Shown: piece by piece, positions 1 to 64,000 of the stretch
How the letters are laid out: the number at the start of each line of letters is the position of its first letter
Position numbering within the stretch: position 1 is the stretch's first letter
From: Bdellovibrionales bacterium
GTDB taxonomy: Bacteria; Bdellovibrionota; Bdellovibrionia; Bdellovibrionales; UBA1609
DNA length: 64,000 bases
Direction: 5' to 3'
Assembly: GCA_965205645.1 (NCBI GenBank)
Contig: OZ242172.1
Coordinates: 576,122 to 640,121 of the forward strand
Position numbers and translations under genes: made by a program
Notes under the pieces: generated by a model
Database searches by the model: none
What the model was told of the DNA's origin: nothing
The model's input: the letters and a program-made list of their open reading frames with translations, nothing else

Positions 1-1369
1 ATTTTTTAGAATCTTGATAGGTATCTATATATTGATGTATTTTCTTTATCTCGTTTTGACAGTTAACGAATTGCTTTCTAGCATAAAATTGTTGTCCCAT
101 GTGATAGGCATTCTTCACGTATTCTTGTTGTTCTGATGTTAAACTATTTAATTCAACGTCCTGGACCATTTTATTTTTAACCATATTCTCTGATGGTTTT
201 TCATTTGGTAGTAAGAAAAAACCAATGACCGCTGCAATGGATCCATAAATAAATATTCTTTTTTTATACTTTGCTAGAAAAGATGATGGAGGAGGAGCAT
301 TTTCTTGTGGTGTTTCCATAATGGCACCCGGGATATGGGCTGGCAGTGGCTGAGGTACGTAATGGCCTGGTAGATTCGCATAAGGTTGTTGTGTATTCTG
401 TTGATGTGCCACTAGGGCTTTACTGGTCGGTAATTTCATATTGGCAACTTCTTTTGCTAATGCCAGATTCTTTACTTCAAATATTATTTCAGTATCTACG
501 ATGAAGATTCCATCACTACTTTGGATAGGATAATATTTACCGGATGTTAATTTCTTATCGTTCAGGATAATACCATTGGAGCTTTTTAAATCTTTAATAT
601 AGTAAAGCCCTTGTTTTTGTTTAATTTTAAAATGCTTGCGACTAATGTTAGGACTATCTATAATAACATCAGCAGTTTCGTCCCGACCAATCATCCACGT
701 AGACTGATTTTCCTCTAGTTTGAAAATATCCAATGGAGCTTCTTCTTCAATAGATATTTTTAAATACGCCGTTAATTGATCTTGACCCTTACTCATGTTC
801 ATAATTGTCGTTTGATCGCCAGGATTTACGCCAGAAATATTGGTATTGTTTGCTAGGACCAGGTTAGCTTCTGGTTCATTTAGTGGATCATCAACTAGAT
901 TATTATTGTCATTTGTTGGTGAATCTTTTTGCTGTGAAGTGACGACATCATCCGAATAAACAGGTATGTCTACCTGATTAGTTGATTCTGCGAATTCATT
1001 ACCTGCTAAGTTCATTTCTGCTGCATTTTTTTTAGAATCCATACTAGATGCAGAAGATTGTTTTTCTAAACTATGTACTTTAAACAGGCAGAATTCATAA
1101 TTTTGTACATAAAAAGGCTGACCAGAATCAATAATCCCTTCTGTTATTTCACTACCCTCTATAATTAAAGTACTGTTCTGGGATAAGTTAGTGATTTTCC
1201 ACTGTCCATCTTCTGTTCGTTGGAGCTGTAAATGTTTACGTGAGATACTATGCTCTGCTGGTAGCACGACATCACAATCTTGTGCGCGACCAATAAGAAA
1301 TTCACTTTTATCTTTCAGTATAATTTCTTGCTGTAGTTTTCCAGTTTTTTTTATGACTAATTTAAACAT
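1..1369 (-). CDS. Protein with two FHA modules (partial; C-terminal end runs off the window)
   Basis: Absent from the ORF track because the frame is open at the window edge. My minus-strand translation from the ATG at 1369-1367 gives MFKLVIKKTGKLQQEIILKDKSEFLIGRAQDCDVVLPAEHSISRKHLQLQR. A second in-frame FHA core reads WMIGRDETADVIIDSPNISRKHFKIKQKQGLYYIKDLKSSNGIILN. ATGA start/stop overlap with the upstream gene. Confidence 0.6.
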   Translation of the reverse strand, partial: MFKLVIKKTGKLQQEIILKDKSEFLIGRAQDCDVVLPAEHSISRKHLQLQRTEDGQWKITNLSQNSTLIIEGSEITEGIIDSGQPFYVQNYEFCLFKVHSLEKQSSASSMDSKKNAAEMNLAGNEFAESTNQVDIPVYSDDVVTSQQKDSPTNDNNNLVDDPLNEPEANLVLANNTNISGVNPGDQTTIMNMSKGQDQLTAYLKISIEEEAPLDIFKLEENQSTWMIGRDETADVIIDSPNISRKHFKIKQKQGLYYIKDLKSSNGIILNDKKLTSGKYYPIQSSDGIFIVDTEIIFEVKNLALAKEVANMKLPTSKALVAHQQNTQQPYANLPGHYVPQPLPAHIPGAIMETPQENAPPPSSFLAKYKKRIFIYGSIAAVIGFFLLPNEKPSENMVKNKMVQDVELNSLTSEQQEYVKNAYHMGQQFYARKQFVNCQNEIKKIHQYIDTYQDSKK

Positions 1370-2493
1370 CAATAACGGTCCTTATATTGTATTTGGCATA
1401 TTTTATAATTTTCCCAAGCTTCTTTATAAGTAATATTGGTGGTGTCTTGTATGGAATATACGACATTTTGAAAAGCCGCCATACAAGCATTAAACTCTCT
1501 TTTTTCTCTGTAATATTTGCCAGCAATCATCCACGATTGTATCAGTTGTTGTTGTTTGATTTGTGATTTTTGCAAATAGCTGGAACATAAATTATGTTTG
1601 GGGTAAAGTGTTTTACAAACACGAAAAGATTCAACCGCTCTGTCATATAATCCTTTTCTGTAATCTCTAATCCCTTTAGTATAAGCGAATTGAGCGTTTT
1701 TATAATTAGGTAAGCTATTGATTTGTCTTTTCGCTTGTTCCTTTTCTTTTAACTGAGATAATATTTTAACATCCCGTTCTTTATCTTGTCGTGTAATGAG
1801 TATATCTTTTTTCTCTTCGGCTGATTTGTTTTCAGAATCGCTAAGAAGTAACCAAGCGATGAATACAATCCCTAGTGCTAAAATAATTTTTGATTTCATC
1901 GTTCTTTTTTTACTTGTTTGACTATAGGCGTTTTGTTTTTGTCCTATTTCGCCTGGGAACGACATATGTGGTTGATACGGAGATATCCCACCGCTATTCG
2001 CTAAATCGTGAGGAGAGATTTCCTGTGAATTGTTTTTTTGTACATGTGCTGGTGTGAGATGAATGTTTTCATTTTTATTTTGGAGTGGAATAATTTCTTT
2101 TCCGGCTGGAGCAATGACAGGAATAGGTGGTGGTGCAGGGGCTGTTGTCATTGGTTTTTTGTATTCAAACTGTAGGGTAGAATTTCCACATTGAATCATA
2201 TCTCCATCTTTCAATTTGGAATGGATTTGATGGAAGTTATTGATTTTTAAGGAAGATCTACTACTGGTATCTTTAATAGAATAGCCATCTGGGCCAAAAG
2301 TAATAACGGCTTGTTTGCGAGAGCATTTGTCGTCATCTATTAGGCATATATCGCTTTCTGAGTTACGACCAATAGTGATTTTACCTGCTACTAATTTATA
2401 TACAGCTCCTTTATGAGGACCGTTGTTAATTTTAATACGTGCGGTTGCTAGTGGGATGTGAGCAGGTACTGGCATATTAGAAGAACGATTCAT
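1369..2493 (-). CDS. FHA-domain membrane protein with TPR-like C-terminal region
   Basis: Start preferred at the internal ATG (MNRSSNMPVP), just downstream of the upstream stop at 2498. FHA core ITIGRNSESDICLIDDDKCSRKQAVITF...IKDTSSRSSLKINN, Pro-rich linker, TM segment IILALGIVFIAWLLL, helical repeat-like tail. Confidence 0.6.
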   Translation of the reverse strand: MNRSSNMPVPAHIPLATARIKINNGPHKGAVYKLVAGKITIGRNSESDICLIDDDKCSRKQAVITFGPDGYSIKDTSSRSSLKINNFHQIHSKLKDGDMIQCGNSTLQFEYKKPMTTAPAPPPIPVIAPAGKEIIPLQNKNENIHLTPAHVQKNNSQEISPHDLANSGGISPYQPHMSFPGEIGQKQNAYSQTSKKRTMKSKIILALGIVFIAWLLLSDSENKSAEEKKDILITRQDKERDVKILSQLKEKEQAKRQINSLPNYKNAQFAYTKGIRDYRKGLYDRAVESFRVCKTLYPKHNLCSSYLQKSQIKQQQLIQSWMIAGKYYREKREFNACMAAFQNVVYSIQDTTNITYKEAWENYKICQIQYKDRY

Positions 2494-2497
2494 TTTA

Positions 2498-4144
2498 CTA
2501 TGCCTCTTCTTGTTGTGCTTGGTTAACTGGTATAAAGGAAACCAATGCATAAGACAGGTGATCTTTGCCATAAACACCTTTAGCGGAAAGTTGAAATTCC
2601 ACTCCGCTGAACTCTAAATTATCTGTAGCGATTTCATTTGGATGTTGTGAGATTTTTTCTAATAGTCCGGTGATGTTGAGTTTTAAAGCTTGATCATCAA
2701 TGTCTTCTATTGCACTATTTAAAATTCTTTCAGAACTAATACCGGTTTCTTCTTCAAAATGTGCACTCACTCCATCTATTTTATTTGTATCTAAATTAAT
2801 ACCTAATGTTGGGTATCCAATCATTTCAATCAGGTGGTTCATTTCATTTTGTCGATCGTATTCAATGATGGATTGGTTACTATCCTGAACAGCGGAGATT
2901 CGTGACAAAGCAGAATTAATATTACTAGCTAAATTTTGTAGAGGAGTAAACTGATAGTCTGTTTTTACATCTAATGTGTCATCTTTAAGGGCAGAATCTA
3001 GTTGCTGGTTAATATCCAAAACAGGATATTCAATCATTTTGTATAAAAAGAAAAATAGTAAAACACCTAAAACCGTGGCGATAAAACAAGTTTGCACTAA
3101 CAGACTGAGAACTCTTTTATTGCCATATGCTAGTGCTCCGATGTTGTAAATGACGGCAGCGTAGGCAGCCGCTCTATGTGTATTGGTTTGACTGTTAAAA
3201 AATTGAATAGGTACCATAGCTGCTACGGTATTAGAATCCAGTTTTTTAACAGAGATGGCGTCTTTTTTACGTGCTTCGTTAATGAAAGGTAATTTGGAAT
3301 AAGTGTGTGCTTGTTCAGAAGGGGCTAAGATACGTCCATCCGCGGCGTTAATAATAAATGCTTTAGTCACGCCTGGTCTTCTGAGTGCGTATTCTACACT
3401 GGCAGAAGAGTGGATTTTATTTTTTATGGATTCTCGGTTTTCCTGAGCGAGTATTGTGGCAATCGTCTCTGCGTGGTTCATGCTTTCTTGTTCTACACTG
3501 GAATTTAAAATACGAATCAGTGGTACAGAAGATAAAGCCGTCATCACAACAACAAAGAATACCAAGAATCCGGCAATGACTAATTTTAATTCCAGCCAAG
3601 TAGGAAGTTTGTACACACCGGGTAATACCACTTTATCCATATAATTTTTAAACCAGTTTTTTAAAGTAAGTTTAAGTGCTGGTTCTGCGGGTGAGTGACT
3701 CGCTCCAGTGACAGGAGGGTATCCGTAGGGTGGAAGATGAGGTTGTTGCGGAGTTGGTATTCCTCCGACAGCACCAGTAGCTATTGGGAAAGTGGGTTGA
3801 CCTGGTTGAGGGGCAAGTGATTGTTCTGTAGATGATGATTGTAGACTCAGATTACCAGAATGGCGGATAATATCAAAAGTGCATTGATAAAGGGATATTT
3901 TATCTTGTGGTTTGATTTTACTTTCTCGTACTTTAACTCCGTTAACAAAAGTACCGTTACTGGAATTTAAGTCTTCAATAAAAATCTCATCTTTGGACAC
4001 TTCCATTTGTAGATGTTTTTTTGAAACACCTTGTTCCTGGATAGTAATTTGGCATTCTTCAGCTCGGCCAAGCGTGTATTGACCTTCCTGCAGATGCATT
4101 TCTTGTCCAGCCAGTTTGCCGTTTAAAAATCTAATCGTCCACAT
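2498..4144 (-). CDS. FHA-domain protein with two TM helices and a periplasmic/linker domain
   Basis: N-terminal FHA core YTLGRAEECQITIQEQGVSKKHLQMEV...IEDLNSSNGTFVNG, Pro-rich linker, TM helices LVIAGFLVFFVVVMTALSSV and CFIATVLGVLLFFFLY. Overlaps the upstream gene by 14 nt. Confidence 0.6.
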   Translation of the reverse strand: MWTIRFLNGKLAGQEMHLQEGQYTLGRAEECQITIQEQGVSKKHLQMEVSKDEIFIEDLNSSNGTFVNGVKVRESKIKPQDKISLYQCTFDIIRHSGNLSLQSSSTEQSLAPQPGQPTFPIATGAVGGIPTPQQPHLPPYGYPPVTGASHSPAEPALKLTLKNWFKNYMDKVVLPGVYKLPTWLELKLVIAGFLVFFVVVMTALSSVPLIRILNSSVEQESMNHAETIATILAQENRESIKNKIHSSASVEYALRRPGVTKAFIINAADGRILAPSEQAHTYSKLPFINEARKKDAISVKKLDSNTVAAMVPIQFFNSQTNTHRAAAYAAVIYNIGALAYGNKRVLSLLVQTCFIATVLGVLLFFFLYKMIEYPVLDINQQLDSALKDDTLDVKTDYQFTPLQNLASNINSALSRISAVQDSNQSIIEYDRQNEMNHLIEMIGYPTLGINLDTNKIDGVSAHFEEETGISSERILNSAIEDIDDQALKLNITGLLEKISQHPNEIATDNLEFSGVEFQLSAKGVYGKDHLSYALVSFIPVNQAQQEEA

Positions 4145-4487
4145 AGAGTTGATCTCCTGGCTGTAACGGATGGTGTTTTAAACTGGATGCTTTAAATTCA
4201 AATACGGAATGCGTGTTAGAAAACAAAGGAGGATAGATGAGTTTCATTGCTGTGATTTGTTGAAGAACACGAGTAATTTTTAAAGCATGTGTGACAAAGA
4301 TCACGTCAATGGGAAATTTCATAAAGAAAGTGTGGATGCCTCCTCTGCATGGAATAATCCAAAGTGTATGAAATAAAGGAAAGTCTGTTTTTCCCAACAG
4401 ACCTTTTATACGTGCAGGTAGGCGACTAGCTGTTACAATTTTTTCAGCTAAAGTTTTCCCAGTTTTTTTATGGATAAGTTTTGACAT
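4131..4487 (-). CDS. DUF192-family small protein
   Basis: Pattern RIKGLLGKTDFP...GGIHTFFMKFPIDVIFV...VFEFKASSL...GDQL matches the usual DUF192 (COG1430) layout. Translationally coupled to the flanking genes. Confidence 0.55.
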   Translation of the reverse strand: MSKLIHKKTGKTLAEKIVTASRLPARIKGLLGKTDFPLFHTLWIIPCRGGIHTFFMKFPIDVIFVTHALKITRVLQQITAMKLIYPPLFSNTHSVFEFKASSLKHHPLQPGDQLYVDD

Positions 4488-5410
4488 TATCCTCCTCCAT
4501 AGAAGAATTGAAGGCTGATAGGTGCTAGAACAGCAATAAACACAGCGGGTAGAATGAATATAATCATGGGTAATAGCATTTTTTGTGAAGCTTTAGCGCC
4601 TTGTTCTTCTGCGCGAGTGAATCGTTCATGTCGCATTTGTTCTGATTTTGCTTTAAGAGTTTTGGAGATACTGGCTCCTGTTTCTTCAGAGTCAATAATT
4701 GTCATACAGAAACTGGAGACTTCATCTATATCTAATCGTTTAGCCATATTAGCAAGGGCATCTTTGCGGGAGCTACCTAGTTTAATATCTTTTTGTATCG
4801 TTAGAAATTCAGTCGCGAGAGCAGAGTCAGTGGCTTTTTCCGTAATTCTTTGAATAGAACCAAAAAAGTCCAAACCGGCTTCGGCACTCAGAGCTAGTAA
4901 ATCAATAAAAAAAGGTAAATCTCTAAGGACTTCACTATCTCTTTGTTTTTTTCGACTGGTACAGTACCAGTGTGGAAAATAAAATCCCACTGCACTAACT
5001 ACTATTGCTGCCCATAAAGGAAAGTTGAATTGCAAAGCGAAATTAATAATTAGAAATAAAATAGGGAAAAGCAGTCCCCACAGCAATTGCAGGCCAATAA
5101 ACTCATCGGTATTGATTTCTTTGCTTAGTCCAGCAGTAAGGATTTTATGTTCCACTGATTCACGGTACTTAGCGGACTTAATTCTTTTTACATGTTGTAA
5201 AGTTAAGTTGTGGACTAAAGGCCGGGATAGTTGAATTAATGGCATTTTAGAGGGGCTAGGTTCTTGGCCTTCTGCCCATGCAAGGGATTCTGAGTCAGTG
5301 TTTTTAGTAAACATCACTGTGCAGAACAGGTAAATAGATGTAGCTCCCAAGGCTAGACCGGAAAATAAAAAAATATAATCAAATGGCATATTATTCCTTT
5401 GTGGATTCAT
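4487..5410 (-). CDS. tadC: Type II secretion system F-family / TadC-like pilus assembly membrane protein
   Basis: N-terminal TM, central TM pair, T2SSF-type cytoplasmic domain (DLPFFIDLLALSAEAGLDFFGSIQRI...IQKDIKLGSSRKDALANMAKR) and C-terminal TM. Confidence 0.7.
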   Translation of the reverse strand: MNPQRNNMPFDYIFLFSGLALGATSIYLFCTVMFTKNTDSESLAWAEGQEPSPSKMPLIQLSRPLVHNLTLQHVKRIKSAKYRESVEHKILTAGLSKEINTDEFIGLQLLWGLLFPILFLIINFALQFNFPLWAAIVVSAVGFYFPHWYCTSRKKQRDSEVLRDLPFFIDLLALSAEAGLDFFGSIQRITEKATDSALATEFLTIQKDIKLGSSRKDALANMAKRLDIDEVSSFCMTIIDSEETGASISKTLKAKSEQMRHERFTRAEEQGAKASQKMLLPMIIFILPAVFIAVLAPISLQFFYGGG

Positions 5411-5602
5411 TCAATTGACTATAAAAAGATCGGAAATTAGACTGTTAAACATAAAAAAAACTGCACTTATGCCTTTAAATTTCCCTTTTAATTTTTCCCC
5501 TATCGTGTACAAGGCGGATAGTTTGCGAACTGCCAGACAGTGTTTAAGTACGCATTACAAGGGGGGGAGATATAAAATACCCTAAAGAATAGGGCTTCTC
5601 TA

Positions 5603-6496
5603 ATGGGTTATTGGGAGGAATATCTAATGAAATCAAATCAAAAGCCACTATTTGAGAAAGTATTTTCCAAATTAACTTATGGCTTTCTAGGTGCGGGTTC
5701 TTTGTGCCAAGCTTTGTTAGAAGGGTTTTTGAGACAGGCAAATGTGCCTCCGGGAAATATCTTTTTAAGTTCACGTTCGGAGAAACGTTTATGTAAAGTT
5801 GCTGAGCGTTTTGGTGTGCAAAAAGTAGCTGAAAACGAAGAACTTTTGCAAAAAGCGCACGTGATTTTTTTATGTGTTAAGCCACAGGATATTACTATTG
5901 CGATGGAATCTTTGGCCGGTCGTTTTAGTCGTGAACAAACAGTTATTAGTTTTGCAGCTGGTGTTTCTTTAGCTAGGTTAACGGAATTAGTATCTTGTGA
6001 TTGCCGGTTAGTACGTGTGATGCCAAGCATGCCGGCGAGTATTGGACAAGGGTTATTTGGATATAGTGTATTGGGTAAGGATAGCAGTTTAAATTTTTTT
6101 ATAGAGGAATTATTTGCTCCTTTAGGTCTTGTCTTACCAGTGAGGGAACAGGATATGGGAGTATTGACAGTAGCAGGAGCTAGCGGAGTGGGTTTTGTTC
6201 TGGAACTTATGCAATATTGGAGTGAATGGTTAGAGAGTTATCAGTTATCTGAAGAAGTTGCGCGCCGAATCACAATACAAACTTTTGCAGGAACCGCTCT
6301 ATGGGCAAAGGCTTTTCCAAGTATATCTTTATCAGAGCTTCAGCGCCGTGTGGCATCTAAAAAAGGAGTAACTGCTGCAGGTTTAAAAGCTTTTGTTGAT
6401 TCTGAATTGGATACTATTTTACGTATGGGGTTTGAAAAATCCGTTTTATGTGAACAAAAATTATATGCATCAGCAAAACTTTCCAGTAAAAACTAA
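5603..6496 (+). CDS. proC: Pyrroline-5-carboxylate reductase
   Basis: NADP-binding GFLGAGSLCQAL, VRVMPSMPASIGQG and SKKGVTAAGL motifs typical of ProC. The true start may be the internal ATG at 5627. Confidence 0.85.
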   Translation: MGYWEEYLMKSNQKPLFEKVFSKLTYGFLGAGSLCQALLEGFLRQANVPPGNIFLSSRSEKRLCKVAERFGVQKVAENEELLQKAHVIFLCVKPQDITIAMESLAGRFSREQTVISFAAGVSLARLTELVSCDCRLVRVMPSMPASIGQGLFGYSVLGKDSSLNFFIEELFAPLGLVLPVREQDMGVLTVAGASGVGFVLELMQYWSEWLESYQLSEEVARRITIQTFAGTALWAKAFPSISLSELQRRVASKKGVTAAGLKAFVDSELDTILRMGFEKSVLCEQKLYASAKLSSKN

Positions 6497-6709
6497 CGCA
6501 TAGAATAAGTATTGGATTTATAATGTCTTTTTTTGTTATCCTACTTTCTAAGCAGGAAGCTGATAGCTTTTGTAACTGTTCGATAAAAGCTTTAGGACAA
6601 GGATGTTCTTTATTTTTTTTTATCGGACAGGGCTTGTTGTTTCTGAATGTCTCTGATATAGGATGTGCTAGGCTTTAGGACTTTAGGCTATATAACAAAG
6701 GCACAAGCT

Positions 6710-7372
6710 ATGGCATTTCATCCAGATGATATTTTAACAAAAGTTTTTACTCGCAAGGTTGTCGGTGGATTCAATCCATCAGAAGTCACTCATTTTTTAA
6801 AATCTATTGCAGAAGATGTAGACCAGCGGAATAAAGATAAACAAGCTTTAAGAGATAAGTTAAGTGAGATGGAGGTATTTGTTCGGGAGTATCGTGATCG
6901 GGAGGAGCTATTAAAGAGTACGATTTTATCTGTGCAGAAGATGGCGGATAAAATTAAGCAGGACGCAGAAAAAGAAGCGAGATTTATATTGGAGGATGCT
7001 CACCAAAAAGCGGATTTATTAATTGCGGATGCACGGGACTCGCTAAAGACGGCGTATCAGGATTTATCGGATTTACGTAGGATGCACATTCAGTTAAAAA
7101 ATGCGTTAAAGGCAGTATTACAGTCGCATCAGGATTTATTGGAGCAGGATCCGTTTCATTCTATTTTACCAACCTCATTAAGTGGTCAGAGGGCGGATAT
7201 ACCTCTGATGGAAAAAAAAATGATGGAATCTCTAGGTCAGGCGGCACAGATGTCTACACAAGCATTTAGTAAACATGGTGTGAAGAATGATAATGTTGGT
7301 ACAGTTGACTCGCAGCAAAATATTTCCTCCAAATCGAAGGCACAGCAAAAGCACTCTTCTTTGGAAATTTAA
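6710..7372 (+). CDS. divIVA: DivIVA-domain cell-division/polarity protein
   Basis: MAFHPDDILTKVFTRKVVGGFNPSEVTHFLKSIAEDV is the canonical DivIVA N-terminus, followed by coiled-coil sequence. Start moved to the internal ATG of ORF 6665..7372. Confidence 0.8.
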   Translation: MAFHPDDILTKVFTRKVVGGFNPSEVTHFLKSIAEDVDQRNKDKQALRDKLSEMEVFVREYRDREELLKSTILSVQKMADKIKQDAEKEARFILEDAHQKADLLIADARDSLKTAYQDLSDLRRMHIQLKNALKAVLQSHQDLLEQDPFHSILPTSLSGQRADIPLMEKKMMESLGQAAQMSTQAFSKHGVKNDNVGTVDSQQNISSKSKAQQKHSSLEI

Positions 7373-7410
7373 GTTGACGCATAGTGATTTATCATTTGTG
7401 AGATAGTAAT

Positions 7411-8169
7411 ATGAAAATATTAATTGGTAAGCATAATTTGCGACTTAGTAAAATTATTTTTTTATTAGGTATTTTATGGGGTTGTTCATCTCCGCAATCT
7501 TCTGTTGCGCCGGAAGAGACAGAGCAAGAAGATTCTGGTGTGTTTGGAGTTCAGACGATATGTCATCGGGATGAAGGTTGCACAGCTTCTTGTCACGAAT
7601 TATTTGTCGGAGATTCGGATCATGCAAACAAATGTATGGATCAGACGGTAGGGGATGTGAGGGCATTAAAAGTAGTATTGGCAGCGATGGAAAAAGGTTC
7701 TTGGTCTTCTATTAAACCGGATCAATTAGAGAGGGCTTTGAATTTTGATTCAGATCTTTGGCTTCCTTATGTGGACATTAACAAACCATGGAGCAGGGCT
7801 TTTTTAAAGCGGGTGGCGGAAGAACCTAAGATAGCGGAGTTACTAGACGATAATGAGGTTTTGCGGCGAGCTTTTATGTCTTTGGTGTTATTAGGTTCTC
7901 AGGACGATCAGATTTTAGGTGGAATGCGGGAATATGTGGATACAGATGAGAATCAGACTTTTCTTGGAGTGGCGGCATTAAATAAAAACGATAAAGCATT
8001 TGAAGAGGGGCATCGTTTGTTATCTGATGTTTGTCAGAAGAGGCAGTTATGCATTCAACGTGTGTATTGTGCCATTTACGAAGATATTGTGTTTACACGT
8101 TTGAACGATTTAAGTTTATCAGATGAAGTCACAGATAGTGGTCGTGTCTCAGTTGCTATTTGCAATTAA
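7411..8169 (+). CDS. Cys-rich secreted lipoprotein, paralog family member 1 of 8 (short form)
   Basis: Lipobox-like LLGILWG|C. CHRDEGCTASCHELF (C-x5-C-x3-C) motif and C-terminal CQKRQLCIQRVYC motif, both shared with the other members. Confidence 0.6.
   Translation: MKILIGKHNLRLSKIIFLLGILWGCSSPQSSVAPEETEQEDSGVFGVQTICHRDEGCTASCHELFVGDSDHANKCMDQTVGDVRALKVVLAAMEKGSWSSIKPDQLERALNFDSDLWLPYVDINKPWSRAFLKRVAEEPKIAELLDDNEVLRRAFMSLVLLGSQDDQILGGMREYVDTDENQTFLGVAALNKNDKAFEEGHRLLSDVCQKRQLCIQRVYCAIYEDIVFTRLNDLSLSDEVTDSGRVSVAICN
8147..8169 (+). repeat. Left copy of the 23-bp direct repeat bracketing the inserted cassette (also the 3' end of family member 1)
   Basis: tctcagttgctatttgcaattaa versus tctcagtcgctatttgcaattaa at 9553-9575 (one mismatch). 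Confidence 0.85.
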
Positions 8170-8368
8170 TGGGGACAAATTTCTAAAAAAATTAAACACA
8201 ACCAAAAATAGTGGTAAGTTGCTTGAGATAATAAGTTTTTATATTATAATTTTGCTATGGAAATCTGCAAGCAGTCATAGAATTACTGCTAAAGATGTTG
8301 CTTTTCTTTAAGTTTGTGCTTGAATGAATTTAAATTCATGACGATAATAAAAGAAGGAGTTTATTACT

Positions 8369-8578
8369 ATGAATCGTCTAAAAGAATTTCAAACATCCGA
8401 TTTGAAATATATATCAAAAAAGAGAAGAGAAGAGATTGAACAGGTGTTTAATACTTTAGGCTTGATGAATCAGAGCAATTTACCAAATTATTCTTATCCA
8501 TCTGATGGCTATAATATGCCATTTAAACAGTTTTCTGTATTAGAGAATAAAAAGATCATTTTCAGTAGTTCCAGTTAG
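8369..8578 (+). CDS. Small hypothetical protein (first gene of the inserted cassette)
   Basis: 69-aa ORF preceded by aaggag about 9 nt upstream. Its stop lies 3 nt before the start of the protease gene. No motif recognised. Confidence 0.4.
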   Translation: MNRLKEFQTSDLKYISKKRREEIEQVFNTLGLMNQSNLPNYSYPSDGYNMPFKQFSVLENKKIIFSSSS

Positions 8579-8581
8579 ATT

Positions 8582-9490
8582 ATGCCCAGTTGGAATGACA
8601 TTTTAAAAGAAATACAAAAAGAAATACAAAAAGATTCTGACAAAAATCCTTTTCATACTGTCAGACAAAAATATATTGATAAGCTTTTTAAAAAACGTCA
8701 GAGAAATGTTATTACTTACTATTCTGGCTGGCTTCAAAAATCTAATATAAAAGGTATTGAAATAAACGATAATGATAAAAATGCTTTTATGGCAGTTATT
8801 TATCAATTAGATCGATCGAAAGGATTAGATTTAATACTTCATACTCCTGGCGGTGAAGTAGCTGCAACAGAATCCTTAATTGATTATTTGAGAGAAATGT
8901 TTGATTTAAACATTGAAGTGTTTGTTCCTCAGATTGCTATGTCAGCGGGAACAGTGGTTGCTTGTGCTTCCAAACTGATACATATGGGAAAACAATCTAA
9001 TTTAGGTCCCATTGACCCTCAAATTGGAGGGCTGCCAGCTAGTGCTATATTGGATGAATTTGAAAAAGCGGCGCGAGAGATTAAAGAGCAACCAGAAAAA
9101 ATTCCATTATGGCAAGTTATTGTCAGTAAATATCATCCCAGTCTTATATTATCTTGTGAAAACGCCATTGAATGGTCGAAGGAAATAGCAAAGAAATACT
9201 TAGAGACAGGGATGTTTTCTAAGGATGCAGATATAGATATTTCTAAAATAGTGAATCATCTTTCGGATCACAAAAAAATGAAAACTCATTTTAGACATAT
9301 TGGCCTTAAGGAAGCTCAAAAGATTGGCTTAAAGATTACTCCTCTTGAAGAAGATAATGAACTTCAAGATATAGTTTTAACAATTCATCATTCCTATATG
9401 CATACATTGAATAGCACTCCTGCCATTAAAATTGTAGAAAATCATATTGGAGTTGGCCAGCTCCAGAGTTTACCAGTAGCTTCTAAATAA
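8582..9490 (+). CDS. SDH-family (Clp/SppA-fold) serine protease
   Basis: LDLILHTPGGEVAATESL and IAMSAGTVVACASKLIHMGKQSNLGPIDPQIGG match the PF01972 serine dehydrogenase proteinase / ClpP-fold signature, with the Ser in MSAG. Confidence 0.75.
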   Translation: MPSWNDILKEIQKEIQKDSDKNPFHTVRQKYIDKLFKKRQRNVITYYSGWLQKSNIKGIEINDNDKNAFMAVIYQLDRSKGLDLILHTPGGEVAATESLIDYLREMFDLNIEVFVPQIAMSAGTVVACASKLIHMGKQSNLGPIDPQIGGLPASAILDEFEKAAREIKEQPEKIPLWQVIVSKYHPSLILSCENAIEWSKEIAKKYLETGMFSKDADIDISKIVNHLSDHKKMKTHFRHIGLKEAQKIGLKITPLEEDNELQDIVLTIHHSYMHTLNSTPAIKIVENHIGVGQLQSLPVASK

Positions 9491-9510
9491 AATTGAAATC
9501 TTCTCCAGAT

Positions 9511-9543
9511 GCGGGAGTGGTGAAGTCACACCCCTTTGGGAGG
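9511..9543 (+). repeat. A-repeat, partial (head end only)
   Basis: gcgggagtggtgaagtcacacccctttgggagg corresponds to the CGCGGCGAAGTCAC-C5TTG5 end of the family. Confidence 0.6.
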
Positions 9544-9552
9544 CGAGTTATA

Positions 9553-9575
9553 TCTCAGTCGCTATTTGCAATTAA
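9553..9575 (+). repeat. Right copy of the 23-bp direct repeat bracketing the inserted cassette
   Basis: tctcagtcgctatttgcaattaa. It could also encode VAICN-stop like the left copy. Confidence 0.85.
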
Positions 9576-9580
9576 CGTAG

Positions 9581-9631
9581 TTTCTCAGGTAAAAATTTCT
9601 GTTCAAAGATTCAGACATATGTTTTGCCACC
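9581..9631 (+). repeat. Solo half of a B-repeat
   Basis: tttctcaggtaaaaatttctgttcaaagattcagacatatgttttgccacc matches the TCAAAAG-TCAGACATGCGTTTTG arm of the B family. Confidence 0.6.
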
Positions 9632-9688
9632 TTGCCATTGGGTCGGCGAGGACATTTATTTGTTAAAATGATTTACTAGTTTCTTCAG

Positions 9689-9788
9689 TTAAAAATCCAC
9701 CTCAAAAGTTCAGACATGCGTTTTGTTGTAAAGCGGACTTGCAGTCGCTTTGCAACAAAGCCGAACTCGTTTTGAGATGGATTTTTAA
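9689..9788. repeat. B-repeat hairpin element (100 bp)
   Basis: ttaaaaatccacctcaaaagttcagacatgcgttttgttgtaaagcggacttgcagtcgctttgcaacaaagccgaactcgttttgagatggatttttaa. The outer 19 nt are perfectly self-complementary. Confidence 0.85.
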
Positions 9789-9797
9789 TTAAAGAAA

Positions 9798-9875
9798 TTT
9801 ACATGATTTGTAAATATAATATGCGTGCAAGGAATCGCGGTGAAGTCACTCCCCCTTGGGGGGGCTAAGGTCTGG
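9798..9875 (+). repeat. A-repeat copy (short-core variant)
   Basis: tttacatgatttgtaaatataatatgcgtgcaaggaatcgcggtgaagtcactcccccttgggggggctaaggtctgg. Confidence 0.8.
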
Positions 9876-9999
9876 ATTTTTATTTCGATTTCAGATTTTT
9901 TAATTCCATGACCGATACTTAAGTATAGTGAAGTATGCACAATAGGTCTTTGCTGACATAATTTATAAATGAGTGAGGTAAATACCAAATAGGTTGTCT

Positions 10000-11091
10000 A
10001 TGAAGTTTAAAATATTTGTTTTATTTATTTGTTTGGTAGTGGCTTATTTATCTGCTTGTGGTCTTTACAACAGTAGCACGGATGATGTGTTTAGTTATAG
10101 CAATTCTAGTCGCTCGGGAGATGCGGGTGACGGGGATATTCCGCGCTTGTCTGAACGTTCAAAATCACGTCCAGATTTAGACGATCAACCTTGTGAAGAT
10201 CGAGAGGCTTGTCGCATTGTGTGTAAGGCTATGTATGATGATGTAGATAGTGAAGAAGAGTGTGTAGAATTAACTTATGGCAAGGTGGAAGCTTTAGAGG
10301 AAGTGTATTTAGCTTTAAGAAATGGCGAAACTGACGACACTGACGAAAATGCCGATCCCAATTTAAATGACATAGATTTTGATGATTTAGAAGAATATTT
10401 AGATATTGGATGGGATGGTTGGCTAGATGTTGTGATTCCTAAACATGTAAGGGATAAAGATTATGATAAAATATTTAATACTCTAAAATGGATTGCAGAT
10501 AATGGTGGAGCATCGGATGCACTGATGAATGTCCGGCGAGACACTAGGTACGAGCACCATGGTATTTTAAAAGGATTATTTTTAAATTATTGTCGTCCTG
10601 ATTCTGCTGGCGGTTGTGGTGCAGATAGTAGTGTAACTACAGTAACTACTTCTGCAGATGTAGCTGTTGGTCACAGTATTGAGTTTGATTATAACGCTGG
10701 TGAATTAAAGTGTTCTATATCGTCGCCGTCACAGTCTGAAATAATAATTGCATCTATTACAGAAGATCGTAAGAAAGAATTATTGATTGCGTTGAGTGCA
10801 TTAGGATCTAACTATCTAAGTAGTATTCAAAGTTTTTTTAATTATGCAGCAAATCGTAGGTATGATAATGCTCTTGAGTTAGCTCATCAGCTATTGGAAG
10901 TTGCGTGTGAAACGGATTCTGGTACTGGGTCGGTTAAATTTGAGCAATGTATTCGTGGATTTTATTGTTGGTTAAATGCTCACCATTCTGATAGTGACAG
11001 TCAAATCCTGCCAGCCGATTTTGAAGAAATAGAAATGAGTTTAAATAGTATTAATTTATCCTGTACTTGCGCTAATTTTACAGACATATAG
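10000..11091 (+). CDS. Cys-rich acidic secreted lipoprotein, paralog family member 2
   Basis: Canonical lipobox LSA|C. CEDREACRIVCKAMY, LEEYLDIGWDGW, LKWIADNG and C-terminal CIRGFYCW motifs. Confidence 0.65.
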   Translation: MKFKIFVLFICLVVAYLSACGLYNSSTDDVFSYSNSSRSGDAGDGDIPRLSERSKSRPDLDDQPCEDREACRIVCKAMYDDVDSEEECVELTYGKVEALEEVYLALRNGETDDTDENADPNLNDIDFDDLEEYLDIGWDGWLDVVIPKHVRDKDYDKIFNTLKWIADNGGASDALMNVRRDTRYEHHGILKGLFLNYCRPDSAGGCGADSSVTTVTTSADVAVGHSIEFDYNAGELKCSISSPSQSEIIIASITEDRKKELLIALSALGSNYLSSIQSFFNYAANRRYDNALELAHQLLEVACETDSGTGSVKFEQCIRGFYCWLNAHHSDSDSQILPADFEEIEMSLNSINLSCTCANFTDI

Positions 11092-11121
11092 TCAGTGAAT
11101 ATTATTTAGATGTTTTAAAAT

Positions 11122-12294
11122 ATGGAAAAGGTAAAAAAGATGGAACAACAATTAAACAGTGATTTTAAAAAAATTAGACAGCCAACTACTTGGTTTTTTA
11201 TGGCTATGATTTTTATTTTTACTTTGCTAATAGGTATGGAGTTATTTGGTTGTTCGGGTCGTCCTGGTGCTTCTGGGGTATTTGATAATAATCAGAATCA
11301 ATTTTCTTCAGATGATAGTACGGAAAATTCCGGCATATTTGAAAGTGCTGATGGGCGATTAAATTCAGATGATTTGTGCTATAACAATGAATCGTGTGTG
11401 GAATTATGTAACTCTATGCTGAAAGATTTTTCCGATCAAAAGAGATGTTATTCTTATCAAGAAGTGGATGTGCAGGCGTTTAGGGATACTTATAACAATC
11501 TGGCTTTAGGTCAAAATTTAGGTGATGTAGACTCGGATGAAATGGAATCTTTTTTGGATTTTGGTGTGGAGATATGGCGGGACGCCATTACAGGTTTTGA
11601 GCGAGATTGGCAAAGTGGTTGTGAAGTAGGTGCAGATGAACGGCTAAGTGATTGCCAGGGTGATGATTATTATTTGCAACGTGGTTATACCCGGCAAGGT
11701 GCAGCAGCGGCGCTTAGTTGGATTGCCCGTAGTGATTGGCTCGCAAAACTATTGCTAGATTATGATAATGATTTTGTCGTTATAGACGCACTGGTTGCTG
11801 TTTTAATAGATCCTGATCTTCCTAAAAAATATATAAATTTAGATTCGCCTAATACAGAAGTGATTGAATCAATTAAAGTATTTCCTGATGAAGAGCAGTG
11901 TCGGTCATATGTTAATCCAACATCAGATAATGATCCAGCTGAACCTTTAACAGAAAATTTAGCATTTAATATTCCCTGTTTAGATCAGAATTTAAATTAT
12001 ATATTATTAGCTCGGAAATATGATAATGAAGAATCTATTTTGTTAGGTGATAGGTATTGTAGTTATCTGGGTGTAGATTGTACTTTAGAAACAGCTGAGA
12101 TTTTGTTTCAAGCCGCTCAAAATGAAGGCAGAGTATATTCTTTTATTTGTGATTTACTTAGAGATGCTGGACTGATCAGTAATTGTGGTAATGATGAATG
12201 CACAGCTTGTCAAAGTTTTCAGAGAATGCTTGGTAATCCTGTTTCTGCGTGTGAAGCTGATCCTATTACTGATCAGCAACCTTGTCTTCCTTAG
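11122..12294 (+). CDS. Cys-rich acidic secreted lipoprotein, paralog family member 3
   Basis: Lipobox LFG|C. CYNNESCVELCNSML, MESFLDFGVEIW and LSWIARSDW motifs, many further Cys. Start uncertain (several in-frame ATGs). Confidence 0.65.
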   Translation: MEKVKKMEQQLNSDFKKIRQPTTWFFMAMIFIFTLLIGMELFGCSGRPGASGVFDNNQNQFSSDDSTENSGIFESADGRLNSDDLCYNNESCVELCNSMLKDFSDQKRCYSYQEVDVQAFRDTYNNLALGQNLGDVDSDEMESFLDFGVEIWRDAITGFERDWQSGCEVGADERLSDCQGDDYYLQRGYTRQGAAAALSWIARSDWLAKLLLDYDNDFVVIDALVAVLIDPDLPKKYINLDSPNTEVIESIKVFPDEEQCRSYVNPTSDNDPAEPLTENLAFNIPCLDQNLNYILLARKYDNEESILLGDRYCSYLGVDCTLETAEILFQAAQNEGRVYSFICDLLRDAGLISNCGNDECTACQSFQRMLGNPVSACEADPITDQQPCLP

Positions 12295-12295
12295 T

Positions 12296-12332
12296 AAAAA
12301 ACCTTGTTTAAAAGTTCAGACATATGTTTTAC
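12296..12332 (+). repeat. Solo half of a B-repeat directly after the stop of family member 3
   Basis: aaaaaccttgtttaaaagttcagacatatgttttac. Confidence 0.55.
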
Positions 12333-12368
12333 TTCAGACATTTGTAAAAATGATTACAAAATTGTAAG

Positions 12369-12486
12369 TTTCTCTATTTAAAAACTCTACTCAAAACGAG
12401 TTCGGCTTTGGTGCAGAGCGACTGTAAGTCTGCTTTGCAACAAAACGCATGTCTGAGTTTTTGAGTAGAGTTTTTAAATAGAGAAA
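12369..12486. repeat. B-repeat hairpin element (118 bp)
   Basis: tttctctatttaaaaactctactcaaaa-cgagttcggctttggtgcagagcgactgtaagtctgctttgcaacaaaacgcatgtctgagt-ttttgagtagagtttttaaatagagaaa. The 28-nt outer arms are perfectly complementary. Confidence 0.9.
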
Positions 12487-12505
12487 TATACATCATAATT
12501 AGTGA

Positions 12506-12574
12506 AGTCGTGACAGGTGTGCAGCGGAGTTGCGGCGAAGTCACTCCCCCTTGGGGGGCGGGGCTTAGGTCTGG
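12506..12574 (+). repeat. A-repeat copy (short-core variant)
   Basis: agtcgtgacaggtgtgcagcggagttgcggcgaagtcactcccccttggggggcggggcttaggtctgg. Shares the trailing ggct(a/t)aggtctgg with the copy at 9798. Confidence 0.8.
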
Positions 12575-12770
12575 TAATTGGTGAAAAATCTAAGGAAATA
12601 TGTTTAAGAATCCGAATTTATATTAAGATAAAGATTGTGTCAGTAGACATCATCTGGAGAGATAACACAATAATAAACATTAAAAGTAATCATTGGACAT
12701 TAGTAAAAGCTGACAGAGTGATTAAGACATAATAAAGGATGAAAAAAAAATTAACGAAGGGGAATAGGCA

Positions 12771-13913
12771 ATGCGTGGAATTAAAGAAGTATGGAATTTC
12801 ATTTGTGGTGCAGATAAAAAACTTATTCAAAAAGTTTTTGGCATATTAGTCAGTGGTTTTATTTTAACGGCGATTGTGTCAGCGGGCTTTATGTCTTGCA
12901 CACCGAATTTTGATGTGGATTCTGGCAGTTCCAGGGATAGCAATAACAATAGTGATGACGACGATGATGACGAAGATGATGGAGAAAAGTGCCTAGGTCA
13001 CGAAACTTGTGAAAAAATTTGTGAAAAAATTTATTATGCAGGCAGAGATCAAGTGGATTGCCAGGAAGAAGGCAGGAACAAAGTTGGTCGTTTGGATGAA
13101 ATATATGATCTTTTAAAAACAGGCGATTCTAGAGATTTAGAGAAAATTTTCCCAGATGAAGATGGGGTAGAACTAGATGATTTGGAAGATTATTTAAATA
13201 TTGGTATTTCTGGTGTGGAGGATTTGATTGATGAGAATAGTAAGGGTGATGATTATTGGGATGACATAAATAAGTTGGGATCTGTTTTAAAATGGATTAT
13301 TGATGAAGAAGATGTAGCAAATGTGTTAAATGGGTTAGATGATAATGGAGGACATCGTATTTTAGAAGAGCTTCTTGATAGAATGGAGGTTACTAAAGAC
13401 GGCGATTGTATTAGTAAGAATAGCCTTGCTTGTGGTACTAGTCCAACTATTAATCACGTAAATCATTATGACTATGATAGTAATAGTGGCCAAATTGAAA
13501 TTTGTACTGATAATAGAGATCCAACATTAAAAGGATCTGTTGATCTAGTTAATGGCGCTGATATACAATTATATGATGCTTTATCTTGTGTATATAATGA
13601 CTTAAGGGCTAATGGAAAAGATCAAAATGTGTTTTCTTATGCTAGTGTAAAAAATAATAGCATTATTTTTAATATGGCTTATAATTTATTAAATGATATT
13701 TGTGAAAATGTAGATGATCGCGATCCTGATCATCAAAGAGCTTGTAGAAAAGCTTTACTTTGTTGGACAGGTGTTCAAAGTGAAGAAGGTGATGATCCAA
13801 ATGAAAATTTTTTTAGGGAGTATGTGAATGATCATAGAAATGATTTAGAAAAAGATAGCGGTGGTTCTGACTATAATCAATGTCAACCAAGACATTTTGC
13901 CGATTTCTTTTAA
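12771..13913 (+). CDS. Cys-rich acidic secreted lipoprotein, paralog family member 4
   Basis: FMS|C lipobox-like site, poly-Asp/Glu linker, CLGHETCEKICEKIY, LEDYLNIGISG, LKWIIDEEDV, CRKALLCW, C-terminal NQCQPRHFADFF. Closest paralog of member 5. Confidence 0.7.
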   Translation: MRGIKEVWNFICGADKKLIQKVFGILVSGFILTAIVSAGFMSCTPNFDVDSGSSRDSNNNSDDDDDDEDDGEKCLGHETCEKICEKIYYAGRDQVDCQEEGRNKVGRLDEIYDLLKTGDSRDLEKIFPDEDGVELDDLEDYLNIGISGVEDLIDENSKGDDYWDDINKLGSVLKWIIDEEDVANVLNGLDDNGGHRILEELLDRMEVTKDGDCISKNSLACGTSPTINHVNHYDYDSNSGQIEICTDNRDPTLKGSVDLVNGADIQLYDALSCVYNDLRANGKDQNVFSYASVKNNSIIFNMAYNLLNDICENVDDRDPDHQRACRKALLCWTGVQSEEGDDPNENFFREYVNDHRNDLEKDSGGSDYNQCQPRHFADFF

Positions 13914-14360
13914 CCAGTTTTTTTCATTTCCTTTCAGTGCATCTTAAATTAGCAAAAAAATCCATGGAATATTATTATGAAAAATTTAATTCCACAAATT
14001 GTACTAGAATTAGTTAGCCTTATTAATAAAAGGTTTAGTAGTAGTTTGACAGAAAAGGAAAAAGAAAAGGAAAAAGAAAAGCTCCAATTTTTGATTGAAC
14101 AAGTTGAGCAAAAATATAAAGATTTAAAAAATTTCATTCTTTATGTGGCTGTCGGGCAGTTTATTTTAACCATTGTTGCTATGAGTGCTATTGTAACTAT
14201 GGTTGTAAATAAGATTTAATGTGAAACAATATCCAATTCTTTCATAAAATTGATCTTTATAACAATATAGCCGTTTACTCCGCTGCTATTCCAAACTTTT
14301 GTATCTATAGTTTTTTATATTTTCTAATGATCTTAATATGTTTTATACAATGCATTGGCA

Positions 14361-14512
14361 CAGTCGTGACATGCGTGCAAGGATTCACAGCGGCCGGCGA
14401 CTCGCCGCAGACATTTACTTGTAAACTTAATTAGCAAAGTTGTGACATGCGTGCAAAGAACTCGCGGCGAAAATGTCACCGGCAACTCGCCGGCCACTTT
14501 GAAGGGGGTGGA
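14361..14512 (+). repeat. Two tandem A-repeat copies (variant with a CCGGCGACTCGCCGG-type hairpin)
   Basis: cagtcgtgacatgcgtgcaaggattcacagcggccggcgactcgccg... then tttacttgtaaac...gtgacatgcgtgcaaagaactcgcggcgaaaatgtcaccggcaactcgccggccactttgaagggggtgg. Confidence 0.75.
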
Positions 14513-15128
14513 ATGGATTTTGCTAGAAGAGCTTGCAGGATTGAAAAGTGTATTCATTCACAAGCAAGAGGGCCTTCAGGAAGAGGATTTTAAATTCTTT
14601 TTTTCTAAGATTCCTGCTGAATCCAGAAAAATTATGCTAAATTATGGTTTGAAGATAATAGATACTCAGGATTCAAAGGTACGAAAAGCTTATAAAGGTC
14701 ATCAATTAAGAGGTCGTGGTGTTATAAAGCTATTATCTGAGATATGGAGTATAAAAAGACCTGCTCCGTCTAAAGTAAAGGAAATTTTTCACGATTTTGC
14801 CGATATACTGAAAAAGCTGAAAGGAAAACAAAGAAAGGACACAAGTCTAAGGATACTGGAATACTTAATTGATAATACGGGCTTAGATTTAAGGACATGG
14901 AAGAAAGCAGAGAAGTTGATTATAGAAGAGGGAATTTTAACCAGAGGAGGTGTTATGGACATAAGAGAACATATTAAAGAAAAAGGCCGTTGGGAAGGAA
15001 GACAGGAACGAAACAAGGAAGTTATTTTAAATATGCTAAAAGAGAAGGCAGATATTTCCTTTATTTCCAAAATTACAGGTTTGTCTGAGAAAGAAATAAA
15101 GAAACTAAAAAACGGTTTTTCATTATAA
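14442..15128 (+). pseudogene. Rpn/YhgA-like recombination-promoting nuclease (putative transposase), C-terminal fragment only
   Basis: The C-terminus GRWEGRQERNKEVILNMLKEKADISFISKITGLSEKEIKKLKN resembles the tail characteristic of Rpn-family proteins. No PD-(D/E)XK core is visible, and the first ~24 codons are read from an A-repeat copy. Confidence 0.4.
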
Positions 15129-15150
15129 AAAATCTGAAGATCTAATTCCC

Positions 15151-15440
15151 CTATACATTCAGCTTCATTTTCGGGTGATCTGCTGAATACGATTAATGTC
15201 TTTCACATTTTGATTACTACTTTCTTTAAGCCATGATAAAGCGATTCACAAATTAAAGTATGTCCAATTTAATATATTAAATTCATTAAATCTTGTATTC
15301 ACTCCAGTGAATCTTGTTGACACTGAAACTTATTAAATACTTCACCACTTGATCTCAGTTATGTAAATTTTTCACCTGTGCATTTCTATGAGTAATTGTT
15401 TTATTGACATTAACACTCAGTCTGTCTATAAAATTTTCAG
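15151..15440 (-). pseudogene. Scrambled pdxJ gene fragments (duplicate of the pdxJ 3' end, middle and 5' end)
   Basis: 15151-15211 matches 17282-17342. 15213-15268 matches 16790-16848, with only about 3 mismatches by eye over ~50 nt. 15310-15440 matches 17385-17512. Order is rearranged and no ORF remains. Confidence 0.7.
15404..15432 (+). promoter_or_regulatory. Candidate sigma-70 promoter (duplicate of the pstS promoter) upstream of family member 5
   Basis: TTGACA, 17-nt spacer, TATAAA. Lies in the duplicated block homologous to 17478-17506. Confidence 0.4.
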
Positions 15441-15497
15441 CAGCTCATTCAGTGAAAATCACTCAATCTTATGACATACATCAAAAGGGATGTGGAG

Positions 15498-16658
15498 ATG
15501 ACTCAAAAGAAAAATTCTGATGCATTAATAAAGCCAGTTTTTAGTCATTTAACATTTGTCATCACATTGTTTCTACAATCAACCTTTATTAGCTTGTTAT
15601 TAGCACACCCTACATTCGCCCGTTCATCCATGACAGACCGGCCGATCATTGCTGTGGCAACCAATATCGATAGAGAGAGAAAAGGTGTGAATAATGAAAA
15701 AAAATGTATGGGTCACAAAACTTGTGAGATGTGTGAAAAAATTTATGGTGCGGACAATGATAAAATAGCTTGTCAAAAAGAGAGCCTTAACAAAGTAAAT
15801 CATTTGAATAAAATATATGCTTTTTTAAAAGATGGAGATTATGAGGATTGGGATAAATTTTTCCTGGATGAAGATGAAGTGAATCTAAAATATCTAAAAG
15901 ATTACTTAAATATTGGCGATTCCGGTATAGAAAATCTTATTAAGAATCATTGGAGTGAAGATCAACTGATAAAATTCTTACAATTGATTATTGATAAAAT
16001 ACAGGTAGCGGAAATTTTATATAACTTAGCTGGAGGAAAATATCTTTTAAAAGAAATACTTCTAGCAATAAGAAATAAAACCGATCAATGTATTGGAAAT
16101 AACACTCTTAATGATTGTAATGATTCACCACACGGACATTATGGCAGAACTGGTTATGGTGTAGATTATAGTTTAGACGATGACACCGTTAATATTTGTA
16201 CTGAGGATAAAAACCCCAGTTGGTCATATACATTGGATCATCTTTTTCCATTTCCCAAAGAATTCATTTGGAAGAAAAGGAGTTTTACTTTTTTAGATGA
16301 TGATAACACGTCATTATATGACGCTTTATCTTGTTTCTCATTAATAGATAAAAGTAGCTTTTCAATTACACATTACAATGTATTTTCTTATGCTAGTATG
16401 AAAGAAAATGATTTTATTTTTAATATGGCTTATGATTTATTAAATGATACTTGTGAAGATTTTGATACTGATGAGAACGATTATAAACAACTCTGCAAAA
16501 AAGTTTCGTTTTGTTGGATTCATGAAGTAGATGAGAAACAAGGAGAGAGGAGTTTTAAATATCTTGTTGAGTTTGACTATGATGATGGTTTAGAAGGGGA
16601 TAGCGGTGGTTCTAACTATAATCAATGTGCACCAAGACATTTTGCCGAATTCTTTTAA
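15498..16658 (+). CDS. Chimeric paralog family member 5: PstS-derived leader/signal peptide fused to the Cys-rich family domain
   Basis: N-terminus MTQKKNSDAL...LLLAHPTFARSSMTDRPIIAVA is homologous at DNA and protein level to the PstS N-terminus MTQKKRSNLL...LLLATSTLAYSSMTDMPLVAAS. The rest carries CMGHKTCEMCEKIY, LKDYLNIGDSG, CKKVSFCW and NQCAPRHFAEFF. Confidence 0.75.
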   Translation: MTQKKNSDALIKPVFSHLTFVITLFLQSTFISLLLAHPTFARSSMTDRPIIAVATNIDRERKGVNNEKKCMGHKTCEMCEKIYGADNDKIACQKESLNKVNHLNKIYAFLKDGDYEDWDKFFLDEDEVNLKYLKDYLNIGDSGIENLIKNHWSEDQLIKFLQLIIDKIQVAEILYNLAGGKYLLKEILLAIRNKTDQCIGNNTLNDCNDSPHGHYGRTGYGVDYSLDDDTVNICTEDKNPSWSYTLDHLFPFPKEFIWKKRSFTFLDDDNTSLYDALSCFSLIDKSSFSITHYNVFSYASMKENDFIFNMAYDLLNDTCEDFDTDENDYKQLCKKVSFCWIHEVDEKQGERSFKYLVEFDYDDGLEGDSGGSNYNQCAPRHFAEFF

Positions 16659-16753
16659 CCAGCTTTTTCGCTCAAGTTACTTTACATAGTATATTAACTG
16701 TGTAGTTAGAGAACCAGTAATATCTATCATTAAAGTATTTTAAATGACTAATT

Positions 16754-17503
16754 TTATAATTTCTCTGTCTGGCAGATATTTAGATACTTAGTCACTACCT
16801 TCTTTAAGCCATGATAAAGCGATTCACAAATTAAAGCATGCCCAATAGAAACTTCACTCACACCTGGTACTCTTTGCAAAAAATAAGAAAGATTGTCTAA
16901 ATTTAAATCATGTCCGGCATTGATTTCTATTTTTAAATTTTTTAACTGCTCGGCTGCGCGAACATAAACAGCCGTGACTGTTTCCCTCTGAACAGTAGGC
17001 CATGCATTTGCATAAGCTTCTGTGTAAAGCTCTACACGATCCGATTGAATTTTCTGCAAAGCGCTTAATTCGGATTCTTCTAAATTAAAAGGATCTACAA
17101 ATAAAGAAGAACGAACATAGTGTTTTTTTAAAAATAAAATATTTTCAGTTAATTGGTGTATATTTTCCTTAAGCTTCCAACCGGCATTAGAAGTAAGCGC
17201 ATCAGGAGAATCCGGTACGAAAGTGCACTGGCTTGGCTTCACTGATTCAATCAGTTGCAAAAACGACCGATCCGGATATCCCTCTACATTTAACTCCACT
17301 TCCGGGTGATCCGCTAAAATACCTTTAATGTCTTTTACATCCTGGTATAAAATGTGCCGCCCATCCGGACGCGGATGCACCGTAATGCTTGTCACACCGA
17401 AACTAATTAAATCCCGCACCACTTGTCTCAGGTTAGGCAAGTTTTTCCCCCTCGCATTTCTGAGAGTGGCAATTTTATTGACATTAACACTTAGTCTAGC
17501 CAT
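16754..17503 (-). CDS. pdxJ: Pyridoxine 5'-phosphate synthase
   Basis: LSVNVNKIATLRNARG, HPRPDGRHI and the EINAGHDLN-type motif; the 249-aa length is typical for PdxJ. Confidence 0.9.
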   Translation of the reverse strand: MARLSVNVNKIATLRNARGKNLPNLRQVVRDLISFGVTSITVHPRPDGRHILYQDVKDIKGILADHPEVELNVEGYPDRSFLQLIESVKPSQCTFVPDSPDALTSNAGWKLKENIHQLTENILFLKKHYVRSSLFVDPFNLEESELSALQKIQSDRVELYTEAYANAWPTVQRETVTAVYVRAAEQLKNLKIEINAGHDLNLDNLSYFLQRVPGVSEVSIGHALICESLYHGLKKVVTKYLNICQTEKL

Positions 17504-17506
17504 AAA
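17478..17506 (+). promoter_or_regulatory. Candidate pstS promoter lying inside the 5' end of divergent pdxJ
   Basis: TTGACA, 17-nt spacer, CATAAA, about 65 nt upstream of the pstS ATG. Conserved in the duplicated copy at 15404-15432. Confidence 0.35.
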
Positions 17507-17572
17507 ATCCTTAGGCGGTTTATTCAGTAAAAATCATTCAAGCTTATAACATACATCAAAAGGGATGTGGAG

Positions 17573-18766
17573 ATGACTCAAAAGAAAAGATCTAATTTGC
17601 TGAAAAATTCGCTCTTCTTTTCTGCATTTTTACGTTTAACATTTGTTGCTGCATGGGTCATAAGCTCAATATTTACTTTGCTATTGGCAACATCCACGCT
17701 CGCTTATTCATCCATGACGGACATGCCACTTGTCGCTGCATCCGCTATCACGCAAATTAAAAAATTTGTTCGCGGAAAAAACCGCCGTCCATTACTCATT
17801 AATGGTGCAGGCGCTTCTTTCCCCTATATCCTGTACTCCAAATGGTTTTCAGAATATCAAAAGATAGATCCTTCTGTGAGAATTAATTATCGCTCCATCG
17901 GAAGCGGAGGAGGAATCCGCCAGTTCTTAATAGGTACTTTAGATTTTGGAGCTACCGATGTGCCAATTATAAAAAGTAAAATGCGCACACTCAAAACACC
18001 TCCACTACATATTCCTACCGCATTAGGCGCTGTGGTTATTAGCTATTATTTACCAACACTGAAAAATACAGATACCCTACAGCTGACACCTGTTATCCTA
18101 GCAGACATTTACCAAGGTAAAATTAAAAAATGGAATCATAAAAAAATAGTGGCCATTAACCCTAAGCTGTCTTTACCAGATCAGCAAATTGTGCCAGTGT
18201 ATCGCGCAGATGGTAGTGGTACAACAGCTGTGTTTACAGAATACCTGGCTCACTTTTCCACAGAATGGCTGCAACAAGCAGGAAAAGGTAAAGCTGTTAA
18301 CTGGCCAACCGGTATCGGAGGTAAAGGGAATGAAGGCGTGATGGGTCTTGTCCGCAAAATACCAGGCGCGATTGGTTACATTGCCTGGAGCTATGCCGCT
18401 AATATCCGATTCCCCACAGCAGCTGTCCAAAATGCATCCGGACATTTTGTAAAAGTTAGTCATGAAAATGCTAGTAACTCCGCTACACAAATTTGGAAAA
18501 AACACCACGACTTGTTTAAACCATTAGCTACTGCCAAAGGCGCTGACGCTTATCCTCTATCCTCTTATACCTACTTGCTTGTGAATCAAAAAATGCTTTC
18601 TCAAAAAGGACTCGCCATCGTAAAATTCCTTAAATGGGCTATGCAAAAAGGACAAACATTTTGCAAACCACTGCATTATATTCCACTTCCTCAACCTGTT
18701 ATACAAGCTACACTTAAACAAATAGATTCCATTTATATACCGAAAGATAATCCTATAAAAAAATGA
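17573..18766 (+). CDS. pstS: Phosphate ABC transporter substrate-binding protein
   Basis: Signal peptide, GSGGGI and YRADGSGTT motifs typical of PstS. Start moved to the ATG at 17573 (MTQKK). Confidence 0.9.
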   Translation: MTQKKRSNLLKNSLFFSAFLRLTFVAAWVISSIFTLLLATSTLAYSSMTDMPLVAASAITQIKKFVRGKNRRPLLINGAGASFPYILYSKWFSEYQKIDPSVRINYRSIGSGGGIRQFLIGTLDFGATDVPIIKSKMRTLKTPPLHIPTALGAVVISYYLPTLKNTDTLQLTPVILADIYQGKIKKWNHKKIVAINPKLSLPDQQIVPVYRADGSGTTAVFTEYLAHFSTEWLQQAGKGKAVNWPTGIGGKGNEGVMGLVRKIPGAIGYIAWSYAANIRFPTAAVQNASGHFVKVSHENASNSATQIWKKHHDLFKPLATAKGADAYPLSSYTYLLVNQKMLSQKGLAIVKFLKWAMQKGQTFCKPLHYIPLPQPVIQATLKQIDSIYIPKDNPIKK

Positions 18767-19758
18767 TTCGACTACGTAAAAATTTAAAAAAAAATGACGT
18801 ACATCTTCAAGATCAAGTGTTCTATCTTGGCTTAAAATCATTATCTATTTTTTTTATCTTTATTTTTTTATATATGCTGTTCTCTATTTTTAAAATGTCA
18901 TGGCCGGCTTTCGCTCATTTTGGAACAAATTTTTTTATCAACCCAGCATGGAATAGCTGGACAGAAAACTTCGGAGCACTTTCTTTAATATACGGTACAG
19001 TCGTTAGTTCTATCTTGGCACTCATACTCGCCGTACCGATCAGTGTGGCCACGGCACTGTGCTTGACAGAACTAGCTCCACGTTGGTTGGCACGACCTTT
19101 AAGTTTCATCGTGGAAATGCTGGCTGCTGTGCCCTCTATCGTATATGGCCTGTGGGGTTTATTTATTTTAGCACCTTTTTTACGGGATTATATCCAACCG
19201 TTTTTAGCTAAATATTTATCTTTTATACCTTTTTTTCAAGGATCTCACTACGGAGTAGGGATGATGTGCGGAGGAGTGATCTTAGCTATTATGATTGTTC
19301 CCACAATTTCATCCGTGTGCCGAGAAGTATTTAACGCCATTCCTAAATCACATCGTGAAGCTGTGCTTAGCCTAGGTGCTACCCGTTGGGAAATGCTAAA
19401 ACTAGCTGTTCTCAAAGGTGGTTTTGCCGGCATTGTTGGAGCTATTGTCATGGGCTTAGGCCGCGCACTCGGTGAAACCATGGCAATTACTATGGTCATT
19501 GGTAACGCTCCCTCCATTAAATTATCTTTGTTTGAACCTGCACAAACGATGGCTAGCATTCTAGCGAATCAATACGCAGAAGCAGATAGTGACCTGCATC
19601 TTGCCTCTTTAACGGCTATAGGTTTTACACTTTTTTGCTTGTCTCTACTTATCAATGCACTAGCACTATGGATGGTGTGGAGAATAGAAAAACAATTTCA
19701 CCCACAAACAAAAACTCCTCATAACCAAATGCTTGATTCACTGACGGAGGTGCAATGA
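18763..19758 (+). CDS. pstC: Phosphate ABC transporter permease PstC
   Basis: Six-TM permease with EAA-type loop EAVLSLGATRWEMLKLAVL. Coupled to pstS and pstA by 4-nt overlaps. Confidence 0.9.
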   Translation: MIRLRKNLKKNDVHLQDQVFYLGLKSLSIFFIFIFLYMLFSIFKMSWPAFAHFGTNFFINPAWNSWTENFGALSLIYGTVVSSILALILAVPISVATALCLTELAPRWLARPLSFIVEMLAAVPSIVYGLWGLFILAPFLRDYIQPFLAKYLSFIPFFQGSHYGVGMMCGGVILAIMIVPTISSVCREVFNAIPKSHREAVLSLGATRWEMLKLAVLKGGFAGIVGAIVMGLGRALGETMAITMVIGNAPSIKLSLFEPAQTMASILANQYAEADSDLHLASLTAIGFTLFCLSLLINALALWMVWRIEKQFHPQTKTPHNQMLDSLTEVQ

Positions 19759-20600
19759 ATCACCCCATCAGATACCAATGGCGTAAACTGGTTAACCATA
19801 CAATGATTGGCACTTTGTTTTTACTTAGCCTAGCAGCCGGTGCTACATTTTTCTTTATTGTGTACTACGTGACCAAACAAGGCTTGGGTGCTATTAACTT
19901 AAATTTTTTTACTGAACTGCCAAAGCCAGCTGGAGAAAGTGGTGGAGGAATGGCTAATGCACTGATCGGTAGTAGCTTAATTGTTGGACTCGCTTCCCTC
20001 GTCGGTATTCCTTGGGGAATCGCAATGGGTATCTACTTAACCGAATATAGGGATACATATACAGCTAAAGTTTTGCGCTTCACAGCGAATCTCTTAATGA
20101 GTGCACCCTCTATTGTTATTGGTATTTTTATTTACGGATTAGTTGTCAAAAGATATGGCTTCTCCTCCTACGCTGGTTCAATGGCGCTGCTGCTTATTAT
20201 GCTGCCAGTAGTAACACGCGGAACAGAAGAAATTTTAAAAATGATTCCTCACCATATCCGAGAAGCAGGACTCGCCCTCGGCGTGCCTCGATGGAAAACG
20301 ATCCTCTATATTCTCATCCCGGGATCCTTTAGTATGCTCCTAACTATTATCATGCTCGCTATTGCCCGTATTGCTGGAGAAACCGCACCCTTGCTCTTTA
20401 CCTCCCTTGGAAATCAATTTCATATCAATAGCTTAAATGAACCAACTGCTTCTTTGCCTGTTCAAATATACGAATTTTCCAAAAGCGGAATTGAACAAAT
20501 GGAACAACAAGCCTGGGCCGGTGCAATGGTGCTCGTCTTATTTATATTTTTTATTAACCTACTGACCCGAGTTAGCCTCTTTTTCTACGCAAAACAATAA
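19755..20600 (+). CDS. pstA: Phosphate ABC transporter permease PstA
   Basis: Permease with loop EAGLALGVPRWKTILYILIP and IAGETAPLLFT, typical of PstA. Confidence 0.9.
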   Translation: MNHPIRYQWRKLVNHTMIGTLFLLSLAAGATFFFIVYYVTKQGLGAINLNFFTELPKPAGESGGGMANALIGSSLIVGLASLVGIPWGIAMGIYLTEYRDTYTAKVLRFTANLLMSAPSIVIGIFIYGLVVKRYGFSSYAGSMALLLIMLPVVTRGTEEILKMIPHHIREAGLALGVPRWKTILYILIPGSFSMLLTIIMLAIARIAGETAPLLFTSLGNQFHINSLNEPTASLPVQIYEFSKSGIEQMEQQAWAGAMVLVLFIFFINLLTRVSLFFYAKQ

Positions 20601-20674
20601 ATTTAGATCAATTAGGCACGCTCTATGCTATACTACAATAGTCAATCTAATAAAATATAAACAAGGTGACCTTA

Positions 20675-21277
20675 ATGGATGTTGAAAAAAAAGATATACT
20701 CGTGCGCATGCTGACTACACCTAATCCTTATGCTTTAAAATTTGTTTTAAACGTGCCTCTAAAAAACATCGGTCGCGCATCTTTCTACAGTAAACAAGAA
20801 ACCACTCATCTACCCTTATTCCATTCTCTGTTTGATATTAAAGGCATAAAACAAATCTATGTGTTTCAAAATCAAATAACCATTACACATGAGGGAGCCC
20901 TTGGTGAAGAAGATATGGAAAAACAAGTAACAGCTGTGATCGGTACCCGATTGCCCATTCATGATCCAAACTTTATATCCCCAGAGGAAGAACAACAAAA
21001 CTCTACCCCTGCCAATAAAATAAAAACCGCAAAAGAAAAAACACCAGAGATGCTAAAAATAGAAGCCATCTTAGATCGCACCGTCCGACCCGGATTAAGA
21101 GCGGATGGAGGAGATATGGAAGTGCTTTCTGTTAAACAAAACGAAGTACACATTGCCTACCAAGGAGCTTGTAGCGGATGCCCCAGCGCATTTATGGGTA
21201 CACTAGAAGCTGTGGAAAGTATCCTACGACAAGAAACTGGTTGCGATACACTAAAAGTTATTCCCATAGATTCATAA
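20675..21277 (+). CDS. NFU-type Fe-S cluster scaffold/carrier (Nfu_N plus NifU C-terminal domain)
   Basis: N-terminal TPNPYALKFVLN (Nfu_N-like) and C-terminal RPGLRADGGDMEVL...GACSGCPSAFMGTL with the CxxC motif. Confidence 0.8.
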   Translation: MDVEKKDILVRMLTTPNPYALKFVLNVPLKNIGRASFYSKQETTHLPLFHSLFDIKGIKQIYVFQNQITITHEGALGEEDMEKQVTAVIGTRLPIHDPNFISPEEEQQNSTPANKIKTAKEKTPEMLKIEAILDRTVRPGLRADGGDMEVLSVKQNEVHIAYQGACSGCPSAFMGTLEAVESILRQETGCDTLKVIPIDS

Positions 21278-21333
21278 ATATTTTTTTTATAAGTTTTTTT
21301 AAATTAAAAATAGTTTTAGTGATGATACAATCA

Positions 21334-22545
21334 TTAAGCTCCATCTAAAATATTTTTTGCCTTTCGGACGGCATGAACCAATAACTGAATGTCCTCTTCA
21401 TTATTGTAAATAGAAAAAGATGCTCGCACCACACCAGATGGCAAACCATAACGTTTCATCAAAGGTAAACAACAATGATGCCCAGCTCGTACCGCCGCAC
21501 CTGCTTGCGAAATCAACTGACCCAAATCACTACAATGCAAACCGTCTATTATAAAAGATAAAATATTTACCCGTGAAGATGACCGCCCAATAATACGCAA
21601 ACCCTCTATACTCTTTAACTCTGTCTCTGCATAATGCAATAAAGCGGTAGATTTACTTTTTGTTTCCTCCAAAGAACAATTTTGATTGAGAAATTCTAAT
21701 ACCGCACCCAAAGCTAATACCGCACCAATCGCCGGCGTGCCCGCTTCAAAACGATGCGGTACGTCCGCCCATACCGCACTTAACTCATCCACATCCGATA
21801 CCATGCCGCCACCTAACTGATACGGCTGTATATTTTGCATCACCTCTTCACGCGCATAAAGTACCCCCACTCCCTCTGGTGCAAATAACTTATGCCCGGA
21901 AAAGACCAAACAATCACAACCGATTTTTTGCACATCCACCGGCTCCACCGTCATTGCCTGCGCAGCATCCACTACTGTAAGCACTCCACGCTTACGCGCC
22001 CACGCGACTAACTTCTCCACAGGATTGCACGTGCCTAATACATTAGAATAATATACAAAAGAAAATATCTTTGTCCGATCGCTCACTAAATTGTCTAACT
22101 CAGATAATACTAATTCACCCACATCATCTACTGGTAAAAATTTTAACCGTAAATTCCGCCGCTTGGCTAAAGCCTGCCAAGGTAATAAATTAGAATGATG
22201 CTCCATCTGCGTTAGTAAAATCTCGTCCCCCTCCTTTAAAGAATCTCCCAAACACGTCGCTAAAAAGTTAATACCCTCCGTAGCACTCTTTGTAAAAATA
22301 ACTTCCTCTACCTTCGCCGCACTAATCCATTTCCGTACTAGATCCCGTACCCGCTCATACCGAGTAGTTAATTGCGTACTTAAATAATGATCTCCACGAT
22401 GCACATTCGATACCTGCTGTTCATACAATTGCTTTAAAGTGTCCGGTACACACTGAAGCTTTAAAGACGTCGCGGCACTATCTAAGTACACCTGACTCTT
22501 CTGCTTCAAAAATTCCACCTGAGGAAAATGTTTCCGAAAATCCAT
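21334..22545 (-). CDS. sufS: Cysteine desulfurase, SufS type
   Basis: PLP lysine motif SGHKLFAPEGVGVLY and catalytic-Cys motif RAGHHCCLPL. Adjacent to sufD. Confidence 0.9.
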   Translation of the reverse strand: MDFRKHFPQVEFLKQKSQVYLDSAATSLKLQCVPDTLKQLYEQQVSNVHRGDHYLSTQLTTRYERVRDLVRKWISAAKVEEVIFTKSATEGINFLATCLGDSLKEGDEILLTQMEHHSNLLPWQALAKRRNLRLKFLPVDDVGELVLSELDNLVSDRTKIFSFVYYSNVLGTCNPVEKLVAWARKRGVLTVVDAAQAMTVEPVDVQKIGCDCLVFSGHKLFAPEGVGVLYAREEVMQNIQPYQLGGGMVSDVDELSAVWADVPHRFEAGTPAIGAVLALGAVLEFLNQNCSLEETKSKSTALLHYAETELKSIEGLRIIGRSSSRVNILSFIIDGLHCSDLGQLISQAGAAVRAGHHCCLPLMKRYGLPSGVVRASFSIYNNEEDIQLLVHAVRKAKNILDGA

Positions 22546-22728
22546 GTTTTTACTTCCCGTGTTTTTACTTCCCGTATTTTTACTTCCCGTTGCTTCGTGC
22601 TGCTGCAGACTTTGATCTCTAATTACATTTTTACTTCCCGTTGCTTCGTGCTGCTACATGCCCGGATTTCTAATCATGTTTTTACTTCCCGTTGCTTCGT
22701 GCTGCTACATACCCGGATCTCTAATTAT
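22546..22728. repeat. Tandem array between sufD and sufS: 15-bp unit x2 followed by a 51-bp unit x3
   Basis: Units begin (g/a)tttttacttcccgt at 22546, 22561, 22576, 22627 and 22678. The three long units continue tgcttcgtgctgct(g/a)ca... On the gene strand each unit ends ACGGGAAGTAAAAA(C/T), and the last is followed directly by the sufS ATG. Confidence 0.9.
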
Positions 22729-24146
22729 GTGACTTGTGCTTTTTTCACTTCATTCGCTAAATTTAATAATACGCTTTTATTGCGATGAATCATCTGATTT
22801 AAATGCTCCAAGCAACTATCCGCTGGAAACTGATGTAAAACATCCTTTATATAAGCAAATATCAAAAGCTCCCAAGCAGACTTCATGTCCAATCCACGAG
22901 TTTGTAAATAAAATATTTCGTTCGGATCAAAATTTCCCACCGCAGAACCATGCTGCGCCTGCACCTCGCTGCAATCAATCGCTAATTCCGGTTGGATGCA
23001 AGAGTGCGCACGATCACTTAATAATAAATTCTTGGCCGACTGACTGCAATCCACACCCTTTGCCCAAGATTCAACGTGTACCCGACCATGAAAAATACCC
23101 TTGGATTCATCATTCAATATCCCACGGCAAAATTGACGAGAATAACCCCCTGGCTTTAAATGATGCACATTAAACCGATGATCACTCTGATTCTTATTCT
23201 TTAAAATAGATAAACCTAATAATGTACTACGAGCTTTTTCCCCAACATGCACCACATCCGCCCTGTCCCTGGAAAACCGAGAACCTAAGCTAAAATGCAA
23301 ACGATCTATACTTGATTCTTTCTCCATCTCACTAATCGATTGATTAAAATAACAAGAAGAGCCACTGCCTTGCTCCACCCGAATCCATCGTAAAGCCGAC
23401 TGCTCAGAGTGATACACATTGGATACCGTATTCACTACTGCCTGTCCGTAATGAGAAATGTTCTCCACTAAAGTGAGCCGAGCTCCCTTACCCATAAAAA
23501 TAAAATTCCACCCCCCTAAGGGGGTTACTTTCGCCGCGGCTTCATTTACGTTATTGTCACTATCTTGCAAATCATGTTTACCCAGTGTCTCTGCCGACTC
23601 GGCGGCAAATACAGAATGAATGTGCAAAGCCTTAGAAGACTCATACCCATCCGGTATAAATAAAATATACCCACTTGGAAAAGCCCCAGCTAAATGAAAT
23701 AAACCATCTCCATTTCCAGCTACTTTTTTTTCTCCACGAAAACAATCCAATAACCAAGACCAACACGGAAAATCAGCATTCAACTGATCCCAAGTGCACC
23801 AACGCAAACCATCATCAATAGACGCTTCCACTAATTGATCATTATGAAAATGCAAACGATCTACATTTGGAAAATCAGCAATTAACTCTTCATTAATACT
23901 GTGCCGATCACTTACATTATTGCGCTCGGCATTCTGAAAAATGCTACGTAAAATATTCTGCACATAAGTAAACTGCCACCACTTGTCCGAACCCGACGGA
24001 AATCCCTTCTTTAAAAATTGAGCAAAATGCTTGTCCCGCATTTCACCCAATACCCGCCGCGAGTCCTCGGACGATAAGCCAAGCCATCCTTGCCGCTCCT
24101 GCTCAAATTCCTTTTTTAAAAATTCTATCCATCTGTCATCTGTCAT
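22725..24146 (-). CDS. sufD: Fe-S cluster assembly protein SufD (carries an in-frame A-repeat insertion)
   Basis: SufB/SufD C-terminal signature ...AQHGSAVGNFDPNEIFYLQTRGLDMKSAWELLIFAYI. Internal GKHDLQDSDNNVNEAAAKVTPLGG is encoded by the repeat at 23508-23583. Confidence 0.8.
   Translation of the reverse strand: MTDDRWIEFLKKEFEQERQGWLGLSSEDSRRVLGEMRDKHFAQFLKKGFPSGSDKWWQFTYVQNILRSIFQNAERNNVSDRHSINEELIADFPNVDRLHFHNDQLVEASIDDGLRWCTWDQLNADFPCWSWLLDCFRGEKKVAGNGDGLFHLAGAFPSGYILFIPDGYESSKALHIHSVFAAESAETLGKHDLQDSDNNVNEAAAKVTPLGGWNFIFMGKGARLTLVENISHYGQAVVNTVSNVYHSEQSALRWIRVEQGSGSSCYFNQSISEMEKESSIDRLHFSLGSRFSRDRADVVHVGEKARSTLLGLSILKNKNQSDHRFNVHHLKPGGYSRQFCRGILNDESKGIFHGRVHVESWAKGVDCSQSAKNLLLSDRAHSCIQPELAIDCSEVQAQHGSAVGNFDPNEIFYLQTRGLDMKSAWELLIFAYIKDVLHQFPADSCLEHLNQMIHRNKSVLLNLANEVKKAQVT
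23508..23583 (-). repeat. A-repeat copy (long-core form) inserted in frame in sufD
   Basis: ccacccccctaagggggttactttcgccgcggcttcatttacgttattgtcactatcttgcaaatcatgtttaccc. Confidence 0.9.
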
Positions 24147-24422
24147 ACCACATGAATTAAACAGGATTTCTAAAGGTTTTCAATGACTTAAATTTCTACA
24201 TCCATAAATCATAGGTGTATTTCGCCTTAGCCAATAAAATCGCCATTCAAAGTGCCGCTCGTTTATTCCAACTATTGCCATATATGTATCATTCCATAAA
24301 AGAAGTTTGACGCAATAAGGGAGTTCCATGTAACTTTTTAATAAAAAATAGGAAAAGAAATAATTGCTATTCAAACAAATAATCTTCTTCTGTTCTTTTT
24401 TAAGTAAACTAATGAAAGATAT

Positions 24423-24632
24423 ATGAAAAAATCTTTTTTGTTGATCGGTCTGAGCTTTGAAGTTGCCTTGCTCCTATGGTTTGCTGTCGTTGCTGGCCAG
24501 AAATTAGATCAACAAATAGGTAACGGTAACACCGCTACACTAATATTCATTGTACTGGTCCTCCTGGTATGGATCTATCAGTTACTACGCCTGTTTGCTA
24601 TCAACCAAAAAAATAAAACAAACGAAACATAG
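24423..24632 (+). CDS. AtpI/AtpZ-like small membrane protein preceding atpB
   Basis: 69 aa with two hydrophobic helices, located immediately upstream of atpB. Confidence 0.5.
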   Translation: MKKSFLLIGLSFEVALLLWFAVVAGQKLDQQIGNGNTATLIFIVLVLLVWIYQLLRLFAINQKNKTNET

Positions 24633-24714
24633 CACTCATTAACTAAACCTATCATTAGATGACAAACCACAAATGCATCAGCTATAACAACAATTAATTA
24701 TTTAGGATATTTTA

Positions 24715-25404
24715 ATGACACATTTTGCACTGCTAGAACTGCTGCCTTTTATTGATAGTTCCAATGTACACATCGCTTACACAGTACTGGTCAGTTGTTT
24801 CCTTGTTCTACTCACTATCCTTGCTAGAAGAATCCTCAAAAATCATAAAGATCCACTCGTCCCTGATAAACATCTGTCTATAAAAGCCTTTCTGGAAACG
24901 TTTCTGCTGGCCATTACCGAACTGTCCGATCTGGTCATCGGAAAAGTCGGTCGTAGCTTCGTACCCTATTTTGCTACTTTGTTTTTGTTTATATGGCTGA
25001 ATAATCTCTTTGGATTACTGCCAGGTATGGGTGCCGCTACTGCTAACCTTAATACCACCTTCGCTCTCGGCTTGTTTTCCTTTTTTATCTATAACATTCA
25101 TGGATTTAAAGAACATGGCTGGGGTTATTTGAAACAGCTGATGGGGCCTGTTTTGTTCCTAGCCCCTATGATGTTTATTATAGAACTAATATCCCACCTC
25201 GTCCGCCCACTCAGCCTGGGACTTCGGTTGTACGGTAATATGATGGGAGACCATACCGTGCTATCCATTTTTCTAGACCTTGTCCCCATCGGAATACCCG
25301 TTATTTTTTACTTTTTAGGATTTTTTGTGTGCACGATGCAGGCTTTTATCTTTACTATTCTTAGTATGGTCTATATAAGTATTGCTCTATCTCATGAACA
25401 TTAA
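24715..25404 (+). CDS. atpB: F0F1 ATP synthase subunit a
   Basis: LSLGLRLYGNMMGDH motif with the essential Arg, multi-TM protein. Confidence 0.9.
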   Translation: MTHFALLELLPFIDSSNVHIAYTVLVSCFLVLLTILARRILKNHKDPLVPDKHLSIKAFLETFLLAITELSDLVIGKVGRSFVPYFATLFLFIWLNNLFGLLPGMGAATANLNTTFALGLFSFFIYNIHGFKEHGWGYLKQLMGPVLFLAPMMFIIELISHLVRPLSLGLRLYGNMMGDHTVLSIFLDLVPIGIPVIFYFLGFFVCTMQAFIFTILSMVYISIALSHEH

Positions 25405-25421
25405 AACAAGGAGAATATAAA

Positions 25422-25775
25422 ATGAAAAACCTCAGCAAAATATTTCATAACTGGTACGCAATGACCATATTTCTCGCATTGGAATGGAGCGTCCACGGCA
25501 TAGCATGGGCTGCGGATACCGCACATAACGCTGAGACAGCCGTTTCCAGCCATAGTGGACTTTATGCGATTGCTGCCGCTGCCGCTATCGCCATCGCTGC
25601 ATTTGGGGGAGCTGTCGGACAAGGACGTGTAGGCGCCGCTGCAATGGAAGGTATCGCACGAAATCCACAAGCACAAAAAATTATGTTCATTCCTATGATT
25701 ATCGTACTGGCTCTTATTGAGTCATTCGTGATCTTCTCCCTCGCCATCGCCATGATCATCGTTGGAAAAATATAA
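25422..25775 (+). CDS. atpE: F0F1 ATP synthase subunit c with N-terminal extension
   Basis: GQGRVGAAAMEGIARNPQA loop and LALIESFVIF helix with the carboxylate Glu. About 40 extra signal-like residues at the N-terminus. Confidence 0.85.
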   Translation: MKNLSKIFHNWYAMTIFLALEWSVHGIAWAADTAHNAETAVSSHSGLYAIAAAAAIAIAAFGGAVGQGRVGAAAMEGIARNPQAQKIMFIPMIIVLALIESFVIFSLAIAMIIVGKI

Positions 25776-25844
25776 AAAACAATCCATCGCGAATGAGTGA
25801 TAATAATATTGATAGTAGCTTAAGTTTAAAAAATTTAGCCTCAA

Positions 25845-27581
25845 TTAAGAACATTCTAATAAGCGATAAAAATCTGATTGGATTTTTTTTAGCTCTTTGT
25901 CAGATCGGCCGCCAAAACGAAAAGTAAACATGCTCTGTGTATTGGAAAGACGTGCCAGACCCCAAGCTTTCCCCGGAAAACATACCCGCACACCATCTAC
26001 TAAACATAACTGCGCTTCAGAATATTTCGCATAATGATCTTTGACTCGATTCAAAAGTTTGTGTGCCCGTGCTATGTCATTAACCGCTATACGTATCTCA
26101 TTCGTATGAACTCCAATGTTAGTAGGCAGTATTTTATCTAATAACTCTTCTACACGATACACACCACTCTCACATAAAATCCGTAACAAACGTAAAGTTG
26201 CATATACACCATCATCTAAAAAATAACCTTCATCACAAAAAAAGTAATGTCCGCTAAACTCACCACCGAATATCGCCCCTAATGCCAATGTTCGCCGACG
26301 AATTAAACTATGCCCCGACCCCCCAAGGGGGAGTGGTTTCGCCGCGGCTTCATTTACGTTATTGTCACGTCTTTGCTTCTCAAGGGGGAGTGGTTTCGCC
26401 GCGGCTTCATTTACGTTATTGTCACTATTTTGCAAATCATGTTTACCAAGTGCCAACGCAGATTTCTGCGTTTCTAAAAAATCAAAGAACCATGGGGCGC
26501 ATTTTACATCTGCGACAATAACACCGGCATCCTTATTCCGTTTCCATATATCAGAAATAAAAATCGCCATTAGCTCATCTCCATATAGCACCCTACCGGA
26601 TTCACTGATCACGACTAAACGATCCCCATCCCCATCCAAAGCCACTCCAAACTTTGCTCCACAGCTTCTTACCTTCTGACGTAAATCATTTAAATTTTCA
26701 TCTAAGGAAGGATCTGGATGATGATTCGGAAAACGTCCGTCCGGATCTGCATATAACCATTCAGCATTTAAACCTAACTCCTTAAAAACTGCTTGTGCCA
26801 CCGGCCCCGCTGCTCCATTTCCGCAATCCACTACAATGCTTCCCTGATCCTTCCACATTTTCCCTAACTGAGAAAATTTCTTTTTCATTAACTGAACATA
26901 AAAAGATATCACTGTATTATCTAAACTTTTGACTGACTTCTTCTCACGATTGATATTTGTTAAATGTCCACTGTCCGATACACAATGCTTGTCAGATAAA
27001 GATGTGGATTTTGTCTTTGCTAACAAAGAATCATCCGTAGATAATTGAAGGATAATATCTTTTAACTCTTGCAACTTCTCATCACATAAAGTTTCTTCAT
27101 ATACAGAAAATTTAAAGCCGTTAAAGTCAGCTGGGTTATGACTTGCCGTCACCATCACAGAAGCTGCGGTATCAGGAAAAAAATGGGAAGCAACAAAACA
27201 AACCGGAGTGGATACTAAACCTAAAAATTGTATCGGTGCTTGACCGGCAGTGAGTCCCTCTATTAAAGCATTTGTTACGTCTGGACTGCTTAAGCGACTG
27301 TCATGTCCCACTGCTACAAAGCTTAAAGACATAGGTGTGTCTAACAGTTTATCTTTTTTACTACTATGAAATGCCTTTTTGTCTTTTGTGATACTACGTT
27401 CACTGTTATTCCTAATGTTTGTGCGATATGAGATAAACTTAGCAAAAGCTATCCCCAAGTATCGCACGAAATCTAAATCAAAATCTTTTCCATATATTCC
27501 ACGAATATCATTTTTTCTAAAAATATCCGGATTCCATTTCATGTGCTTCAACCTAATATCCATCTCATACTCATTATGCAC
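25845..27581 (-). CDS. Phosphomannomutase/phosphoglucomutase (carries 1.5 in-frame A-repeat copies)
   Basis: Active-site TASHNPADFNGFKF, Mg site ALDGDGDRLVV, GHSLIRR sugar loop. The insertion ALGKHDLQNSDNNVNEAAAKPLPLEKQRRDNNVNEAAAKPLPLGG lies directly before GHS. Confidence 0.85.
   Translation of the reverse strand: MHNEYEMDIRLKHMKWNPDIFRKNDIRGIYGKDFDLDFVRYLGIAFAKFISYRTNIRNNSERSITKDKKAFHSSKKDKLLDTPMSLSFVAVGHDSRLSSPDVTNALIEGLTAGQAPIQFLGLVSTPVCFVASHFFPDTAASVMVTASHNPADFNGFKFSVYEETLCDEKLQELKDIILQLSTDDSLLAKTKSTSLSDKHCVSDSGHLTNINREKKSVKSLDNTVISFYVQLMKKKFSQLGKMWKDQGSIVVDCGNGAAGPVAQAVFKELGLNAEWLYADPDGRFPNHHPDPSLDENLNDLRQKVRSCGAKFGVALDGDGDRLVVISESGRVLYGDELMAIFISDIWKRNKDAGVIVADVKCAPWFFDFLETQKSALALGKHDLQNSDNNVNEAAAKPLPLEKQRRDNNVNEAAAKPLPLGGSGHSLIRRRTLALGAIFGGEFSGHYFFCDEGYFLDDGVYATLRLLRILCESGVYRVEELLDKILPTNIGVHTNEIRIAVNDIARAHKLLNRVKDHYAKYSEAQLCLVDGVRVCFPGKAWGLARLSNTQSMFTFRFGGRSDKELKKIQSDFYRLLECS
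26319..26447 (-). repeat. A-repeat, one truncated plus one full long-core copy, in frame in the phosphomannomutase gene
   Basis: ccccccaagggggagtggtttcgccgcggcttcatttacgttattgtcac, a 12-nt joint, then caagggggagtggtttcgccgcggcttcatttacgttattgtcactattttgcaaatcatgtttacc. Confidence 0.9.
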
Positions 27582-27602
27582 TAACTGCCTTCCAAAAGGG
27601 TA

Positions 27603-27708
27603 CTCCCAAAGAGAGTGACTTTCGCCGTCCGCGAGTTGCGACCCCCCAAGGGGGAGTGGTTTCGCCGCGATTCCTTCGTACTCATGTCACTATCTTGTAA
27701 ATGATATG
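27603..27708 (-). repeat. Two adjacent A-repeat copies (one partial), intergenic
   Basis: ctcccaaagagagtgactttcgccgtccgcgagttgcg then accccccaagggggagtggtttcgccgcgattccttcgtactcatgtcactatcttgtaaatgatatg. Confidence 0.8.
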
Positions 27709-27710
27709 GG

Positions 27711-27828
27711 TTTCTCCACTTAAAAATCTTATTCAAAACGAGTTTGGCTTTGAAGCAGAGCGACTGAAAGCTTGCTCTGCGGCAAAACGCATGTTTGAGC
27801 TTTTGAATAAGATTTTTAAGTGGAGAAA
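27711..27828. repeat. B-repeat hairpin element (118 bp)
   Basis: tttctccacttaaaaatcttattcaaaa-...core...-ttttgaataagatttttaagtggagaaa. Same core as 12369, different but self-complementary arms. Confidence 0.9.
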
Positions 27829-27843
27829 TGACTACCCCTGGAC

Positions 27844-27900
27844 TCCCTCACAAAGGGAGGTGACTTTACCGCAATTTCCTGCACTTATGTCATAATCTTG
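27844..27900 (-). repeat. A-repeat copy (diverged), intergenic
   Basis: ctccctcacaaagggaggtgactttaccgcaatttcctgcacttatgtcataatcttg. Confidence 0.65.
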
Positions 27901-27906
27901 TTCTGT

Positions 27907-28845
27907 TTACAAGTAAATGTTAACAGTGTTCATTGCCCACAGTAAAGCCCGCCGCATCGATTCCGCAGAAGCCTTGTTCTGTCCAAAAATATTTTTAGCG
28001 GTGCCATGACTCACACTAGTTCTTACAAAAGGTAACCCTAAACTCAGTTGAAAACTCTGTGTCCCATGTGCCATTTTAAATGGAATTAAAGCTTGATCAT
28101 GATACAAACAAACATATAGGGAAAAACAAGGCCAATTACTTTTTAAAAAGGCGCTATCCGGTACTAAAGGTCCTGTTACTTCCTTTGACCACTTTTTTAA
28201 ATATAATTTCAGAGTGGATTCTTCGGTGCCTAGTAATCCCTCTTCCCCTGCATGTGGGTTAAGTCCCAATATTGCTATTGGTTTGTTTTGGTAAGTTTCT
28301 GGTAAACACTTTCGTAGATGACAACATAAATGCAAACATCTGTCTAAGTCGTTGGGTGTCCATGTGATTTTCTTTAAAGGAACATGGCCAGTTAACAATG
28401 TCACATTAAAGTAATCCCCTAAGAAAGTCATAAACACTGTCTTTGCTCCGGAAATTCTCTGTAAAAGCGGTGTGTGTCCTTTTTCAGAAAAATGATCTGC
28501 TTGCATTTGTGTTTTAGATAAGGGACCTGTAACCATTATTTCATCAGACGGACTACGGGTGCATCGTTGCGCTACCGTTTCCACCCACTGTGTTGGACGG
28601 GTAACAGAAGCGATATCTAATAATATGTTTTCTGTTTTGGGTGCAGTATTTAAGTCATTTATATTATTGAGTGTAACGATTCGTCCAGGCCATTTAAAAA
28701 TGTGAAATAGATCTTGTCCAACTCCTTGTTGCCTCCATAACACAAATTGTACACCGGTGCATTGGCCTATTGTCGCTAACGCTTTTAAGCTAACTTCCAG
28801 TCCAATACCGTCTGTATCACCAGTGGTGATGTGAATGCGCTTCAT
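27907..28845 (-). CDS. pdxA: 4-hydroxythreonine-4-phosphate dehydrogenase
   Basis: ITTGDTDGIGLEV and GLNPHAGEEG motifs. Downstream of the surA-like gene, the same surA-pdxA order found in E. coli. Confidence 0.85.
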   Translation of the reverse strand: MKRIHITTGDTDGIGLEVSLKALATIGQCTGVQFVLWRQQGVGQDLFHIFKWPGRIVTLNNINDLNTAPKTENILLDIASVTRPTQWVETVAQRCTRSPSDEIMVTGPLSKTQMQADHFSEKGHTPLLQRISGAKTVFMTFLGDYFNVTLLTGHVPLKKITWTPNDLDRCLHLCCHLRKCLPETYQNKPIAILGLNPHAGEEGLLGTEESTLKLYLKKWSKEVTGPLVPDSAFLKSNWPCFSLYVCLYHDQALIPFKMAHGTQSFQLSLGLPFVRTSVSHGTAKNIFGQNKASAESMRRALLWAMNTVNIYL

Positions 28846-29777
28846 AAATTAACGCGAATAAAAGCTTTCGCCTTTTTTTGCTCTAACCAAGCTTTTAACT
28901 GCTGATGAAATAAGGTTTTAAACAACTGATCGGATAACTGTTTTTGCCGTAAACGATTTTGAATAATCGGGGTCTTCCATATCACTTTAAAAATATGATA
29001 CCCCAATTGTGGAATAAAAAGAACATAGGAATATTGTCCAACAGATAAATTTTTAACTGCGACTCTGATTTTCGGATGCAAAGACTGTAATTTCTGTTTC
29101 GTTAATCGTCTTTTCTTAGCGCCTTTGATGACTGGCTGATAGCGGTCAAAGTAAGCTGGATCTTGTGATAACAGTTTAAGTGTTTTATTTGCTTCCTTCT
29201 TTCCTCGTTTGACTGGCGGGAAAAATAAAAACTCCAGATCGTACTCAAAAGAACTGAATAAAGGTTTGCCCTGTTTTCGTGTGGCGTATTCATTCAGATC
29301 ATTGTCAGAGATTCTTATTTTTTCTAACACTTCTCGTTGAATAAGTATTTTTCTCAAAAGATTCTTTTTTAAAAAAGTTTTGTAAGAAGCTGCTGTAAAC
29401 TGATTTCGCACTAACAGGCGACTAAAATCCCGCTTGGATAATTTTCTTCTTTTACGTCGTTTCTTCAATTCCTGTTTTATCTGAGTCGAATGTATTGGAA
29501 TATTTAATGATTGAGCGGATTCATTCAGCAACATTTCGTAGGTCAGATATTCCAATGCCAGTTTTTTTGTTCTTAATCTTGTTTTTTTAAATAAAGATTC
29601 TAATACCGAATCTTTCATAAAACCGCGTTTCCATCTTTTTTGCGCTTCCAACACATCCAACAGAGAGATCATCTGTCCATTGACTTCTGCTAATGTTTTT
29701 TCCACTACCTTTGCTGTTGCAGATGGATGTAAAGAAAAAATAAACCATAAAAAACAAATGATCCGCTGTTTTATCAT
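28842..29777 (-). CDS. SurA-like periplasmic chaperone (SurA N-terminal-type domain)
   Basis: Signal peptide, Lys-rich helical protein, 4-nt overlap with pdxA. Assignment rests mainly on the conserved surA-pdxA context. Confidence 0.45.
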   Translation of the reverse strand: MIKQRIICFLWFIFSLHPSATAKVVEKTLAEVNGQMISLLDVLEAQKRWKRGFMKDSVLESLFKKTRLRTKKLALEYLTYEMLLNESAQSLNIPIHSTQIKQELKKRRKRRKLSKRDFSRLLVRNQFTAASYKTFLKKNLLRKILIQREVLEKIRISDNDLNEYATRKQGKPLFSSFEYDLEFLFFPPVKRGKKEANKTLKLLSQDPAYFDRYQPVIKGAKKRRLTKQKLQSLHPKIRVAVKNLSVGQYSYVLFIPQLGYHIFKVIWKTPIIQNRLRQKQLSDQLFKTLFHQQLKAWLEQKKAKAFIRVNL

Positions 29778-30026
29778 TGTATAAACTCGTTATGATTCCA
29801 TTCAGTTTTATTTCATTAAATCAAAGTACGTATTGAACACTTTTATTCTTAATATAATACGCTGCGCTTATTTGCCATGTTTTAAAAATAAAGAAACTAA
29901 AAACATTATGACAAAGTCCTCTTATAGTCTTGTTGATCCGCCCTGTCAATAAGTCCTGAAATCGCATTATCTATTAAGAAATCAAATGGATACTCCGAAG
30001 TGGAAAATAAGTGGAGAATTAAAAAA

Positions 30027-30977
30027 ATGAAATATTATCTGTGGTTGTGCTTAGTGCTACTAAGCATGGGTATTTTTTGTATCCAATGTTCTATGATTTC
30101 TTCCCCTCCAGATATACCGACTGTCACCAGGGATGCTCCGGAAAATGGATTGGACAATGAGTCTTTGTTCCCAAAGTGTGAGAGAGGAGAATGCTGTTCT
30201 GAAAATAAGGAGTGCGAAAGAATCTGTGATAATATTTTTAACAGTTTTGTACCAGCTAAGGATCGCTGTAGATCTTTGCCGCAACCATTAGTATTTGATA
30301 TTGGAGATCTGGTCAGAGGGTTGGAACACCCGATTGTTCAGGATTTAAGGCGGGTGGATGTGAAGGATGAATTTCGTCGTTTATTGGCCTTAGATTATAT
30401 GGTGTTGGTACGTATTGTAGAACGTTATAGAATAGATAAAGCACGAGAACTACTTTTATGGTTTGCTGAAGAAGATGCAGTAGCTAAGGAATTACTTAAA
30501 TTAAGGAGAGAAGATCGTAATCATTTAATGTATGCATTACTGGCTAGCGCAGGAGATCGTACTTTACCTGGATCTGCGGAAAATGGCTTAGCCAGAAACG
30601 TATCTTTTGATAAAACATTTTTTGCATTGCTTATAGATTTTCTTAATAATGATATGTTGCAAATTGTTCATGACATGCTTCGAGGGGAAATGTGTGCTCC
30701 AGACTTTGGAGAAGGTAAAAAAGCTGAGCTTTGTATATTGCGTATTTATTGTCGTGAAAGAGTTGGGTTAGATAATCAATATGTACATAATGAAGATTTG
30801 CGCACTGATATTTCTTTTCGTCTGGAAGATAAACAGTTTTTTGATTATATTCGACGAGAAGTTTACAATTCTTCTTTAGATGATTTTAATTTATCACAAC
30901 CTTTGATGAATGATATGACTTGCCAAATTGTTTGTAATGATACTTACCGTGGATGTGAAGGATGGAATTTACAATAA
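30027..30977 (+). CDS. Cys-rich secreted protein, paralog family member 6
   Basis: Signal peptide MKYYLWLCLVLLSMGIFC. CERGECCSENKECERICDNIF, LLWFAEEDAV and C-terminal CILRIYCRE motifs. Confidence 0.65.
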   Translation: MKYYLWLCLVLLSMGIFCIQCSMISSPPDIPTVTRDAPENGLDNESLFPKCERGECCSENKECERICDNIFNSFVPAKDRCRSLPQPLVFDIGDLVRGLEHPIVQDLRRVDVKDEFRRLLALDYMVLVRIVERYRIDKARELLLWFAEEDAVAKELLKLRREDRNHLMYALLASAGDRTLPGSAENGLARNVSFDKTFFALLIDFLNNDMLQIVHDMLRGEMCAPDFGEGKKAELCILRIYCRERVGLDNQYVHNEDLRTDISFRLEDKQFFDYIRREVYNSSLDDFNLSQPLMNDMTCQIVCNDTYRGCEGWNLQ

Positions 30978-32101
30978 AAAAACTACTCGCTACGATTCGT
31001 TCTTTTAGAGTGGGTGATTTTCAATGTGCATGTGCGCGCGTTATTGTCACATGTGTGCAAGGGATCATTACATACTTTCGCAGGTATTCACGCGCTATTG
31101 GTTTATTAGTGGCTTTAGTGGCATTGCTTGTGCACTGTACTTCGCCGGAACAACGGGCGACTCGCCGGATTGGTTCAACTCGTTTGGATACAAGAATTCC
31201 TGTGCGAAATGTATATAATGAGATATACGGTAGTTACCGAAAGCAGGATTATGATGGACCTTCGTGCAAGGATGAGGATGAAGATCGTAGCCAGTCTAGA
31301 AATGACAGAGAGGAAAACTGCGAATATATCTGTCGTGAGATGTATAATGAACACAGTCGGGAATGCGGAAGTGCTCCAGCAGAATTAGTGCATGCACTAT
31401 ATGATTTTTTTAAAAAGATGCGTCGTATTCGGCAGCCCAGTTCTTTATTCCGACAGGTAGATATTTCTAATTTTGGTGTGATGATTGATTTGGATGTGGA
31501 GCCAATGTTGGAGTTAATCTCTGATTGGAGTGTAAGAGAAACTAAATTATTTTTAATATGGACGGCAGAAACCATAGCGGTATCTGCGGCCATCCGACAT
31601 CATGATAGAGATAATCTGATCTTGGAACATGCTTTTGAAAAATTGGGTAAAGAACACGATTATGCCAGAGGACTGGAAGAGAGAGTTTTAGTGGGTTTTA
31701 GTGAAGATCTACATGGATTTACAGAAACTTTCTTATCTCTTGCTCAACACCAAAGAAATGAAGCAGCTTTTGTCATTGCTCATCGGGCGATAGAACAGGT
31801 GTGTGAGAATGAATCCTGTATCGTGCGTGCCTATTGCACAAGAGAAAGTTATGATCGGTTATTGAATGCTCCTCGATGTCCTTACCAGACTTCTGGCCGG
31901 TTAGCTGGTTCTAGGTCTAATCATTGTTATGTACATGGGGCGGAAGTCTGGAGTTATTGGGAAATATTAAACCGAGATAGAAAAATTGAGGACAAAGAAT
32001 TTCCATTTGACAGTGAATATAAAATCAATCAAGCTAAATGTGATAGTGAAGAAATATGTGGAGAAGATATAGACAGTTCTTGTAAAAGGAACTTGGATTA
32101 A
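30962..32101 (+). CDS. Cys-rich secreted protein, paralog family member 7 (start uncertain)
   Basis: Hydrophobic segment AIGLLVALVALLVHC, acidic linker, ENCEYICREMY, FLIWTAETIAV and CIVRAYCTRE motifs. The first ~60 codons overlap a degenerate A-like repeat and the end of member 6. Confidence 0.6.
   Translation: MEFTIKKLLATIRSFRVGDFQCACARVIVTCVQGIITYFRRYSRAIGLLVALVALLVHCTSPEQRATRRIGSTRLDTRIPVRNVYNEIYGSYRKQDYDGPSCKDEDEDRSQSRNDREENCEYICREMYNEHSRECGSAPAELVHALYDFFKKMRRIRQPSSLFRQVDISNFGVMIDLDVEPMLELISDWSVRETKLFLIWTAETIAVSAAIRHHDRDNLILEHAFEKLGKEHDYARGLEERVLVGFSEDLHGFTETFLSLAQHQRNEAAFVIAHRAIEQVCENESCIVRAYCTRESYDRLLNAPRCPYQTSGRLAGSRSNHCYVHGAEVWSYWEILNRDRKIEDKEFPFDSEYKINQAKCDSEEICGEDIDSSCKRNLD
31038..31170 (+). 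repeat. Degenerate A-like repeat inside the annotated 5' end of family member 7
   Basis: cgttattgtcacatgtgtgcaagggatca... and ...tacttcgccggaacaacgggcgactcgccgg resemble the gtgacatgcgtgcaagg and ccggcgactcgccg parts of the 14361 variant. Confidence 0.4.
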
Positions 32102-32137
32102 AAATAAGAAAATAGTCTTTTATATTAGGAGGATACT

Positions 32138-33148
32138 ATGAAATATGCGGCTATCAAATATTTTACAATATTTACTATTGCTAGTTCATTGGCGGCACTA
32201 ATGATTTTTGGTTGTTCTACGGAAACCGGCCGTAATGTTGGGACCACTGATAATGGTGGAACAAATAGTGGTAGTCGTCGTAGTCGTAGTACAACCAGTA
32301 CTTTAGATTGTTCTATGCCATCGGGTGGCAGCACATGTGAAGGGGATGAGGATTGTGAAGAACTATGTGAGGATAATGATCATTTGAATCTATCAGGCAG
32401 TGCGAGAAAGGAATGTTTTGATTGGCCAACAGCCTCTGTAGAAAAATTAGATGAGATATTTAAGGAGATAAAGGATCCAGAGGAAGATAAGTTAAATGAC
32501 TTAACAAACGACGACATTAATTTACTGTGTGCGGCGATAGAGATGGAAGAAGATTTTTGGCTTGACGAGATTAAGGGTTATACTCCTTCAGATTCCAAAT
32601 ATATTTTAAAATGGATCATTAATAATGAGCAAGTGACTTTTCTTTTAGATAGAGAAATAAAAGAAGAGGATAGGACAAACCATTTGAAATATTTGCTTGT
32701 AGCACTTGCTGACTCTCATGATATTCTAGATGATATGAAGATATTGGAAGGTTTAGGAGATAGAGTGGATACAGATGATGATGAGAATGTGATAGAATAT
32801 GCAGAGAGCGCAGGTAATGAAGACTTTATTAAAATGGTACATGAGCTAATTGTTGAGGAAGGTATATGTGACGTAACGGACAACCAGCCTACATTTACTG
32901 ATGCCTCTGCTAATTATCAGAAGTCCGCTTGTATGTTAGGGGTTTACTGTCACATAATAGATGATGAAGGTGTTAGAAAGAGCATTGCAGAGATTATTAA
33001 TAATGGGGATATTAAAGGTCTTATTGAATCAGACAATACCGGTGGTCTTGATTTAGGTGAGGAAGATGCAGAGGAATGGACTACTGTAGCTTGCGCAAAA
33101 CTAGTATCTGACTGGGCAGATACTGCTAATTTAGATTTAGGTTTATAA
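32138..33148 (+). CDS. Cys-rich acidic secreted lipoprotein, paralog family member 8
   Basis: Lipobox IFG|C. CEGDEDCEELCEDND, ILKWIINNEQV and CMLGVYCHI motifs. aggagg SD upstream. Confidence 0.65.
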   Translation: MKYAAIKYFTIFTIASSLAALMIFGCSTETGRNVGTTDNGGTNSGSRRSRSTTSTLDCSMPSGGSTCEGDEDCEELCEDNDHLNLSGSARKECFDWPTASVEKLDEIFKEIKDPEEDKLNDLTNDDINLLCAAIEMEEDFWLDEIKGYTPSDSKYILKWIINNEQVTFLLDREIKEEDRTNHLKYLLVALADSHDILDDMKILEGLGDRVDTDDDENVIEYAESAGNEDFIKMVHELIVEEGICDVTDNQPTFTDASANYQKSACMLGVYCHIIDDEGVRKSIAEIINNGDIKGLIESDNTGGLDLGEEDAEEWTTVACAKLVSDWADTANLDLGL

Positions 33149-33190
33149 TTTACCAGTTACTTTTTAATAAAATGAAAATATAATTTTTCT

Positions 33191-33224
33191 AACAGCCGGT
33201 AGTAAATACTACCGGTTGTTTTTT
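33191..33224 (+). terminator. Rho-independent terminator after family member 8
   Basis: Stem ccggtagt / actaccgg with loop aaat, followed by ttgtttttt. Confidence 0.7.
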
Positions 33225-33237
33225 AGAGGAGGATATA

Positions 33238-33840
33238 ATGAGAGATACTATTCAGTGCAGAGTATTTTACTATCTAAAAACCATGGTTTTTTTGTTTGCT
33301 TTATTTCCAATGATTAGTTTCGCATCACCTTTAGAGAATGTATGGGATACATTGTTTCCAACTACTAGAGCAATCTCAAGAAGTGAAGTTCAGAACCTTT
33401 TACAAAATTCTTCTGAAAAAAGTATAATGCATATTCAAACCTATAAAGGATGCGAACCAGCCTTTGTAACTCTTGGAACAAAAGTATGGTTGAGCATGAC
33501 GGCACAAAAGACGGAAAAAAAGACCTGTTCTGTTGCTGTTCATCCAGGCAATAAAATATCCGTTAGTTTTAGCAATAAAACTGTTCTTGTGGCACCAATG
33601 AGCAGTAGAGCGGTCGTTGGTGATATAAAATATAACCTAGCCATTGGTGAGATAGATGGACACAATGTTTTAATGGTTGCATATGATGAAAATGGTACAA
33701 TCTCTTATGCAATATATACTGTTTATGATTTAAATGACAATGTAGTAGATTCTTATCTACAAGATGAATGGGATACATGGAAAGATTCTATTAGATATTG
33801 TGTTATTGCACCTGTATATCAACAATCAATGTGTGATTAG
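33238..33840 (+). CDS. Small secreted hypothetical protein, tandem duplicate copy 1
   Basis: Signal peptide MVFLFALFPMISFA|SP, Cys-containing ~180-aa mature part. Near-identical to the next gene. Confidence 0.6.
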   Translation: MRDTIQCRVFYYLKTMVFLFALFPMISFASPLENVWDTLFPTTRAISRSEVQNLLQNSSEKSIMHIQTYKGCEPAFVTLGTKVWLSMTAQKTEKKTCSVAVHPGNKISVSFSNKTVLVAPMSSRAVVGDIKYNLAIGEIDGHNVLMVAYDENGTISYAIYTVYDLNDNVVDSYLQDEWDTWKDSIRYCVIAPVYQQSMCD

Positions 33841-33882
33841 TATTCCAATAAATAGTTTCAATTCCATTCAAAGAGTAGTGTA

Positions 33883-34497
33883 ATGAAATATATCATTAAA
33901 TGCAGGTGTTTTTATTATCTAAAAACCATGGTTTTTTTGTTTGCTTTATTCCCTATCATTAGTTCCGCATCACCTTTAGAGAATTTATGGGATACATTGT
34001 TCCCAACTACTGGAGCAATCTCAAGAAGTGAAGTTCAGAACCTTTTACAAAATTCTTCTGAAAAAAGTATAATGCATATTCGCACCTATAAAGGATGCGA
34101 AGCAGTCCCCTCTGTAATTCTTGTAACTCTTGGAACAAGAGTATGGTTGAGCATGATGGCACAAAAGACGGAAAAAGAGACCTGTTCTGTTACTGTTCAC
34201 TCAGGTAATAAAGTATCCGTTAGTTTTAGCAATAAAACTGTTCTTGTGGCACCAATGAGCATGAAACTGGTCGTTGGTGATATAAAAGAAAACATAGCCA
34301 TTGGTGAGATAGATGAACACAATGTTTTAATGGTTGCATATGATGAAAATGGTACAATCTCTTATGCAATATATACTGTTTATGATTTAAATGACAATGT
34401 AGTATATTCTGCTCTACAAGATGAATGGGATACATGGAAAGATTCTATTAGATATTGTGTTATTACACCTGTATATCAACAATCAATGTGTGATTAG
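33883..34497 (+). CDS. Small secreted hypothetical protein, tandem duplicate copy 2
   Basis: Same sequence as copy 1 apart from scattered substitutions and a 4-aa insertion (AVPSVILV region). The 3' flank tagtattccaataaatagtttcaattccattca is also duplicated. Confidence 0.6.
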   Translation: MKYIIKCRCFYYLKTMVFLFALFPIISSASPLENLWDTLFPTTGAISRSEVQNLLQNSSEKSIMHIRTYKGCEAVPSVILVTLGTRVWLSMMAQKTEKETCSVTVHSGNKVSVSFSNKTVLVAPMSMKLVVGDIKENIAIGEIDEHNVLMVAYDENGTISYAIYTVYDLNDNVVYSALQDEWDTWKDSIRYCVITPVYQQSMCD

Positions 34498-34616
34498 TAT
34501 TCCAATAAATAGTTTCAATTCCATTCATAGAAAATCTATTTTTCCTATCTATTGAATTTTCTGTTTATAACAAGAGCAATTTGAGTTCAACATTCAAATA
34601 TGCTATGACTTCTAAA

Positions 34617-34944
34617 GGGGATTGCGGGTGCTTGCTGAATTTATTTTAATAAATTTAGAGGAAAGTCCGGACTCCAATGGCAACGCAAAAGGTGAAAACC
34701 TTTCCACCGGAAACGGTGCGGACAAGTGGAACAGAAAGTATATCCGAGTCTTTATTGCTGTAATGAGTGGTGAGGATTGCTGGAGTGAAATCAGCTAAAC
34801 TCTGCGTGGAGCAAGATCAAATAAGGAAGTGCTTGAGTACCGCCAATACGATACTTCCGGGTCGATCGCATAGATGAATAAGTGCCTCCTCTGAGCTTTT
34901 GTCGGTTAAGCCAGAGAAGACAGAATCCGGCTTACAGCAACCCC
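34617..34944 (+). ncRNA. rnpB: RNase P RNA, bacterial type A
   Basis: Universally conserved GAGGAAAGTCCGGACTCC (P4 5' strand) and GACAGAATCCGGCTTACAG (P4 3' strand). P1 pairing ggggattgc / gcaacccc. Ends approximate. Confidence 0.9.
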
Positions 34945-35452
34945 TTAAAACCGGCCCTTTTAAAAAATATATCCTGTTTTTTTTTCGATTGTCGTGGCCA
35001 CGCACGTAGAGGATACAATTCCTCAATATCAGCTAAAATAGCAATTTTTAAGTCTTTTCTATACACTTACTATAAAATTTTGGATGTTTTCTATATAGTT
35101 GATATAAATTTTAGGGCTTTTCTATATATTACTGCATATAGTACTTCAATAATATAAAACAAGTAATAATGAGGTTTTAAAAAATATGAATAACCCGAGT
35201 AATCCTTTTAATCCAAGTTCAATAGTAACACCTACATTATTTGCTGGAAGAAGTCAGCAAGTGGTGAATGTTTTAAAAAAACTATCCAATGTGAGGGAAG
35301 GAATCTAAAATCCTTAGAAAGAGAATAAACAAAATTTTTTATTTTTTGCTTATACAAGATTTTCTGTCCTGTATTATCCGCTCCCCTTCGGTCGCAGATA
35401 CTATAGGCCGCTTCTTCGCTTCGAATTCTACCTTTTGTTTTTTAAATAAAAG

Positions 35453-35526
35453 TGATGGCGGTAGGACTCGAACCTACGACCTACGGCTTAGAAGGCCGTT
35501 GCTCTATCCAGCTGAGCTACGCCACC
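35453..35526 (-). tRNA. tRNA-Arg (anticodon UCU)
   Basis: Minus strand GGTGGCGTAGCTCAGCTGGATAGAGCAACGGCCTTCTAAGCCGTAGGTCGTAGGTTCGAGTCCTACCGCCATCA folds as a cloverleaf. 7-bp acceptor stem, anticodon loop CUUCUAA, TPsiC loop GGTTCGAGTCC, no encoded CCA. Confidence 0.9.
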
Positions 35527-35544
35527 AATAACATTACATGAGAT

Positions 35545-36837
35545 TTAACCACCATGTTTAACTAGCTTGTTATCTATAGCATATGAATGAGAAATAGCTA
35601 ATAAAGATAAACCAATTAACATGGCTAAAACACTAGCAACTAAGATACTTAATTTGGAATATACGGTTAACTCAAATACATTAAAACTTAAATGAGAAAT
35701 AAATAAAGACATTGTAAATCCAATCCCGGCTAAACATCCAACTCCTGCTAATCGTAGCCAATTAAATCCCTCTGGCCATTCTGCCAACTTCCAACGAATC
35801 GCTAAAAAAGAAAAAAGTAAAATTCCGATAGGTTTACCAATTAACAACCCTGTTAACACACCGATGGAAACCGGATGAGCAATAAACTCCATAAAAGAAA
35901 AATCAACCGGCAGAGATACCCCTGCATTAAAAAATGCAAATGTTGGCATAATGAACCAAGTAACATAAGGATGCATGCTTTCTATCAATCGATCAGCATG
36001 TGTGTGTAAACCACGAGCCGAACGAATAATTTGCTGAACTTCCTTATAAGAAGGCATTTGCTGAGTCAACTTTCGGATGTTTACCAGTTTTTCTTGCCGA
36101 TTGGTAAACCAGGCAGCTGGAGTCATTAAGCCTAAAATTACGCCAGACACCGTTGCATGCACGCCACTTTTTAAGACAAAAAACCAAGTCATTATTCCGC
36201 AAAAAATATAAAAAGCAAAATGTTTTATGCCAGCTTTTTTTGCACAATAAATAAGAAATAACATCAAACCGGCAAAAGCTAAAAACTGACTGGCAATTCC
36301 ATGCGAGTAAAAAAATGCAATAACTAATACAGCTCCCAAATCATCTACAATGGCCAAAGTTAATAAGAACACTTTTAATGATAGTGGTACCCTACCTGAC
36401 ATTAAGCTCAGTGCCCCGACGGCAAAAGCAATATCCGTGGCCATAGGGATTCCCCATCCTTCCTCACCACTGCCGTGCATATTAAATAGGAGATAACACA
36501 TAGCTGGAATTAACATTCCTCCTACTGCAGCGAAAATAGGTAGTGCCGCCTTCTTTGGTGTTGCTAATTCACCTACAGTCAATTCTCTTTTAATTTCCAG
36601 CCCAGCGACAAAAAAGAAAATCACCATCAAAGCATCATTCACCCAATGGTGTAAAGAATGCGACAGCGCAAAGTTTCCAATATGTAAACCGACTGGAAAA
36701 TGTAAAATACTGTCATAGGTAGCCGCCCAAGGGGAATTTGCTAAGAATAAAGCAGCCAGAGCGGAGATCAAAAGCGTCACACCCGCACTGGCTTCTAAAG
36801 AAAAAAATCGCTCAAATGGACTCAGCAGTTTTATCAT
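35545..36837 (-). CDS. nhaA: Na+/H+ antiporter NhaA
   Basis: About 12 TM helices with the conserved IVDDLGAVLVIAFFY (DD) motif and overall NhaA layout. Confidence 0.9.
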   Translation of the reverse strand: MIKLLSPFERFFSLEASAGVTLLISALAALFLANSPWAATYDSILHFPVGLHIGNFALSHSLHHWVNDALMVIFFFVAGLEIKRELTVGELATPKKAALPIFAAVGGMLIPAMCYLLFNMHGSGEEGWGIPMATDIAFAVGALSLMSGRVPLSLKVFLLTLAIVDDLGAVLVIAFFYSHGIASQFLAFAGLMLFLIYCAKKAGIKHFAFYIFCGIMTWFFVLKSGVHATVSGVILGLMTPAAWFTNRQEKLVNIRKLTQQMPSYKEVQQIIRSARGLHTHADRLIESMHPYVTWFIMPTFAFFNAGVSLPVDFSFMEFIAHPVSIGVLTGLLIGKPIGILLFSFLAIRWKLAEWPEGFNWLRLAGVGCLAGIGFTMSLFISHLSFNVFELTVYSKLSILVASVLAMLIGLSLLAISHSYAIDNKLVKHGG

Positions 36838-36838
36838 A

Positions 36839-37660
36839 TTACCTCTTAAAACTGTTTTTCTTCTTTTTTTGAATATGTGATTCTAACTCTTCTGTCCATG
36901 TTTTGTAGTTATTAAAAATAGTGTCAATGTCAGCTGGTGGCTGAATAGGACCTACATATAAGCGTGTTTTGCCAGGTCGTGGAAAGTAATTGTCTCTTGG
37001 CCACAAAGCGCGGTTGCCGCGAAAATAAAGAAATAAAATCGGCGTGTTCGTTCGTTGTGATAATATTGCTGCTCCCTTCTTAAATGGCTGCAATGTACCA
37101 TCTGAAGAACGAGTGCCTTCTGGGAACATAATCATCCATACTCGCTTTAAGGAACTTAAAATATTCAGACATTTTTTAACGGATTCGGATCGCCTCACTA
37201 TCGTTGTTTCAGTGGCATTTTGTATACCCTCAGTTGAAGCACTTTCACGATTTTTGCCTCTATTCATCGGAATGGCATTTAGAAAATGCTTTGAAAAAAA
37301 TCTTAATAATCCATTACTAAACCAATAATCCTGTGCAGCTAAAATATATAAATCCATCCAATGTGAAAACGAAATAGCAGATAAAATAGCTGGTCCATCC
37401 AAGTGACTTGTGTGATTGGAAATAATAATCAGCTTAGGGTATTTTTTATAAAATCCTTTAAAGCTACCTTTGATCTTCATGCGTATATAAAATTTAAAAG
37501 CCATTCGTAGGAATATGGCCCAAATGGCACGTGCAAATAAATGCCCAGATATTTTTTCATAATCAAATAGTTCCCAAAACCGAGGTTCATCATCTAATGG
37601 TGGTTCTTTTGTTTCCAGATCCATATCTTGCATGAGAATACGCCTTTCAATAATGTCCAA
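36839..37660 (-). CDS. 1-acyl-sn-glycerol-3-phosphate acyltransferase family protein
   Basis: HX4D motif NHTSHLDG and the FPEGTRS motif. Confidence 0.8.
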   Translation of the reverse strand: MDIIERRILMQDMDLETKEPPLDDEPRFWELFDYEKISGHLFARAIWAIFLRMAFKFYIRMKIKGSFKGFYKKYPKLIIISNHTSHLDGPAILSAISFSHWMDLYILAAQDYWFSNGLLRFFSKHFLNAIPMNRGKNRESASTEGIQNATETTIVRRSESVKKCLNILSSLKRVWMIMFPEGTRSSDGTLQPFKKGAAILSQRTNTPILFLYFRGNRALWPRDNYFPRPGKTRLYVGPIQPPADIDTIFNNYKTWTEELESHIQKKKKNSFKR

Positions 37661-37721
37661 TAATCATTTTAATATTAACTGCATTCTTTAAACTCTTAAA
37701 ATAAGCTATAAAATATGTTAT

Positions 37722-37826
37722 CGCCCCCCAAGGGGGGATGACTTCGCCGCGATTCCTCTGCACGCCTGTTACAACTTTGCCGATTATGTTTACAAATAAA
37801 AGCCTGTGGTAACTTGCTGCCGCCAC
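37722..37826 (-). repeat. A-repeat copy plus adjacent variant tail, intergenic
   Basis: cgccccccaaggggggatgacttcgccgcgattcctctgcacgcctgttacaactttgccgattatgtttacaaataaaagcctgtggtaacttgctgccgccac. Confidence 0.75.
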
Positions 37827-37915
37827 TGATAATACTCACTAGGATGACACATATTTCAACCATTAACTTGCCTGTCCAAAAAAATACAGCTTAACAAAAT
37901 AAGAATAAAAGTTTA

Positions 37916-39172
37916 ATGACAAGATACCAAATAAAAGGAAAGAATATGTATTTTTTGTTACTGGAAGGGATTCACCCTATAGCAAAGGCGCAACTAACAG
38001 CATACGGGTTATCTGTAAAGCAGCTAAAATCTCCCATTGATTGGAAAAAAATGTCATTTAGCGGCAATATTACAGGTTTATGTATTCGATCTCGCACAAA
38101 AATAACAAAAAATATTTTGCAGTCTTTACGCCAGCTCAGAGTCATTGGTGCGTTTTGTATCGGGACAGATCAAATAGATTTAACAGCTGCTTGTCAGCTA
38201 GGCATTCCTGTTTTTAATGCTCCCTATGGTAACACCCGTAGCGTAGCAGAGCTTACCATCGGACATATTATCGCTCTGTCTCGCCAAAGTTATCGCTTGA
38301 ACCACATGATGCATCAGGGGAAGTGGCGTAAAAGTTCTCAAGGTAGCCGTGAGGTACGTGGAAAAACACTTGGTATTTTAGGATATGGCCATATCGGAAC
38401 ACAAGTAGGCATACTCGCAGAATCCTTGGGAATGCAAGTCTTATACTTTGACATTGCTGAAATGCTTCCCATGGGTAATGCTCGTGCTGTTAAGAATATT
38501 AAGGAACTCTTATCTCGCAGTGATATAGTGACTTTGCATGTTCCTGAAACTCCTTTAACGAAAAATATGATTCAGTCTAAACAATTAAAATGGATGAAAA
38601 AAGGTAGTGTACTGATTAATACCAGTCGTGGGTCAGTCGTCAATATTCAAGACTTAAAATCGGCTTTGCAAACAAAGTGGCTATGTGGCGCAGCCATAGA
38701 CGTATTTCCCAAGGAACCTTTATCCGCTTCATATGATTCATTTGTGAATGCACTACAAGGAATGCCACAGGTGATTCTCACTCCACATATCGCTGGTAGT
38801 ACAGAAGAAGCGCAAGAAAATATTGCTCGGCAGGTTTCTGATTCTCTAAGAAGATATTTATTCCATGGAATATCTGAAGGTAGTGTTAACTTTCCCACTT
38901 TAAACCCTTCGCCTATTAGTAATACCAAGGAGTATCAGCGATTAGTAAATATTCATCATAATGTACCGGGAGTGCTTGCTCAAATTAACGGTTTGGTTTC
39001 TCAATTAAAAATTAATATTACAACACAACAGCTAGCGACTAATGAACATATTGGGTACTTGGTAATGGACGTAGAAAAAGAACATCAGAAACAACTATGC
39101 CAGGCGATTCACCAACTAAAAACGTCTATCCGTACTTTCATTCTCCCTCCTCCCCAGGAAGAATCCCCATAG
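37916..39172 (+). CDS. serA: D-3-phosphoglycerate dehydrogenase with C-terminal ACT domain
   Basis: NAD-binding GILGYGHIGTQVG, catalytic-region LTPHIAGST, C-terminal ACT-like RLVNIHHNVPGVLAQING. Confidence 0.9.
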   Translation: MTRYQIKGKNMYFLLLEGIHPIAKAQLTAYGLSVKQLKSPIDWKKMSFSGNITGLCIRSRTKITKNILQSLRQLRVIGAFCIGTDQIDLTAACQLGIPVFNAPYGNTRSVAELTIGHIIALSRQSYRLNHMMHQGKWRKSSQGSREVRGKTLGILGYGHIGTQVGILAESLGMQVLYFDIAEMLPMGNARAVKNIKELLSRSDIVTLHVPETPLTKNMIQSKQLKWMKKGSVLINTSRGSVVNIQDLKSALQTKWLCGAAIDVFPKEPLSASYDSFVNALQGMPQVILTPHIAGSTEEAQENIARQVSDSLRRYLFHGISEGSVNFPTLNPSPISNTKEYQRLVNIHHNVPGVLAQINGLVSQLKINITTQQLATNEHIGYLVMDVEKEHQKQLCQAIHQLKTSIRTFILPPPQEESP

Positions 39173-39182
39173 TTACTGCAAT

Positions 39183-40238
39183 TTACATTTGCAGTGATTT
39201 GTTGCTTTCTAATGGAGTCGAATGCATAGCATATTGCTCAAATACTCCATAATCATGCAGACGATTATATAAGGTTTTAATCGTAATCCCTAAAGCTTTG
39301 GCCGCTTCTCTCTTGGAAGTGAAATGTTCCAAAGCATGTAAGATATATATTTTATTCATTTCCGCTAATGACATGCTTGGATCATATTCAATGCCGACAT
39401 TTTGATACGGATTAGTCGCTAGGAGAGATTTTGGTAAATCATTTATTGTGATTCTATTTTCTGTTTTTAAAATACGCCATCTGCTGCAAAGATTTTGTAA
39501 TTCTCTCACATTACCTGGCCAATTATATTTTGTTAAGATACTCATAGCATCTGGAGCAATTTTCACATAAGGACCTAAAAAGTGCTCCAATAAAACAGGA
39601 ATGTCTTCCCGTCTTTCAGATAAAGAAGGAATCTCAAGCGTAATCGTATTGATACGATAAAATAAATCTTCACGGAAACGACCTTGTACCACTTCTTCTG
39701 CCAGGTTCTTATTAGTGATACATACCACGCGTACATCTAAATGAATGGGGGTTTTACTGCCTACTCTGTAGATTTCATTTTCCTGTAAAAACTTAAGTAG
39801 CTTGGCTTGTGTTTCGGGTTTTAAATCTCCAATTTCATCTAATACAATCGTGCCTTTATGGCTTTTTTCCAATAAACCTATTGTTTGCCGATTGGCTCCT
39901 GTAAAGGCCTCCTTTTCATAACCGAAAAGTTCACTGTTTGCTAAGTTGTCACTTAAGTAACTACAATTAATCACTGTAAAAGGTTTATTTTTGCGATAGC
40001 TTAATTGATGGATTTTAGAAGCCATTAGCTCCTTGCCTGTACCACTTTTACCAATCAGTAGAACAGAAGCATCTGTGGATGCTACCTTGTTAATAATTTT
40101 GATTAATTTAGCCATAGACTCATGGCGATAAACCATGTCTTCATCATTTACATCTTTTTGATCGTCTATCAAAGTGTTACCCTGGCCTTTATTAAGATAT
40201 GGAATCATTTGCCGTTCTCCTTCCGTGGTTAGACGCAT
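39183..40238 (-). CDS. Sigma-54-dependent transcriptional activator (AAA+ plus Fis-type HTH, no receiver or sensory domain)
   Basis: Walker A GKSGTGKE, GAFTGA-like EKEAFTGA, Walker B LDEIGDL, C-terminal HTH REAAKALGITIKTLYNRL. Only ~45 residues precede the AAA+ core. Confidence 0.85.
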   Translation of the reverse strand: MRLTTEGERQMIPYLNKGQGNTLIDDQKDVNDEDMVYRHESMAKLIKIINKVASTDASVLLIGKSGTGKELMASKIHQLSYRKNKPFTVINCSYLSDNLANSELFGYEKEAFTGANRQTIGLLEKSHKGTIVLDEIGDLKPETQAKLLKFLQENEIYRVGSKTPIHLDVRVVCITNKNLAEEVVQGRFREDLFYRINTITLEIPSLSERREDIPVLLEHFLGPYVKIAPDAMSILTKYNWPGNVRELQNLCSRWRILKTENRITINDLPKSLLATNPYQNVGIEYDPSMSLAEMNKIYILHALEHFTSKREAAKALGITIKTLYNRLHDYGVFEQYAMHSTPLESNKSLQM

Positions 40239-40322
40239 TGTGTCTCATAATAATACAGTGCATTATTATCTACCAGAGTTATGAATTTATTTCAATAGGA
40301 ATATGTAAATTTTTTACGAATT

Positions 40323-41612
40323 TTGAAAAAAATGTTTAACGTAAAATTATTTCACACTTGTATAAATATTAGACGATATATTCGTAAGTACTTAAAATAT
40401 ATAGAATTTAATAAAATTTTATCAGAAAATACCTGTCGAGCTTACCATATAGATTTAAGACAGTTGTTAATAAATTATCATCCGGTGCTTGGTAATTTAT
40501 TTTCTTTAAAAGGTTGGAAACTATACACTGATTTGTCTCAGGATGAGTCTGTTTTTGGCGTAGAGAGTGACTTATTTTCAGACATTGTTCATCAGCAGGT
40601 TGGTGGCGGGTTGCTACGGGCACTTACTTGTAAACATGATGTGCAAGATAGTGACAATAACGTAAATGCAGCCGCGGCGAAAGTAACCCCCTCTGGGGGT
40701 GGCAGGTCACCACGGGCACTTACTTGTAAACATGATGTGCAAGATAGTGACAATAACGTAAATGCAGCCGCGGCGAAAGTAACCCCCTCTGGGGGTATGG
40801 ATCCATTAGAGGAGAAGTGGGTAGGGGAGATGATGAAATACAGTTTTAAGAAGTGGGCTTCATTATCTCCGGCATCTCGTAATCGAAAGTATGCTTGTTT
40901 GAAAGCTTTTTTATCTTGGTTATTTGTTCATGGAGGAGTGCAGGTGGATATGCAGAGTTGGATTAAGCTACCACGTGTTCCTCAACGTATCCCTTATTAC
41001 TTATCTGTAGATGAGGCTCTTTACTTAATAAAGACTGTGCAAAAACAGGCAAACGCAAAAGAAAGAGATCGGGATTTATTATTAATTCTTTTGCTATATG
41101 GTGGCGGACTGAGGGTGAGTGAGGCTTGTGGTATGCAGTGGAATCAAGTGGATATAGCGAATGGTTGTTTACGTGTATTAGGTAAGGGTGGAAAAGAAAG
41201 GTTAGTGACAGTGCCAAAAGTGGTGTTAAAGGAGTTAGGTCGCTGTCAAAGTCTTCAGCATGACAAACATAATTTGCAAAGCAATAAAAAGGGAGCAGCG
41301 GAATCGCGGCGAAACGTTCCTCGCGACCCGCGAGTTTTTCCTGGGTTAGCGGTTAGGCAGGCTTATGAGATCGTTCGACGTTGGGGTCAGCGTGCGGGTT
41401 TAAGTAAACCGTTAAGTCCTCATGTTTTGCGACACAGTTTTGCGACACATTTATTAAGCAGTGGATCTGATTTACGTACTTTACAGGAGTTATTGGGGCA
41501 TCGTTCTTTGAGTGCTACTCAAAAGTATACGCACTTACAGATGTCACATTTGAATCGTTTGTTAGAATCTTATCATCCTTTACGTAATCGTCAGCGCGAT
41601 AAATCACGTTGA
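40323..41612 (+). CDS. Tyrosine site-specific recombinase XerC/XerD family (three in-frame A-repeat insertions)
   Basis: LRVSEA (Arg I), HVLRHSFATHLL and LLGHRSLSATQKYTH (catalytic Tyr). Two 32-codon tandem insertions LTCKHDVQDSDNNVNAAAAKVTPSGG in the N-terminal domain and a variant copy in the catalytic domain. Confidence 0.85.
   Translation: MKKMFNVKLFHTCINIRRYIRKYLKYIEFNKILSENTCRAYHIDLRQLLINYHPVLGNLFSLKGWKLYTDLSQDESVFGVESDLFSDIVHQQVGGGLLRALTCKHDVQDSDNNVNAAAAKVTPSGGGRSPRALTCKHDVQDSDNNVNAAAAKVTPSGGMDPLEEKWVGEMMKYSFKKWASLSPASRNRKYACLKAFLSWLFVHGGVQVDMQSWIKLPRVPQRIPYYLSVDEALYLIKTVQKQANAKERDRDLLLILLLYGGGLRVSEACGMQWNQVDIANGCLRVLGKGGKERLVTVPKVVLKELGRCQSLQHDKHNLQSNKKGAAESRRNVPRDPRVFPGLAVRQAYEIVRRWGQRAGLSKPLSPHVLRHSFATHLLSSGSDLRTLQELLGHRSLSATQKYTHLQMSHLNRLLESYHPLRNRQRDKSR
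40617..40796 (+). repeat. Two tandem long-core A-repeat copies (96-bp period) in frame in xerC/D
   Basis: cgggcacttacttgtaaacatgatgtgcaagatagtgacaataacgtaaatgcagccgcggcgaaagtaaccccctctgggggt occurs at 40617 and again at 40713. Confidence 0.9.
41259..41334 (+). repeat. Variant A-repeat copy in frame in the xerC/D catalytic domain
   Basis: catgacaaacataatttgcaaagcaataaaaagggagcagcggaatcgcggcgaaacgttcctcgcgacccgcgag. The tail and cgcggcgaa core are recognisable; the head resembles the partial copy at 27603. Confidence 0.6.
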
Positions 41613-41645
41613 TATATTGGTAAGTATTATTGATGCGTCTCTTAG

Positions 41646-41686
41646 ATTTAAATATTCTGCTCAAAAGCTCAGACATGCGTTTTGCC
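41646..41686 (+). repeat. Half B-repeat, left of the A copy
   Basis: gatttaaatattctgctcaaaagctcagacatgcgttttgcc. Confidence 0.7.
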
Positions 41687-41752
41687 CCCCAAGGGGGAGT
41701 GACTTCGCCGCGGCTGCATTTACGTTATTGTCACAGCTTTGCATATTTTGTG
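41685..41752 (-). repeat. A-repeat copy (long-core form), intergenic, flanked by two half B-repeats
   Basis: ccccccaagggggagtgacttcgccgcggctgcatttacgttattgtcacagctttgcatattttgtg. Confidence 0.85.
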
Positions 41753-41770
41753 ATTGTTTCTTAAGGGGGA

Positions 41771-41807
41771 ATCCTGCTCAAAAGTTCAAACATATGTTTT
41801 ATCCCCC
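41771..41807 (+). repeat. Half B-repeat, right of the A copy, same orientation as the left half
   Basis: atcctgctcaaaagttcaaacatatgttttatccccc. Confidence 0.7.
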
Positions 41808-42044
41808 AAATAATAAACAGTAGTATTAATTATATCTGTTTTATGTGTCTCATTTTGAGATTTTTATCTAAATTAGTAAAAAAAACCATTACTTATTAAA
41901 GTTAATGGAGCAAATAGCAGAGTAATTATTATGTAAATATCTAAGATAATATTTCGGAAGGAATAAAATAAGTCATCGTGTGCATTAAAATAAGAAGTTT
42001 GTCATAATCAATAGCAGTAAAAATAAAAAAATTAGGAATGTTTA

Positions 42045-43568
42045 ATGGGTAAAAGGTTAGATGAATTAAAGCAATGTTTTCGTTTAGATAATATTCGTCG
42101 CATAAAAGGTTCAGCAGCTATTTTAATGGCTTTAGTGGTGTCTGGTTCTGTCGCAACAGTGATTTTTGTGAGTCAGAACACTTTAACACAATTTATGTCT
42201 GCTCGGAGTAAAAGAACGGTTAATTGGCAGATGGATCTAGCGGTGCAGTATGGACTGCATTTAGGTGGATATTTAGTAGCTAATAATGTCATTTTATGTC
42301 GTGAAGGTGGATGGAGAGCTTTAGGTGATACTGGACCCTTATGTAAATGGACAGATGCTAAAGAAAAAGGGATTCCTTCACCGAGTGATTATGATCTGAC
42401 AGATAAGACAGCTGTTGTGGTTGGAGAGCAAAGTAGAAAACAGCTTCGTTATAATGGAACAAAAGATATTGAAGGTCAGGAATACTCTTATCAGTTATTT
42501 TTTGATTTAGTGAATTGGAAAGATGCCAGGATGAGTAGCTTGATGGGGGAAGTGCCAGATACGCTTTGTCGAAATACGAAATTACAAGTAGTGGAAGGTC
42601 TCTGTGATCAAGCGGATCAAGAGCATTGTAAAAAACCTGGAGGAGCAGATATTAAAGGCACGCATTGTGAATACATTGCCAATATGGATCAGGATATGAC
42701 GATTGTATTATTAAAAGTGGTTATATTGGATGAAGATGAAAATCCTGTGGGTAGTCCAAAATATGCTGGTATTAGAAGACCTTTGGCTGCTATCACATTG
42801 GAGGTGGCAACGCCGCCAAAGTGTGAGCTATCCTGTGCGTCTGGTTTCGGTGGTCTCTTCCCTGAATGCCGAAGTTCGCCAACGGCTGAATCTGCTGGTA
42901 TAAAAACTGGTGTTTCTTCTATGGAATTGCGAGTGCACAATCAAGGTCCTGGGGCTATTTATGCACTTTCATTGTTACGGATGGATAAGCCGACTAGTTC
43001 TACTGCTTCTTGTGAAGATAAAGCAGGTCATTCAGATTGCACATATATGGTGACTCCGGATTTGCTAAAATTTAAAACAATAGAAGTATTTTTTCCAGGT
43101 GATGAATTTACTTTTACAGAACCTGTAGACTGTTCAAAAAAGACAATTGTAAAAGAAATAGTTAAGCGTCAGATATGTCAAGGTGGACGATGGGAGAACA
43201 CAGATTGTAAAGTAGGAAGTCTTACTGTAGAGAGTGTATCTATTAATCCACATATTCAGCCGTTTTCAGAGATTGTTTTTGATTTATTTTCTATGCAATC
43301 TATGAAGAATTCATGGGGAGCATGTATGAAAGAGGGATTTGCAACCTCAACTATAGATTTGAAGGATTGGATTGTTGCAAAAGATAATAAAGACTGTGGA
43401 CCTGGAGGTATAGAAGGTAAAACTTGTGGAGAAGGTAAAGGTAAATGTCGTTATCCTGATATTGAACCAAAGCGAATTTTTGCTCCTGGTTCTGGATCAG
43501 GTCATGGCTCTTTTCATATACAGCAAGAGATATTAAAAGTAATTAATAAATTTGTTATGCCTCATTAA
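42045..43568 (+). CDS. Cys-rich exported protein with PilX-like N-terminal hydrophobic segment
   Basis: N-terminus RRIKGSAAILMALVVSGSVATVIFVS resembles PilX/minor-pseudopilin N-termini ([KR]G-small-x-[ILV]...). More than 20 Cys. No other domain recognised. Confidence 0.45.
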   Translation: MGKRLDELKQCFRLDNIRRIKGSAAILMALVVSGSVATVIFVSQNTLTQFMSARSKRTVNWQMDLAVQYGLHLGGYLVANNVILCREGGWRALGDTGPLCKWTDAKEKGIPSPSDYDLTDKTAVVVGEQSRKQLRYNGTKDIEGQEYSYQLFFDLVNWKDARMSSLMGEVPDTLCRNTKLQVVEGLCDQADQEHCKKPGGADIKGTHCEYIANMDQDMTIVLLKVVILDEDENPVGSPKYAGIRRPLAAITLEVATPPKCELSCASGFGGLFPECRSSPTAESAGIKTGVSSMELRVHNQGPGAIYALSLLRMDKPTSSTASCEDKAGHSDCTYMVTPDLLKFKTIEVFFPGDEFTFTEPVDCSKKTIVKEIVKRQICQGGRWENTDCKVGSLTVESVSINPHIQPFSEIVFDLFSMQSMKNSWGACMKEGFATSTIDLKDWIVAKDNKDCGPGGIEGKTCGEGKGKCRYPDIEPKRIFAPGSGSGHGSFHIQQEILKVINKFVMPH

Positions 43569-43625
43569 AAATAACTCAGTGGTTGAGCATGAGTGTAAAA
43601 TAATATGGAATGTTTTGGAGATTAA

Positions 43626-46600
43626 GTGAAAATTAAAAATAAAATTCTTTGGAATCAAAAAGGATCTCTGATTGGGAGCATAATGGCTCTTTCCATTATG
43701 GGGTTGAGCACTGTTGGTTTACTACATTATACGACAGGTTTTAGGAGTAATGTGGTAGAGCAAGTACAGCAGCGGGATAATGAAGTATTAATCAGCCGAC
43801 AGGCAATCAATCGCTTAAAAGCTTTGTTAGTTGAAAAAACAACTAAAGAAGATGGCGGTATCGCTCTACAAAATACTTATGGAATATGTTCTTTATTAGA
43901 AAGTCCAGGTATTTCAGTAGGTGCAGAAGCTATATTTCTAAATTTTAAATATGTTAATACAAAGGGTATTAATTGGAATAAATCCAGGTGGCAGGTAATT
44001 TTTGCCGCACCCGATTGGGAGTTTGCTGATGCTGCTTCATGCCAACGAATAGATGATAGTTTTACAGCAAGTGTTTTTGCCCGCTGCTTAGAATATAAAG
44101 GGGATAGTAGTGGTGCTTGGCAAACTTTCGTGATTGCAAAAATACGTCCAGAATATTTTCCAGGTGGCAAGATTATTGATATTAAAGATAAGTCAATAGA
44201 TCCAAAAAGTGTTATGTTTATTTTAACAGCTAAAACAGGATCTTTTTATGTGGGCACACCTTCTGCAGAAAATTCTCAGGAAGAATCTGAAGAGGTTCAG
44301 CAAGATATCGTTTATTTCCATCAAACGTCTGATATGTTATGGGCGAATAGTGTTGGTGAATGTCACGTTCAAACTAGGGATGATAAGGAATGGACAACTG
44401 TTCATTTTTCTGGATCTGGTACGGGATCTAATTCCAATAATAGAGTGATCAATGATTCTGCATTTCATGATACACATAATTGTGAAGCACTTGAGATACC
44501 AGATGATAGTATTAATGATGGTGTCGTACAGGCGGGACAATTGGCGGGACAATCAAATACTTTTAATTTAAGTTCCATTATTGGGTTAAATGTTAAATTA
44601 AGTTGTACTGCAAAAACATTTCGCTGTAAAAAATCTGGTGGAATTCCGGCTTTTGAGAATAAGGATATCGATCCATTTCGATTCACTTTTAAGGTTCGCA
44701 ATAGACATCCATATCCAATTACTTTAACAGCAATAAATATTACCTTAAAAAAGAAAAATTCAGGTGAGGTAGATGGTACTGCTAATCGTCGGTTAGACGG
44801 TGTATCTATGAATTTATATGATAGTGCGGATAGTGTTACTCCTATTATGGCTGCTAATATAGATGATGAAGAAAATAAATATGAGATCAATGGAGAAAAA
44901 GAGTTTGCTGTAGAAGCTGATGGTGTGCAAATGGATAATCATTGTCGGTCTATCTGCCAAAAAAACTCTGATTTTTATCCTGTCATTGACGTAGATACTG
45001 ATTATGATACAGATGGTTCTTGTTTTAGAAAAGATTTCAGTGATGATGAGAGTAATAAAGTGCATTGTACTGTGTGTTATATGAAGTCTTGTCAACGTTC
45101 TGGTTTAGGCACTTTTGGTCCGTTGCAACCAAGAGCTTTTGACAAAGAACGTTCCTCGGTACAATTAACAGGTGTGGACATAAAACAGCAACAGTTCCAA
45201 GGTTTACCGGATGAAGCCTTGGATTCTCAATTACCAGAATGTCATATTACTCAATCATATAAAGGGAGTGATTTACCAACAAAGGCTTTGGAAACAGTAA
45301 GTAATGGTAGTGATGATTGTTTAGCTGTTAGTGTATCTAGTGTGAATGATTTTAAGGATCTGCATTCACGTCCGTATCACCGATCAAGTTGTAAGACTAC
45401 AAAACCTGTCTTGTGTTTTATTAACGGTCATTATGTGCCGGCCGTGGAAATTGTAGGTTCTGATCCTGATCAGCTAAAAATGATTATTAAAAAAACTACT
45501 TTTGCTAATGCACAACAGGCATGTTTTGAGATGGGTCGGGAAATAGGAAGTATGTCTAGCTTAACTACTATGTTTCATAGCGCGTATGAAGCTGAAGATT
45601 CTCTAAAAGAGCAATTAGCAAAAATCCAAAATGAATTAGTTTTTGCATCAGATAAAGAAAAATTTGATTTTATTAACAATGCGACAAGGGGATTATTTTT
45701 AGCTCCTGTTAAGAGAACGTACAGTGTTATTCCTAATGGGCTAGTTCATTATATGGTGAACAAAGTAGTTAAGGATTACAGTTCTATGTGGACAGCCATA
45801 GAAATGGACGGTGGTGGTTCACCAGTGGCATCTGTTCCTTGGGCAGGGGTGGCATCCAGAGCTTTAAAAAAAGATCAGCCTTGGGCAGTATTTTTTAATA
45901 AGGATGGAGCTCGCCCTGTGCTGTTCAAAGAAACAAGCCAGTTACAAGATTCCTCAAAACATTTTGCTTTACATTATAATTTAAGATGGAAGGGTGCTGC
46001 TCCACAGTCTTCAACTACAGACGCACGTTTTGTATGCCTTAATCCAACTAACCAAAAATATGTTGTCACGTCGGATACAGGTACATTGGAAGAAGGTGCA
46101 AGTGTTTGTGCGAGAGAGGGTAACTTGTTTATTCCTCCGTTTAGTGGTGATGACTGGGCACAAGCCATGCTAAGTTTAAACCCTAACGATGAAATGTATC
46201 CTTTTCCTGATCCAAAATTAAGTGATGCCACACAAAAAGCTTTTGTATATTCTCATTCATTAGAAGATCCAGTTGCTTGGTTAGCTTTAGAAAGCACCTT
46301 ATCAAAACAGGCAGGTGATTCAGTACCTAAAGCTTCTGAATTAAATTTTTATGTGAGTCGCTGGTCAAATGGAGCAAATGTGTTAAGCAAATCTATTTTA
46401 AAAACACGTAGTACATTTACAAAAACAGGAATCACTTTGGATGGAGTGCCGAGAGGTACCTGTGATGATGCAGGTGATACACTTTTGTCTCTTTGTGTGA
46501 GTCGACAAGCTGGTGGTTTTTCACCAGTTGCCATTGTACCAGAATCTAGTACTAGTAGCTGTCCATCTGGTAGCCTGAAAGCAAGTGATGCAAAGGTAGC

Positions 46601-46961
46601 TAACAAATTTTTTAAACCACAAAGTTATCGGTACATGGCTAAATTGTATCAATTACTAGATAAGAAACGAAAAGATTATAGAAGTAAAAAACCCAAAGAA
46701 GTTATTATTGTTATTAATGCTAAAAAGTCCAAAGGTTGTACGAAACAGTGCAAGGAGACTAAGTCTCATTATGTTAGCTATATCGTTTCTGGATCTAAGC
46801 CACCAGAAACACAGTATAGGTGGGACAAGGTTAGCTCAAATAGCGTCAAGTGCCCTAAAAGTCCTCCTGACAACGATCGAGATTCATTTAAGGGTTCTAG
46901 TACAAGAAGCTGTGGCTCTAGTTGTAGGATAGTTACTACAAGAGAATTTCCACCTCTTTAA
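43626..46961 (+). CDS. Very large (1111 aa) Cys-rich exported protein with PilX-like N-terminus
   Basis: N-terminus NQKGSLIGSIMALSIMGLSTVGLL followed by a helical segment. Long Cys-rich body. Co-oriented with the preceding gene, 57 nt downstream. Confidence 0.5.
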   Translation: MKIKNKILWNQKGSLIGSIMALSIMGLSTVGLLHYTTGFRSNVVEQVQQRDNEVLISRQAINRLKALLVEKTTKEDGGIALQNTYGICSLLESPGISVGAEAIFLNFKYVNTKGINWNKSRWQVIFAAPDWEFADAASCQRIDDSFTASVFARCLEYKGDSSGAWQTFVIAKIRPEYFPGGKIIDIKDKSIDPKSVMFILTAKTGSFYVGTPSAENSQEESEEVQQDIVYFHQTSDMLWANSVGECHVQTRDDKEWTTVHFSGSGTGSNSNNRVINDSAFHDTHNCEALEIPDDSINDGVVQAGQLAGQSNTFNLSSIIGLNVKLSCTAKTFRCKKSGGIPAFENKDIDPFRFTFKVRNRHPYPITLTAINITLKKKNSGEVDGTANRRLDGVSMNLYDSADSVTPIMAANIDDEENKYEINGEKEFAVEADGVQMDNHCRSICQKNSDFYPVIDVDTDYDTDGSCFRKDFSDDESNKVHCTVCYMKSCQRSGLGTFGPLQPRAFDKERSSVQLTGVDIKQQQFQGLPDEALDSQLPECHITQSYKGSDLPTKALETVSNGSDDCLAVSVSSVNDFKDLHSRPYHRSSCKTTKPVLCFINGHYVPAVEIVGSDPDQLKMIIKKTTFANAQQACFEMGREIGSMSSLTTMFHSAYEAEDSLKEQLAKIQNELVFASDKEKFDFINNATRGLFLAPVKRTYSVIPNGLVHYMVNKVVKDYSSMWTAIEMDGGGSPVASVPWAGVASRALKKDQPWAVFFNKDGARPVLFKETSQLQDSSKHFALHYNLRWKGAAPQSSTTDARFVCLNPTNQKYVVTSDTGTLEEGASVCAREGNLFIPPFSGDDWAQAMLSLNPNDEMYPFPDPKLSDATQKAFVYSHSLEDPVAWLALESTLSKQAGDSVPKASELNFYVSRWSNGANVLSKSILKTRSTFTKTGITLDGVPRGTCDDAGDTLLSLCVSRQAGGFSPVAIVPESSTSSCPSGSLKASDAKVANKFFKPQSYRYMAKLYQLLDKKRKDYRSKKPKEVIIVINAKKSKGCTKQCKETKSHYVSYIVSGSKPPETQYRWDKVSSNSVKCPKSPPDNDRDSFKGSSTRSCGSSCRIVTTREFPPL

Positions 46962-46982
46962 GTTATTTAATCAAAATAATGA

Positions 46983-47043
46983 ACTGCGTGCAAGGAATCA
47001 CGGCGAAAATGTCACCGGCGACCTGCCGGCCCCTTTGAGGGAG
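46983..47043 (+). repeat. A-repeat copy (hairpin variant) between convergent genes, overlapping the enoyl-CoA hydratase 3' end
   Basis: actgcgtgcaaggaatcacggcgaaaatgtcaccggcgacctgccggcccctttgagggag. Confidence 0.8.
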
Positions 47044-47785
47044 TTAATAATTTTTTAATTCTAGCTTGAGTGGTTTTAGTTTTACGGGCAGTGTGAATCA
47101 TACTGATTGCCTGAGATTTAATTTTCTTAATAGGACAAAGATAAGCTTTGTTTAATATTCTCTTTGTTTTTTTAACAGCAGTTAGATCTAATTGTTTTAA
47201 GTGTTTCAATAATGTTTGTAAAAAAGTATCACATTGATTTGCACTGCCAATAAAATGCACTAAGCTAGCTTGCTGCGCTTCTTTTGCGGAAAAAGGTAAG
47301 GCGCTTAACATAAAAAATCGTGCCCAGGAAAATGGTATTTTTTTTAAAATAAAAGGGCTAATCATGGAAGGCACTAACCCTAAACGTGTTTCACTAAATT
47401 GAAAGCGTGAACCAAGCTCTGCAATCACTACGTCACATACACTCATTAGGCCAATACCACCACCCATGATAAAACCATGTACCTTTGCAATCACGGGTAC
47501 TTTGCAGTGATCTATTTGTTCTAATAAAGTAAATAATTGGCTTAAGGACTGCTTGCTAAAAGTTTTTTCATTTGTTAGCCATTTTAAGTCTGCACCGCTG
47601 CAAAACGCTTTGCCTTTTCCACTAAGTACAACCGCTTGAACAGTAGAATCTTGCTCAATAGATTTAAAAATTCTGGATAAGCCATGAATGACCTCAGGAT
47701 TTAAAGCATTGCGCTTTTCCGGTCGATTCAAAGTGATAAAAATAATATCTTTATTTTTTTTTAATTCCAGAAGGGATCTAGCCAT
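47012..47785 (-). CDS. Enoyl-CoA hydratase/isomerase family protein (likely methylglutaconyl-CoA hydratase by context)
   Basis: FCSGADLKW and GFIMGGGIGLMSVCDVVIA crotonase motifs. Downstream of the carboxyltransferase gene. The last ~10 codons and the stop lie in an A-repeat copy. Confidence 0.8.
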   Translation of the reverse strand: MARSLLELKKNKDIIFITLNRPEKRNALNPEVIHGLSRIFKSIEQDSTVQAVVLSGKGKAFCSGADLKWLTNEKTFSKQSLSQLFTLLEQIDHCKVPVIAKVHGFIMGGGIGLMSVCDVVIAELGSRFQFSETRLGLVPSMISPFILKKIPFSWARFFMLSALPFSAKEAQQASLVHFIGSANQCDTFLQTLLKHLKQLDLTAVKKTKRILNKAYLCPIKKIKSQAISMIHTARKTKTTQARIKKLLTPSKGPAGRR

Positions 47786-47806
47786 TATTTATCCTTTGCT
47801 CGTGTT

Positions 47807-49420
47807 TCACATTCGGTAAATGCCTTTTAACTTTTTAGGCAAGGGGGCGTATAAAGCAGCATCTAAACCTAAAGCCAAAACTTTTCTAGTATCTATTGGA
47901 TCAATAATTCCATCATCCCATAAGCGAGCTGTAGAATAATAAGCGGAACTTTGTCGTTGGTATTGTTCTACCAAAGATTCTTCTACTTTGTTATGTAGTT
48001 TTTCTTTATTTGCGTTTGAACGAATTTTGTGTAGCACTTTTTCCGCTTGGATTCCTCCCATGACAGCAATGCGTGCACTTGGCCACATCCATAACTGCCG
48101 AGGCTGATAGGCCCGTCCACACATTCCATAATTGCCAGCTCCATAGGAAGAACCAATAATGACAGTAAACTTAGGAACCCTTGCTAGACTCACCGCGGAT
48201 ACCATTTTAGCTCCATGTTTAACAATGCCCTCGCTTTCGTATTTTTGACCTACCATAAAACCAACGACATTTTGTAAGAACACAAGAGGGATTCCTCTTT
48301 GGTCACATAAATCAATAAAATGTGTAGCCTTTAATGCTGATTCACTAAATAAAATACCATTGTTTGCTAATATTCCGACAGGGTATCCGCATATATGCGC
48401 CCATCCGACCACTAAAGATGTGCCATAATTTTTCTTAAATTCATGGAAATCCGACCCATCTACTAAACGAGCAATGATTTCCCGTATATCAAACGGTGTT
48501 TTAAAATCAGTCGGTAAAATCCCATATATTTCTTCAGAAGGATAGAGAGGATCGCTACTTTCCCGTACGGACAAAGGTTGCACTGTGTGCGTGTTTCCTA
48601 AGTGAGAAACAATGTCACGTGCTATGCGTAAAGCACTATCTTCATCTGCCGCTAAATAATCACTGACACCAGAACGGGCTGTATGCAAGTCTGCTCCTCC
48701 TAAATCTTGTGCATTGACTGTTTCTCCGGTTGCGGCTTCCACTAGAGGTGGACCTCCTAAAAAAATCGTTCCATTCCCCTGGACAATGATATTTTCATCA
48801 GACATGGCTGGTACATAAGCGCCCCCTGCTGTGCAATGTCCAAAAACAACAGAGATTTGTGGAATCCCCTGTGCAGACATCTGCGCTTGATTATAAAAGA
48901 TTCGCCCAAAATGATTTTTGTCTGGAAAAACTTCATCTTGATATAATAAATAAGCTCCACCACTATCTACTAAATATAAGCAAGGTAGTTTATTTTCTTG
49001 TGCAATTTCCTGTGCTCGTAAATGCTTACGCACAGTTAATGGAAAGTAAGTTCCACCTTTCACTGTGGCATCATTAGCAACTACGACACAAGGTCGACCG
49101 GCAATGACGATGATACCAGTGACGATGCCTGCTGCTGCCACTTTCTCCTTATAGACATTTTGGCCGGCTAATGCAGAGAATTCCAAAAAACAAGTGCCCG
49201 GGTCTTTTAGTCGTTCAATTCTTTCTCGAACTAAATACTTGTTTCTACTTTTATGACGCTCTTGGTTTTTTTGCCCGCCTCCCTCTTTTGCCTGTTGGAT
49301 CGCTTTTTTAAGTTTTTCCACCTGCCCCTTCATGTAATGAAAGTTGTGTATAAATTGCTCAGAGCGGGTGTCCACTGTTGTCGTTAAAACCATAACTAGC
49401 AGTGTGCTATAGCAAAACAA
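47807..49420 (-). CDS. Acyl-CoA carboxylase carboxyltransferase (beta) subunit, methylcrotonyl-CoA carboxylase-like
   Basis: Full-length carboxyl transferase domain pair, similar throughout to MCCase/PCCase beta subunits. The start may be the internal ATG at 49393. Confidence 0.85.
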
Positions 49421-49502
49421 GAAAATAAAGCTTTTGCTCTCTGCTCCGCTTCATTTGTAAAACTTGATTTAATATATAAAACCAGCCATACTGAATCGGA
49501 AT

Positions 49503-50303
49503 ATGTTCATACACTGCCTTTCTAAACTGAAACTATATCGTTTCAGGATTTTAGCCGTATTTCTGCTTTGCGTGTTCTTAGCCGTAACTTGGTTTACTTT
49601 TCACGAACCTCCACAGCATTCAGAAGAGCTTCATATCAGTTTGAGAACGCAATTAAAGCAATTGATTCAAAAAACCTTATCTGAAAAAGAGCCGGATGCA
49701 AATAATGTTCAATTTCACAAAATGTGGACAGAGCCAACTAGGCAAAAAAATGAAATAACAGCACAATTTGAATATTCTTATGACCAGCAAAGTACCAATG
49801 TTCAGGTCAGTGGTGCTGCAGTGATTATTAAGCAAAGTATGCGATCACAAGATTATGAGTTATGGGTGGTGCACTCTATTCGGACAGACAATTGGTCTAT
49901 TGATTTTCAAGAGCCTGTCGTGCTGCTTTCGGATAAAGAATATAAAACGCCAGAGTCAAAATCCGATTCAGTCGGAAAAGATGCATCCGCTAAAGTAGAT
50001 AAAGCAGCTAAAACAGAGACCAGTGCGCCTGCAGCAGCAGGTACAGCACCAGAAAAAACATCCCCTGGTGCAGCCAGTGCAAAATCTAAAAAGCTTGCTC
50101 CTTCTGGTGCAGTGGGTACAAAATCTAAAGAACAAGTGCCAGCAACAACAAATACAGAATCTGGTAAAAAAACAGAATCTTCTGAAGAAAGTAAAGAGCC
50201 TTCTGCAGACAGTGCACCTGTGTCTCAAACAGATAAGACATCTGAATCAAAACCGCCTGAATCAAAACCGGCACCTGTTTCTTCTGATAATCCAACTCAG
50301 TGA
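49503..50303 (+). CDS. Membrane-anchored hypothetical protein with low-complexity Ser/Lys/Pro/Ala-rich tail
   Basis: N-terminal TM ILAVFLLCVFLAVTWFTF, a ~110-aa globular region, then a compositionally biased tail. Confidence 0.5.
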   Translation: MFIHCLSKLKLYRFRILAVFLLCVFLAVTWFTFHEPPQHSEELHISLRTQLKQLIQKTLSEKEPDANNVQFHKMWTEPTRQKNEITAQFEYSYDQQSTNVQVSGAAVIIKQSMRSQDYELWVVHSIRTDNWSIDFQEPVVLLSDKEYKTPESKSDSVGKDASAKVDKAAKTETSAPAAAGTAPEKTSPGAASAKSKKLAPSGAVGTKSKEQVPATTNTESGKKTESSEESKEPSADSAPVSQTDKTSESKPPESKPAPVSSDNPTQ

Positions 50304-50749
50304 AGAAACATAAAACGATTTTTAATGGGAATGCGAAAGGCTGGCCATCGTCAGTATGGATCTATACGGATGGAGCGTCTCGCGGTAACCCGGGTTTATC
50401 CTCTATTGGTATTGTCGTATATGATGAACAGGGCAAAACACTGTACGAAGAAGCTACCTTGTTAGGAGTACAGACGAATAATTATGCAGAATACTCTGCG
50501 GCACTTAAAGCTTTAAAGCTTAGCTGTAACAACAAAGTACAATCATTAGTTTTAAAAAGTGACAGTCAGTTATTGGTCAACCAATTATCTGGAAAATATA
50601 AAGTGCGCTCTCCTAATATTCGATCTCTATACCAGGCTTGTGCAAAATATGCGTTAAAGATTCCTGCTGCTCAGTTTCAACATATACCACGCGAACAAAA
50701 CACCAAAGCGGATGCAATGGCTAATCTTATTTTAGATACACATCAATAA
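50300..50749 (+). CDS. rnhA: Ribonuclease HI family protein
   Basis: IYTDGASRGNPG, NNYAEYSA, DSQLLVNQLSGKYKV and NTKADAMAN give the DEDD active-site pattern. Confidence 0.8.
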   Translation: MKKHKTIFNGNAKGWPSSVWIYTDGASRGNPGLSSIGIVVYDEQGKTLYEEATLLGVQTNNYAEYSAALKALKLSCNNKVQSLVLKSDSQLLVNQLSGKYKVRSPNIRSLYQACAKYALKIPAAQFQHIPREQNTKADAMANLILDTHQ

Positions 50750-50881
50750 CAGCGATTCCCTATCTAATTTTCTCTACTCCATGACCAAACTTTGTTTTTA
50801 TAATTTTTGCTATTTTAGGCAATTATTAAGCTTCTAAAGAATTTTATAAATATTTATTTTAATAAGATAACTAATATAAAT

Positions 50882-51496
50882 CTAATTAAAATAATTTGGG
50901 TAGTATTGTTTCATCAATTTAATTTGTTGTTCAGCTCTTTTTTTAAGAGATTGAGCCCAACGTTCTAATAAGTGTTTTTTAGCATCTTTCCAATTTCTTT
51001 GTTTTGGTTCTATATTTTTTGACCAATTACACTGAAAAGGAGGGTTATTTGGAGCTATTGCTATTTCCTTTAATCCTTTAAGGCTAATAATAAAAGTTTT
51101 CGTATCTCTCTTTCTAACAACGATAAAATAAAAATCTCTTTTTTCATTTTTATTTTCATTTTCACACATAGATTGAAAGAATTTATTATATTGATTAGGA
51201 GCATGTTTGCAGCCAGTTAAAAAATAGTAAATGACGGCTTTTCCTATAGTGTTATCGTTATTAGTCATTTCACTAATTTTTATATTACAATAAAATTTTC
51301 CAATTTTTATATCATACCAACATCTATTAGGAGGTATTTCAATTTCATATTGAGTTTTATTTTTTATAAATTTAGCAATAATTTTTTCTGATTCAATTGA
51401 ATTAACCCTTCCATCATTTGAATGTGTGGAAAGCTTAATTGAAGATGGATTTTTAGAAATTATATTAGCGACATCTTGTAAAATGGTAGGTATCAC
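50882..51496 (-). CDS. Putative type II restriction endonuclease (partner of the upstream methyltransferase)
   Basis: 204-aa ORF overlapping the methyltransferase stop by 4 nt, in very AT-rich DNA. No family recognised by eye; the call rests on context. Confidence 0.5.
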   Translation of the reverse strand: MIPTILQDVANIISKNPSSIKLSTHSNDGRVNSIESEKIIAKFIKNKTQYEIEIPPNRCWYDIKIGKFYCNIKISEMTNNDNTIGKAVIYYFLTGCKHAPNQYNKFFQSMCENENKNEKRDFYFIVVRKRDTKTFIISLKGLKEIAIAPNNPPFQCNWSKNIEPKQRNWKDAKKHLLERWAQSLKKRAEQQIKLMKQYYPNYFN

Positions 51497-52611
51497 AATT
51501 CACCAATAGGAGCATTTTGTAAGCTTTTTTGAGAAAAAATTAATCTTCCATCGCAAACAAAACCAAGAGTTTGCCAATCCATTTTATTTAATTTATCTAC
51601 AGCTTTAATTAGATTTAAATTATTGGTTGTTGGAAAAAGAGCTAAAACCGACCCATCATAAGCTTTGTCTTCACTAATAAAAAATGGCTTTGGATTCCGG
51701 GTTTTGCAATTAACATATATTCTTTCACCTTCTTGATAATGATAAGCTCTTCCCCACTTCCACCAATTGCTTTGATTAAAAGCTCTCACCCTGCGACTTA
51801 AAAGCCTATCCTTAAATTTTTCCAAGTAGCGACATTTTTTATTGTAAATCATTTTTCGTTTTTCACCAGATTTGCCAGTCAGAGAACATACCATGTTTAC
51901 ATTACCATACTTTTTATTTGAAAAAACATCATCTGCCCCGCTCACTGCTCCCACCTTAACATTAAAATAATTTGCCAAACTCGTTCTTGACAGCTTATTT
52001 CCAAACCATATTTGTCCATTTGAATAATGAAATATTTTTCCACATGATATTTTTTTTTCTTTGCGACCTTTCTCCCACCGCCAAATAGCACAATTAGGAG
52101 AATAGCCATTAAAAATAGAGGCATCACCTAATTCATAAAACTCAGTAAATGAACCTTGATCATATAATTTTTTATTTAATTTTCTAGAATTTGTTGATTT
52201 TAAAAAATCCCGAGGGGTGATAAAAATTAGTTCTCCACCTTTGTCTAGATGTTCAATACATTTTGCTATAAAAAATAAATACAGATTGCTCCTGTGATCA
52301 AATAAATTCATTGGTAGCAAATTTTTGGTTTTGCTTGGAATATCCTGGAATCGCACATAAGGAGGATTCCCTATGATAGTTTGAAATTTATTTTTTATTG
52401 GATATTCAAAAAAATCACCAACATGAATTCTGTTATCTATTACTACTTTTTCATCTAGCTCAATGCCAACAGCACTACTCTCTAGCACAGAAAGAAAAGC
52501 TCCATTTCCAGCTGAAGGTTCAAGTACAGAACCTTTACTTCTGCGAAGCGTAACCATTTTTTCTACTATTTTGTAGGGAGTGAATACTTGTCCTAGTTTT
52601 TTTACATTCAC
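51493..52611 (-). CDS. N6-adenine DNA methyltransferase (gamma class, Eco57I/TaqI-like)
   Basis: LGQVFTPYKIV, AdoMet motif VLEPSAGNGAF and catalytic motif IIGNPPYV. Confidence 0.85.
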   Translation of the reverse strand: MNVKKLGQVFTPYKIVEKMVTLRRSKGSVLEPSAGNGAFLSVLESSAVGIELDEKVVIDNRIHVGDFFEYPIKNKFQTIIGNPPYVRFQDIPSKTKNLLPMNLFDHRSNLYLFFIAKCIEHLDKGGELIFITPRDFLKSTNSRKLNKKLYDQGSFTEFYELGDASIFNGYSPNCAIWRWEKGRKEKKISCGKIFHYSNGQIWFGNKLSRTSLANYFNVKVGAVSGADDVFSNKKYGNVNMVCSLTGKSGEKRKMIYNKKCRYLEKFKDRLLSRRVRAFNQSNWWKWGRAYHYQEGERIYVNCKTRNPKPFFISEDKAYDGSVLALFPTTNNLNLIKAVDKLNKMDWQTLGFVCDGRLIFSQKSLQNAPIGEL

Positions 52612-52839
52612 AAAATGTCCCCTTACTATTAGCCCTTATTAGATTTGTACGTTAACTGATTAGGAACTAGCAACTAAAAATATTTTACAATGCTAATAGT
52701 TAGACTATGGTGAGAATTTTTATTATCACTATTAGTGTCTTTTGATAAGTTATATATCGCGTTAAGTGGTCAATATAAATACAATATGAAAGCTAAATAT
52801 AAATTTAAGATGCTAATGTTTAGTTTGTGTATATGAAAA

Positions 52840-53532
52840 TTAACAACACATTTTTTGAATGCGACGGCAGACAGTGGCTGGATCCTCCGCTGTATAAATA
52901 GGTCGTCCCATCACAAATGCGTTAGCTCCAGCTTGTAATACCTCCTTGGGAGTGCATACTCGATTTTGATCTTCACTTACTTGCTGTAACATACGCACAC
53001 CTGGTGTTAGTAAATACACTTCTGGATGCCGCTTTCGTAAAGCACATAACTCTTGCCCGGAACACACCAGCGCACTCAGTCCACTTTTAATAACCAAATC
53101 AGATAACATTTCCACTTGGGATGAAATGGCATAATGTCTGGTAAAATAAGGCATTGTCCGTTGTGAAAAACTGGTTAATACCGTGACCGCTAAAATGCGA
53201 AACTCTCGCCGCGCTTTTAATCGTTGTTCCAATTCAGCTAACTGACTTAAGGCCACCATTCCAGCACTTGCATGCACTGTTATAGAATCCACACCAAGAT
53301 CAAAAGCTGTTTGTACTGCACCCACCATAGAAGAGGGGATGTCAAAAAATTTAAAATCCAATAAGATTTTTCCAAAAGTTTTTAATTTTAAAATTAAAGA
53401 CGGGTGGGCTTTAAAAAAAAGTCGTGGACCCACTTTAAATCCCTCTACTTGATCCGCTACTTCTCGCGCAATCCATAGCGCCCTTTGCTCATCTTCCACA
53501 TCTAAGGCAACATAAAGCGGTAGTGGCTTCAC
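52840..53532 (-). CDS. pyrF: Orotidine 5'-phosphate decarboxylase
   Basis: LDFKFFDIPSSM (DxKxxDIxxT-type) motif and the C-terminal VMGRPIY motif. Confidence 0.9.
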   Translation of the reverse strand: MKPLPLYVALDVEDEQRALWIAREVADQVEGFKVGPRLFFKAHPSLILKLKTFGKILLDFKFFDIPSSMVGAVQTAFDLGVDSITVHASAGMVALSQLAELEQRLKARREFRILAVTVLTSFSQRTMPYFTRHYAISSQVEMLSDLVIKSGLSALVCSGQELCALRKRHPEVYLLTPGVRMLQQVSEDQNRVCTPKEVLQAGANAFVMGRPIYTAEDPATVCRRIQKMCC

Positions 53533-54803
53533 TCACTCTTCCTTACACCAGCTTCCGATGCGAAAGCTAAAATACAGTTAGATACTTCAGATAATAATAT
53601 TTTTTGTTTGTGATGATTTTTTCGATTCACTAATTCCACACCGGACGACGCAATATCTCTGGCGCCTATGTCAACTCTTAGTGGCATTCCTAATAAATCA
53701 GCATCTTTAAACTTCACACCTGGTTTTTCCAACCGGTCATCCAAAAAGACGTCTATTCCTTTATCCCATAAAGATTGATATAATTTTTCTGCTGCAGCCG
53801 CTGTTTCTTTATGCTCCGGATCCAATAAGCAAATATGTACTAAAAATGGAGCCACCGACACTGGCCATATCAACCCATTTGCATCATGGCTTTGCTCTAA
53901 AACTGCTTGAATCGTTCGTGTGATCCCAACACCATAACAACCCATCTGCACGTTTTGCTGTTCACCTTTTTTGTCCTTATAGACCACTGACATGGCTTTA
54001 GAATATTTGTCTCCTAGATAAAAAATATGTCCTGTTTCAATGCCTTTGGCTCTTTGAAAAACTTGTCCGTCTGGTGAAGTATCTCCGACGCGCAGTTTTA
54101 GATTTAAAGCCTGACTCACAGCCGTCGTGTCTGTGACTAATAATTCACTTTCTCCTTGCTGGGCTAAGATGTGAAATTCTTCTGACTGACTGCCCCCTAT
54201 TTCGCCACTGTCCGCTTGTACAATGCGGAATTTAACCCCTAGCTGCGAGAAAATAGCCTGATACGCCGTTCGCATTTTTTGATAACTCTTTTCCGCTTGC
54301 TGTACATCAGAGTCAAAGCTGTACGCATCTTTCATAATAAATTCTTTGGCTCTCATTAAACCAAATCGTGGGCGAATTTCATCACGAAACTTCGTTTGAA
54401 TCTGATATAAATACAAAGGTAAATCCCGATAACTATTAATGTCATTTTTCACATATTCCGCAATAACTTCTTCATGCGTGGGACCTAAGCAAAAATCCCG
54501 TCCAGTTCGGCTTGTCATCTTTTGCAATAGATCATCGTATAACTTCCACCGACCGCTTTGTACCCAAATTTCCTTCGGTTGTACCATCGGCATTAAGATT
54601 TCTATACAATCTATTTTATCTAATTCCTTACGTACAATTTGTTCAAATTTTTTAATAGAACGAAGAAGCAAAGGCCCATAAGTAAAAATCCCGGCAGATA
54701 ATTTTTTAAGATATCCCCCTCGCGCAAGTAAGGCATAACTGATGAGACCACTGTCCGCTGGGTCTTGTCTTAAAGTTTTTATGCCTACGTTCCGCCACTT
54801 CAT
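53529..54803 (-). CDS. proS: Prolyl-tRNA synthetase (short form without a large editing insertion)
   Basis: Class II motif 2 FRDEIRPRFGLMRAKEFIMKDAYSF, motif 3 GCYGVGITR, C-terminal anticodon-binding domain. Confidence 0.9.
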   Translation of the reverse strand: MKWRNVGIKTLRQDPADSGLISYALLARGGYLKKLSAGIFTYGPLLLRSIKKFEQIVRKELDKIDCIEILMPMVQPKEIWVQSGRWKLYDDLLQKMTSRTGRDFCLGPTHEEVIAEYVKNDINSYRDLPLYLYQIQTKFRDEIRPRFGLMRAKEFIMKDAYSFDSDVQQAEKSYQKMRTAYQAIFSQLGVKFRIVQADSGEIGGSQSEEFHILAQQGESELLVTDTTAVSQALNLKLRVGDTSPDGQVFQRAKGIETGHIFYLGDKYSKAMSVVYKDKKGEQQNVQMGCYGVGITRTIQAVLEQSHDANGLIWPVSVAPFLVHICLLDPEHKETAAAAEKLYQSLWDKGIDVFLDDRLEKPGVKFKDADLLGMPLRVDIGARDIASSGVELVNRKNHHKQKILLSEVSNCILAFASEAGVRKSE

Positions 54804-54821
54804 TCGTGTACTCGCTTTTTA

Positions 54822-56189
54822 CTAAGATTGAATCGTTTTAATGTTAACAAATTCATAAAATCCCCACTCAGAAAGTTCTCTTCCATAACCAGAATTTTTA
54901 ATACCTCCAAAAGGTAAAGCAGGATGAGAATGCATTGCATGGCCTATAGAACAACTCCCAACCTTTAATTCATCCCGCGCAATCCGTTCCGCTTTTTTTC
55001 TATCCGTGCCAAATACTGCCGCACCTAAACCATAATTAGAATGATTCGCTGCTTGTACCGCCTCTGCTTCATTTGATACAACAATAATCAAGGCCACAGG
55101 ACCAAATAACTCCTCTTTATATTCTTCTGTTAAAGAAAATTTATCTTGTCTTAATACTGTCGGAGGATAAAAATACCCTTTACGTTTCAAACATTTCCCT
55201 CCTAATAGTAATTTCATTGAATCATTTAATTTTTGCACTTGTCTATGTAAATTATCTCTCAACTCCTCCCTCGCTAAAGGGCCTAATAATGTGTCCGGTA
55301 AACTTGGATCGCCTGTGCGATAACCTCGCATTTTTTCTATTACTATGTCTGTAAAATAATCTGCATTTTTTCTTGTCACAATAAATCGCTTAGCTGCAAT
55401 ACAGCTTTGTCCATTGTTAACCATTCTACCAGCTACACATTCTTCTGCAGCAGACTCTACGTCTACTGAATCCAAAAGTAAATAAGGATCACTTCCTCCA
55501 AGCTCTAACACAGTTTTTTTTAGATGCCGTCCAGCTAATTCTGCCACTATGCGTCCTGCTCTCACACTGCCTGTTAAAGACACTCCTTGCACTCTCTGAT
55601 CTTGAATTAATTTTGCTGTTTGTTCTAAAGATACCGGTAGATTTTGATAGACACCTTTTGGAAAATCTGCTTCTTGAAATATTGTTTCTAATTGTTTTGC
55701 AGTGCCCATTGTATTAGGGGCATGCTTAATTAAGACCGTGTTTCCACTTAGTATACTCGGTAGTGCAAAACGACAGACCTGCCAAACCGGAAAATTCCAG
55801 GGCATAATACCCAAAATCACTCCCAGACTGCGGTACACGACATAAGAACCGGCCGGTGCCATTGGCAATTTTTGTTTCTCTGTTAAAAATTTCTCCGCAT
55901 TTTGAGATGCAAAGTCACAAAAATGAATACATTTTTTAATCTCCGCTTCTGACTGCTGAAGGGGTTTGCCCATCTCTTGAGTGATGAATGTTGCTAATTG
56001 TTTCTTGTTCTTTTCCAAAGATAATATCAGTCGACGAACAACTTCACACCGATTTTTTATCGCTTGCCGAGACCATGACATTTGCCACGTCCGATCAGCT
56101 AATTCTAAAGCCTGTTCCACTTTTTCATCTGAAAAAAGAGCAGTTTGTAAAAAACATTCTTCTGTATAAGGATTAACAGAACGAAACAT
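54822..56189 (-). CDS. NAD(P)-dependent aldehyde dehydrogenase, succinate-semialdehyde dehydrogenase-like
   Basis: VLELGGSDP and NNGQSCIAAKR (catalytic Cys) motifs; the 455-aa length matches this subfamily. Confidence 0.8.
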   Translation of the reverse strand: MFRSVNPYTEECFLQTALFSDEKVEQALELADRTWQMSWSRQAIKNRCEVVRRLILSLEKNKKQLATFITQEMGKPLQQSEAEIKKCIHFCDFASQNAEKFLTEKQKLPMAPAGSYVVYRSLGVILGIMPWNFPVWQVCRFALPSILSGNTVLIKHAPNTMGTAKQLETIFQEADFPKGVYQNLPVSLEQTAKLIQDQRVQGVSLTGSVRAGRIVAELAGRHLKKTVLELGGSDPYLLLDSVDVESAAEECVAGRMVNNGQSCIAAKRFIVTRKNADYFTDIVIEKMRGYRTGDPSLPDTLLGPLAREELRDNLHRQVQKLNDSMKLLLGGKCLKRKGYFYPPTVLRQDKFSLTEEYKEELFGPVALIIVVSNEAEAVQAANHSNYGLGAAVFGTDRKKAERIARDELKVGSCSIGHAMHSHPALPFGGIKNSGYGRELSEWGFYEFVNIKTIQS

Positions 56190-56880
56190 CAGATAATCTA
56201 GTTGGAATATTTTTCATCTTTTGTCGTTTCAGGATTGGCCAAAACCAGGACAACAGAGAATCTCCTTCAATCACTTCTTCCAATGTGATTGCTTTTTTCA
56301 TGATTCCCTTTTTTTCACGGCTTGAAACAGGCAAAATAGAAATATAATGATTAAAATATTGGGTTTTATTCCATTCCATAAATACTTTATTTTCCATTTT
56401 GGAAAAATATTGCATGGAAAAATAAGGAGATTGAGGGGATTTTCTTTTATAAACTTTTAATATCTTTTGATCAAAATCTTCTCCATGTACAATATTTAGT
56501 AATACTTTTTCAAATGTTTTAGCTCTTGCACAAACACATAATGCCGGAGATACACCGACTAAAAAATCCGGGTGTGCAGCTGTGACTCGTATTAGCCTCT
56601 CGTATAAGCCCATATTGACTAAGAAAGACATCAAACGTATATGAATCACTGAATCCAAAGATTCCTTGCGCTCCATTAAGCCCCATAACCATAAAGGGAC
56701 TGGTAAGCCACGATTTTTTAAAATCTGTCGCGCTTTACTCATACATAACATAACGTCCGGAATTCGGGCGTAATGACGGAATACGCTACTGGAATGAGAT
56801 ACCGATGGATAAAAAAACACCGCCTTTATCTTATTTTTTGCTATCACTCCGTTTGTCTTTACATTATCTATTCTCATCAA
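56173..56880 (-). CDS. Hypothetical protein
   Basis: 235-aa ORF overlapping the downstream dehydrogenase start by 17 nt. No motif recognised. Confidence 0.4.
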   Translation of the reverse strand: MMRIDNVKTNGVIAKNKIKAVFFYPSVSHSSSVFRHYARIPDVMLCMSKARQILKNRGLPVPLWLWGLMERKESLDSVIHIRLMSFLVNMGLYERLIRVTAAHPDFLVGVSPALCVCARAKTFEKVLLNIVHGEDFDQKILKVYKRKSPQSPYFSMQYFSKMENKVFMEWNKTQYFNHYISILPVSSREKKGIMKKAITLEEVIEGDSLLSWFWPILKRQKMKNIPTRLSDVSFC

Positions 56881-57075
56881 TATTCCATTTTTATTAAGAT
56901 TAATTTTTTAAGTATATTTGCTGTGTTTTCTATACTCCCTACATTAATATAACAACTTTGTTTACCACCTTTTAGTTATTAAAAACATAAAAATTAAATT
57001 TGATCACTAAAAAAAATTAAACACCACTTTTTTACACAAACAATGTACATTCTTACATCCTTTGTGAAAACATTT

Positions 57076-57141
57076 CACCCCCAAAGGGGGTTACTTTCGA
57101 CGCGGCTGCATTTACATTATTGTCACTACTGTGCAAATTAT
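57076..57141 (-). repeat. A-repeat copy (long-core form), intergenic
   Basis: cacccccaaagggggttactttcgacgcggctgcatttacattattgtcactactgtgcaaattat. Confidence 0.85.
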
Positions 57142-57149
57142 ATTATTCT

Positions 57150-57266
57150 CATAGGATTAAATATCCTGCTCAAAAGCTCAAACATGCGTTTTGCCCGCAG
57201 AGCAGACTTAACAGTCGCTCTGCGTCCAAAGCCGAACTCGTTTTGAGCAGAATATTTAATCCTATG
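57150..57266. repeat. B-repeat hairpin element (117 bp)
   Basis: cataggattaaatatcctgctcaaaagctcaaacatgcgttttgcccgcagagcagacttaacagtcgctctgcgtccaaagccgaactcgttttgagcagaatatttaatcctatg. Confidence 0.9.
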
Positions 57267-57439
57267 AAATCAATAAGCATTAATATGAAATAATCTCTAA
57301 GGAAAACAATTGTTAATACAAGTATCTATGTCTGTGTGATTTTTAAACGAGGAAGATAAGGGTATATTTAAAAACAGGCTACAAGGGCAGGAGACATAGC
57401 GTATTGAGAAACTAGAACTATCTTGCTAGACTTTTTGCT

Positions 57440-58414
57440 ATGAAGATTTCGTTTTCCCCAAATATAAAAATGCCAGTACTTCGTTTTAAAAACGTAGTTG
57501 TTGATTTCGTGTCCAAAAAAAGATACTGGCTGTTCGTCTTAATTTTAGCTTATTGTATAGCTGATTTACTCGTGCTCGCTATTCATCCTTACCTTGTATC
57601 TTCTCAAGTTAAAAACTGGAATCGGGGTCATTTATCCGCACAACAACCTCTTACAGAATACATACCAATATGGGACTTTAATGTATTTCACAATGCACCC
57701 ATTCCTCCATCTTTGTTTTCTCTGCAGAAAGGCCAGGAAATTAACAGTACCCAACCTAAAGTCTCTAATTTACCATTGACACTCAATGGCACGATTGTTT
57801 ATCAAAACCCTGTTTATTCTATTGCCAATATCACATTAAAAAATCAAAATAAATCAGATAGTTATCAAGTACAAGATGAAATAGAATCCTTAGCTCGTAT
57901 TACGGATATCATGAGTGCCAGAGTGTATTTGATTAACTTAACGAATAACAAGAGAGAATATATAGCTGTTTCAGATTTACCAGACATTAATTTGCAATTT
58001 AAGAAGAGAGAATCTTCATTATATACACCAAGAGGGAGGACACCGGCAAAAGGCTTTCACCAAAAAATTAATCGATCTTTTATTAATAAACACTTACGTT
58101 CTTTGCCGGAAGTTTTACAACAAGCTAGAGTCATGCCTCATTGGGAGAATGGAAAAATGATTGGATATCGTTTTAAACATATTCAGCCAGGTAGTCCTTA
58201 TGAACATTTAGGTTTTCAAGAAGCTGATATTATTAAGTCGGTAGAGGGAGAAGAAATTAAATCGGAGTTACAAGCGGCTGAGCTATTTCATCGTTTAAAG
58301 AATAGTTCTAAATTGAATATGATTCTTCAAAGAGAAGGGAAAGATGTTCCGTTTTCTTGGACAGTAGATGAAGATGCGGCTATTGAAGATGCCTCTACAG
58401 TCAATTTTCAATAA
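57440..58414 (+). CDS. gspC: Type II secretion system protein C-like (TM anchor plus PDZ domain)
   Basis: TM YWLFVLILAYCIADLLVLAI, C-terminal PDZ-like GYRFKHIQPGSPYEHLGFQEADIIKSVEGEEI. Immediately upstream of the secretin gene. Confidence 0.65.
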   Translation: MKISFSPNIKMPVLRFKNVVVDFVSKKRYWLFVLILAYCIADLLVLAIHPYLVSSQVKNWNRGHLSAQQPLTEYIPIWDFNVFHNAPIPPSLFSLQKGQEINSTQPKVSNLPLTLNGTIVYQNPVYSIANITLKNQNKSDSYQVQDEIESLARITDIMSARVYLINLTNNKREYIAVSDLPDINLQFKKRESSLYTPRGRTPAKGFHQKINRSFINKHLRSLPEVLQQARVMPHWENGKMIGYRFKHIQPGSPYEHLGFQEADIIKSVEGEEIKSELQAAELFHRLKNSSKLNMILQREGKDVPFSWTVDEDAAIEDASTVNFQ

Positions 58415-58437
58415 GGAGAATTAGATAGCAGGATTCT

Positions 58438-61206
58438 ATGAAGTATTTAGCAGGGACGCTTTTTATTAGTTTATTGGTAATAGCTCTGATTAGCAGTTGC
58501 GATCGCACGTCATCAGACAGAATTTTAGCCAGCACTCAAGAAAACACTAGTTCAGTGTCTTCGTCTAGTCAATCTGTTGGTGATGGTAGAATCAAAAGTA
58601 ATACAGCCATTCATAAAATAAAAGAAAATAAAATCCAAGCTCCTTTTATTGGCAAACGTACGGGTACACGTATTTTTCAGTCGCATCCAGAAGACATCAC
58701 TTCTGAAAATTATCCGGAAGTGATTGAAAGTTTTGTTTTTCCTAATGCAGAATTGAAAGATGTCATCAAAGCAATGAGTACGGACATGAATATTAACATC
58801 ATTATGGATCCGACGATTGCTAATAAAAAAATTAGCATTATTTCTTATTCTCCGATTACTGTTGCTGAAGCCTATCAGGCATTTTTATCTGCTTTAGCGG
58901 TACATGGTTTGACAGTTGTTCCCAGTGGATCTTTTTTAAAAGTAGTTTCTAAAGAAACTGCTTTAAAAAGTAATATTCACGTACACACCAAGTCCACTCC
59001 TCTGAAAACAGATCAATTTATCACTCAGATTATTAAGTTAAAACATATTAGTGCCGATTCTTTAGAGAAAAAAATTAAACCATTTATAGATTCAAAGTCC
59101 GTACAGTCTATGATTTTTTATGAACCATCCGATATAGTGATTATTTCTGATCATGGTTTGAATATTGAGCGATTTCAAAAAATTATTACAGCATTGGATA
59201 TTCCCACTAAAGAAATTATGTTTAAAGTTCTTCCTATTAAACATGCTGGTGCGAGTGATTTATCCAATATTATTTCTAACTTGTTGTCCGGTTCCATGCC
59301 TTCATCCACTTATTCTACTTTTGGAAAAAGAGGAAGAGGAAGAGGTAAATATCAAATCAAGCAGGATGGTATAAAAATCCAGTCTTTGTTTCATGATGAG
59401 AGAACCAATTCCATTATAGTCATGGGTAACAAAAAAGGTATACAAAAAGTGGAAAACTTAGTCGCGCAATTAGATTATTATAAAGACCCTGCATTAGCGG
59501 GAGGAATTTTTGTTTATAAAGTTAAACATGGCACAGCGAAAGAACTGGCTACAACACTCAATGCAGTCATTGGAAAGGAAACTTCATTAAGAGGTACTGC
59601 TTCTGTTGGAAAACGCTCTCGTCTTTCTAGATCCAGTTACCGAGGACGTCGTTCCAGCACTCTTTCTGCTCTACCTAGTGCACGCAGTATGCAAGAAGTG
59701 GACACAGCCAGATCTTTTAAAGATGTGCGTGTTATTGCAGAAAGTAATACAAACAGCCTGCTCATTGTATCTAACAAATACAATTATGAAACTATTTTGG
59801 ATATTTTAAATAAAGTGGATATTTCCCGCAACCAAGTATTTATTAAAACAATTATCATGGAGCTCAATACAGACAAAAATAAAGATTGGAAGATTGCCAA
59901 TTATTTTTTTCCTAAAGACGGTAAAGGTTTGGCTCGTATGGGATATGGGCTGAGTGATTTATCAGATTTAACTTCTCCATCCGGTGCGACTTTAATGTTT
60001 CCACTTTCTTTAATTTTAGATAAGAGCTTAACTGGTATCTCTGCAAAACAAATGACAGACATCAATCCACTTTTCCTTGGTAAAGCTATGCCTGGTACAG
60101 CAAAAGTTTTTTCCATTCCCTCTTTATCTTCTTTTGTGCAGTTTTTACAAAAAAATGTAGGAGCTAATATCTTATCTACTCCACAAGTCATGGCTCTCGA
60201 TCACCAGGAAGCGATTGTTACAATTAATGAAAGTATTCCGGTTATTGGTACCTTACTTCAATTTGGATCCGGTGCTAATTCTGTGCCTGGAGCTAACATC
60301 AATTATAAAAATGTGGAAACAGCGCTGAAAATTACACCTCATATCAATCCAGATGTTAGCTCTGTACGATTAAAAATTGAGCAAAAAATTGACAGCATTA
60401 TTAAGGAAGCTGACTTGCCTGCGCAAGTGCAAGATGCTGCAGTATCTATTAAGAAACGTACGATTAAAACGCATATCGCCTTAAAAGATAGGGAAACAGC
60501 TGTCTTAGGTGGGTTAGTTAAAGAATCCAATATTAAAAATGAATCTAAAGTTCCTTTGTTAGGAGATCTGCCTTTTATAGGTTGGTTGTTTAAGAATTCA
60601 AAGACAAGTAGAAAAAAATCTAATTTAATTGTATTTATTACACCACGGATCATTCGTTCAGCAGATGAACATCAAGTTATTTTGAATTCAAAATTGAAAG
60701 AAAGAATGAATTTCATTCACCGATTTGTTGGAGATAAGGATCCTTACGAACACACGACTAAACAAATGATACAAAACAATAAAGAGCCTCTTCACCAGAA
60801 TAAAGAAACTCTTCACCAGACAGGTACAATGCCTGATGAATCGGTGATAGATAGTACAGAAGGCATAGAATATGCAGAAGAGGAAGAAGAATCAGCAGAA
60901 GAAAAAGACACTAAAGAAGTAGTTCCCTCTGTGGATGAATCGTCTTCTTTGGAAGGAAACGAGGGAGATATAGGAACTATATCACCACCCACTCAATTGA
61001 ATGCTAATGAACAGAAAATAAATATAGAACAGACTTCTCCGACAGTCACTGCAGAGGATAGTCAAAAAGCAGATGAGATTAGTTCAAGTACAGAAGAAGA
61101 TAAGACTGGTCATAGCGAGCAACAAGAAAATTTTAACAATGATTCAGACATAAAAGATAGCTCTGGTGAAGTAGAAGAACATATATTGTTTCCGTCATCA
61201 GAGTAG
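58438..61206 (+). CDS. gspD: Type II secretion system secretin GspD with a long acidic C-terminal extension
   Basis: Lipobox-like LISS|C, N-domains, and secretin core STPQVMALDHQEAIVTINESIPV...VPLLGDLPFIGWLFKNSK...LIVFITPRII. About 190 extra Glu/Ser-rich residues at the C-terminus. Confidence 0.9.
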   Translation: MKYLAGTLFISLLVIALISSCDRTSSDRILASTQENTSSVSSSSQSVGDGRIKSNTAIHKIKENKIQAPFIGKRTGTRIFQSHPEDITSENYPEVIESFVFPNAELKDVIKAMSTDMNINIIMDPTIANKKISIISYSPITVAEAYQAFLSALAVHGLTVVPSGSFLKVVSKETALKSNIHVHTKSTPLKTDQFITQIIKLKHISADSLEKKIKPFIDSKSVQSMIFYEPSDIVIISDHGLNIERFQKIITALDIPTKEIMFKVLPIKHAGASDLSNIISNLLSGSMPSSTYSTFGKRGRGRGKYQIKQDGIKIQSLFHDERTNSIIVMGNKKGIQKVENLVAQLDYYKDPALAGGIFVYKVKHGTAKELATTLNAVIGKETSLRGTASVGKRSRLSRSSYRGRRSSTLSALPSARSMQEVDTARSFKDVRVIAESNTNSLLIVSNKYNYETILDILNKVDISRNQVFIKTIIMELNTDKNKDWKIANYFFPKDGKGLARMGYGLSDLSDLTSPSGATLMFPLSLILDKSLTGISAKQMTDINPLFLGKAMPGTAKVFSIPSLSSFVQFLQKNVGANILSTPQVMALDHQEAIVTINESIPVIGTLLQFGSGANSVPGANINYKNVETALKITPHINPDVSSVRLKIEQKIDSIIKEADLPAQVQDAAVSIKKRTIKTHIALKDRETAVLGGLVKESNIKNESKVPLLGDLPFIGWLFKNSKTSRKKSNLIVFITPRIIRSADEHQVILNSKLKERMNFIHRFVGDKDPYEHTTKQMIQNNKEPLHQNKETLHQTGTMPDESVIDSTEGIEYAEEEEESAEEKDTKEVVPSVDESSSLEGNEGDIGTISPPTQLNANEQKINIEQTSPTVTAEDSQKADEISSSTEEDKTGHSEQQENFNNDSDIKDSSGEVEEHILFPSSE

Positions 61207-61275
61207 AATGATTCAGTGGATAGTTTAAATGCTATTCACGTATCTCATTTCAGTGGGATTCAAAAATAATATATT

Positions 61276-62172
61276 TTATTTTAGATCTTTATAAGAAATG
61301 GAGTGTTGAAGCATATAAGCTGTACGCAGTTCCAACCAACCTAGCTTTTTCCATCTTTGAGAGGGTAATTGTTTTAATAAATGCTTTAGTACTTCTTGTT
61401 CATTGCCATAAAAATATTCTTTAGCAAATTGATTAAATCCCTCCTCATTTTTGTAACGAAGTCCTTGTTCACTCAGAAGTATTTCAACAAGTTCCTTTAC
61501 AGCGATAGATGGGTACGCTATTATTTTGCCTTCATTGGCCTTTATGATATGGAGAGAAATTGGTGTATCGGTGATGTCTGAATGTTTCCAACTAAGGGCA
61601 AAGAATTGATTTGAATCTAATAAATTTTCCACGACTGTATAGATTTTATTTGTATTCCCATTAGTATATTGATCCGCTAGTTGTTTTTGCTTGCTAGGAT
61701 CACGATAGTTTTTAATAAAGCTATCTGGATCTGGTTTGACAAGAAGATATATATTAAGAAGATTTGCTAATGTTGTATTTTTATCATAGTGTTTTTTGAA
61801 AAATACAGATTGGTTACTGCTCTCGTGGTATTTTTCAGTTGATTTGTTTGTTTCTTGTAATTGATCTGGTTCTGGCCATTCTAGATCAAGCAATTCATTT
61901 GGAGATAACGATTTCTTCATTATCGTATAAACTTTATCTGCTGTATAATTTTTATCTATTGTATCATTGTTCAGCTTTTTAACCAACCGTTCTAGACCAC
62001 TTGACCCTTTGTACTCTGTTTTTAATGTGTTTGCTAAACCATCTGATTTGCTGATAAATGGATGTAATTCACTCGTTGGAGAGTCAAAATTGCCACGGCA
62101 AGATTCAGATTCTGCCATTAGTGCTATCATCCAAAAAGTTGCTAAAAAAATACAAGCTATCTTGATGGTCAT
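61276..62172 (-). CDS. Hypothetical secreted protein
   Basis: Signal peptide IACIFLATFWMIALMA, no recognisable motif. Confidence 0.45.
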   Translation of the reverse strand: MTIKIACIFLATFWMIALMAESESCRGNFDSPTSELHPFISKSDGLANTLKTEYKGSSGLERLVKKLNNDTIDKNYTADKVYTIMKKSLSPNELLDLEWPEPDQLQETNKSTEKYHESSNQSVFFKKHYDKNTTLANLLNIYLLVKPDPDSFIKNYRDPSKQKQLADQYTNGNTNKIYTVVENLLDSNQFFALSWKHSDITDTPISLHIIKANEGKIIAYPSIAVKELVEILLSEQGLRYKNEEGFNQFAKEYFYGNEQEVLKHLLKQLPSQRWKKLGWLELRTAYMLQHSISYKDLK

Positions 62173-62383
62173 CAGCTTTCTCCTAATTTTTATAATATTT
62201 TAACACACTGCTTATGAGCAAAAATATAAGGTATTCACAACATATCATTCGCTCAGAACCAATGAAATACAATACACTCATGTAATAATTACACCAATTG
62301 ATATAATTAGTATTGTATTGTGATCCAGTTTTTTAATATAATAAATGGATAAAATAAAGATTTTTTTTCAAAAGGAGATTGGA

Positions 62384-63646
62384 ATGATTCAAAAGTTGCT
62401 GCTTGGATTAAGTTTCATAGCGGTATTATGTGTGACTACATCTTGTCAGTACTTGAAACTTGAACATTATCGGAACAAATATTCTCAATATCAGCGTCAA
62501 AGTGAGTCTAAGGCGATTATTCATCCTCTTGAGAAAAAGAATATTGGCGGGTGGGTGCATTTTAAACACGTTAAGAAAAAAGGAAAAGAACAAACTGCTT
62601 TGGTGACAGCGAAAATTACTGGATTAGAACCAAATAAAAAATATGGATTTCATGTCCATGAATATGGCGACTGCTCGGAACAAGGTCAGTATGTGGGAAA
62701 ACATTATAACCCTCATTATACTCGTCATGGATTGCCAGGAGATGAACAAAGACATTTAGGTGATATGGGTAATTTATCCGCTGGAGCAGATGGTACAGCT
62801 TTTTACAATAAACTTTTAAGTATGTGTATGTGGGGGACTGTGGGACGTTCTATTGTCATTCATGCAAAAATAGATGATGGACAAAGTCAGCCGTCAGGTA
62901 ATGCTGGTCCTTATATTGCTTGTGGTGTCATTGGCTATACCTCTTCTACTGAAGAAGGTGACATATTGGAAGATGAAAGTGAGTTGATATGGGAAGATGA
63001 AAAACAAGCTAAAAAAGCATCTCATGTAACAGTGAAGAAATTAGAATCATCCAAGCCAGCAGCTAATCAACAGCAAGATCACCCGCAGCAAATACCACCA
63101 AAGCCACCGATGTTTACGTCTTCACCGCCATCTACAGAATCTCCGAAACCTGCTGTGCTTAAAGTAGCCCCAACTACTTCAGCACCAGCACCTAAAAAAG
63201 CAGTACTACCTACTAAGGCAGTAAAGTCCGAGGCAGTACTACCCAAGGCAGTAAAGTCCAAAGCAGTACTACCCAAGGCAGTAAAATCCAAAGCAGTACT
63301 ACCCAAGGCAGTAAAATCCAAAGCAGTGCTACCCAAGGCAGTAAAGTCCAAGGCAGTAAAGTCCAAGGCAGTAAAGTCCAAGGCAGTACAATCTAAGACA
63401 GAGGTAAAGTCTGCAACAGAAACAAAGCCTGTAAAAAAGGAAAAGCCTAAGGAAGTAAAATCCAAGGCAGTAAAACCGAAAGTAGTTGCAGAACCTACCG
63501 CAGCATCGCCGAAAACAATGGAATTAAAAACTTCAGCAGCGCCAGCGCCAGTGCCACCAAAGTCGACAGTTACACCATCTCCTTCGGGTAAAAAAGGAAC
63601 TGTGCCATCATCTTCCACAATCGAGACCAACGAAAAAGCCAAGTAG
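62384..63646 (+). CDS. sodC: Cu,Zn superoxide dismutase with Lys/Ala/Pro/Val-rich repetitive C-terminal tail
   Basis: aaggag SD upstream of the ATG at 62384, signal/lipobox-like VLCVTTS|C. GFHVHEYGDC, HLGDMGN and SIVIHAKIDD metal-site motifs, then AVLPKAVKSK repeats. Confidence 0.85.
   Translation: MIQKLLLGLSFIAVLCVTTSCQYLKLEHYRNKYSQYQRQSESKAIIHPLEKKNIGGWVHFKHVKKKGKEQTALVTAKITGLEPNKKYGFHVHEYGDCSEQGQYVGKHYNPHYTRHGLPGDEQRHLGDMGNLSAGADGTAFYNKLLSMCMWGTVGRSIVIHAKIDDGQSQPSGNAGPYIACGVIGYTSSTEEGDILEDESELIWEDEKQAKKASHVTVKKLESSKPAANQQQDHPQQIPPKPPMFTSSPPSTESPKPAVLKVAPTTSAPAPKKAVLPTKAVKSEAVLPKAVKSKAVLPKAVKSKAVLPKAVKSKAVLPKAVKSKAVKSKAVKSKAVQSKTEVKSATETKPVKKEKPKEVKSKAVKPKVVAEPTAASPKTMELKTSAAPAPVPPKSTVTPSPSGKKGTVPSSSTIETNEKAK
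63200..63397 (+). repeat. In-frame tandem repeats in the sodC tail (30/33-bp unit x5, then 15-bp unit x3)
   Basis: gcagtactacccaaggcagtaaa(g/a)tccaa(a/g) reiterated from 63200, collapsing to gcagtaaagtccaag from 63353. Confidence 0.9.
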
Positions 63647-63660
63647 TTTTGGTTCAGTTT

Positions 63661-64000
63661 TTGTCTGTCTACTTTCAATGGCTACAAAAATATAAAGGTA
63701 GCTTTAAGTCTATTTTATTTTTAGGCCTGACTGGTTTATTGCTTATAGTTTTTATTTCTCAGAAGCAAAACTATCGGGAAATAATCAGTCAGGAAGTGCG
63801 TGAAAAATTTAAGGCAGAATTGCAATCAATACCTTTACCAGATTTTAAAGAACAACTGGGTTTTGAAGTTACAAAAGAGCTAGCGAATTTAGGACGAATG
63901 TTATTTAACGATCCGGTGCTTTCCAGAAACAATGATGTTTCCTGCGCTACCTGTCACTTAAGCAACCATGGTTTTGCAGATGGTAACCGATTAAATTTTG
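63661..64000 (+). CDS. Di-haem cytochrome c peroxidase (partial, N-terminal part only; start uncertain)
   Basis: My frame-1 translation gives ...LGRMLFNDPVLSRNNDVSCATCHLSNHGFADGNRLNF, the typical CCP/MauG first haem site (CxxCH), preceded by a TM/signal segment. TTG start candidates at 63649 and 63661. Confidence 0.7.
   Translation, partial: MSVYFQWLQKYKGSFKSILFLGLTGLLLIVFISQKQNYREIISQEVREKFKAELQSIPLPDFKEQLGFEVTKELANLGRMLFNDPVLSRNNDVSCATCHLSNHGFADGNRLNF

Follow-up and report, generated by a model that had tools for sequence, protein, structure and literature searches.

Gene content of the locus

The window analysed here, a 64,000-nucleotide stretch of a Bdellovibrionales contig, carries two arrays of related genes, m1–m5 at 7411-16658 and m6–m8 at 30000-33148. 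For the first array, five co-oriented genes had been described beforehand; all five open reading frames (ORFs) are present at these coordinates on the + strand, and every motif string quoted for them is found. A profile HMM made from 60 relatives outside the window matches exactly the eight ORFs m1–m8 (E 1e-40 to 1e-74), which bears out the earlier count of eight paralogues in 64 kb. No further ORF of at least 60 aa in the window scores with it, even at E<=10. The features are as follows, the E values of m1–m8 being those of this external profile.

6665-7372, + strand: divIVA, upstream neighbour of m1 (Pfam DivIVA, E 1.4e-28)
7411-8169, + strand: m1, 252 aa, the minimal member; lipobox LWGC, 25-aa linker, eight-Cys core predicted as all-alpha, no insert (E 1e-40)
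8170-9575, no strand: cassette insertion (~1.4 kb) flanked by direct repeats of 23 nt that correspond to the 3' end of m1
8582-9490, + strand: gene of a ClpP-like SDH-type serine protease, cassette cargo, outside the family (Pfam PF01972, E 1e-21)
9680-9803, no strand: palindromic intergenic repeat of about 124 nt, found by repeat search; second copy at 12363-12486
9994-11091, + strand: m2, 365 aa; canonical lipobox LSAC, 44-aa linker, core with a Cys-containing insert (E 1.5e-65)
11122-12294, + strand: m3, 390 aa; lipobox LFGC, middle Cys of the C-terminal cluster missing (E 5e-47)
12771-13913, + strand: m4, 380 aa; lipobox-like FMSC, poly-Asp linker, predicted helical core with a beta-rich insert (E 5e-74)
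14442-15128, + strand: remnant of a 'Transposase_31' gene (YhgA/Rpn-like), shorter than its counterpart in the related locus L086 by a 476-bp deletion
15216-15521, no strand: degenerate copy of the region from pdxJ to the 5' end of pstS, including the intergenic stretch and with an internal deletion in pdxJ (blastn, 81% over 204 nt to 17394-17596)
15471-16658, + strand: m5, 395 aa; duplicate of m4 (43% identity) with a PstS-type signal peptide and no lipobox (E 1.3e-46)
30000-30977, + strand: m6, opening the second array; atypical CIQC cleavage motif (E 4.5e-49)
30962-32101, + strand: m7, second in the second array; first Cys of the motif missing (E 2.3e-54)
32138-33148, + strand: m8, third in the second array; lipobox IFGC (E 3.2e-51)

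As proposed in the preliminary description, mobile or cargo DNA is interspersed with the arrays; repeats, cassette and transposase remnant are all recovered. The direct repeats that bound the cassette (8147-8169 and 9553-9575) are identical at 22 of 23 positions. Homology with L086 ends at 8170 and resumes at 9865; L086 has an NYN gene at this place and locus L001 is without the cassette. In locus L099 a 50%-identical protease gene follows the m1-type gene. The protease gene of the window gives no PADLOC match. A 27-nt repeat associated with the palindromic repeat occurs in six copies in the window versus zero expected. The transposase remnant corresponds, at 85% identity, to the C-terminal portion of L086 8610-9659, and this L086 gene matches PF04754 (E 1.4e-19). 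The pdxJ-pstS duplicate, where repeats are found too, supplies the upstream region and the signal peptide of m5, and the m5 N-terminus matches PstS (E 1e-12).

Homology of the eight genes

Several lines of evidence besides the external profile connect the genes. Pairwise phmmer comparisons link m1–m5 (E 1e-5 to 1e-62), and the pattern C-x5-C-x2-3-C-x10-16-C is present in seven of the eight members versus one of 226 other ORFs of the window. An exhaustive HMM search retrieves 732 cluster representatives at E<=1e-3 (556 at E<=1e-10). The profile, the phmmer links and the cysteine pattern show that the homology is real and not compositional. The opposite reading, in which biased composition gives unrelated low-complexity ORFs similar motifs by chance or the ORFs are no genes at all, could appeal to the low identity among the eight (14-26%, with m4/m5 at 43% as the exception) and to m6 and m8, which have no significant pairwise phmmer match to the remaining members. 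However, the profile that matches all eight at E<=1e-40 matches nothing else in the window, orthologues are found in more than ten other genomes, dN/dS is below 1 and the AlphaFold2 (AF2) models reach pLDDT 90-96. This reading is refuted by the external profile, by dN/dS and by the orthologues elsewhere, and it retains hardly any probability. On the sequence comparisons, m1–m8 are real members of a protein family without a name.

Export signal, linker and conserved cysteines

In the family layout, a Cys-terminated signal peptide is followed by 25-54 aa of polar or acidic linker and by a domain, predicted to be all-alpha, that holds eight conserved Cys and a near-invariant Trp; the other near-invariant positions are hydrophobic residues. 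The complete set of eight Cys, four N-terminal and four C-terminal, is found in 136 of 145 representatives. As a working signature we take an all-alpha domain of ~200 aa or more with C-x5-C-x3-C-x12-C close to its beginning, L-x-W-[IV]-A midway and, at its end, C-x5-13-C-x5-C together with a terminal Cys. Departures from it are seen in m7 (no first Cys), m3 (no middle C-terminal Cys), m5 (C-x5-C-x2-C, shortened from x3) and in m1 and m5, where the Trp is replaced (by Leu in m5). Three further motif claims made earlier hold in part. The motif LE(D/E)(Y/F)L(D/N)(I/F)G is present in m2–m4 and roughly in m5 (LKDYLNIG), but it is degenerate in m1 (LERALNFD). The central Trp motif exists in m2–m4 only, m1 reading LKRVA and m5 LQLII. 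The C-terminal spacing proposed for all five, C-x4-6-C-x5-C, fits m1 (C-x5-C-x5-C), but m2, m4 and m5 have C-x13-C-x5-CW and m3 lacks the middle Cys.

Lipoprotein signals were judged by regular expression only, requiring a positive N-terminus, a hydrophobic stretch and [LVI][ASTVI][GAS]C within about 15-45 residues. By this measure m1 (LWGC), m2 (LSAC), m3 (LFGC), m4 (FMSC) and m8 (IFGC) fit or nearly fit a lipobox, the residues before the Cys are atypical in m6 (IQC) and m7 (VHC), and the motif is absent in m5. Of 148 representatives, 125 carry a lipobox among their first 60 residues, 58 by the strict pattern and 67 by a relaxed one; the remaining ones mostly end the signal in SCG-, NC- or QC-type sequences. 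Median pI of the representatives is 4.4 and their median Cys count is 13. The earlier picture of an exported, acidic, Cys-rich and mostly lipobox-bearing paralogous family is thus genuine, with the exception that m5, whose signal peptide copies that of PstS, has no lipobox.

The eight conserved Cys most likely form four disulfide bonds outside the cytoplasm. They could instead serve as ligands for Zn, Fe-S or Cu or in thiol-redox chemistry, and the strict spacing of the four N-terminal Cys, the four more conserved C-terminally and the acidity of the proteins would suit such a role. However, the signal peptides are of Sec or lipoprotein type with no twin-arginine motif, so that the proteins would fold after export, in an oxidising periplasm and with no cofactor assembled beforehand. 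The conserved Cys number is even, the motif of m5 is one residue shorter, m7 and m3 have one Cys fewer each, a conserved His is shared by no more than about five of the eight, and no metal-binding family is matched. A metal or redox function is therefore very improbable.

Predicted fold and library searches

The AF2 models of m1 (pLDDT 96.5, pTM 0.91) and m4 (pLDDT 90.4, pTM 0.90) are of high confidence. Both are all-alpha, except for a beta insert in m4 with strands at core residues 164-216. The preliminary description could assign the genes to no named family, and this is upheld by every library searched. In Pfam-A 2025 and NCBIfam 20.0, none of 68 members reaches a cut-off and only isolated matches at E 1e-3 to 1e-2 occur; the best hit of a profile search of PDB sequences has E 0.079. 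Structure prediction followed by Foldseek, which had been recommended, gives no match at E<=0.001 in the PDB for the models of m1 and m4, and the BFVD fold search gives none. Pfam scans find no TPR, ARM, HEAT or ankyrin repeat profile, nor is there a significant superposition on such repeats. Sel1 (PF08238) is absent both from m1–m5 at E<=1 and from the 68 members at E<=0.01. The N- and C-terminal halves are dissimilar by hhalign (probability 0.5%), so no internal repeat is found.

ARM proteins, ankyrin proteins and designed helical repeats head the Foldseek matches, all of them insignificant (E 0.14-0.2, TM 0.26-0.29). They bring to mind inhibitor or immunity proteins, by analogy with Bd3460, an ankyrin-type protein by which Bdellovibrio protects itself, and with lipoprotein lysozyme inhibitors. 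Each paralogue would then neutralise a different lytic enzyme, be it a predatory or peptidoglycan hydrolase of the bacterium itself or a lysozyme or protease of the host. The helical, exported and seemingly non-enzymatic domain, the several old paralogues with distinct surfaces and the Bdellovibrio-like lineage agree with this idea. However, the likeness to such binders stays at E above 0.1 and TM below 0.3, and no hydrolase or toxin gene consistently adjoins the arrays. The idea amounts to a special case of the binding scaffold proposed below, and as a specific function it is improbable.

Distribution and gene order

Across 185,579 species genomes scanned for the motif, the m1 type is found only in 'Bdellovibrionales' MAGs of 1.3-2.3 Mb. 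Among the GTDB pattern matches, 16 of 17 are family members, and all 16 of these lie in Bdellovibrionales MAGs. The m1 orthologues P0003 and P0004 are 72-74% identical to m1, and P0003 is encoded on contigs of the sponge-metagenome run SRR1576521. The m5 orthologue P0001 is 90% identical.

Two gene orders are conserved across genomes, proC-divIVA-m1-m2-m3-m4/m5 and a separate m6-m7-m8 triad. An m1-type gene directly follows divIVA in 11 related loci (L001, L085, L086, L087, L091, L092, L099, L101, L103, L105, L106), where the stop and start codons often overlap. An m2-type gene comes after m1 in L001, L086, L091, L101, L103 and L104, and also in L085 with an AAA_14 gene between; the third place is taken by an m3-type gene in L085, L086, L091, L103 and L104. 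Orthologues of the triad are found in L084 and L089 for m6 (42% and 47%, in first place), m7 (43% and 51%) and m8 (32% and 38%). One circular genome of 1.41 Mb (L089, L091, L095) carries at least seven members. Each paralogue has a same-order orthologue in distant genomes, in which DivIVA is only 58-65% identical, which makes the duplications old and the array a conserved one.

Such conservation would also be expected of housekeeping periplasmic adaptors, that is, helical lipoproteins anchored in the outer membrane that span the periplasm on their linkers and organise the cell-wall or division machinery in the manner of NlpI, LpoA/LpoB or BamD, not facing outwards. LpoB has a tether comparable in kind to the 25-54-residue linkers. 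The coupling of m1-type genes to divIVA and the retention of every paralogue as an ordered orthologue in genomes reduced to 1.3-2.3 Mb are in favour of this possibility. Deep divergence is only moderately above that of the neighbours (m6 and m7 at 47-51% versus proC at 55% and divIVA at 64%). However, adjacency to the gene of a cytoplasmic protein is weak functional evidence, and in Bdellovibrio bacteriovorus yggU, not a family member, follows divIVA (PMC7186360). The Pfam scans give no TPR or other adaptor-repeat signature, and the strain-level mosaic replacement and hypervariable inserts in m2–m4 described below would be unusual for core morphogenetic adaptors. For the family as a whole we consider adaptors rather unlikely.

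Divergence between close strains

Between close strains the flanking genes are 95-99% identical (dS 0.04-0.10), and m1 evolves no faster (96%, dS 0.055). Its attachment to divIVA together with this conservative evolution fits a housekeeping role in the envelope, at least for m1. Over aligned positions, the identity falls to 90% in m5, 83% in m2, 79% in m3 and 60% in m4, and m2–m5 diverge in mosaic blocks with dS up to 0.81. In the comparison with L086, the divergence is concentrated at about aa 185-300 and at the C-terminus (local dN/dS 1.1-1.5), while the N-terminal halves are ~97% identical; the insert of m4 is the site of the most variable window. The high dS in m2–m4 suggests recombination and not fast adaptive change, and the mosaic divergence with its hypervariable inserts probably arose by recombination.

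The genes had been called a rapidly evolving family. With respect to the fast turnover of alleles between close strains this is right, but the identity of 14-26% and the same-order orthologues speak against a recent expansion. Calculated over whole genes, dN/dS between strains stays under 1 in all members (0.35-0.69), with local windows at 1.0-1.5, and diversifying selection is therefore not demonstrated.

Proposed function

Our preferred reading, to which we give slightly less than an even chance, is that the family consists of exported binding scaffolds that are held together by disulfides, have no enzymatic activity and are anchored to the envelope. The N-terminal signal peptide would end, in six to seven of the eight members of the window, in a Cys that is putatively lipid-modified; m5, having no lipobox and thus not being a lipoprotein, is a counterpoint. 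A flexible linker of 25-54 polar or acidic residues would then carry the compact all-helical domain of about 200 residues. This domain would be rigid and serve as a scaffold rather than an enzyme, because only Cys, Trp and core hydrophobic residues are conserved family-wide. In m2, m4 and m5, the beta-rich, Cys-containing insert would form a variable head. Head and C-terminal helices are probably the ligand-facing surface, since these parts differ between close strains. The ancient paralogues, kept in fixed order in a small-genome Bdellovibrionales-like clade that stems at least in part from sponge metagenomes, suggest that the envelope displays eight specificities, none redundant with another and most likely directed at host, prey or medium. 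What the data show is the family relationship, the export signals, the Cys pattern, the fold as predicted, the lack of library matches, the gene order and the mosaic divergence; lipidation, disulfides, a place at the outer membrane or surface and ligand binding are inferred.

A bolder version of the scaffold reading is also conceivable, though unlikely. The proteins would have a structurally new, disulfide-locked all-alpha fold and make up the main outward-facing protein coat in a clade of reduced-genome, sponge-associated Bdellovibrionota, and each of the eight ancient paralogues would bind a different host or prey ligand via a recombining variable head. If so, they would represent a class of proteins at the symbiosis or predation interface that has so far escaped notice, with a role comparable to the one that ankyrin proteins and further eukaryote-like repeat proteins play in other symbionts of sponges.

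Comparison with known systems

The arrays resemble those of Borrelia Mlp/Erp and Mycoplasma Vlp as tandem lipoprotein genes with mobile DNA between them and recombination-driven allele mosaics. However, the Borrelia and Mycoplasma families expand and turn over within lineages, whereas here old orthologous groups keep a fixed order between genomes whose DivIVA is ~60% identical. Unlike in those arrays, no phase-variation repeats were found here.

Disulfides are central to envelope function in Chlamydia, and the chlamydial OmcA and OmcB are likewise Cys-rich envelope proteins of a host-associated reduced genome, OmcA being a lipoprotein. The present family differs in matching no Pfam or NCBIfam model and in its domain, which is modelled as a well-packed helical unit. 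The packed domain and the even number of conserved Cys suggest intramolecular rather than network-forming disulfides.

The TPR-type outer-membrane proteins NlpI, LpoA, BamD and PilF/PilW are lipid-anchored, all-helical and non-enzymatic, as the present proteins are predicted to be. Some of these adaptors have long flexible tethers, and m1 is positionally linked to a cell-division gene. In contrast to them, the present family shows neither TPR nor a significant fold match, and it is Cys-rich and strongly acidic with eight paralogues and strain-variable inserts.

The Sel1-like repeat proteins HcpA-HcpE of Helicobacter are also exported, Cys-rich, all-alpha paralogues of host-associated small genomes. 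In both families there is no enzymatic signature, disulfides are assumed to hold the helices together and members vary between strains. The Hcp proteins are built from Sel1/SLR repeats with one disulfide per repeat, whereas here a single eight-Cys pattern extends across a domain without internal repeat, and most members carry a lipobox-type signal followed by a long linker.

Eight genes of the window form one family

The eight members lie in two arrays. All five of the co-oriented genes that the preliminary description had placed at 7411-16658 were found as ORFs, 252-395 aa in length, and every motif string quoted for them is present.

Members of the family in the window, with the motif at the end of the signal peptide
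m1; 7411-8169; ORF co-oriented with m2-m5; lipobox LWGC
m2; 9994-11091; ORF co-oriented with m1 and m3-m5; lipobox LSAC
m3; 11122-12294; ORF co-oriented with m1, m2, m4 and m5; lipobox LFGC
m4; 12771-13913; ORF co-oriented with m1-m3 and m5; lipobox-like FMSC
m5; 15471-16658; ORF co-oriented with m1-m4; no Cys-ending signal peptide
m6; 30000-30977; ORF of the second array; IQC, atypical
m7; 30962-32101; ORF of the second array; VHC, atypical
m8; 32138-33148; ORF of the second array; lipobox IFGC

Since most paralogue pairs share just 14-26% identity (43% for m4/m5), homology was tested in three ways. Pairwise phmmer comparison linked m1-m5 and m7 and left m6 and m8 unlinked. A profile built from 60 relatives outside the window matched all eight members with E values of 1e-40 to 1e-74, and gave no match, even at E<=10, to any other window ORF of at least 60 aa in six frames. 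The pattern C-x5-C-x2-3-C-x10-16-C is present in seven of the eight members versus 1 of 226 other ORFs. The proposed profile-HMM check thus confirms the family and the count of eight paralogues in 64 kb, and a compositional artefact or coincidence is excluded, because the external profile finds these eight ORFs and no others. Two large Cys-rich exported proteins with pilin-like hydrophobic N-termini (507 and 1111 aa) are encoded at 42045-46961, with a secretin gene further downstream (58438-61206); by HMM, the two proteins are unrelated to the family.

Protein anatomy and predicted fold

Seven of the eight window members have a signal peptide with a Cys at its end, in line with the initial reading of a mostly present lipobox. 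It is followed by a low-complexity linker of 25-54 residues, polar or acidic in composition. Among 148 family representatives, 125 carry a strict or relaxed lipobox pattern, and the medians are 362 aa in length, 13 Cys and a pI of 4.4.

Eight Cys are conserved in alignments of 68 and 145 sequences, arranged as C-x5-C-x3-C-x12-C at the start of the domain and as C-x5-13-C-x5-C plus a terminal Cys at its end. A Trp within L-x-W-I-A is near-invariant in the same alignments. The full set of eight Cys occurs in 136 of the 145 sequences, and an analysis of Cys co-loss, aimed at disulfide pairing, found that they are almost never lost. No polar residue other than Cys is conserved family-wide in the alignments; the His of 'AHxLL' is found in about five of the eight paralogues. 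A metal or redox role seems very improbable to us and ranks well below the housekeeping role considered with the arrays. The N- and C-terminal halves are not detectably related by hhalign, which led us to reject an origin of the domain by duplication of a half with four Cys.

With the family alignments as input, AlphaFold2 predicted a purely helical m1 core (pLDDT 96.5, pTM 0.91) and an m4 core of about 17 helices (pLDDT 90.4, pTM 0.90) with a small beta-rich insert at core residues 164-216.

No named relative found for the family

That the genes could not be assigned to any named family was borne out by the searches. Pfam-A gave nothing beyond noise for m1-m5 at E<=1, no Pfam or NCBIfam model exceeded its cut-off for 68 members, and a PADLOC scan gave no match for the family. 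The family profile found no relative among PDB sequences (best E 0.079). Foldseek with the m1 and m4 models returned no PDB match at E<=0.001, the best being designed helical repeats, ARM and ankyrin proteins (E 0.14-0.2, TM <0.3), and no match in BFVD. The predicted fold is confident and without a solved relative in the PDB, which does not prove it novel. The family is described nowhere in the literature searched; it is real and unnamed. A phage or plasmid origin was considered and rejected; phage genomes contained no tblastn match to m2. On the cluster, Rfam gave only a sub-threshold chance match, and a promoter and terminator scan stayed at chance level.

Distribution

Word-indexed homologue searches with family alignments gave no more than 4 and 9 proteins and made an exhaustive HMM search necessary. 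Among 1.84 billion cluster representatives it found 732 proteins at E<=1e-3, of which 556 passed E<=1e-10. Wherever the source of a family protein was looked up, it proved to be a metagenome assembly or a MAG. In GTDB genomes, a locus search with m1 as sole query came up empty. The m1-type C-terminal motif was therefore written by hand as a degenerate DNA pattern, which matched at 17 sites when scanned against 185,579 species genomes. The HMM identifies 16 of these as family members, every one of them in a 'Bdellovibrionales bacterium' MAG (chromosomes of 1.33-2.31 Mb); the remaining match, from an Actinomycetota MAG, arose by chance. The closest relatives of the window SufS are likewise from 'Bdellovibrionales' MAGs (53%), and the proC-divIVA order at the window locus is that of Bdellovibrio bacteriovorus (PMC7186360). 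The family is clade-restricted.

Contigs of run SRR1576521, labelled sponge metagenome, encode the m1 orthologue P0003. Sponges have been reported to harbour small-genome, low-GC Bdellovibrionota, with no clear view of whether these act as predators or as symbionts, or of their interaction with the host (PMC9944714). We infer a sponge origin for all of these Bdellovibrionales MAGs.

Ancient and ordered arrays

When members of related loci were assigned to paralogue types by best match, the gene order of the window was reproduced.

Order of paralogue types in related loci
L086, a close relative; m1-m2-m3-m4-m5
L085; m1-m2-m3-m4-m4; members 32-46% identical, DivIVA 58% identical
L091, L101, L103 and L104; divIVA-m1-m2(-m3)
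L084 and L089; m6-m7-m8 triad, 32-51% identity; neighbourhoods differ

With orthologues in conserved order across related loci, the duplications therefore predate the radiation of the clade; m4/m5 alone looks like a younger duplication. One circular genome of 1.41 Mb holds at least seven members in conserved arrays (L089, L091 and L095), which probably makes the family central to cell-envelope biology in this clade. In 11 loci an m1-type gene lies directly 3' of divIVA, and in many of them its start codon overlaps the divIVA stop codon. This linkage of m1 to divIVA, together with the long-term retention of each paralogue, suggests the main rival of the binding role proposed below, namely a periplasmic housekeeping adaptor. 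We regard it as a rather unlikely but serious alternative.

An expanded m3-type member, P0062 (L085 10001-12175, 724 aa), has about 400 residues between its conserved N- and C-terminal parts, and in this middle part profile positions 40-78 match weakly six times, in no case significantly (E 8.6-160). Large internal insertions are apparently tolerated. Directly after m8 stand two tandem paralogous genes (33238-33840 and 33883-34497; 200 and 204 aa) with near-identical signal peptides and no Pfam match, which we take as a putative second small secreted family. Compared at gene-call level, no similar pair follows the triad in L084 or L089.

Inserted DNA between the members

The members are interleaved with repeats, a transposase remnant and an inserted cassette, all three as first described, and the cargo of the gaps differs from genome to genome.

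Elements between and around the members
8170-9575; cassette of about 1.4 kb with a small ORF and an SDH-type ClpP-like protease gene
14442-15128; YhgA/Rpn-like 'Transposase_31' gene between m4 and m5, with a 476-bp deletion
9680-9803 and 12363-12486; palindromic element of about 124 nt, upstream of m2 and of m4
9837, 12532, 26319, 27642, 37724 and 41685; 27-nt repeat GCGGYGAAGTCACTCCCCCTTGGGGGG
L086 2271-2969, 11522-12185 and 17174-18892; NYN (PADLOC HEC-09), Gp49/HI1420 toxin-antitoxin pair and GmrSD (HEC-06)

On both sides of the cassette stand the final codons of m1, as a 23-nt direct repeat (8147-8169 and 9553-9575, 22/23 identical), which suggests site-specific insertion at the m1 3' end. 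Its small ORF (8369-8578, 69 aa) abuts the protease gene, as does an 83-aa ORF in L086; L099 has a 50%-identical protease gene 3' of its m1-type gene, and L086 has a different SDH protease between m3 and m4. The 'Transposase_31' gene is intact in L086 (8610-9659). Rpn-type genes also adjoin or flank the arrays in L083, L085 and L088 and may therefore promote the rearrangements. The dispersed 27-nt repeat (six window copies against none expected), which like the palindromic element occurs upstream of m2 and m4, and that element itself resemble intergenic elements of REP or MITE type. The window sites corresponding to the defence-type cargo of L086 are empty, and this stretch of chromosome is therefore an insertion hot spot. 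Besides being ancient and ordered, the two arrays double as insertion hot spots.

Upstream of m5 (15216-15521; source 16794-17596) lies a second copy of pdxJ, here internally deleted, of the pdxJ-pstS intergenic region and of the 5' end of pstS, so that the signal peptide of m5 is that of PstS, encoded by duplicated first codons. This makes m5, which has no lipobox Cys, a soluble exported protein; a pstS-type promoter and ribosome-binding site probably came with the duplicate and may drive the gene. A GTG or ATG near 15495-15501 is a likelier start codon for m5 than the ATG of 15471. A functional link of the family to the neighbouring pstSCA was rejected, the duplicated pstS 5' region being confined to m5 and a local rearrangement.

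Divergence from a close relative

Window versus L086; identities over aligned positions
proC, divIVA, pdxJ, pstC, pstA, sufS (flanks); aa 95-99%; dS 0.04-0.10; dN/dS 0.04-0.29
m1; aa 96%; dS 0.055; dN/dS 0.35
m5; aa 90%; dS 0.062; dN/dS 0.69
m2; aa 83%; dS 0.25; dN/dS 0.41
m3; aa 79%; dS 0.19; dN/dS 0.65
m4; aa 60%; dS 0.81; dN/dS 0.37

Sliding windows reveal mosaics. Between the two loci, m2 and m3 share about 97% identity in their N-terminal halves, and strong divergence (dS 0.3-0.7) sets in beyond about aa 185, where local dN/dS rises to 1.1-1.5 in the insert and in the C-terminal helices. Such a pattern is consistent with allele replacement through recombination, one face being under relaxed or diversifying selection. 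As regards positive selection, local values above one do occur, at gene-wide dN/dS of 0.35-0.69; the mosaic pattern is not proof of it.

Proposed role and comparison with known systems

Taken together, we tentatively favour, at somewhat less than even confidence, a lipidated, disulfide-bonded and linker-tethered protein with a non-enzymatic binding role and a variable contact surface. The exported protein would be lipidated, the eight Cys would form four intramolecular disulfides, and the linker would tether the domain to the envelope; the insert and the C-terminal face would then make the ligand-contacting, strain-variable surface. An inhibitor or immunity role is improbable and was placed below the housekeeping adaptor. 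The members give a defined set of candidates, open to testing, for the interface with host or prey, the family is a clean sequence marker for the clade, and its confidently predicted fold, without a solved relative, is a good target for structure determination.

The Cys-rich Sel1-repeat proteins of Helicobacter and the helical outer-membrane lipoprotein adaptors are among the closest analogues, and when membership was tested the family fell outside both. Its kind is familiar, that of paralogous exported Cys-rich helical lipoproteins in a host-associated bacterium; new are the family itself and the architecture of its arrays.

Follow-up and report, generated by a model that had tools for sequence, protein, structure and literature searches.

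The window, that is, the whole 64-kb stretch of DNA analysed here, carries a set of paralogous lipoprotein genes lying in an array. One of them, family member 1, has at its stop codon a two-gene cassette that consists of a small ORF and a serine protease gene and is bracketed by a short direct repeat. The features of the locus are as follows:

7411..8169, + strand: target gene, a 252-aa lipoprotein (family member 1), intact, identified by ORF and translation, ending ...RVSVAICN*
8147-8169, + strand: direct repeat copy 1, the left junction, tctcagtTgctatttgcaattaa; last 7 codons and stop of the target gene (...SVAICN plus stop)
8170..9552, + strand: inserted segment, 1383 nt, missing from syntenic relatives; GC content 32.2%
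8223..8250, + strand: strong sigma-70-like promoter TTGAGA-16-TATAAT (11/12 match), ranking first among the promoter-like sites here
8325-8338, no strand assigned: perfect 14-nt palindrome tgaatttaaattca, located downstream of the promoter and upstream of the ribosome-binding site
8369..8578, + strand: small partner gene, 69 aa, with a basic N-terminus, a PFKQFSVL motif and a Ser-rich tail (IIFSSSS)
8582..9490, + strand: SDH-type ClpP-fold serine protease, 302 aa (PF01972), starting 3 nt past the small-ORF stop
9511-9543, + strand: partial A-repeat (GGYGAAGTCAC..CCCCTTGGGG), following the protease stop and preceding repeat copy 2
9553-9575, + strand: direct repeat copy 2, the right junction, tctcagtCgctatttgcaattaa; non-coding remnant of the gene end (ISVAICN*)
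9578..9803, no strand assigned: native downstream intergenic region with a MITE-like element, a partial copy followed by a full copy (9680-9803) with inverted ends

The initial annotation had described a 23-bp direct repeat around a cassette made up of a leader, a palindrome, a 69-aa ORF, a 302-aa protease and a partial A-repeat. All of these contents are present, and the repeat was confirmed as the only such pair in the 64 kb, with 22 of 23 positions identical. A search allowing up to 3 mismatches returned two matches in the window and none in 100 shuffles (0 expected), and a chance origin was rejected. The single T/C mismatch between the copies is synonymous (Val) in the frame of the target gene. 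Since the right-hand copy retains the ATC (Ile) codon of both orthologues of the target, where the left copy has GTC, the true duplication may be 25-26 nt rather than 23 nt. A longer duplication of 45-57 nt, suggested by the 10-mer tgaagtcaca upstream of both copies, was dropped, because this 10-mer lies inside the dispersed A-repeat and its sharing is more likely a coincidence or a later event.

The orthologues of the target gene (P0122 and P0123) are 73-74% identical to it and share its proC-divIVA synteny. In two syntenic relatives (L084, L085, L086) the DNA runs from the member-1 stop codon directly into the sequence that follows position 9575 in the window. This empty site shows a genuine insertion that left the target gene intact, and bears out the earlier suggestion that the end of the target gene was regenerated. 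The native downstream sequence begins directly after copy 2 (9575) and matches the corresponding sequence in L084, where the MITE-like element is also found 3′ of the target orthologue. The GC content of the insert (32.2%) ranks among the lowest 6% when compared with equally long windows (37.0 ± 2.9%).

Homology to the related cassettes L001-L004, L069 and L090 is limited to the stretch from ∼8196-8368 through ∼9474-9494. The promoter is followed by a leader of ∼118 nt, and its block cTTGAGATAA...TATTAT is conserved in L001, L003 and L090. The 14-nt palindrome is unconserved in related cassettes, and a role for it as an operator was rejected. The A-repeat is a dispersed host repeat, with 7 copies in the window vs 0.01 expected. 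Only sub-threshold chance matches to RNA families were obtained in the leader and flanks, and no tRNA lies near the cassette, the sole tRNA of the window being far away at 35452-35526.

The larger gene product matched PF01972 (SDH_protease) above threshold, with 77.7 bits vs a gathering cut-off of 31.3 (E = 9.8e-22); its score against PF00574 (ClpP) was 24 bits, well under the PF01972 score. Among 23 protease homologues, Ser121 (in MSAG) and Asp145 (in GPIDPQ) are invariant, and so are His87, 236, 239, 269, 270 and 274, which are candidates for the His of the catalytic triad. The Asp of GPIDPQ presumably occupies the place of the His in the IHQP motif of ClpP, and on this assumption the ClpP triad, with its His at that position, is absent. 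The AF2 model (pLDDT 90.5) has a ClpP/crotonase-type fold, the top PDB matches being all ClpP, SppA or 1510-N; identity to the 1510-N and SppA entries among them (3viv, 4kwb and 3rst) was 13-21%, with query-normalised TM-scores of 0.36-0.42. No ClpX- or ClpA-like neighbour is conserved beside the protease.

The NCBIfam equivalog NF047768 (SDH family Clp-fold serine proteinase) aligned over the full length of the protein (residues 23-283 vs positions 19-257 of 260). Together with PF01972 (formerly DUF114), it shares with our protein the fold, the MSAG Ser, the GPIDPQ Asp and conserved C-terminal His residues. The score of 94.2 bits is, however, below the cut-off of 250, which places the protein in a separate subfamily; the best PHROG match was PHROG 11747 (2.5e-95), annotated as function unknown. 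Judged by these profile scores and the gene pairing described below, the protease is a member of a related but distinct subfamily (PHROG 11747) with an obligatory small upstream partner. The resources searched contained no function or structure for this subfamily.

The small protein is hydrophilic and Lys-rich. When modelled alone with AF2 it gave a low-confidence structure (pLDDT 64) with one helix (residues 17-29), and is predicted to be largely disordered by itself. Among the small proteins a conserved region precedes a variable Ser/Thr-rich tail. There were no matches for the small ORF in Pfam (E ≤ 0.01), NCBIfam, PADLOC or PHROG, and no recognisable DNA-binding antitoxin domain was found with Pfam, with NCBIfam or in the single-helix model. 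Inspection by eye revealed no signal peptide or membrane segment in the small protein or in the protease. The dN/dS ratios were 0.13-0.36 for the small ORF vs 0.08-0.13 for the protease; by this measure both ORFs are under purifying selection and are thus real genes.

The same small ORF was found upstream of the protease at three unrelated loci (L001-L003). To follow the pairing more widely, we used 84 loci, namely 83 fetched from at least 571 candidate stretches in a scan of GTDB species genomes, plus the window. In at least 78 of the 84 loci an ORF of ∼55-110 aa abuts the protease gene at a spacing of -29 to +16 nt. By jackhmmer at least 64 of these ORFs belong to one superfamily with a common motif, [FL]x[KR][FLC][ST][LIV][YL], a count that relies on small-ORF HMMs built on the same loci first used to test them. 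In the independent IMG/VR set, 19 of 45 loci were HMM-positive and ∼39 of 45 carried the pair by architecture. Elsewhere in the GTDB loci the small-ORF HMMs matched only twice: in L035, where the pair is split by a long ORF, and in L074, where the small ORF lies downstream of the protease. Two gene calls (P0244 and P0250) fuse a small-protein-like N-terminus to the protease, and these may be artefacts of sequencing or gene calling. The pair has no conserved third gene: among 150 nearest-neighbour genes, no family occurred more than 3 times.

The family is large (∼700 clusters at 50% identity), bacterial species numbering in the hundreds carry the pair, and protease identity across phyla is 50-60%. 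A relative is carried by 259 IMG/VR contigs, mostly close to contig ends, so some of these matches may come from flanking host DNA and not from phage cargo. The initial annotation had proposed to look for the small-ORF partner in the neighbourhoods of PF01972 homologues, and the pairing proved conserved in many phyla and in the majority of prophage copies. Taken over all these loci, the comparison of sequences establishes the pair as a conserved, mobile, self-contained and prophage-borne module.

The mode of arrival is where the initial annotation did not hold. It had called the insertion site-specific; about 90% of the related loci lie at unrelated positions and have no detectable flanking repeat. 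Such repeats are enriched around the pair (7 of 69 loci vs 21 of 1737 control placements; in a further count, 8 of 76 vs 15 of 619). Between loci they share neither sequence nor length (23-90 nt), and their targets are of several kinds: a gene 3′ end, a gene 5′ end, or MITE-like or intergenic sequence. The cassette has only its two ORFs and encodes no recombinase. An IS/MITE or attC-like identity was rejected, there being no inverted repeats at the cassette ends and no fixed repeat length, and no end motif is common beyond close relatives. In three loci (L040, L037 and L074) the copy of the repeat that lies on the side of the element is homologous to the target gene end and has diverged from it, which fits homology carried along with the incoming DNA and does not fit a target-site duplication.

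These results are best explained by non-sequence-specific recombination; a dedicated site-specific recombinase does not fit. From the junction anatomy in a handful of loci we infer a single crossover, or a homology-assisted integration, of DNA bearing a piece of a neighbouring gene, a model that leaves the change of target between lineages unexplained. Att-type integrative elements and integron cassettes resemble the insert in the bracketing gene-end repeat, the intact gene and the empty site in relatives, and differ from it in that here there is no integrase, no conserved core and no attC-like inverted repeat, and the repeat length varies. If the insertion were of att or transposase type and catalysed in trans, the cassette being a non-autonomous mobile element, the clean bracketing, the regenerated gene end and the enrichment of repeats in other genomes would be accounted for. 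We nevertheless consider it unlikely, given repeats that are unlike between loci and missing from most of them, the lack of terminal inverted repeats or of an end motif shared beyond close relatives, and the diverged element-side copies. It is scarcely credible, and was rejected, that the repeat is the leftover 3′ end of a tandem member-1-like paralogue whose body was replaced by the cassette: the locus is indeed a paralogous lipoprotein array, but the other paralogues end differently (...NFTDI, ...QPCLP and ...HFADFF), and in each of the two syntenic relatives member 1 occurs once, with member 2 directly after it.

An AbiEi gene and a truncated AbiEii gene lie immediately upstream of the pair in L090, and AbiEi is nearby in L002; the target in L037 is an Eco57I/MmeI-type restriction-modification (R-M) gene, and other neighbours include type I R-M, BrxL, integrases, IS elements and the ends of prophages. 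In Porphyromonas gingivalis prophages the pair adjoins HicAB between head and neck genes, and it is also present in a Mu-like Shewanella phage and in Gordonia phage BeeGee. In the phages inspected it occupies accessory slots (beside HicAB, in the late regulator-lysis gap, or after the tail genes). Most genes next to the pair are ordinary ones, and the defence or mobile character of its neighbourhood is modest. No family of PADLOC-DB v2.0.0 was returned at E ≤ 1 for either protein, and the literature on SDH/ClpP-like proteases and anti-phage systems yielded no description of the pair; the earlier statement that no system of this composition had been described thus agrees with what we found in PADLOC, in Pfam for the small ORF, and in the literature. 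Since no PADLOC model matches either protein, the argument for a defence role is drawn from context.

Among known systems, type II toxin-antitoxin (TA) modules such as HicAB, and the type IV AbiE system, likewise couple a small upstream gene to a larger enzyme gene under its own promoter. In the pair the spacer is 3 nt, there is a promoter of its own, and the gene order is kept in at least 78 of the 84 loci. Like TA systems, it has a patchy distribution and moves horizontally, occurs on prophages, plasmids and islands, and adjoins other TA systems, and its small member is the faster-evolving one and, as predicted here, largely disordered. The small protein differs from theirs in having no RHH, HTH or other DNA-binding domain. 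Among characterised TA toxins, none is known to be a protease of the ClpP fold. A second comparison is with the Pepco/Trypco, EACC1 and bacterial gasdermin defence modules, in which trypsin- or caspase-like proteases are fused to sensors and the small proteins are pore-forming (bioRxiv 10.1101/2025.11.14.688446). These modules, too, combine a protease gene with a small non-enzymatic protein that has a conserved C-terminal region, and by analogy control through site-specific proteolysis would fit the pair; in our case, however, the protease has a ClpP fold and no sensor, and the small protein is hydrophilic and belongs to no Pfam family.

Relatives in the fold clan offer precedents for a partner protein. 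The NfeD/1510-N (STOPP) protease cleaves stomatin, the product of the adjoining operon gene. In SppA, the protein's own C-terminal tails are bound in the active sites, according to the titles of PDB entries 3viv and 4kwb. Both enzymes are among the closest PDB matches to our protease, and the partner of 1510-N is encoded next door; they differ from it as membrane-associated Ser-Lys housekeeping enzymes, whose partner proteins are unrelated to the small ORF.

Two other functions were weighed. The pair might be a phage-derived morphogenetic or regulatory remnant, in which a head-maturation, scaffold-processing or regulatory protease is kept with a scaffold- or repressor-like substrate as decaying cargo with no conflict role. 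Weak matches of the protease to head-maturation proteases (NF045542, 1.2e-07; phrog_53, 4e-07) agree with this, as does the presence of the pair in prophages and in the 259 IMG/VR contigs. However, the NF045542 score is 31.8 against a cut-off of 120, the top PHROG match is to a separate family annotated as function unknown, and the accessory slots of the inspected phages are not the portal-capsid gap. No phage structural genes lie near the pair in the window or in most of the 83 genome loci, and the strong purifying selection and the 50-60% identity across phyla argue against decay; we regard this origin as distinctly improbable.

Even less probable, to the point of being very doubtful, is a role of the small ORF as precursor peptide (signalling, bacteriocin or RiPP-like), with the protease as its dedicated maturation enzyme. 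The two genes do adjoin, and a conserved region before a variable Ser/Thr-rich tail has the look of a leader and core. Against this, the neighbourhood has no conserved gene for a modification enzyme, an exporter or immunity, neither sequence has a signal peptide or membrane segment (by eye only), the small protein is hydrophilic and Lys-rich, and fused forms exist.

We favour a conflict function of the TA-like or abortive infection (Abi) type. In full, the proposal is a horizontally acquired, self-promoted module of a small binding partner and an SDH protease, of conflict type and inserted non-specifically, and we give it an even chance of being right. Module 8170-9552 was acquired horizontally and inserted at the lipoprotein stop codon, with duplication of at least 23 nt of the gene end. 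From its own promoter, the 69-aa protein would be produced in translational coupling with the 302-aa protease, which is presumably cytoplasmic. The small protein would most likely be the cognate binding partner of the protease, acting as a detachable propeptide-like inhibitor, as a substrate, or as both. Its conserved C-terminal strand and Ser/Thr-rich tail may dock at the active site. The protease would be kept latent as long as the labile partner is in place; loss or displacement of the partner, for example upon phage infection or loss of the element, would activate it. We infer that the two proteins bind each other, in which direction control runs, and any toxicity or anti-phage effect; the fused gene calls, the predicted disorder of the small protein save for one helix, and, by analogy, the clan-mates that bind or cleave partners were counted toward the interaction. 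A TA, Abi or anti-phage reading is plausible and has contextual support.

A bolder version, which we put forward tentatively and on balance doubt, is that the pair represents a new protease-based TA/Abi class, a latent SDH protease with a sensor small protein, that spreads without a recombinase by single crossover. The small protein would then double as the sensor: once it is lost, displaced or cleaved during phage infection, the protease would be free to degrade proteins of the host or the phage. Such a module would take a fragment of a neighbouring gene with it and enter a new host by a single crossover at the homologous gene, which would give variable and partly diverged repeats.

The junction anatomy suggests how small cargo modules that have no recombinase may move while the target gene is kept intact. 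The module is just 1.2 kb long, self-promoted and devoid of accessory genes, and is thus readily testable. If it is a working conflict module, a function would be assigned to a widespread family now labelled hypothetical. On the same condition, a class of ClpP-fold, SDH-type proteases, for which the resources searched gave no characterised example, would be added to the TA and anti-phage repertoire.

The initial annotation had described a cassette bounded by a direct repeat, with a promoter-like leader, a palindrome, two ORFs and a partial A-repeat (a dispersed host repeat), and on re-reading all of these features were found to be present:

7411-8169 (+): member 1, the target gene, coding for a 252-aa lipoprotein and first of a paralogous array
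8147-8169: direct repeat copy 1, the 23-mer tctcagtTgctatttgcaattaa, encoding the end of member 1 (...SVAICN and stop)
8223-8250: sigma-70-like promoter, TTGAGA-16-TATAAT (11/12), the top-scoring site of the region
8325-8338: perfect 14-nt palindrome
8369-8578: small ORF, 69 aa
8582-9490: protease ORF, 302 aa, starting three bases past the small ORF
9511-9543: partial A-repeat copy, inside the insert, between the protease ORF and repeat copy 2
9553-9575: direct repeat copy 2, tctcagtCgctatttgcaattaa

A search of the 64-kb window for the 23-mer with up to three mismatches returned only these two copies (repeat family D18), shuffled sequences yielded none, and the one difference between the copies is synonymous in the member 1 frame. 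The GC content of the intervening segment, 8170-9552, is 32.2%, versus 37.0 ± 2.9% in windows of the same size (lowest 6%). The surroundings contain further repeats and genes:

7411-8169, 9994-11091, 11122-12294, 12771-13913 and 15471-16658: paralogous array (7411-16658) of diverged, Cys-rich lipoprotein or secreted-protein genes
9578-9626, 9680-9803, 12283-12331 and 12363-12486; also 6765-6890 and 7105-7215 of the relative L084: MITE-like element of ~124 nt with 28-34-nt inverted ends (tttcttcagttaaaaatccacctcaaaa...)
9511-9543, 9831-9863 and 12526-12558, and, on the minus strand, 26322-26343, 27645-27666, 37727-37748 and 41688-41709: A-repeat (..gtgacaNNgtgcaNNggaatcgcGGCGAAGTCACTCCCCCTTGGGGGG..)
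14442-15128: ORF of 228 aa, flanked by inverted and direct repeats (14343-14503)

The array lies after proC and divIVA, is kept in relatives with differing content, and its paralogues have no match in Pfam. Between the paralogous lipoprotein genes the MITE-like element is found in either orientation, and the syntenic sponge-metagenome relative has it too. The A-repeat is intergenic and forms two short hairpins; both strands carry it, and the 64-kb window has seven copies where 0.01 would be expected. The partial copy at 9511-9543 is enclosed by the direct repeats and hence arrived with or after the cassette. The 228-aa ORF had no match in Pfam or PADLOC; by eye its C-terminus (..ISKITGLSEKEIKKLK..) recalls the Rpn/YhgA-like recombination-promoting nucleases, a putative assignment.

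When the member 1 protein was used as query, two orthologues were retrieved (73-74% identity). The orthologue contigs, L084 and L085 (both sponge metagenome) and L086, share the proC-divIVA-member 1-member 2 synteny and lack the cassette at this place. In both relatives member 1 ends with ...atctca(g/a)tt(t)ctatttg(c/t)aatta(a/g), and its stop runs straight into native intergenic DNA, so that the empty site for which a search had been proposed was indeed found. Alignment A5 shows that in L084 this intergenic DNA opens with the same MITE-like element as is found after 9575 in the window. Since the gene body attached to the left repeat copy and the downstream DNA attached to the right one are both native, the intervening 1383 nt are foreign, and we consider it very probable that 8170-9552 is an insertion. 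The empty sites and the continuity of the left copy with the gene body also bear out the earlier proposal that the insertion left the end of the target gene intact. The duplication may extend to 25-26 nt, since the right copy carries the ancestral ATC (Ile) codon and the left copy GTC. That copy 2 is instead a leftover of a tandem paralogue can be dismissed, because the remaining array paralogues have quite unlike 3′ ends.

The same small ORF lies immediately upstream of the protease in each of three close protease homologues (L001-L003; 83-86% identical, on contigs of 1.6-2.0 Mb), which occupy unrelated positions: one is IS-rich, one has an integrase and AbiEi, and one is a run of housekeeping genes. 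When one genome per GTDB species was scanned, at least 599 candidate stretches were obtained, at least 571 of which encode a protease relative. Eighty loci were retained, from Bdellovibrionales, Nitrospinae/Nitrospina, Nitrospirae, Bacteroidota, Proteobacteria, Planctomycetota, Chloroflexota, Firmicutes, Actinomycetota and one Thermoplasmatales archaeon. As the initial annotation had suggested checking, an ORF of ~55-110 aa abuts the protease, ending -29 to +16 nt from its start, in at least 78 of 84 loci (83 fetched plus the window), at unrelated sites. As an independent test of the pairing we used IMG/VR, where 259 contigs carry a protease relative; among the 45 testable loci the small ORF was HMM-positive in 19, and a similar-looking abutting ORF of 60-105 aa was present in ~39. 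No family recurred in more than three of 150 nearest-neighbour genes, hence there is no conserved third component. Taken together, the small ORF and the protease almost certainly form a conserved pairing. Only two small-ORF HMM hits among the loci examined lay away from the protease start. In L035, a 754-aa ORF (1704-3968) on the same strand parts the small-family ORF (1421-1642) from the protease, which may reflect a secondary insertion into the pair; in L074 the small ORF (4987-5169) is downstream of the protease and overlaps its stop, the only locus with such an order.

The initial annotation had read the repeat geometry as site-specific insertion, and this was not sustained. At the DNA level the window cassette is homologous to its closest relatives only in the promoter/leader, both ORFs and a few bases past the stop (~8196 to ~9494); its ends have no terminal inverted repeats, and it encodes no recombinase. 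Flanking repeats do recur, both exact ones of at least 20 nt (7/69 loci versus 21/1737 control placements) and imperfect ones within 500 nt (8/76 versus 15/619 controls), as would be expected if a trans-acting site-specific insertion made them. However, that explanation accounts for the repeat only, and we judge it unlikely: the pair has no flanking repeat in ~90% of loci, and where repeats occur their sequence and length vary by locus:

L074, 3625-3714 and 5181-5270: 90 nt, 99% identical, 5′ end of a UvrD-like helicase gene
L040: 26-33 nt, 3′ end of an XRE-family gene
L037: 25 nt, 3′ end of a restriction-modification gene; four copies part different inserts
L033, L041, L051 and L080: MITE-like or intergenic segments of 45 to >100 nt

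In L040, L037 and L074 the element-side copy runs on as a diverged homologue of the end of the target gene (for example ...EVAFLRGLVGKQ versus ...EVTFLRGLVGKK, each up to the stop), so a target-site duplication does not fit. We infer from the anatomy of these junctions that incoming DNA would bring along part of a homologous gene of the host it came from, and would integrate by single crossover or homology-assisted recombination, a route that leaves the change of targets unexplained. In L074 the downstream copy supplies the helicase with a new start codon and a new N-terminus. In L037, four copies (..EEEFAHILGTFPIVPQE..) of the 3′ end of an Eco57I/MmeI-type gene lie within 8.9 kb (3218-3284, 3496-3687, 5052-5130 and 7520-7750), and behind each is a different insert, the small ORF-protease pair being one of them; this looks like serial cassette accretion at one gene end.

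The 302-aa protein belongs to PF01972, the SDH-type ClpP-like serine proteinases (77.7 bits, cut-off 31.3), and falls well outside the NCBIfam equivalog (94, cut-off 250); PHROG 11747, a family of unknown function, matches it best (2.5e-95). Ser121 (MSAG), Asp145 (GPIDPQ), His87 (HTPGG) and a C-terminal His cluster are invariant in 23 homologues from many phyla (53-80% identical), and the catalytic residues appear intact. The AlphaFold2 model is confident (pLDDT 90.5), and structure comparison with it found no close relative of solved structure; the nearest, ClpP, SppA and the stomatin-specific protease 1510-N, are distant (13-21% identity, TM-score 0.36-0.42 normalised to the query). The dN/dS of 0.08-0.13 denotes purifying selection. 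An exhaustive profile search gave 707 protease clusters (50% identity) at E ≤ 1e-30. In L069 (4001-4420), L007 (387-485) and L060 (1442-2152) the frame is broken despite a full-length tblastn match; these are decaying copies or MAG assembly errors.

The 69-aa partner had no match in Pfam, NCBIfam, PADLOC or PHROGs. Modelled alone it has one helix (residues 17-29), the rest being predicted disordered (pLDDT 64), and it is also under purifying selection (dN/dS 0.13-0.36). The small ORFs are highly divergent; jackhmmer gave three groups of 26, 27 and 20 members, which overlap and so make up one superfamily with a basic N-terminus, a helix (E-I/Y-x-x-V/I-F...), the motif [FL]x[KR][FLC][ST][LIV][YL] and a Ser/Thr-rich tail. 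The partner is co-inherited, fast-evolving, largely disordered by prediction and occasionally fused. In the gene calls P0244 and P0250, among the protease matches listed, the protease is joined in frame to an N-terminus resembling the small protein (..EEIQRMFEEMGLGTEEERRRF.. or ..IEKFEKMFKEIDIQ..GWIFSGSSSN..), through true fusion or as a sequencing or genetic-code artefact.

The contig L086, with the empty site, carries a 79%-identical cassette ~9.5 kb away (L090). There (6463-7472) it lies in the same array, directly after AbiEi and a 59-aa N-terminal AbiEii fragment and adjoining an IS3 OrfA-like (HTH_Tnp_1) gene; the AbiEii toxin gene appears to have been cut short at the insertion. AbiEi is also found 1.6 kb downstream in L002. 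Among the other neighbours are an Eco57I/MmeI-type restriction-modification gene (L037), type I R-M subunits, BrxL, integrases and transposases; many are ordinary housekeeping genes. The protease is present in seven phage records, and full-length copies are on four plasmids. In five Porphyromonas gingivalis prophages, whose upstream ORF is HMM-positive, the pair adjoins HicA/HicB between head and neck genes; that of a Mu-like Shewanella phage is between the late regulator C and lysis genes, and that of Gordonia phage BeeGee is downstream of tail genes. Most of the diverse IMG/VR hits are no more than a few kb from the end of their contig, which fits prophage-edge cargo, although some of these hits may be host flank. 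The module is often prophage-borne and adjoins TA, Abi or R-M genes, and as judged from these comparisons it is an autonomous, self-promoted and horizontally mobile unit of two genes.

We propose that the small protein would bind the protease, as a detachable propeptide-like inhibitor and/or substrate, and that the pair would act as a TA-like or abortive-infection module. This general reading, to which we give about an even chance, draws on precedents of the same fold clan: 1510-N cleaves its operon partner, and in SppA the C-termini are held in the active sites (PDB entry title). We are less confident of any specific direction of control between the two proteins. That the pair is a phage morphogenetic or regulatory remnant seems improbable, and a role in peptide maturation more so. 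To our knowledge this class of protease is not known as a TA toxin. The proposed TA-like module is similar in architecture to a type II TA operon, but its partner lacks a DNA-binding domain. It shares its logic, and neither component, with the Pepco and EACC1 defence modules of protease and small effector (bioRxiv 10.1101/2025.11.14.688446). The earlier statement that no system of this composition has been described holds: PADLOC v2 has no model for the pair, full-text literature searches found no description of it, and the small partner falls in no described family. The pair is a credible candidate system, with a predicted function that can be easily tested.

Follow-up and report, generated by a model that had tools for sequence, protein, structure and literature searches.

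The 64 kb window analysed here, that is the whole stretch of DNA under study, carries a dense family of GC-rich miniature repeats, the A-repeats. They are selfish DNA of the RPE/REP/MITE kind without a match to a named family in Rfam, plasmids or phages, and they probably form a non-autonomous family specific to one lineage, that of a Bdellovibrionales-like bacterium with a reduced, AT-rich genome. Selfish hairpin repeats lying in frame in housekeeping genes follow a Rickettsia-like pattern, here with unrelated sequence and in another phylum.

In the window, CCCCCWWGGGGG occurs six times (0.00 expected by chance), and CGCGGCGAARTMAC at up to 2 mismatches occurs seven times (0.39 expected). Ten seed A copies were used for an nhmmer profile, which recovered from the window 11 strong copies, at E 1e-14 to 1e-21, and six further copies, partial or diverged, at E < 0.01; with a mini copy at 27604-27641, this makes 18 full or partial copies at 12 loci, from 9507 to 57144. 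They total 1293 nt, about 2% of the window DNA, and have a GC content of 50% compared with 37% for the window. The enrichment over chance, the copy number and the base composition show that the dense GC-rich family described in the sequence-only reading is real; its count of about 19 copies was close, and its 15 loci are reduced to 12. Copies on both strands, inside genes and between genes, were found as that reading had stated.

The A unit is about 70-110 nt long. A GC-rich hairpin of free sequence stands at its head and is followed by the conserved box (G/T)TGAC(A)TTTCGCCGCG, then by one of two alternative 14-16-nt segments and by TGTCACnnnYTTGCAAATCATGTTTAC. The tail often ends with a second GC hairpin or is broken by a palindromic element, B. 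Alignment of the alternative segments defines subfamily a (...GCTKCATTTACGTTAT..., 7 copies) and subfamily b (...ATTCCTTGCACGCA..., about 10 copies), which differ by 2 nt in the length of the segment. What had been taken for an optional ATAACGTAAATGMAGC insert is one of these two versions of the same segment and not optional, and the supposed second variant with a replaced head (14392-14505 and 46972-47041) proved in the alignment to keep a degenerate head, with an additional CCGGCGAnnnGCCGG hairpin placed between this head and the box. A perfect stem of at least 5 bp adjoins the box in 33 of 43 A copies, against a control rate of 17%, and those 33 copies have 24 different stem sequences: the structure of the head hairpin is conserved and its sequence is not.

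When four A copies were folded on both strands, the z-scores ranged from -0.3 to -2.9, only short GC hairpins formed consistently, and no single long stem-loop spanned the element. In some copies the box and next segment (TTTCGCCGCGGCTGCATTTAC) pair with the tail (GTAAATGyCTGCGGCGA) as a weak terminal inverted repeat (TIR), with z-scores of -2.9 and -1.7 in two copies. This pairing, the small size, the multiple copies and the lack of enzyme-coding capacity would suit a classical MITE, an internally deleted IS that is moved in trans by a DDE transposase binding TIRs and making target-site duplications. We consider that origin quite unlikely. Apart from the short hairpins, the folding of most A copies is no better than that of shuffled sequence (z-scores -0.3 to -0.8), the ends are variable and modular, and at the three in-gene sites whose flanks could be read there is no visible duplication of the target. 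No transposase domain is present among the window ORFs of at least 100 aa, in agreement with the earlier statement that no transposase is linked to the repeats, and no RAYT, IS200-like, DDE transposase or other IS was seen in ~190 kb (~12% of the genome). Of the earlier label of REP/MITE-type elements, the part that stands is that of dispersed miniature non-autonomous repeats; the strict traits of those classes, namely well-formed TIRs and an accompanying RAYT/IS200-like gene in that ~190 kb, were not found.

Element B, of about 121-125 nt, is distinct from A. It is B, not A, that folds as a long palindrome. Its core is conserved across many Bdellovibrionales MAGs, and B is an older, clade-wide element. 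Within the A tail it lies at the motif ACATRATTTGCAA, and its presence varies between strains. The first A locus begins just downstream of gene 8582-9490 with a partial minus-strand copy made of a degenerate head hairpin and the box (9507..9543, E 0.0017). There, the 121-nt palindrome B (9679..9799, plus strand, E 6e-37, fold z-score -7.4) splits an A copy into a tail fragment (9630..9678, minus), which matches the A tail ...GACATTTAYTTGTAAAMATGAT and whose motif ATGATTT is found again beyond B, and a subfamily b body with the head CCCCCTTGGGGGG (9796..9863, minus, E 3.6e-14, supported by alignment). The same arrangement on the minus strand was found at 12335..12366 (tail fragment, from reading the sequence), 12367..12487 (B, E 1.1e-37) and 12483..12558 (subfamily b body and head, E 5.3e-17). 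Two minus-strand copies then adjoin each other: a partial one (14353..14391, E 0.00097), whose head is a GCGGCGAGTCGCCGGCC hairpin that is also the end of its neighbour, and a subfamily b copy (14392..14505, E 1e-10) with the extra hairpin, here CCGGCGAGTTGCCGG, and a full tail with hairpin. The 364-bp spacer between pdxA and pgm is filled by an A/B/A mosaic; relatives have no such spacer, their pdxA and pgm genes being directly adjacent. On the plus strand the spacer holds the mini unit (27604..27641, read from the sequence and aligned), with degenerate head, box and second hairpin, and a subfamily b copy with B in place of its tail (27642..27714, E 1.4e-17); B itself (27710..27829, minus, E 1.5e-36) lies between this copy and another of subfamily b (27847..27930, plus, E 4.1e-07), in whose tail pdxA (27907-28845, minus) has its final codons and its TAA stop. 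Other plus-strand copies are a subfamily b unit in the divergent spacer between an acyltransferase gene and serA (37724..37815, E 4.6e-19; the same site is filled in L327), a subfamily a unit found by nhmmer (41685..41752) with half-B elements on either side (41640-41686 and 41770-41801), and a subfamily a unit with B in place of its tail (57078..57144, E 4.4e-19), which is abutted by B (57148..57270, plus, E 1.6e-34, fold z-score -11). A minus-strand copy of subfamily b (46972..47041, E 0.002), in which the extra hairpin is CCGGCAGGTCGCCGG, contributes the end of an enoyl-CoA hydratase gene (47012-47785, minus), with its C-terminal PSKGPAGRR and its stop codon. Copies at gene ends provide terminal codons and stop codons.

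One third of the A copies of the window are intragenic. In sufD (22725-24146, minus), a subfamily a copy on the plus strand (23511..23606, nhmmer) encodes AAESAETLGKHDLQDSDNNVNEAAAKVTPLGG in frame, and alignment with orthologs reveals a replaced loop and no fewer than 10 additional residues. The pgm/pmm gene (25845-27581, minus) holds, in frame and on the plus strand, a 57-nt partial unit (26319..26375, nhmmer) and a full 96-nt subfamily a unit (26376..26471, nhmmer), which together with the alignments place ~46 extra residues in a position where PDB homologs and 17 orthologs have none. An xerC/D-like gene (40323-41612, plus) has two insertion sites, and relatives without the insert exist. Its first site holds two tandem in-frame subfamily a units on the minus strand, 40602..40697 (96 nt, found by nhmmer) and 40698..40796, 96% identical to each other; the second, in the part encoding the catalytic domain, holds an in-frame subfamily b copy (41265..41335, minus, E 5.5e-07) with the head CTCGCGGGTCGCGAG. 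Overall, A lies in frame within no fewer than 10 different genes (sufD, pgm, xerC at 2 sites, gcvP, xth, nnr, ogt, an amidase gene, a pilM-like gene and an unknown gene) and adds a peptide of 20-50 residues (...KHDLQDSDNNVNEAAAKVTPLGG) to the host proteins. Tandem arrays inside ORFs reach 2 units in XerC and 5-6 in the PilM-like protein. We infer from the reading frame and from stop-codon conservation that the in-gene copies are translated in frame. In an AlphaFold model of the A-bearing PGM (pTM 0.82), insert residues 366-408 have a pLDDT below 50 and no secondary structure; in this prediction, the A peptide forms a disordered loop and leaves the enzyme otherwise intact. These in-frame insertions had been missed in the sequence-only reading, as had the conservation of the hairpin structure and the mosaics with B.

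All 10 in-gene A loci have one common orientation. This strict single frame and orientation, the conserved hairpin structure and the fact that A copies are kept at the same sites in two strains could point to a function, either as a selected peptide module (tag, linker or interaction motif) or as an RNA or DNA signal (terminator, promoter or protein-binding site). The frame bias is accounted for by stop codons and hydropathy, since A is free of stops in only two of the six frames and the one used in genes is hydrophilic, with a GRAVY of -0.78, compared with +0.66 for the other, unused one. Moreover, the host proteins are unrelated in function (SufD, PGM, XerC, GcvP, Xth, Ogt, AmpD-like, PilM-like), the in-gene copy number differs between strains, the prediction for the peptide is one of disorder, enrichment at promoters or terminators was not found, and the family is missing from all but the closest relatives. 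A selected function is therefore very improbable in our view. The orientation of the intergenic copies (co-directional 6 vs 2, not significant) has no bearing either way on a role at the RNA level.

An exhaustive profile search with the A peptide identified a PilM-like protein, an AmpD-like protein, Ogt and an unknown protein, all encoded outside the window on the same 1,555,701-bp contig and matching the window solely through the A segment. This contig, the 1.56 Mb host chromosome, is Bdellovibrionales-like and belongs to a relative of Bdellovibrio; the genome is reduced and AT-rich. A sister strain with 96-97% DNA identity has 18 A copies in 63 kb and a relative from a sponge metagenome has 9 in 21 kb. 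The A family is dispersed over the genome and common to close relatives, and not confined to the window. The high local density, and nothing else, would fit a local duplication or an assembly artefact of this window, and the probability of this is negligible given the A-bearing proteins elsewhere on the contig and the copies in three independent assemblies (ENA ERZ25067264, ENA ERZ922809 and Logan SRR1576521). No A match was found in 802 kb of other Bdellovibrionales MAGs, and these 802 kb have 2 C5+N1-4G5+ hairpins, compared with 10 in the 64 kb of the window. Searches of GTDB representatives and JGI metagenomes gave chance matches only, and plasmids and phages gave no match. At gathering score, the Rfam scan of the window returned just RNase P RNA and a tRNA; permissive scans of the A and B loci yielded generic hairpins only, far below threshold. 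That A is not a named repeat family, as had been suspected, is borne out by Rfam, plasmids and phages.

Strains that are 96-97.6% identical were compared. The first xerC site has two tandem A units in the window and one in the L327 strain. At the second (41265..41335), B is also present in L327 and L328 and absent in the window, and this polymorphic B has an imperfect 14-nt direct repeat on its flanks. A degenerate A+B block is present in one strain only. Between the two close strains, the changes seen were in tandem copy number and in B, and A was not found newly inserted at any fresh site. Locally, the A family expands and contracts as whole units are duplicated in tandem or deleted. The A copies share 60-90% identity with one another, which would also suit an old family that is no longer active.

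Such gain and loss of tandem units, and the mosaic, module-swapping architecture, are what would be expected if no dedicated enzyme were involved and A and B spread by homologous recombination or gene conversion between copies, replication slippage at hairpins and unequal crossing-over, perhaps aided by a general recombination-promoting nuclease such as Rpn. The 14-nt repeats around B in the L327 xerC differ at 2 positions, a difference more easily explained if a B-in-A block came from another copy than by a new duplication of the target. Rpn-like C-terminal fragments adjoin A copies at two non-orthologous loci. One is the ORF 14442..15128 (plus strand), which starts inside an A copy and whose last 100 residues resemble the Rpn-family C-terminal domain (TIGR01784, E 6e-8); at the other, a 240-nt copy of this fragment, 80% identical, lies between A copies (L324, 14538-14766). 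From its sequence, the ORF is possibly the remnant of a recombination enzyme gene, which we offer as a lead only: the match scores 32.8 bits, below the 52.1-bit cut-off of the family, and is without the nuclease domain. Recombination of this kind also leaves unexplained the first arrival of A in the conserved pgm, ogt, xth and gcvP genes without prior homology, and we rate it as the main alternative, if a rather unlikely one.

For the primary dispersal of A we tentatively favour, with confidence that falls short of even, catalysis in trans by an enzyme encoded elsewhere, which would read the folded hairpin and the adjacent box and leave no target duplication. This would be the logic of REP/RAYT and of IS200/IS605 ends. 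By analogy with the Rickettsia elements, for which tolerance was shown experimentally, A would have no cellular function and its in-gene copies would be tolerated passengers.

The Rickettsia palindromic elements (RPE) are the closest analogue of A, because the in-gene A copies are in frame, in one orientation and one frame. With the RPE work of Ogata et al. (2000, 2002) as summarised in PMC2229807 and PMC10969869, A and RPE are alike as ~100-nt repeats of a reduced, AT-rich ~1.5 Mb genome, both intergenic and in frame in many unrelated conserved genes, with an open frame of their own, a short peptide tolerated by the enzyme, no linked transposase, no clear target duplication and several subfamilies. 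The RPE trait of about 100-150 nt with an own open frame, in frame in unrelated genes, is found in A. The two differ in that the A host is Bdellovibrionota-like and the RPE hosts are Alphaproteobacteria, A is GC-rich within an AT-rich genome, the RPE is one long stem-loop whereas A is a box with a short hairpin of variable sequence, and A forms tandem arrays inside ORFs and is interleaved with element B. A also has no sequence relation to RPE: when ten A-bearing proteins were scanned against NCBIfam at E <= 1, no RPE-domain model, of which the library presumably has some, was among the hits.

Similar to REP/BIME/REPIN elements with their RAYT (IS200/IS605-like Y1), A combines a short GC-rich hairpin with a conserved short sequence, forms mosaics of modules as in the BIMEs of E. 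coli, shows no target duplication at its readable in-gene sites and has a high copy number. REPs are extragenic by definition, whereas A, which has the hairpin and box, is often intragenic and in frame (a third of the copies); in addition, no RAYT gene was seen in the ~190 kb, a GTAG-type tetranucleotide is absent from A, and its hairpin is far more variable (24 variants in 33 copies) than that of a REP family. The GC clusters of yeast mitochondria are GC-rich palindromic mobile units in very AT-rich DNA and occur occasionally in coding sequence. They are elements of a eukaryotic organelle with other sequence and ends, and the likeness is one of analogy only. As described in PMC2229807, the 107-bp form of Correia/NEMIS, ERIC and YPAL (MITEs with ORFs) are mostly AT-rich and are marked by defined TIRs, by TA ends or by target duplications that can be measured, none of which was seen in A. 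According to the same source, they are, like A, small non-autonomous repeats, some of which join a host ORF in frame or give gene ends, and they show filled and empty sites between close strains, which we observed here for B.

A profile built from ten copies of the A-repeats, a family of short GC-rich repeats, gave 17 matches at E < 0.01 in the window; with one mini unit added, there are 18 copies at 12 loci between positions 9507 and 57144, summing to 1293 nt with a GC content of 50% (37% on average for the window). Both the head motif and a conserved box exceed chance expectation by far, and the dispersed family proposed in the sequence-only reading is therefore real. When aligned, the copies follow a modular plan. 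The head is a GC hairpin, usually C5-6 N2-3 G5-6, followed by the conserved box (A)GTGAC/TTAC-TTTCGCCGCG and then by either of two segments, GCTKCATTTACGTTAT in subfamily a or ATTCCTTGCACGCA, 2 nt shorter, in subfamily b. The fourth module is TGTCACnnnYTTGCAAATCATGTTTAC and the tail is AAGTAAATGyC, often with a second GC hairpin at its end. The alignment also corrects two points of anatomy: the insert described as optional is one of the alternative a and b segments, and the supposed second head variant replaces nothing and is an added hairpin.

When 43 copies of the window and of related loci were pooled, a perfect stem of 5 bp or longer was found immediately ahead of the box in 33 of them, formed by 24 different sequences (for example CCCCCCAAGGGGG, CCCGCGAGTCGCGGG, GTGGCGTATCGCCAC, CTCGCGGGTCGCGAG and CCCTCCAAGAGGG); such a stem is present in 17% of random 33-nt windows. 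The head hairpin is conserved as a structure. Short hairpins aside, the folding of whole copies is hardly better than that of shuffled sequence. The head hairpin of an in-gene copy in xerC (41320-41334) is followed by TTTTT and was scored as terminator-like though it lies within coding sequence. A promoter or terminator role of the repeats was rejected, as no enrichment was seen.

In the window, A-repeats are found in frame within sufD, pgm/pmm and a xerC/D-like recombinase gene, the last with two sites, one of which holds two tandem 96-nt units. The predicted peptide of in-gene copies, such as those of pgm and xerC, is KHDLQDSDNNVNEAAAK. In PGM the insert amounts to about 46 extra residues between two conserved strands, and it is missing in the solved homologs and in 17 orthologs of the clade. 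In the AlphaFold model of the protein (pTM 0.82), residues 366-408 have a pLDDT below 50 and no secondary structure, and the remaining fold is confident. Residues 54-71 and 179-208 of the same protein are also low-confidence in the model and lineage-specific, and are not derived from A. Two further copies overlap the 3' ends of pdxA and of the enoyl-CoA hydratase gene, where they provide the last codons and the stop codon. Because of the inserts, domain matches are broken up and housekeeping proteins fall below family cut-offs, which affects the annotation of genomes that bear the repeats.

The 96-nt unit has two stop-free frames out of six: the sense frame, which is hydrophilic (GRAVY -0.78), and an antisense frame, which is hydrophobic and cysteine-rich (+0.66). 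The hydrophilic sense frame is used at 10 of 10 in-gene loci in the window and its relatives; for intergenic copies flanked by co-directional genes, the lead of this orientation is no more than 6 to 2. The orientation bias is thus explained by selection on the peptide and not by replication; a replication-linked orientation was rejected, since the repeats change strand along with gene direction several times in the 64 kb. Removal of the inserts by splicing or translational bypass was judged unlikely, because the host frame is open in every in-gene A and B copy (B is a second, palindromic element) and an open frame would be needless if the inserts were removed.

An exhaustive search of 1.84 billion representative proteins with a profile of the A-encoded peptide returned eight matches, a lower bound since the library holds one representative per 50%-identity cluster. 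Four of the eight (a PilM-like protein, an AmpD-like amidase, Ogt and an unknown protein) are encoded on the same 1.56 Mb contig as the window and resemble it solely in the A segment; the PilM-like protein carries 5-6 tandem 23-residue units. ENA assembly ERZ25067264 is the source of three others (Xth, Nnr and a homolog of the unknown protein); its contigs have 18 A copies in 63 kb, some of them in gcvP. The DNA of one of these contigs, L327 from a close sister strain, shares 96-97.6% identity with the window between 35.3 and 50.7 kb. Nine copies were counted in 21 kb of a more distant relative, which comes from a sponge metagenome (L328/L329). Confinement to the window, the outcome that the sequence-only reading had set against its own claim, is not what was found, since the repeats occur elsewhere on the same contig and in the assemblies of relatives. 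In 802 kb from many other Bdellovibrionales MAGs there were zero A matches and only 2 head-type hairpins, which argues that the family is specific to a narrow lineage. Searches of GTDB representatives and JGI metagenomes with an exact 18-mer and a degenerate pattern gave single chance matches in unrelated taxa. The methylcrotonyl-CoA carboxylase beta subunit of the window reaches no more than 75% identity with proteins from MAGs of uncultured 'Bdellovibrionales bacterium', the top match coming from a 1.41 Mb chromosome, and the window's own proteins are carried by a single 1,555,701-bp contig. The window thus stems from a small-genome member of a Bdellovibrionales-like clade. This reduced-genome lineage may live in association with a host; a sponge metagenome yielded one relative.

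Element B, which forms mosaics with the A-repeats, is a palindrome of about 125 nt with fold z-scores of -7 to -13. Full copies are located in the window at 9679-9799, 12367-12487, 27710-27829 and 57148-57270, and half copies at 9580-9629, 12287-12338, 41640-41686 and 41770-41801. Each full copy is in contact with the ACATRATTTGCAA motif of an A tail. The core consists of ...AAAAGCTCAGACATGCGTTTTGCC, a central hairpin and TCAAAGCCGAACTCGTTTT..., and this asymmetric core (CAGACATGCGTTTTGCC ... TCAAAGCCGAACTCG) is conserved across many Bdellovibrionales MAGs. The core pattern was found in at least 116 stretches (loci L208-L323), nearly all from Bdellovibrionales MAGs among the matches listed, and nhmmer detected at least 150 B copies in these loci. 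A direct count of arm complementarity gave 92% for the two outer 24-nt arms of one copy and 46% for arms of different copies; arms from different loci are 42% identical. RNAalifold gave no consensus structure for 143 copies, because the variable arms misalign. B is thus older and more widespread than A, its asymmetric core being conserved and its arms co-varying. Some B copies lie in frame within genes, with the predicted peptide ...LKSSDMRFA.... It had no family match in Rfam and may represent either a family of RNA genes or a mobile palindrome of unusual type; this companion element merits its own study.

Most A copies of the window are at identical sites in L327, so that no A transposition is visible since the two strains split. 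At the first XerC site, two tandem A units are present in the window versus one in L327; more distant relatives have a remnant, a b-type copy or nothing. At the second XerC site, L327 and L328 contain a 150-nt in-frame B, and the window, without B, kept one copy of the B-flanking 14-nt repeat AACATAATTTGCAA. A degenerate A plus B is found in the hydratase-carboxylase spacer of L327 only. In the window, pdxA and pgm are separated by a 364-bp A/B/A mosaic; in relatives these genes abut or overlap. The mosaic arrangement, the changes in tandem units and the imperfect repeats that flank B would fit recombination between copies.

The A-repeats behave like the Rickettsia palindromic elements (RPEs) as described in PMC2229807 and PMC10969869, which are about 100-150 nt long, reside in AT-rich genomes of 1.1-1.5 Mb and form in-frame fusions with many conserved genes. 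The enzymes tolerate these fusions, and no transposase is known for RPEs. Unlike RPEs, the A-repeats occur in another phylum, show no sequence relation to them and do not form one long stem-loop, and they are not members of that family. They share with REP/BIME elements the hairpin-plus-box logic and the mosaic organisation; unlike these, they are not confined to extragenic DNA, and they have no known RAYT gene. The earlier REP/MITE-type label therefore stands in part: these are miniature repeats, but the extragenic trait of REPs fails for copies in genes, and the terminal inverted repeats and target duplication of a strict MITE are unproven. The literature search turned up no paper on these repeats. 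The A-repeats are real: they form a lineage-specific family of selfish coding repeats found across the genome, which joins the RPE/REP/MITE kind of DNA and is not a new kind of system. High-frequency in-frame colonisation of conserved genes by selfish repeats is, to our knowledge, essentially limited to Rickettsia, and the A-repeats are an independent second example of heavy colonisation of housekeeping genes in an unrelated reduced-genome lineage. Frequent colonisation of this type elsewhere was only speculated on in a 2024 MITE review (PMC10969869). The structure-conserved hairpin beside the box, the tandem growth in ORFs, the strain-level polymorphism and the partner B should ease the study of the mechanism.

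The statement that no transposase is linked to the repeats agrees with our data: window ORFs of at least 100 aa contain no transposase domain, and no transposase is annotated in the related loci. The sole recombinase of the window is the XerC/D-like gene, itself host to three A copies. The dif, attC and integron-like sites considered for this recombinase were compared by eye only and discarded, the resemblance being too weak. The ORF at 14442-15128 begins within an A copy, and at its C-terminus it has a sub-threshold match (TIGR01784, E 6e-8) to the C-terminal domain of recombination-promoting nucleases of the Rpn (YhgA-like) family. A 240-nt copy with 80% identity lies between A copies at a non-orthologous site of the sister strain (L324, 14538-14766), and the ORF is a candidate lead on mobilisation. 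Hairpin-guided mobilisation of the REP/RAYT-like or IS200/IS605-like type would best fit the hairpin, the box and the lack of a visible target duplication. A more speculative and rather improbable extension is that A and B would make up a two-tier translated selfish DNA, spread by an enzyme acting in trans that reads the folded GC hairpin and the box; this enzyme may be an Rpn-type PD-(D/E)XK nuclease or a RAYT-like protein. If true, it would give a first handle on the driver of RPE-like coding repeats, which for the Rickettsia RPEs is, as far as we know, a question still open after 25 years; it would also provide a second, independent instance of many housekeeping proteins being remodelled by selfish DNA.

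The PGM orthologs of the clade vary from 465 to 611 aa and have many lineage-specific inserts (alignment including P0015, P0048, P0050, P0024 and P0045). A similar peptide, NQTGFEK..., is found at different positions in P0015 versus P0048 and P0050, and P0050 contains an in-frame tandem duplication. It is probable that further genomes of the clade possess coding repeat families of their own.

The genes of the window are an ordinary bacterial housekeeping set, with the RNase P RNA and one tRNA. Two paralogous genes (12771-13913 and 15471-16658), 70-89% identical in blocks at the nucleotide level, encode acidic cysteine-containing proteins without family match; upstream regions are duplicated too (15313-15654 versus 17388-17738). 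The tandem paralogs at 33238-33840 and 33883-34497, about 200 aa each and 91-93% identical in DNA, also lack a family match. The short spacer that separates sufD from the cysteine desulfurase gene contains three tandem 51-nt repeats, 84-90% identical, at 22577-22727. Within a Cu/Zn superoxide dismutase-like gene (62345-63646), a pentapeptide repeat tail is encoded by about 20 tandem units of 15 nt (GGCAGTAAAGTCCAA and variants) at 63172-63486. The RNase P RNA gene region is present twice in L327 (960-1457 and 3393-3889), each copy being about 96% identical to window 34589-35302. The two copies flank an insertion of about 2 kb with an AAA_14/DUF4143 ATPase gene, and the arrangement resembles that of an integrated element with a duplicated target.
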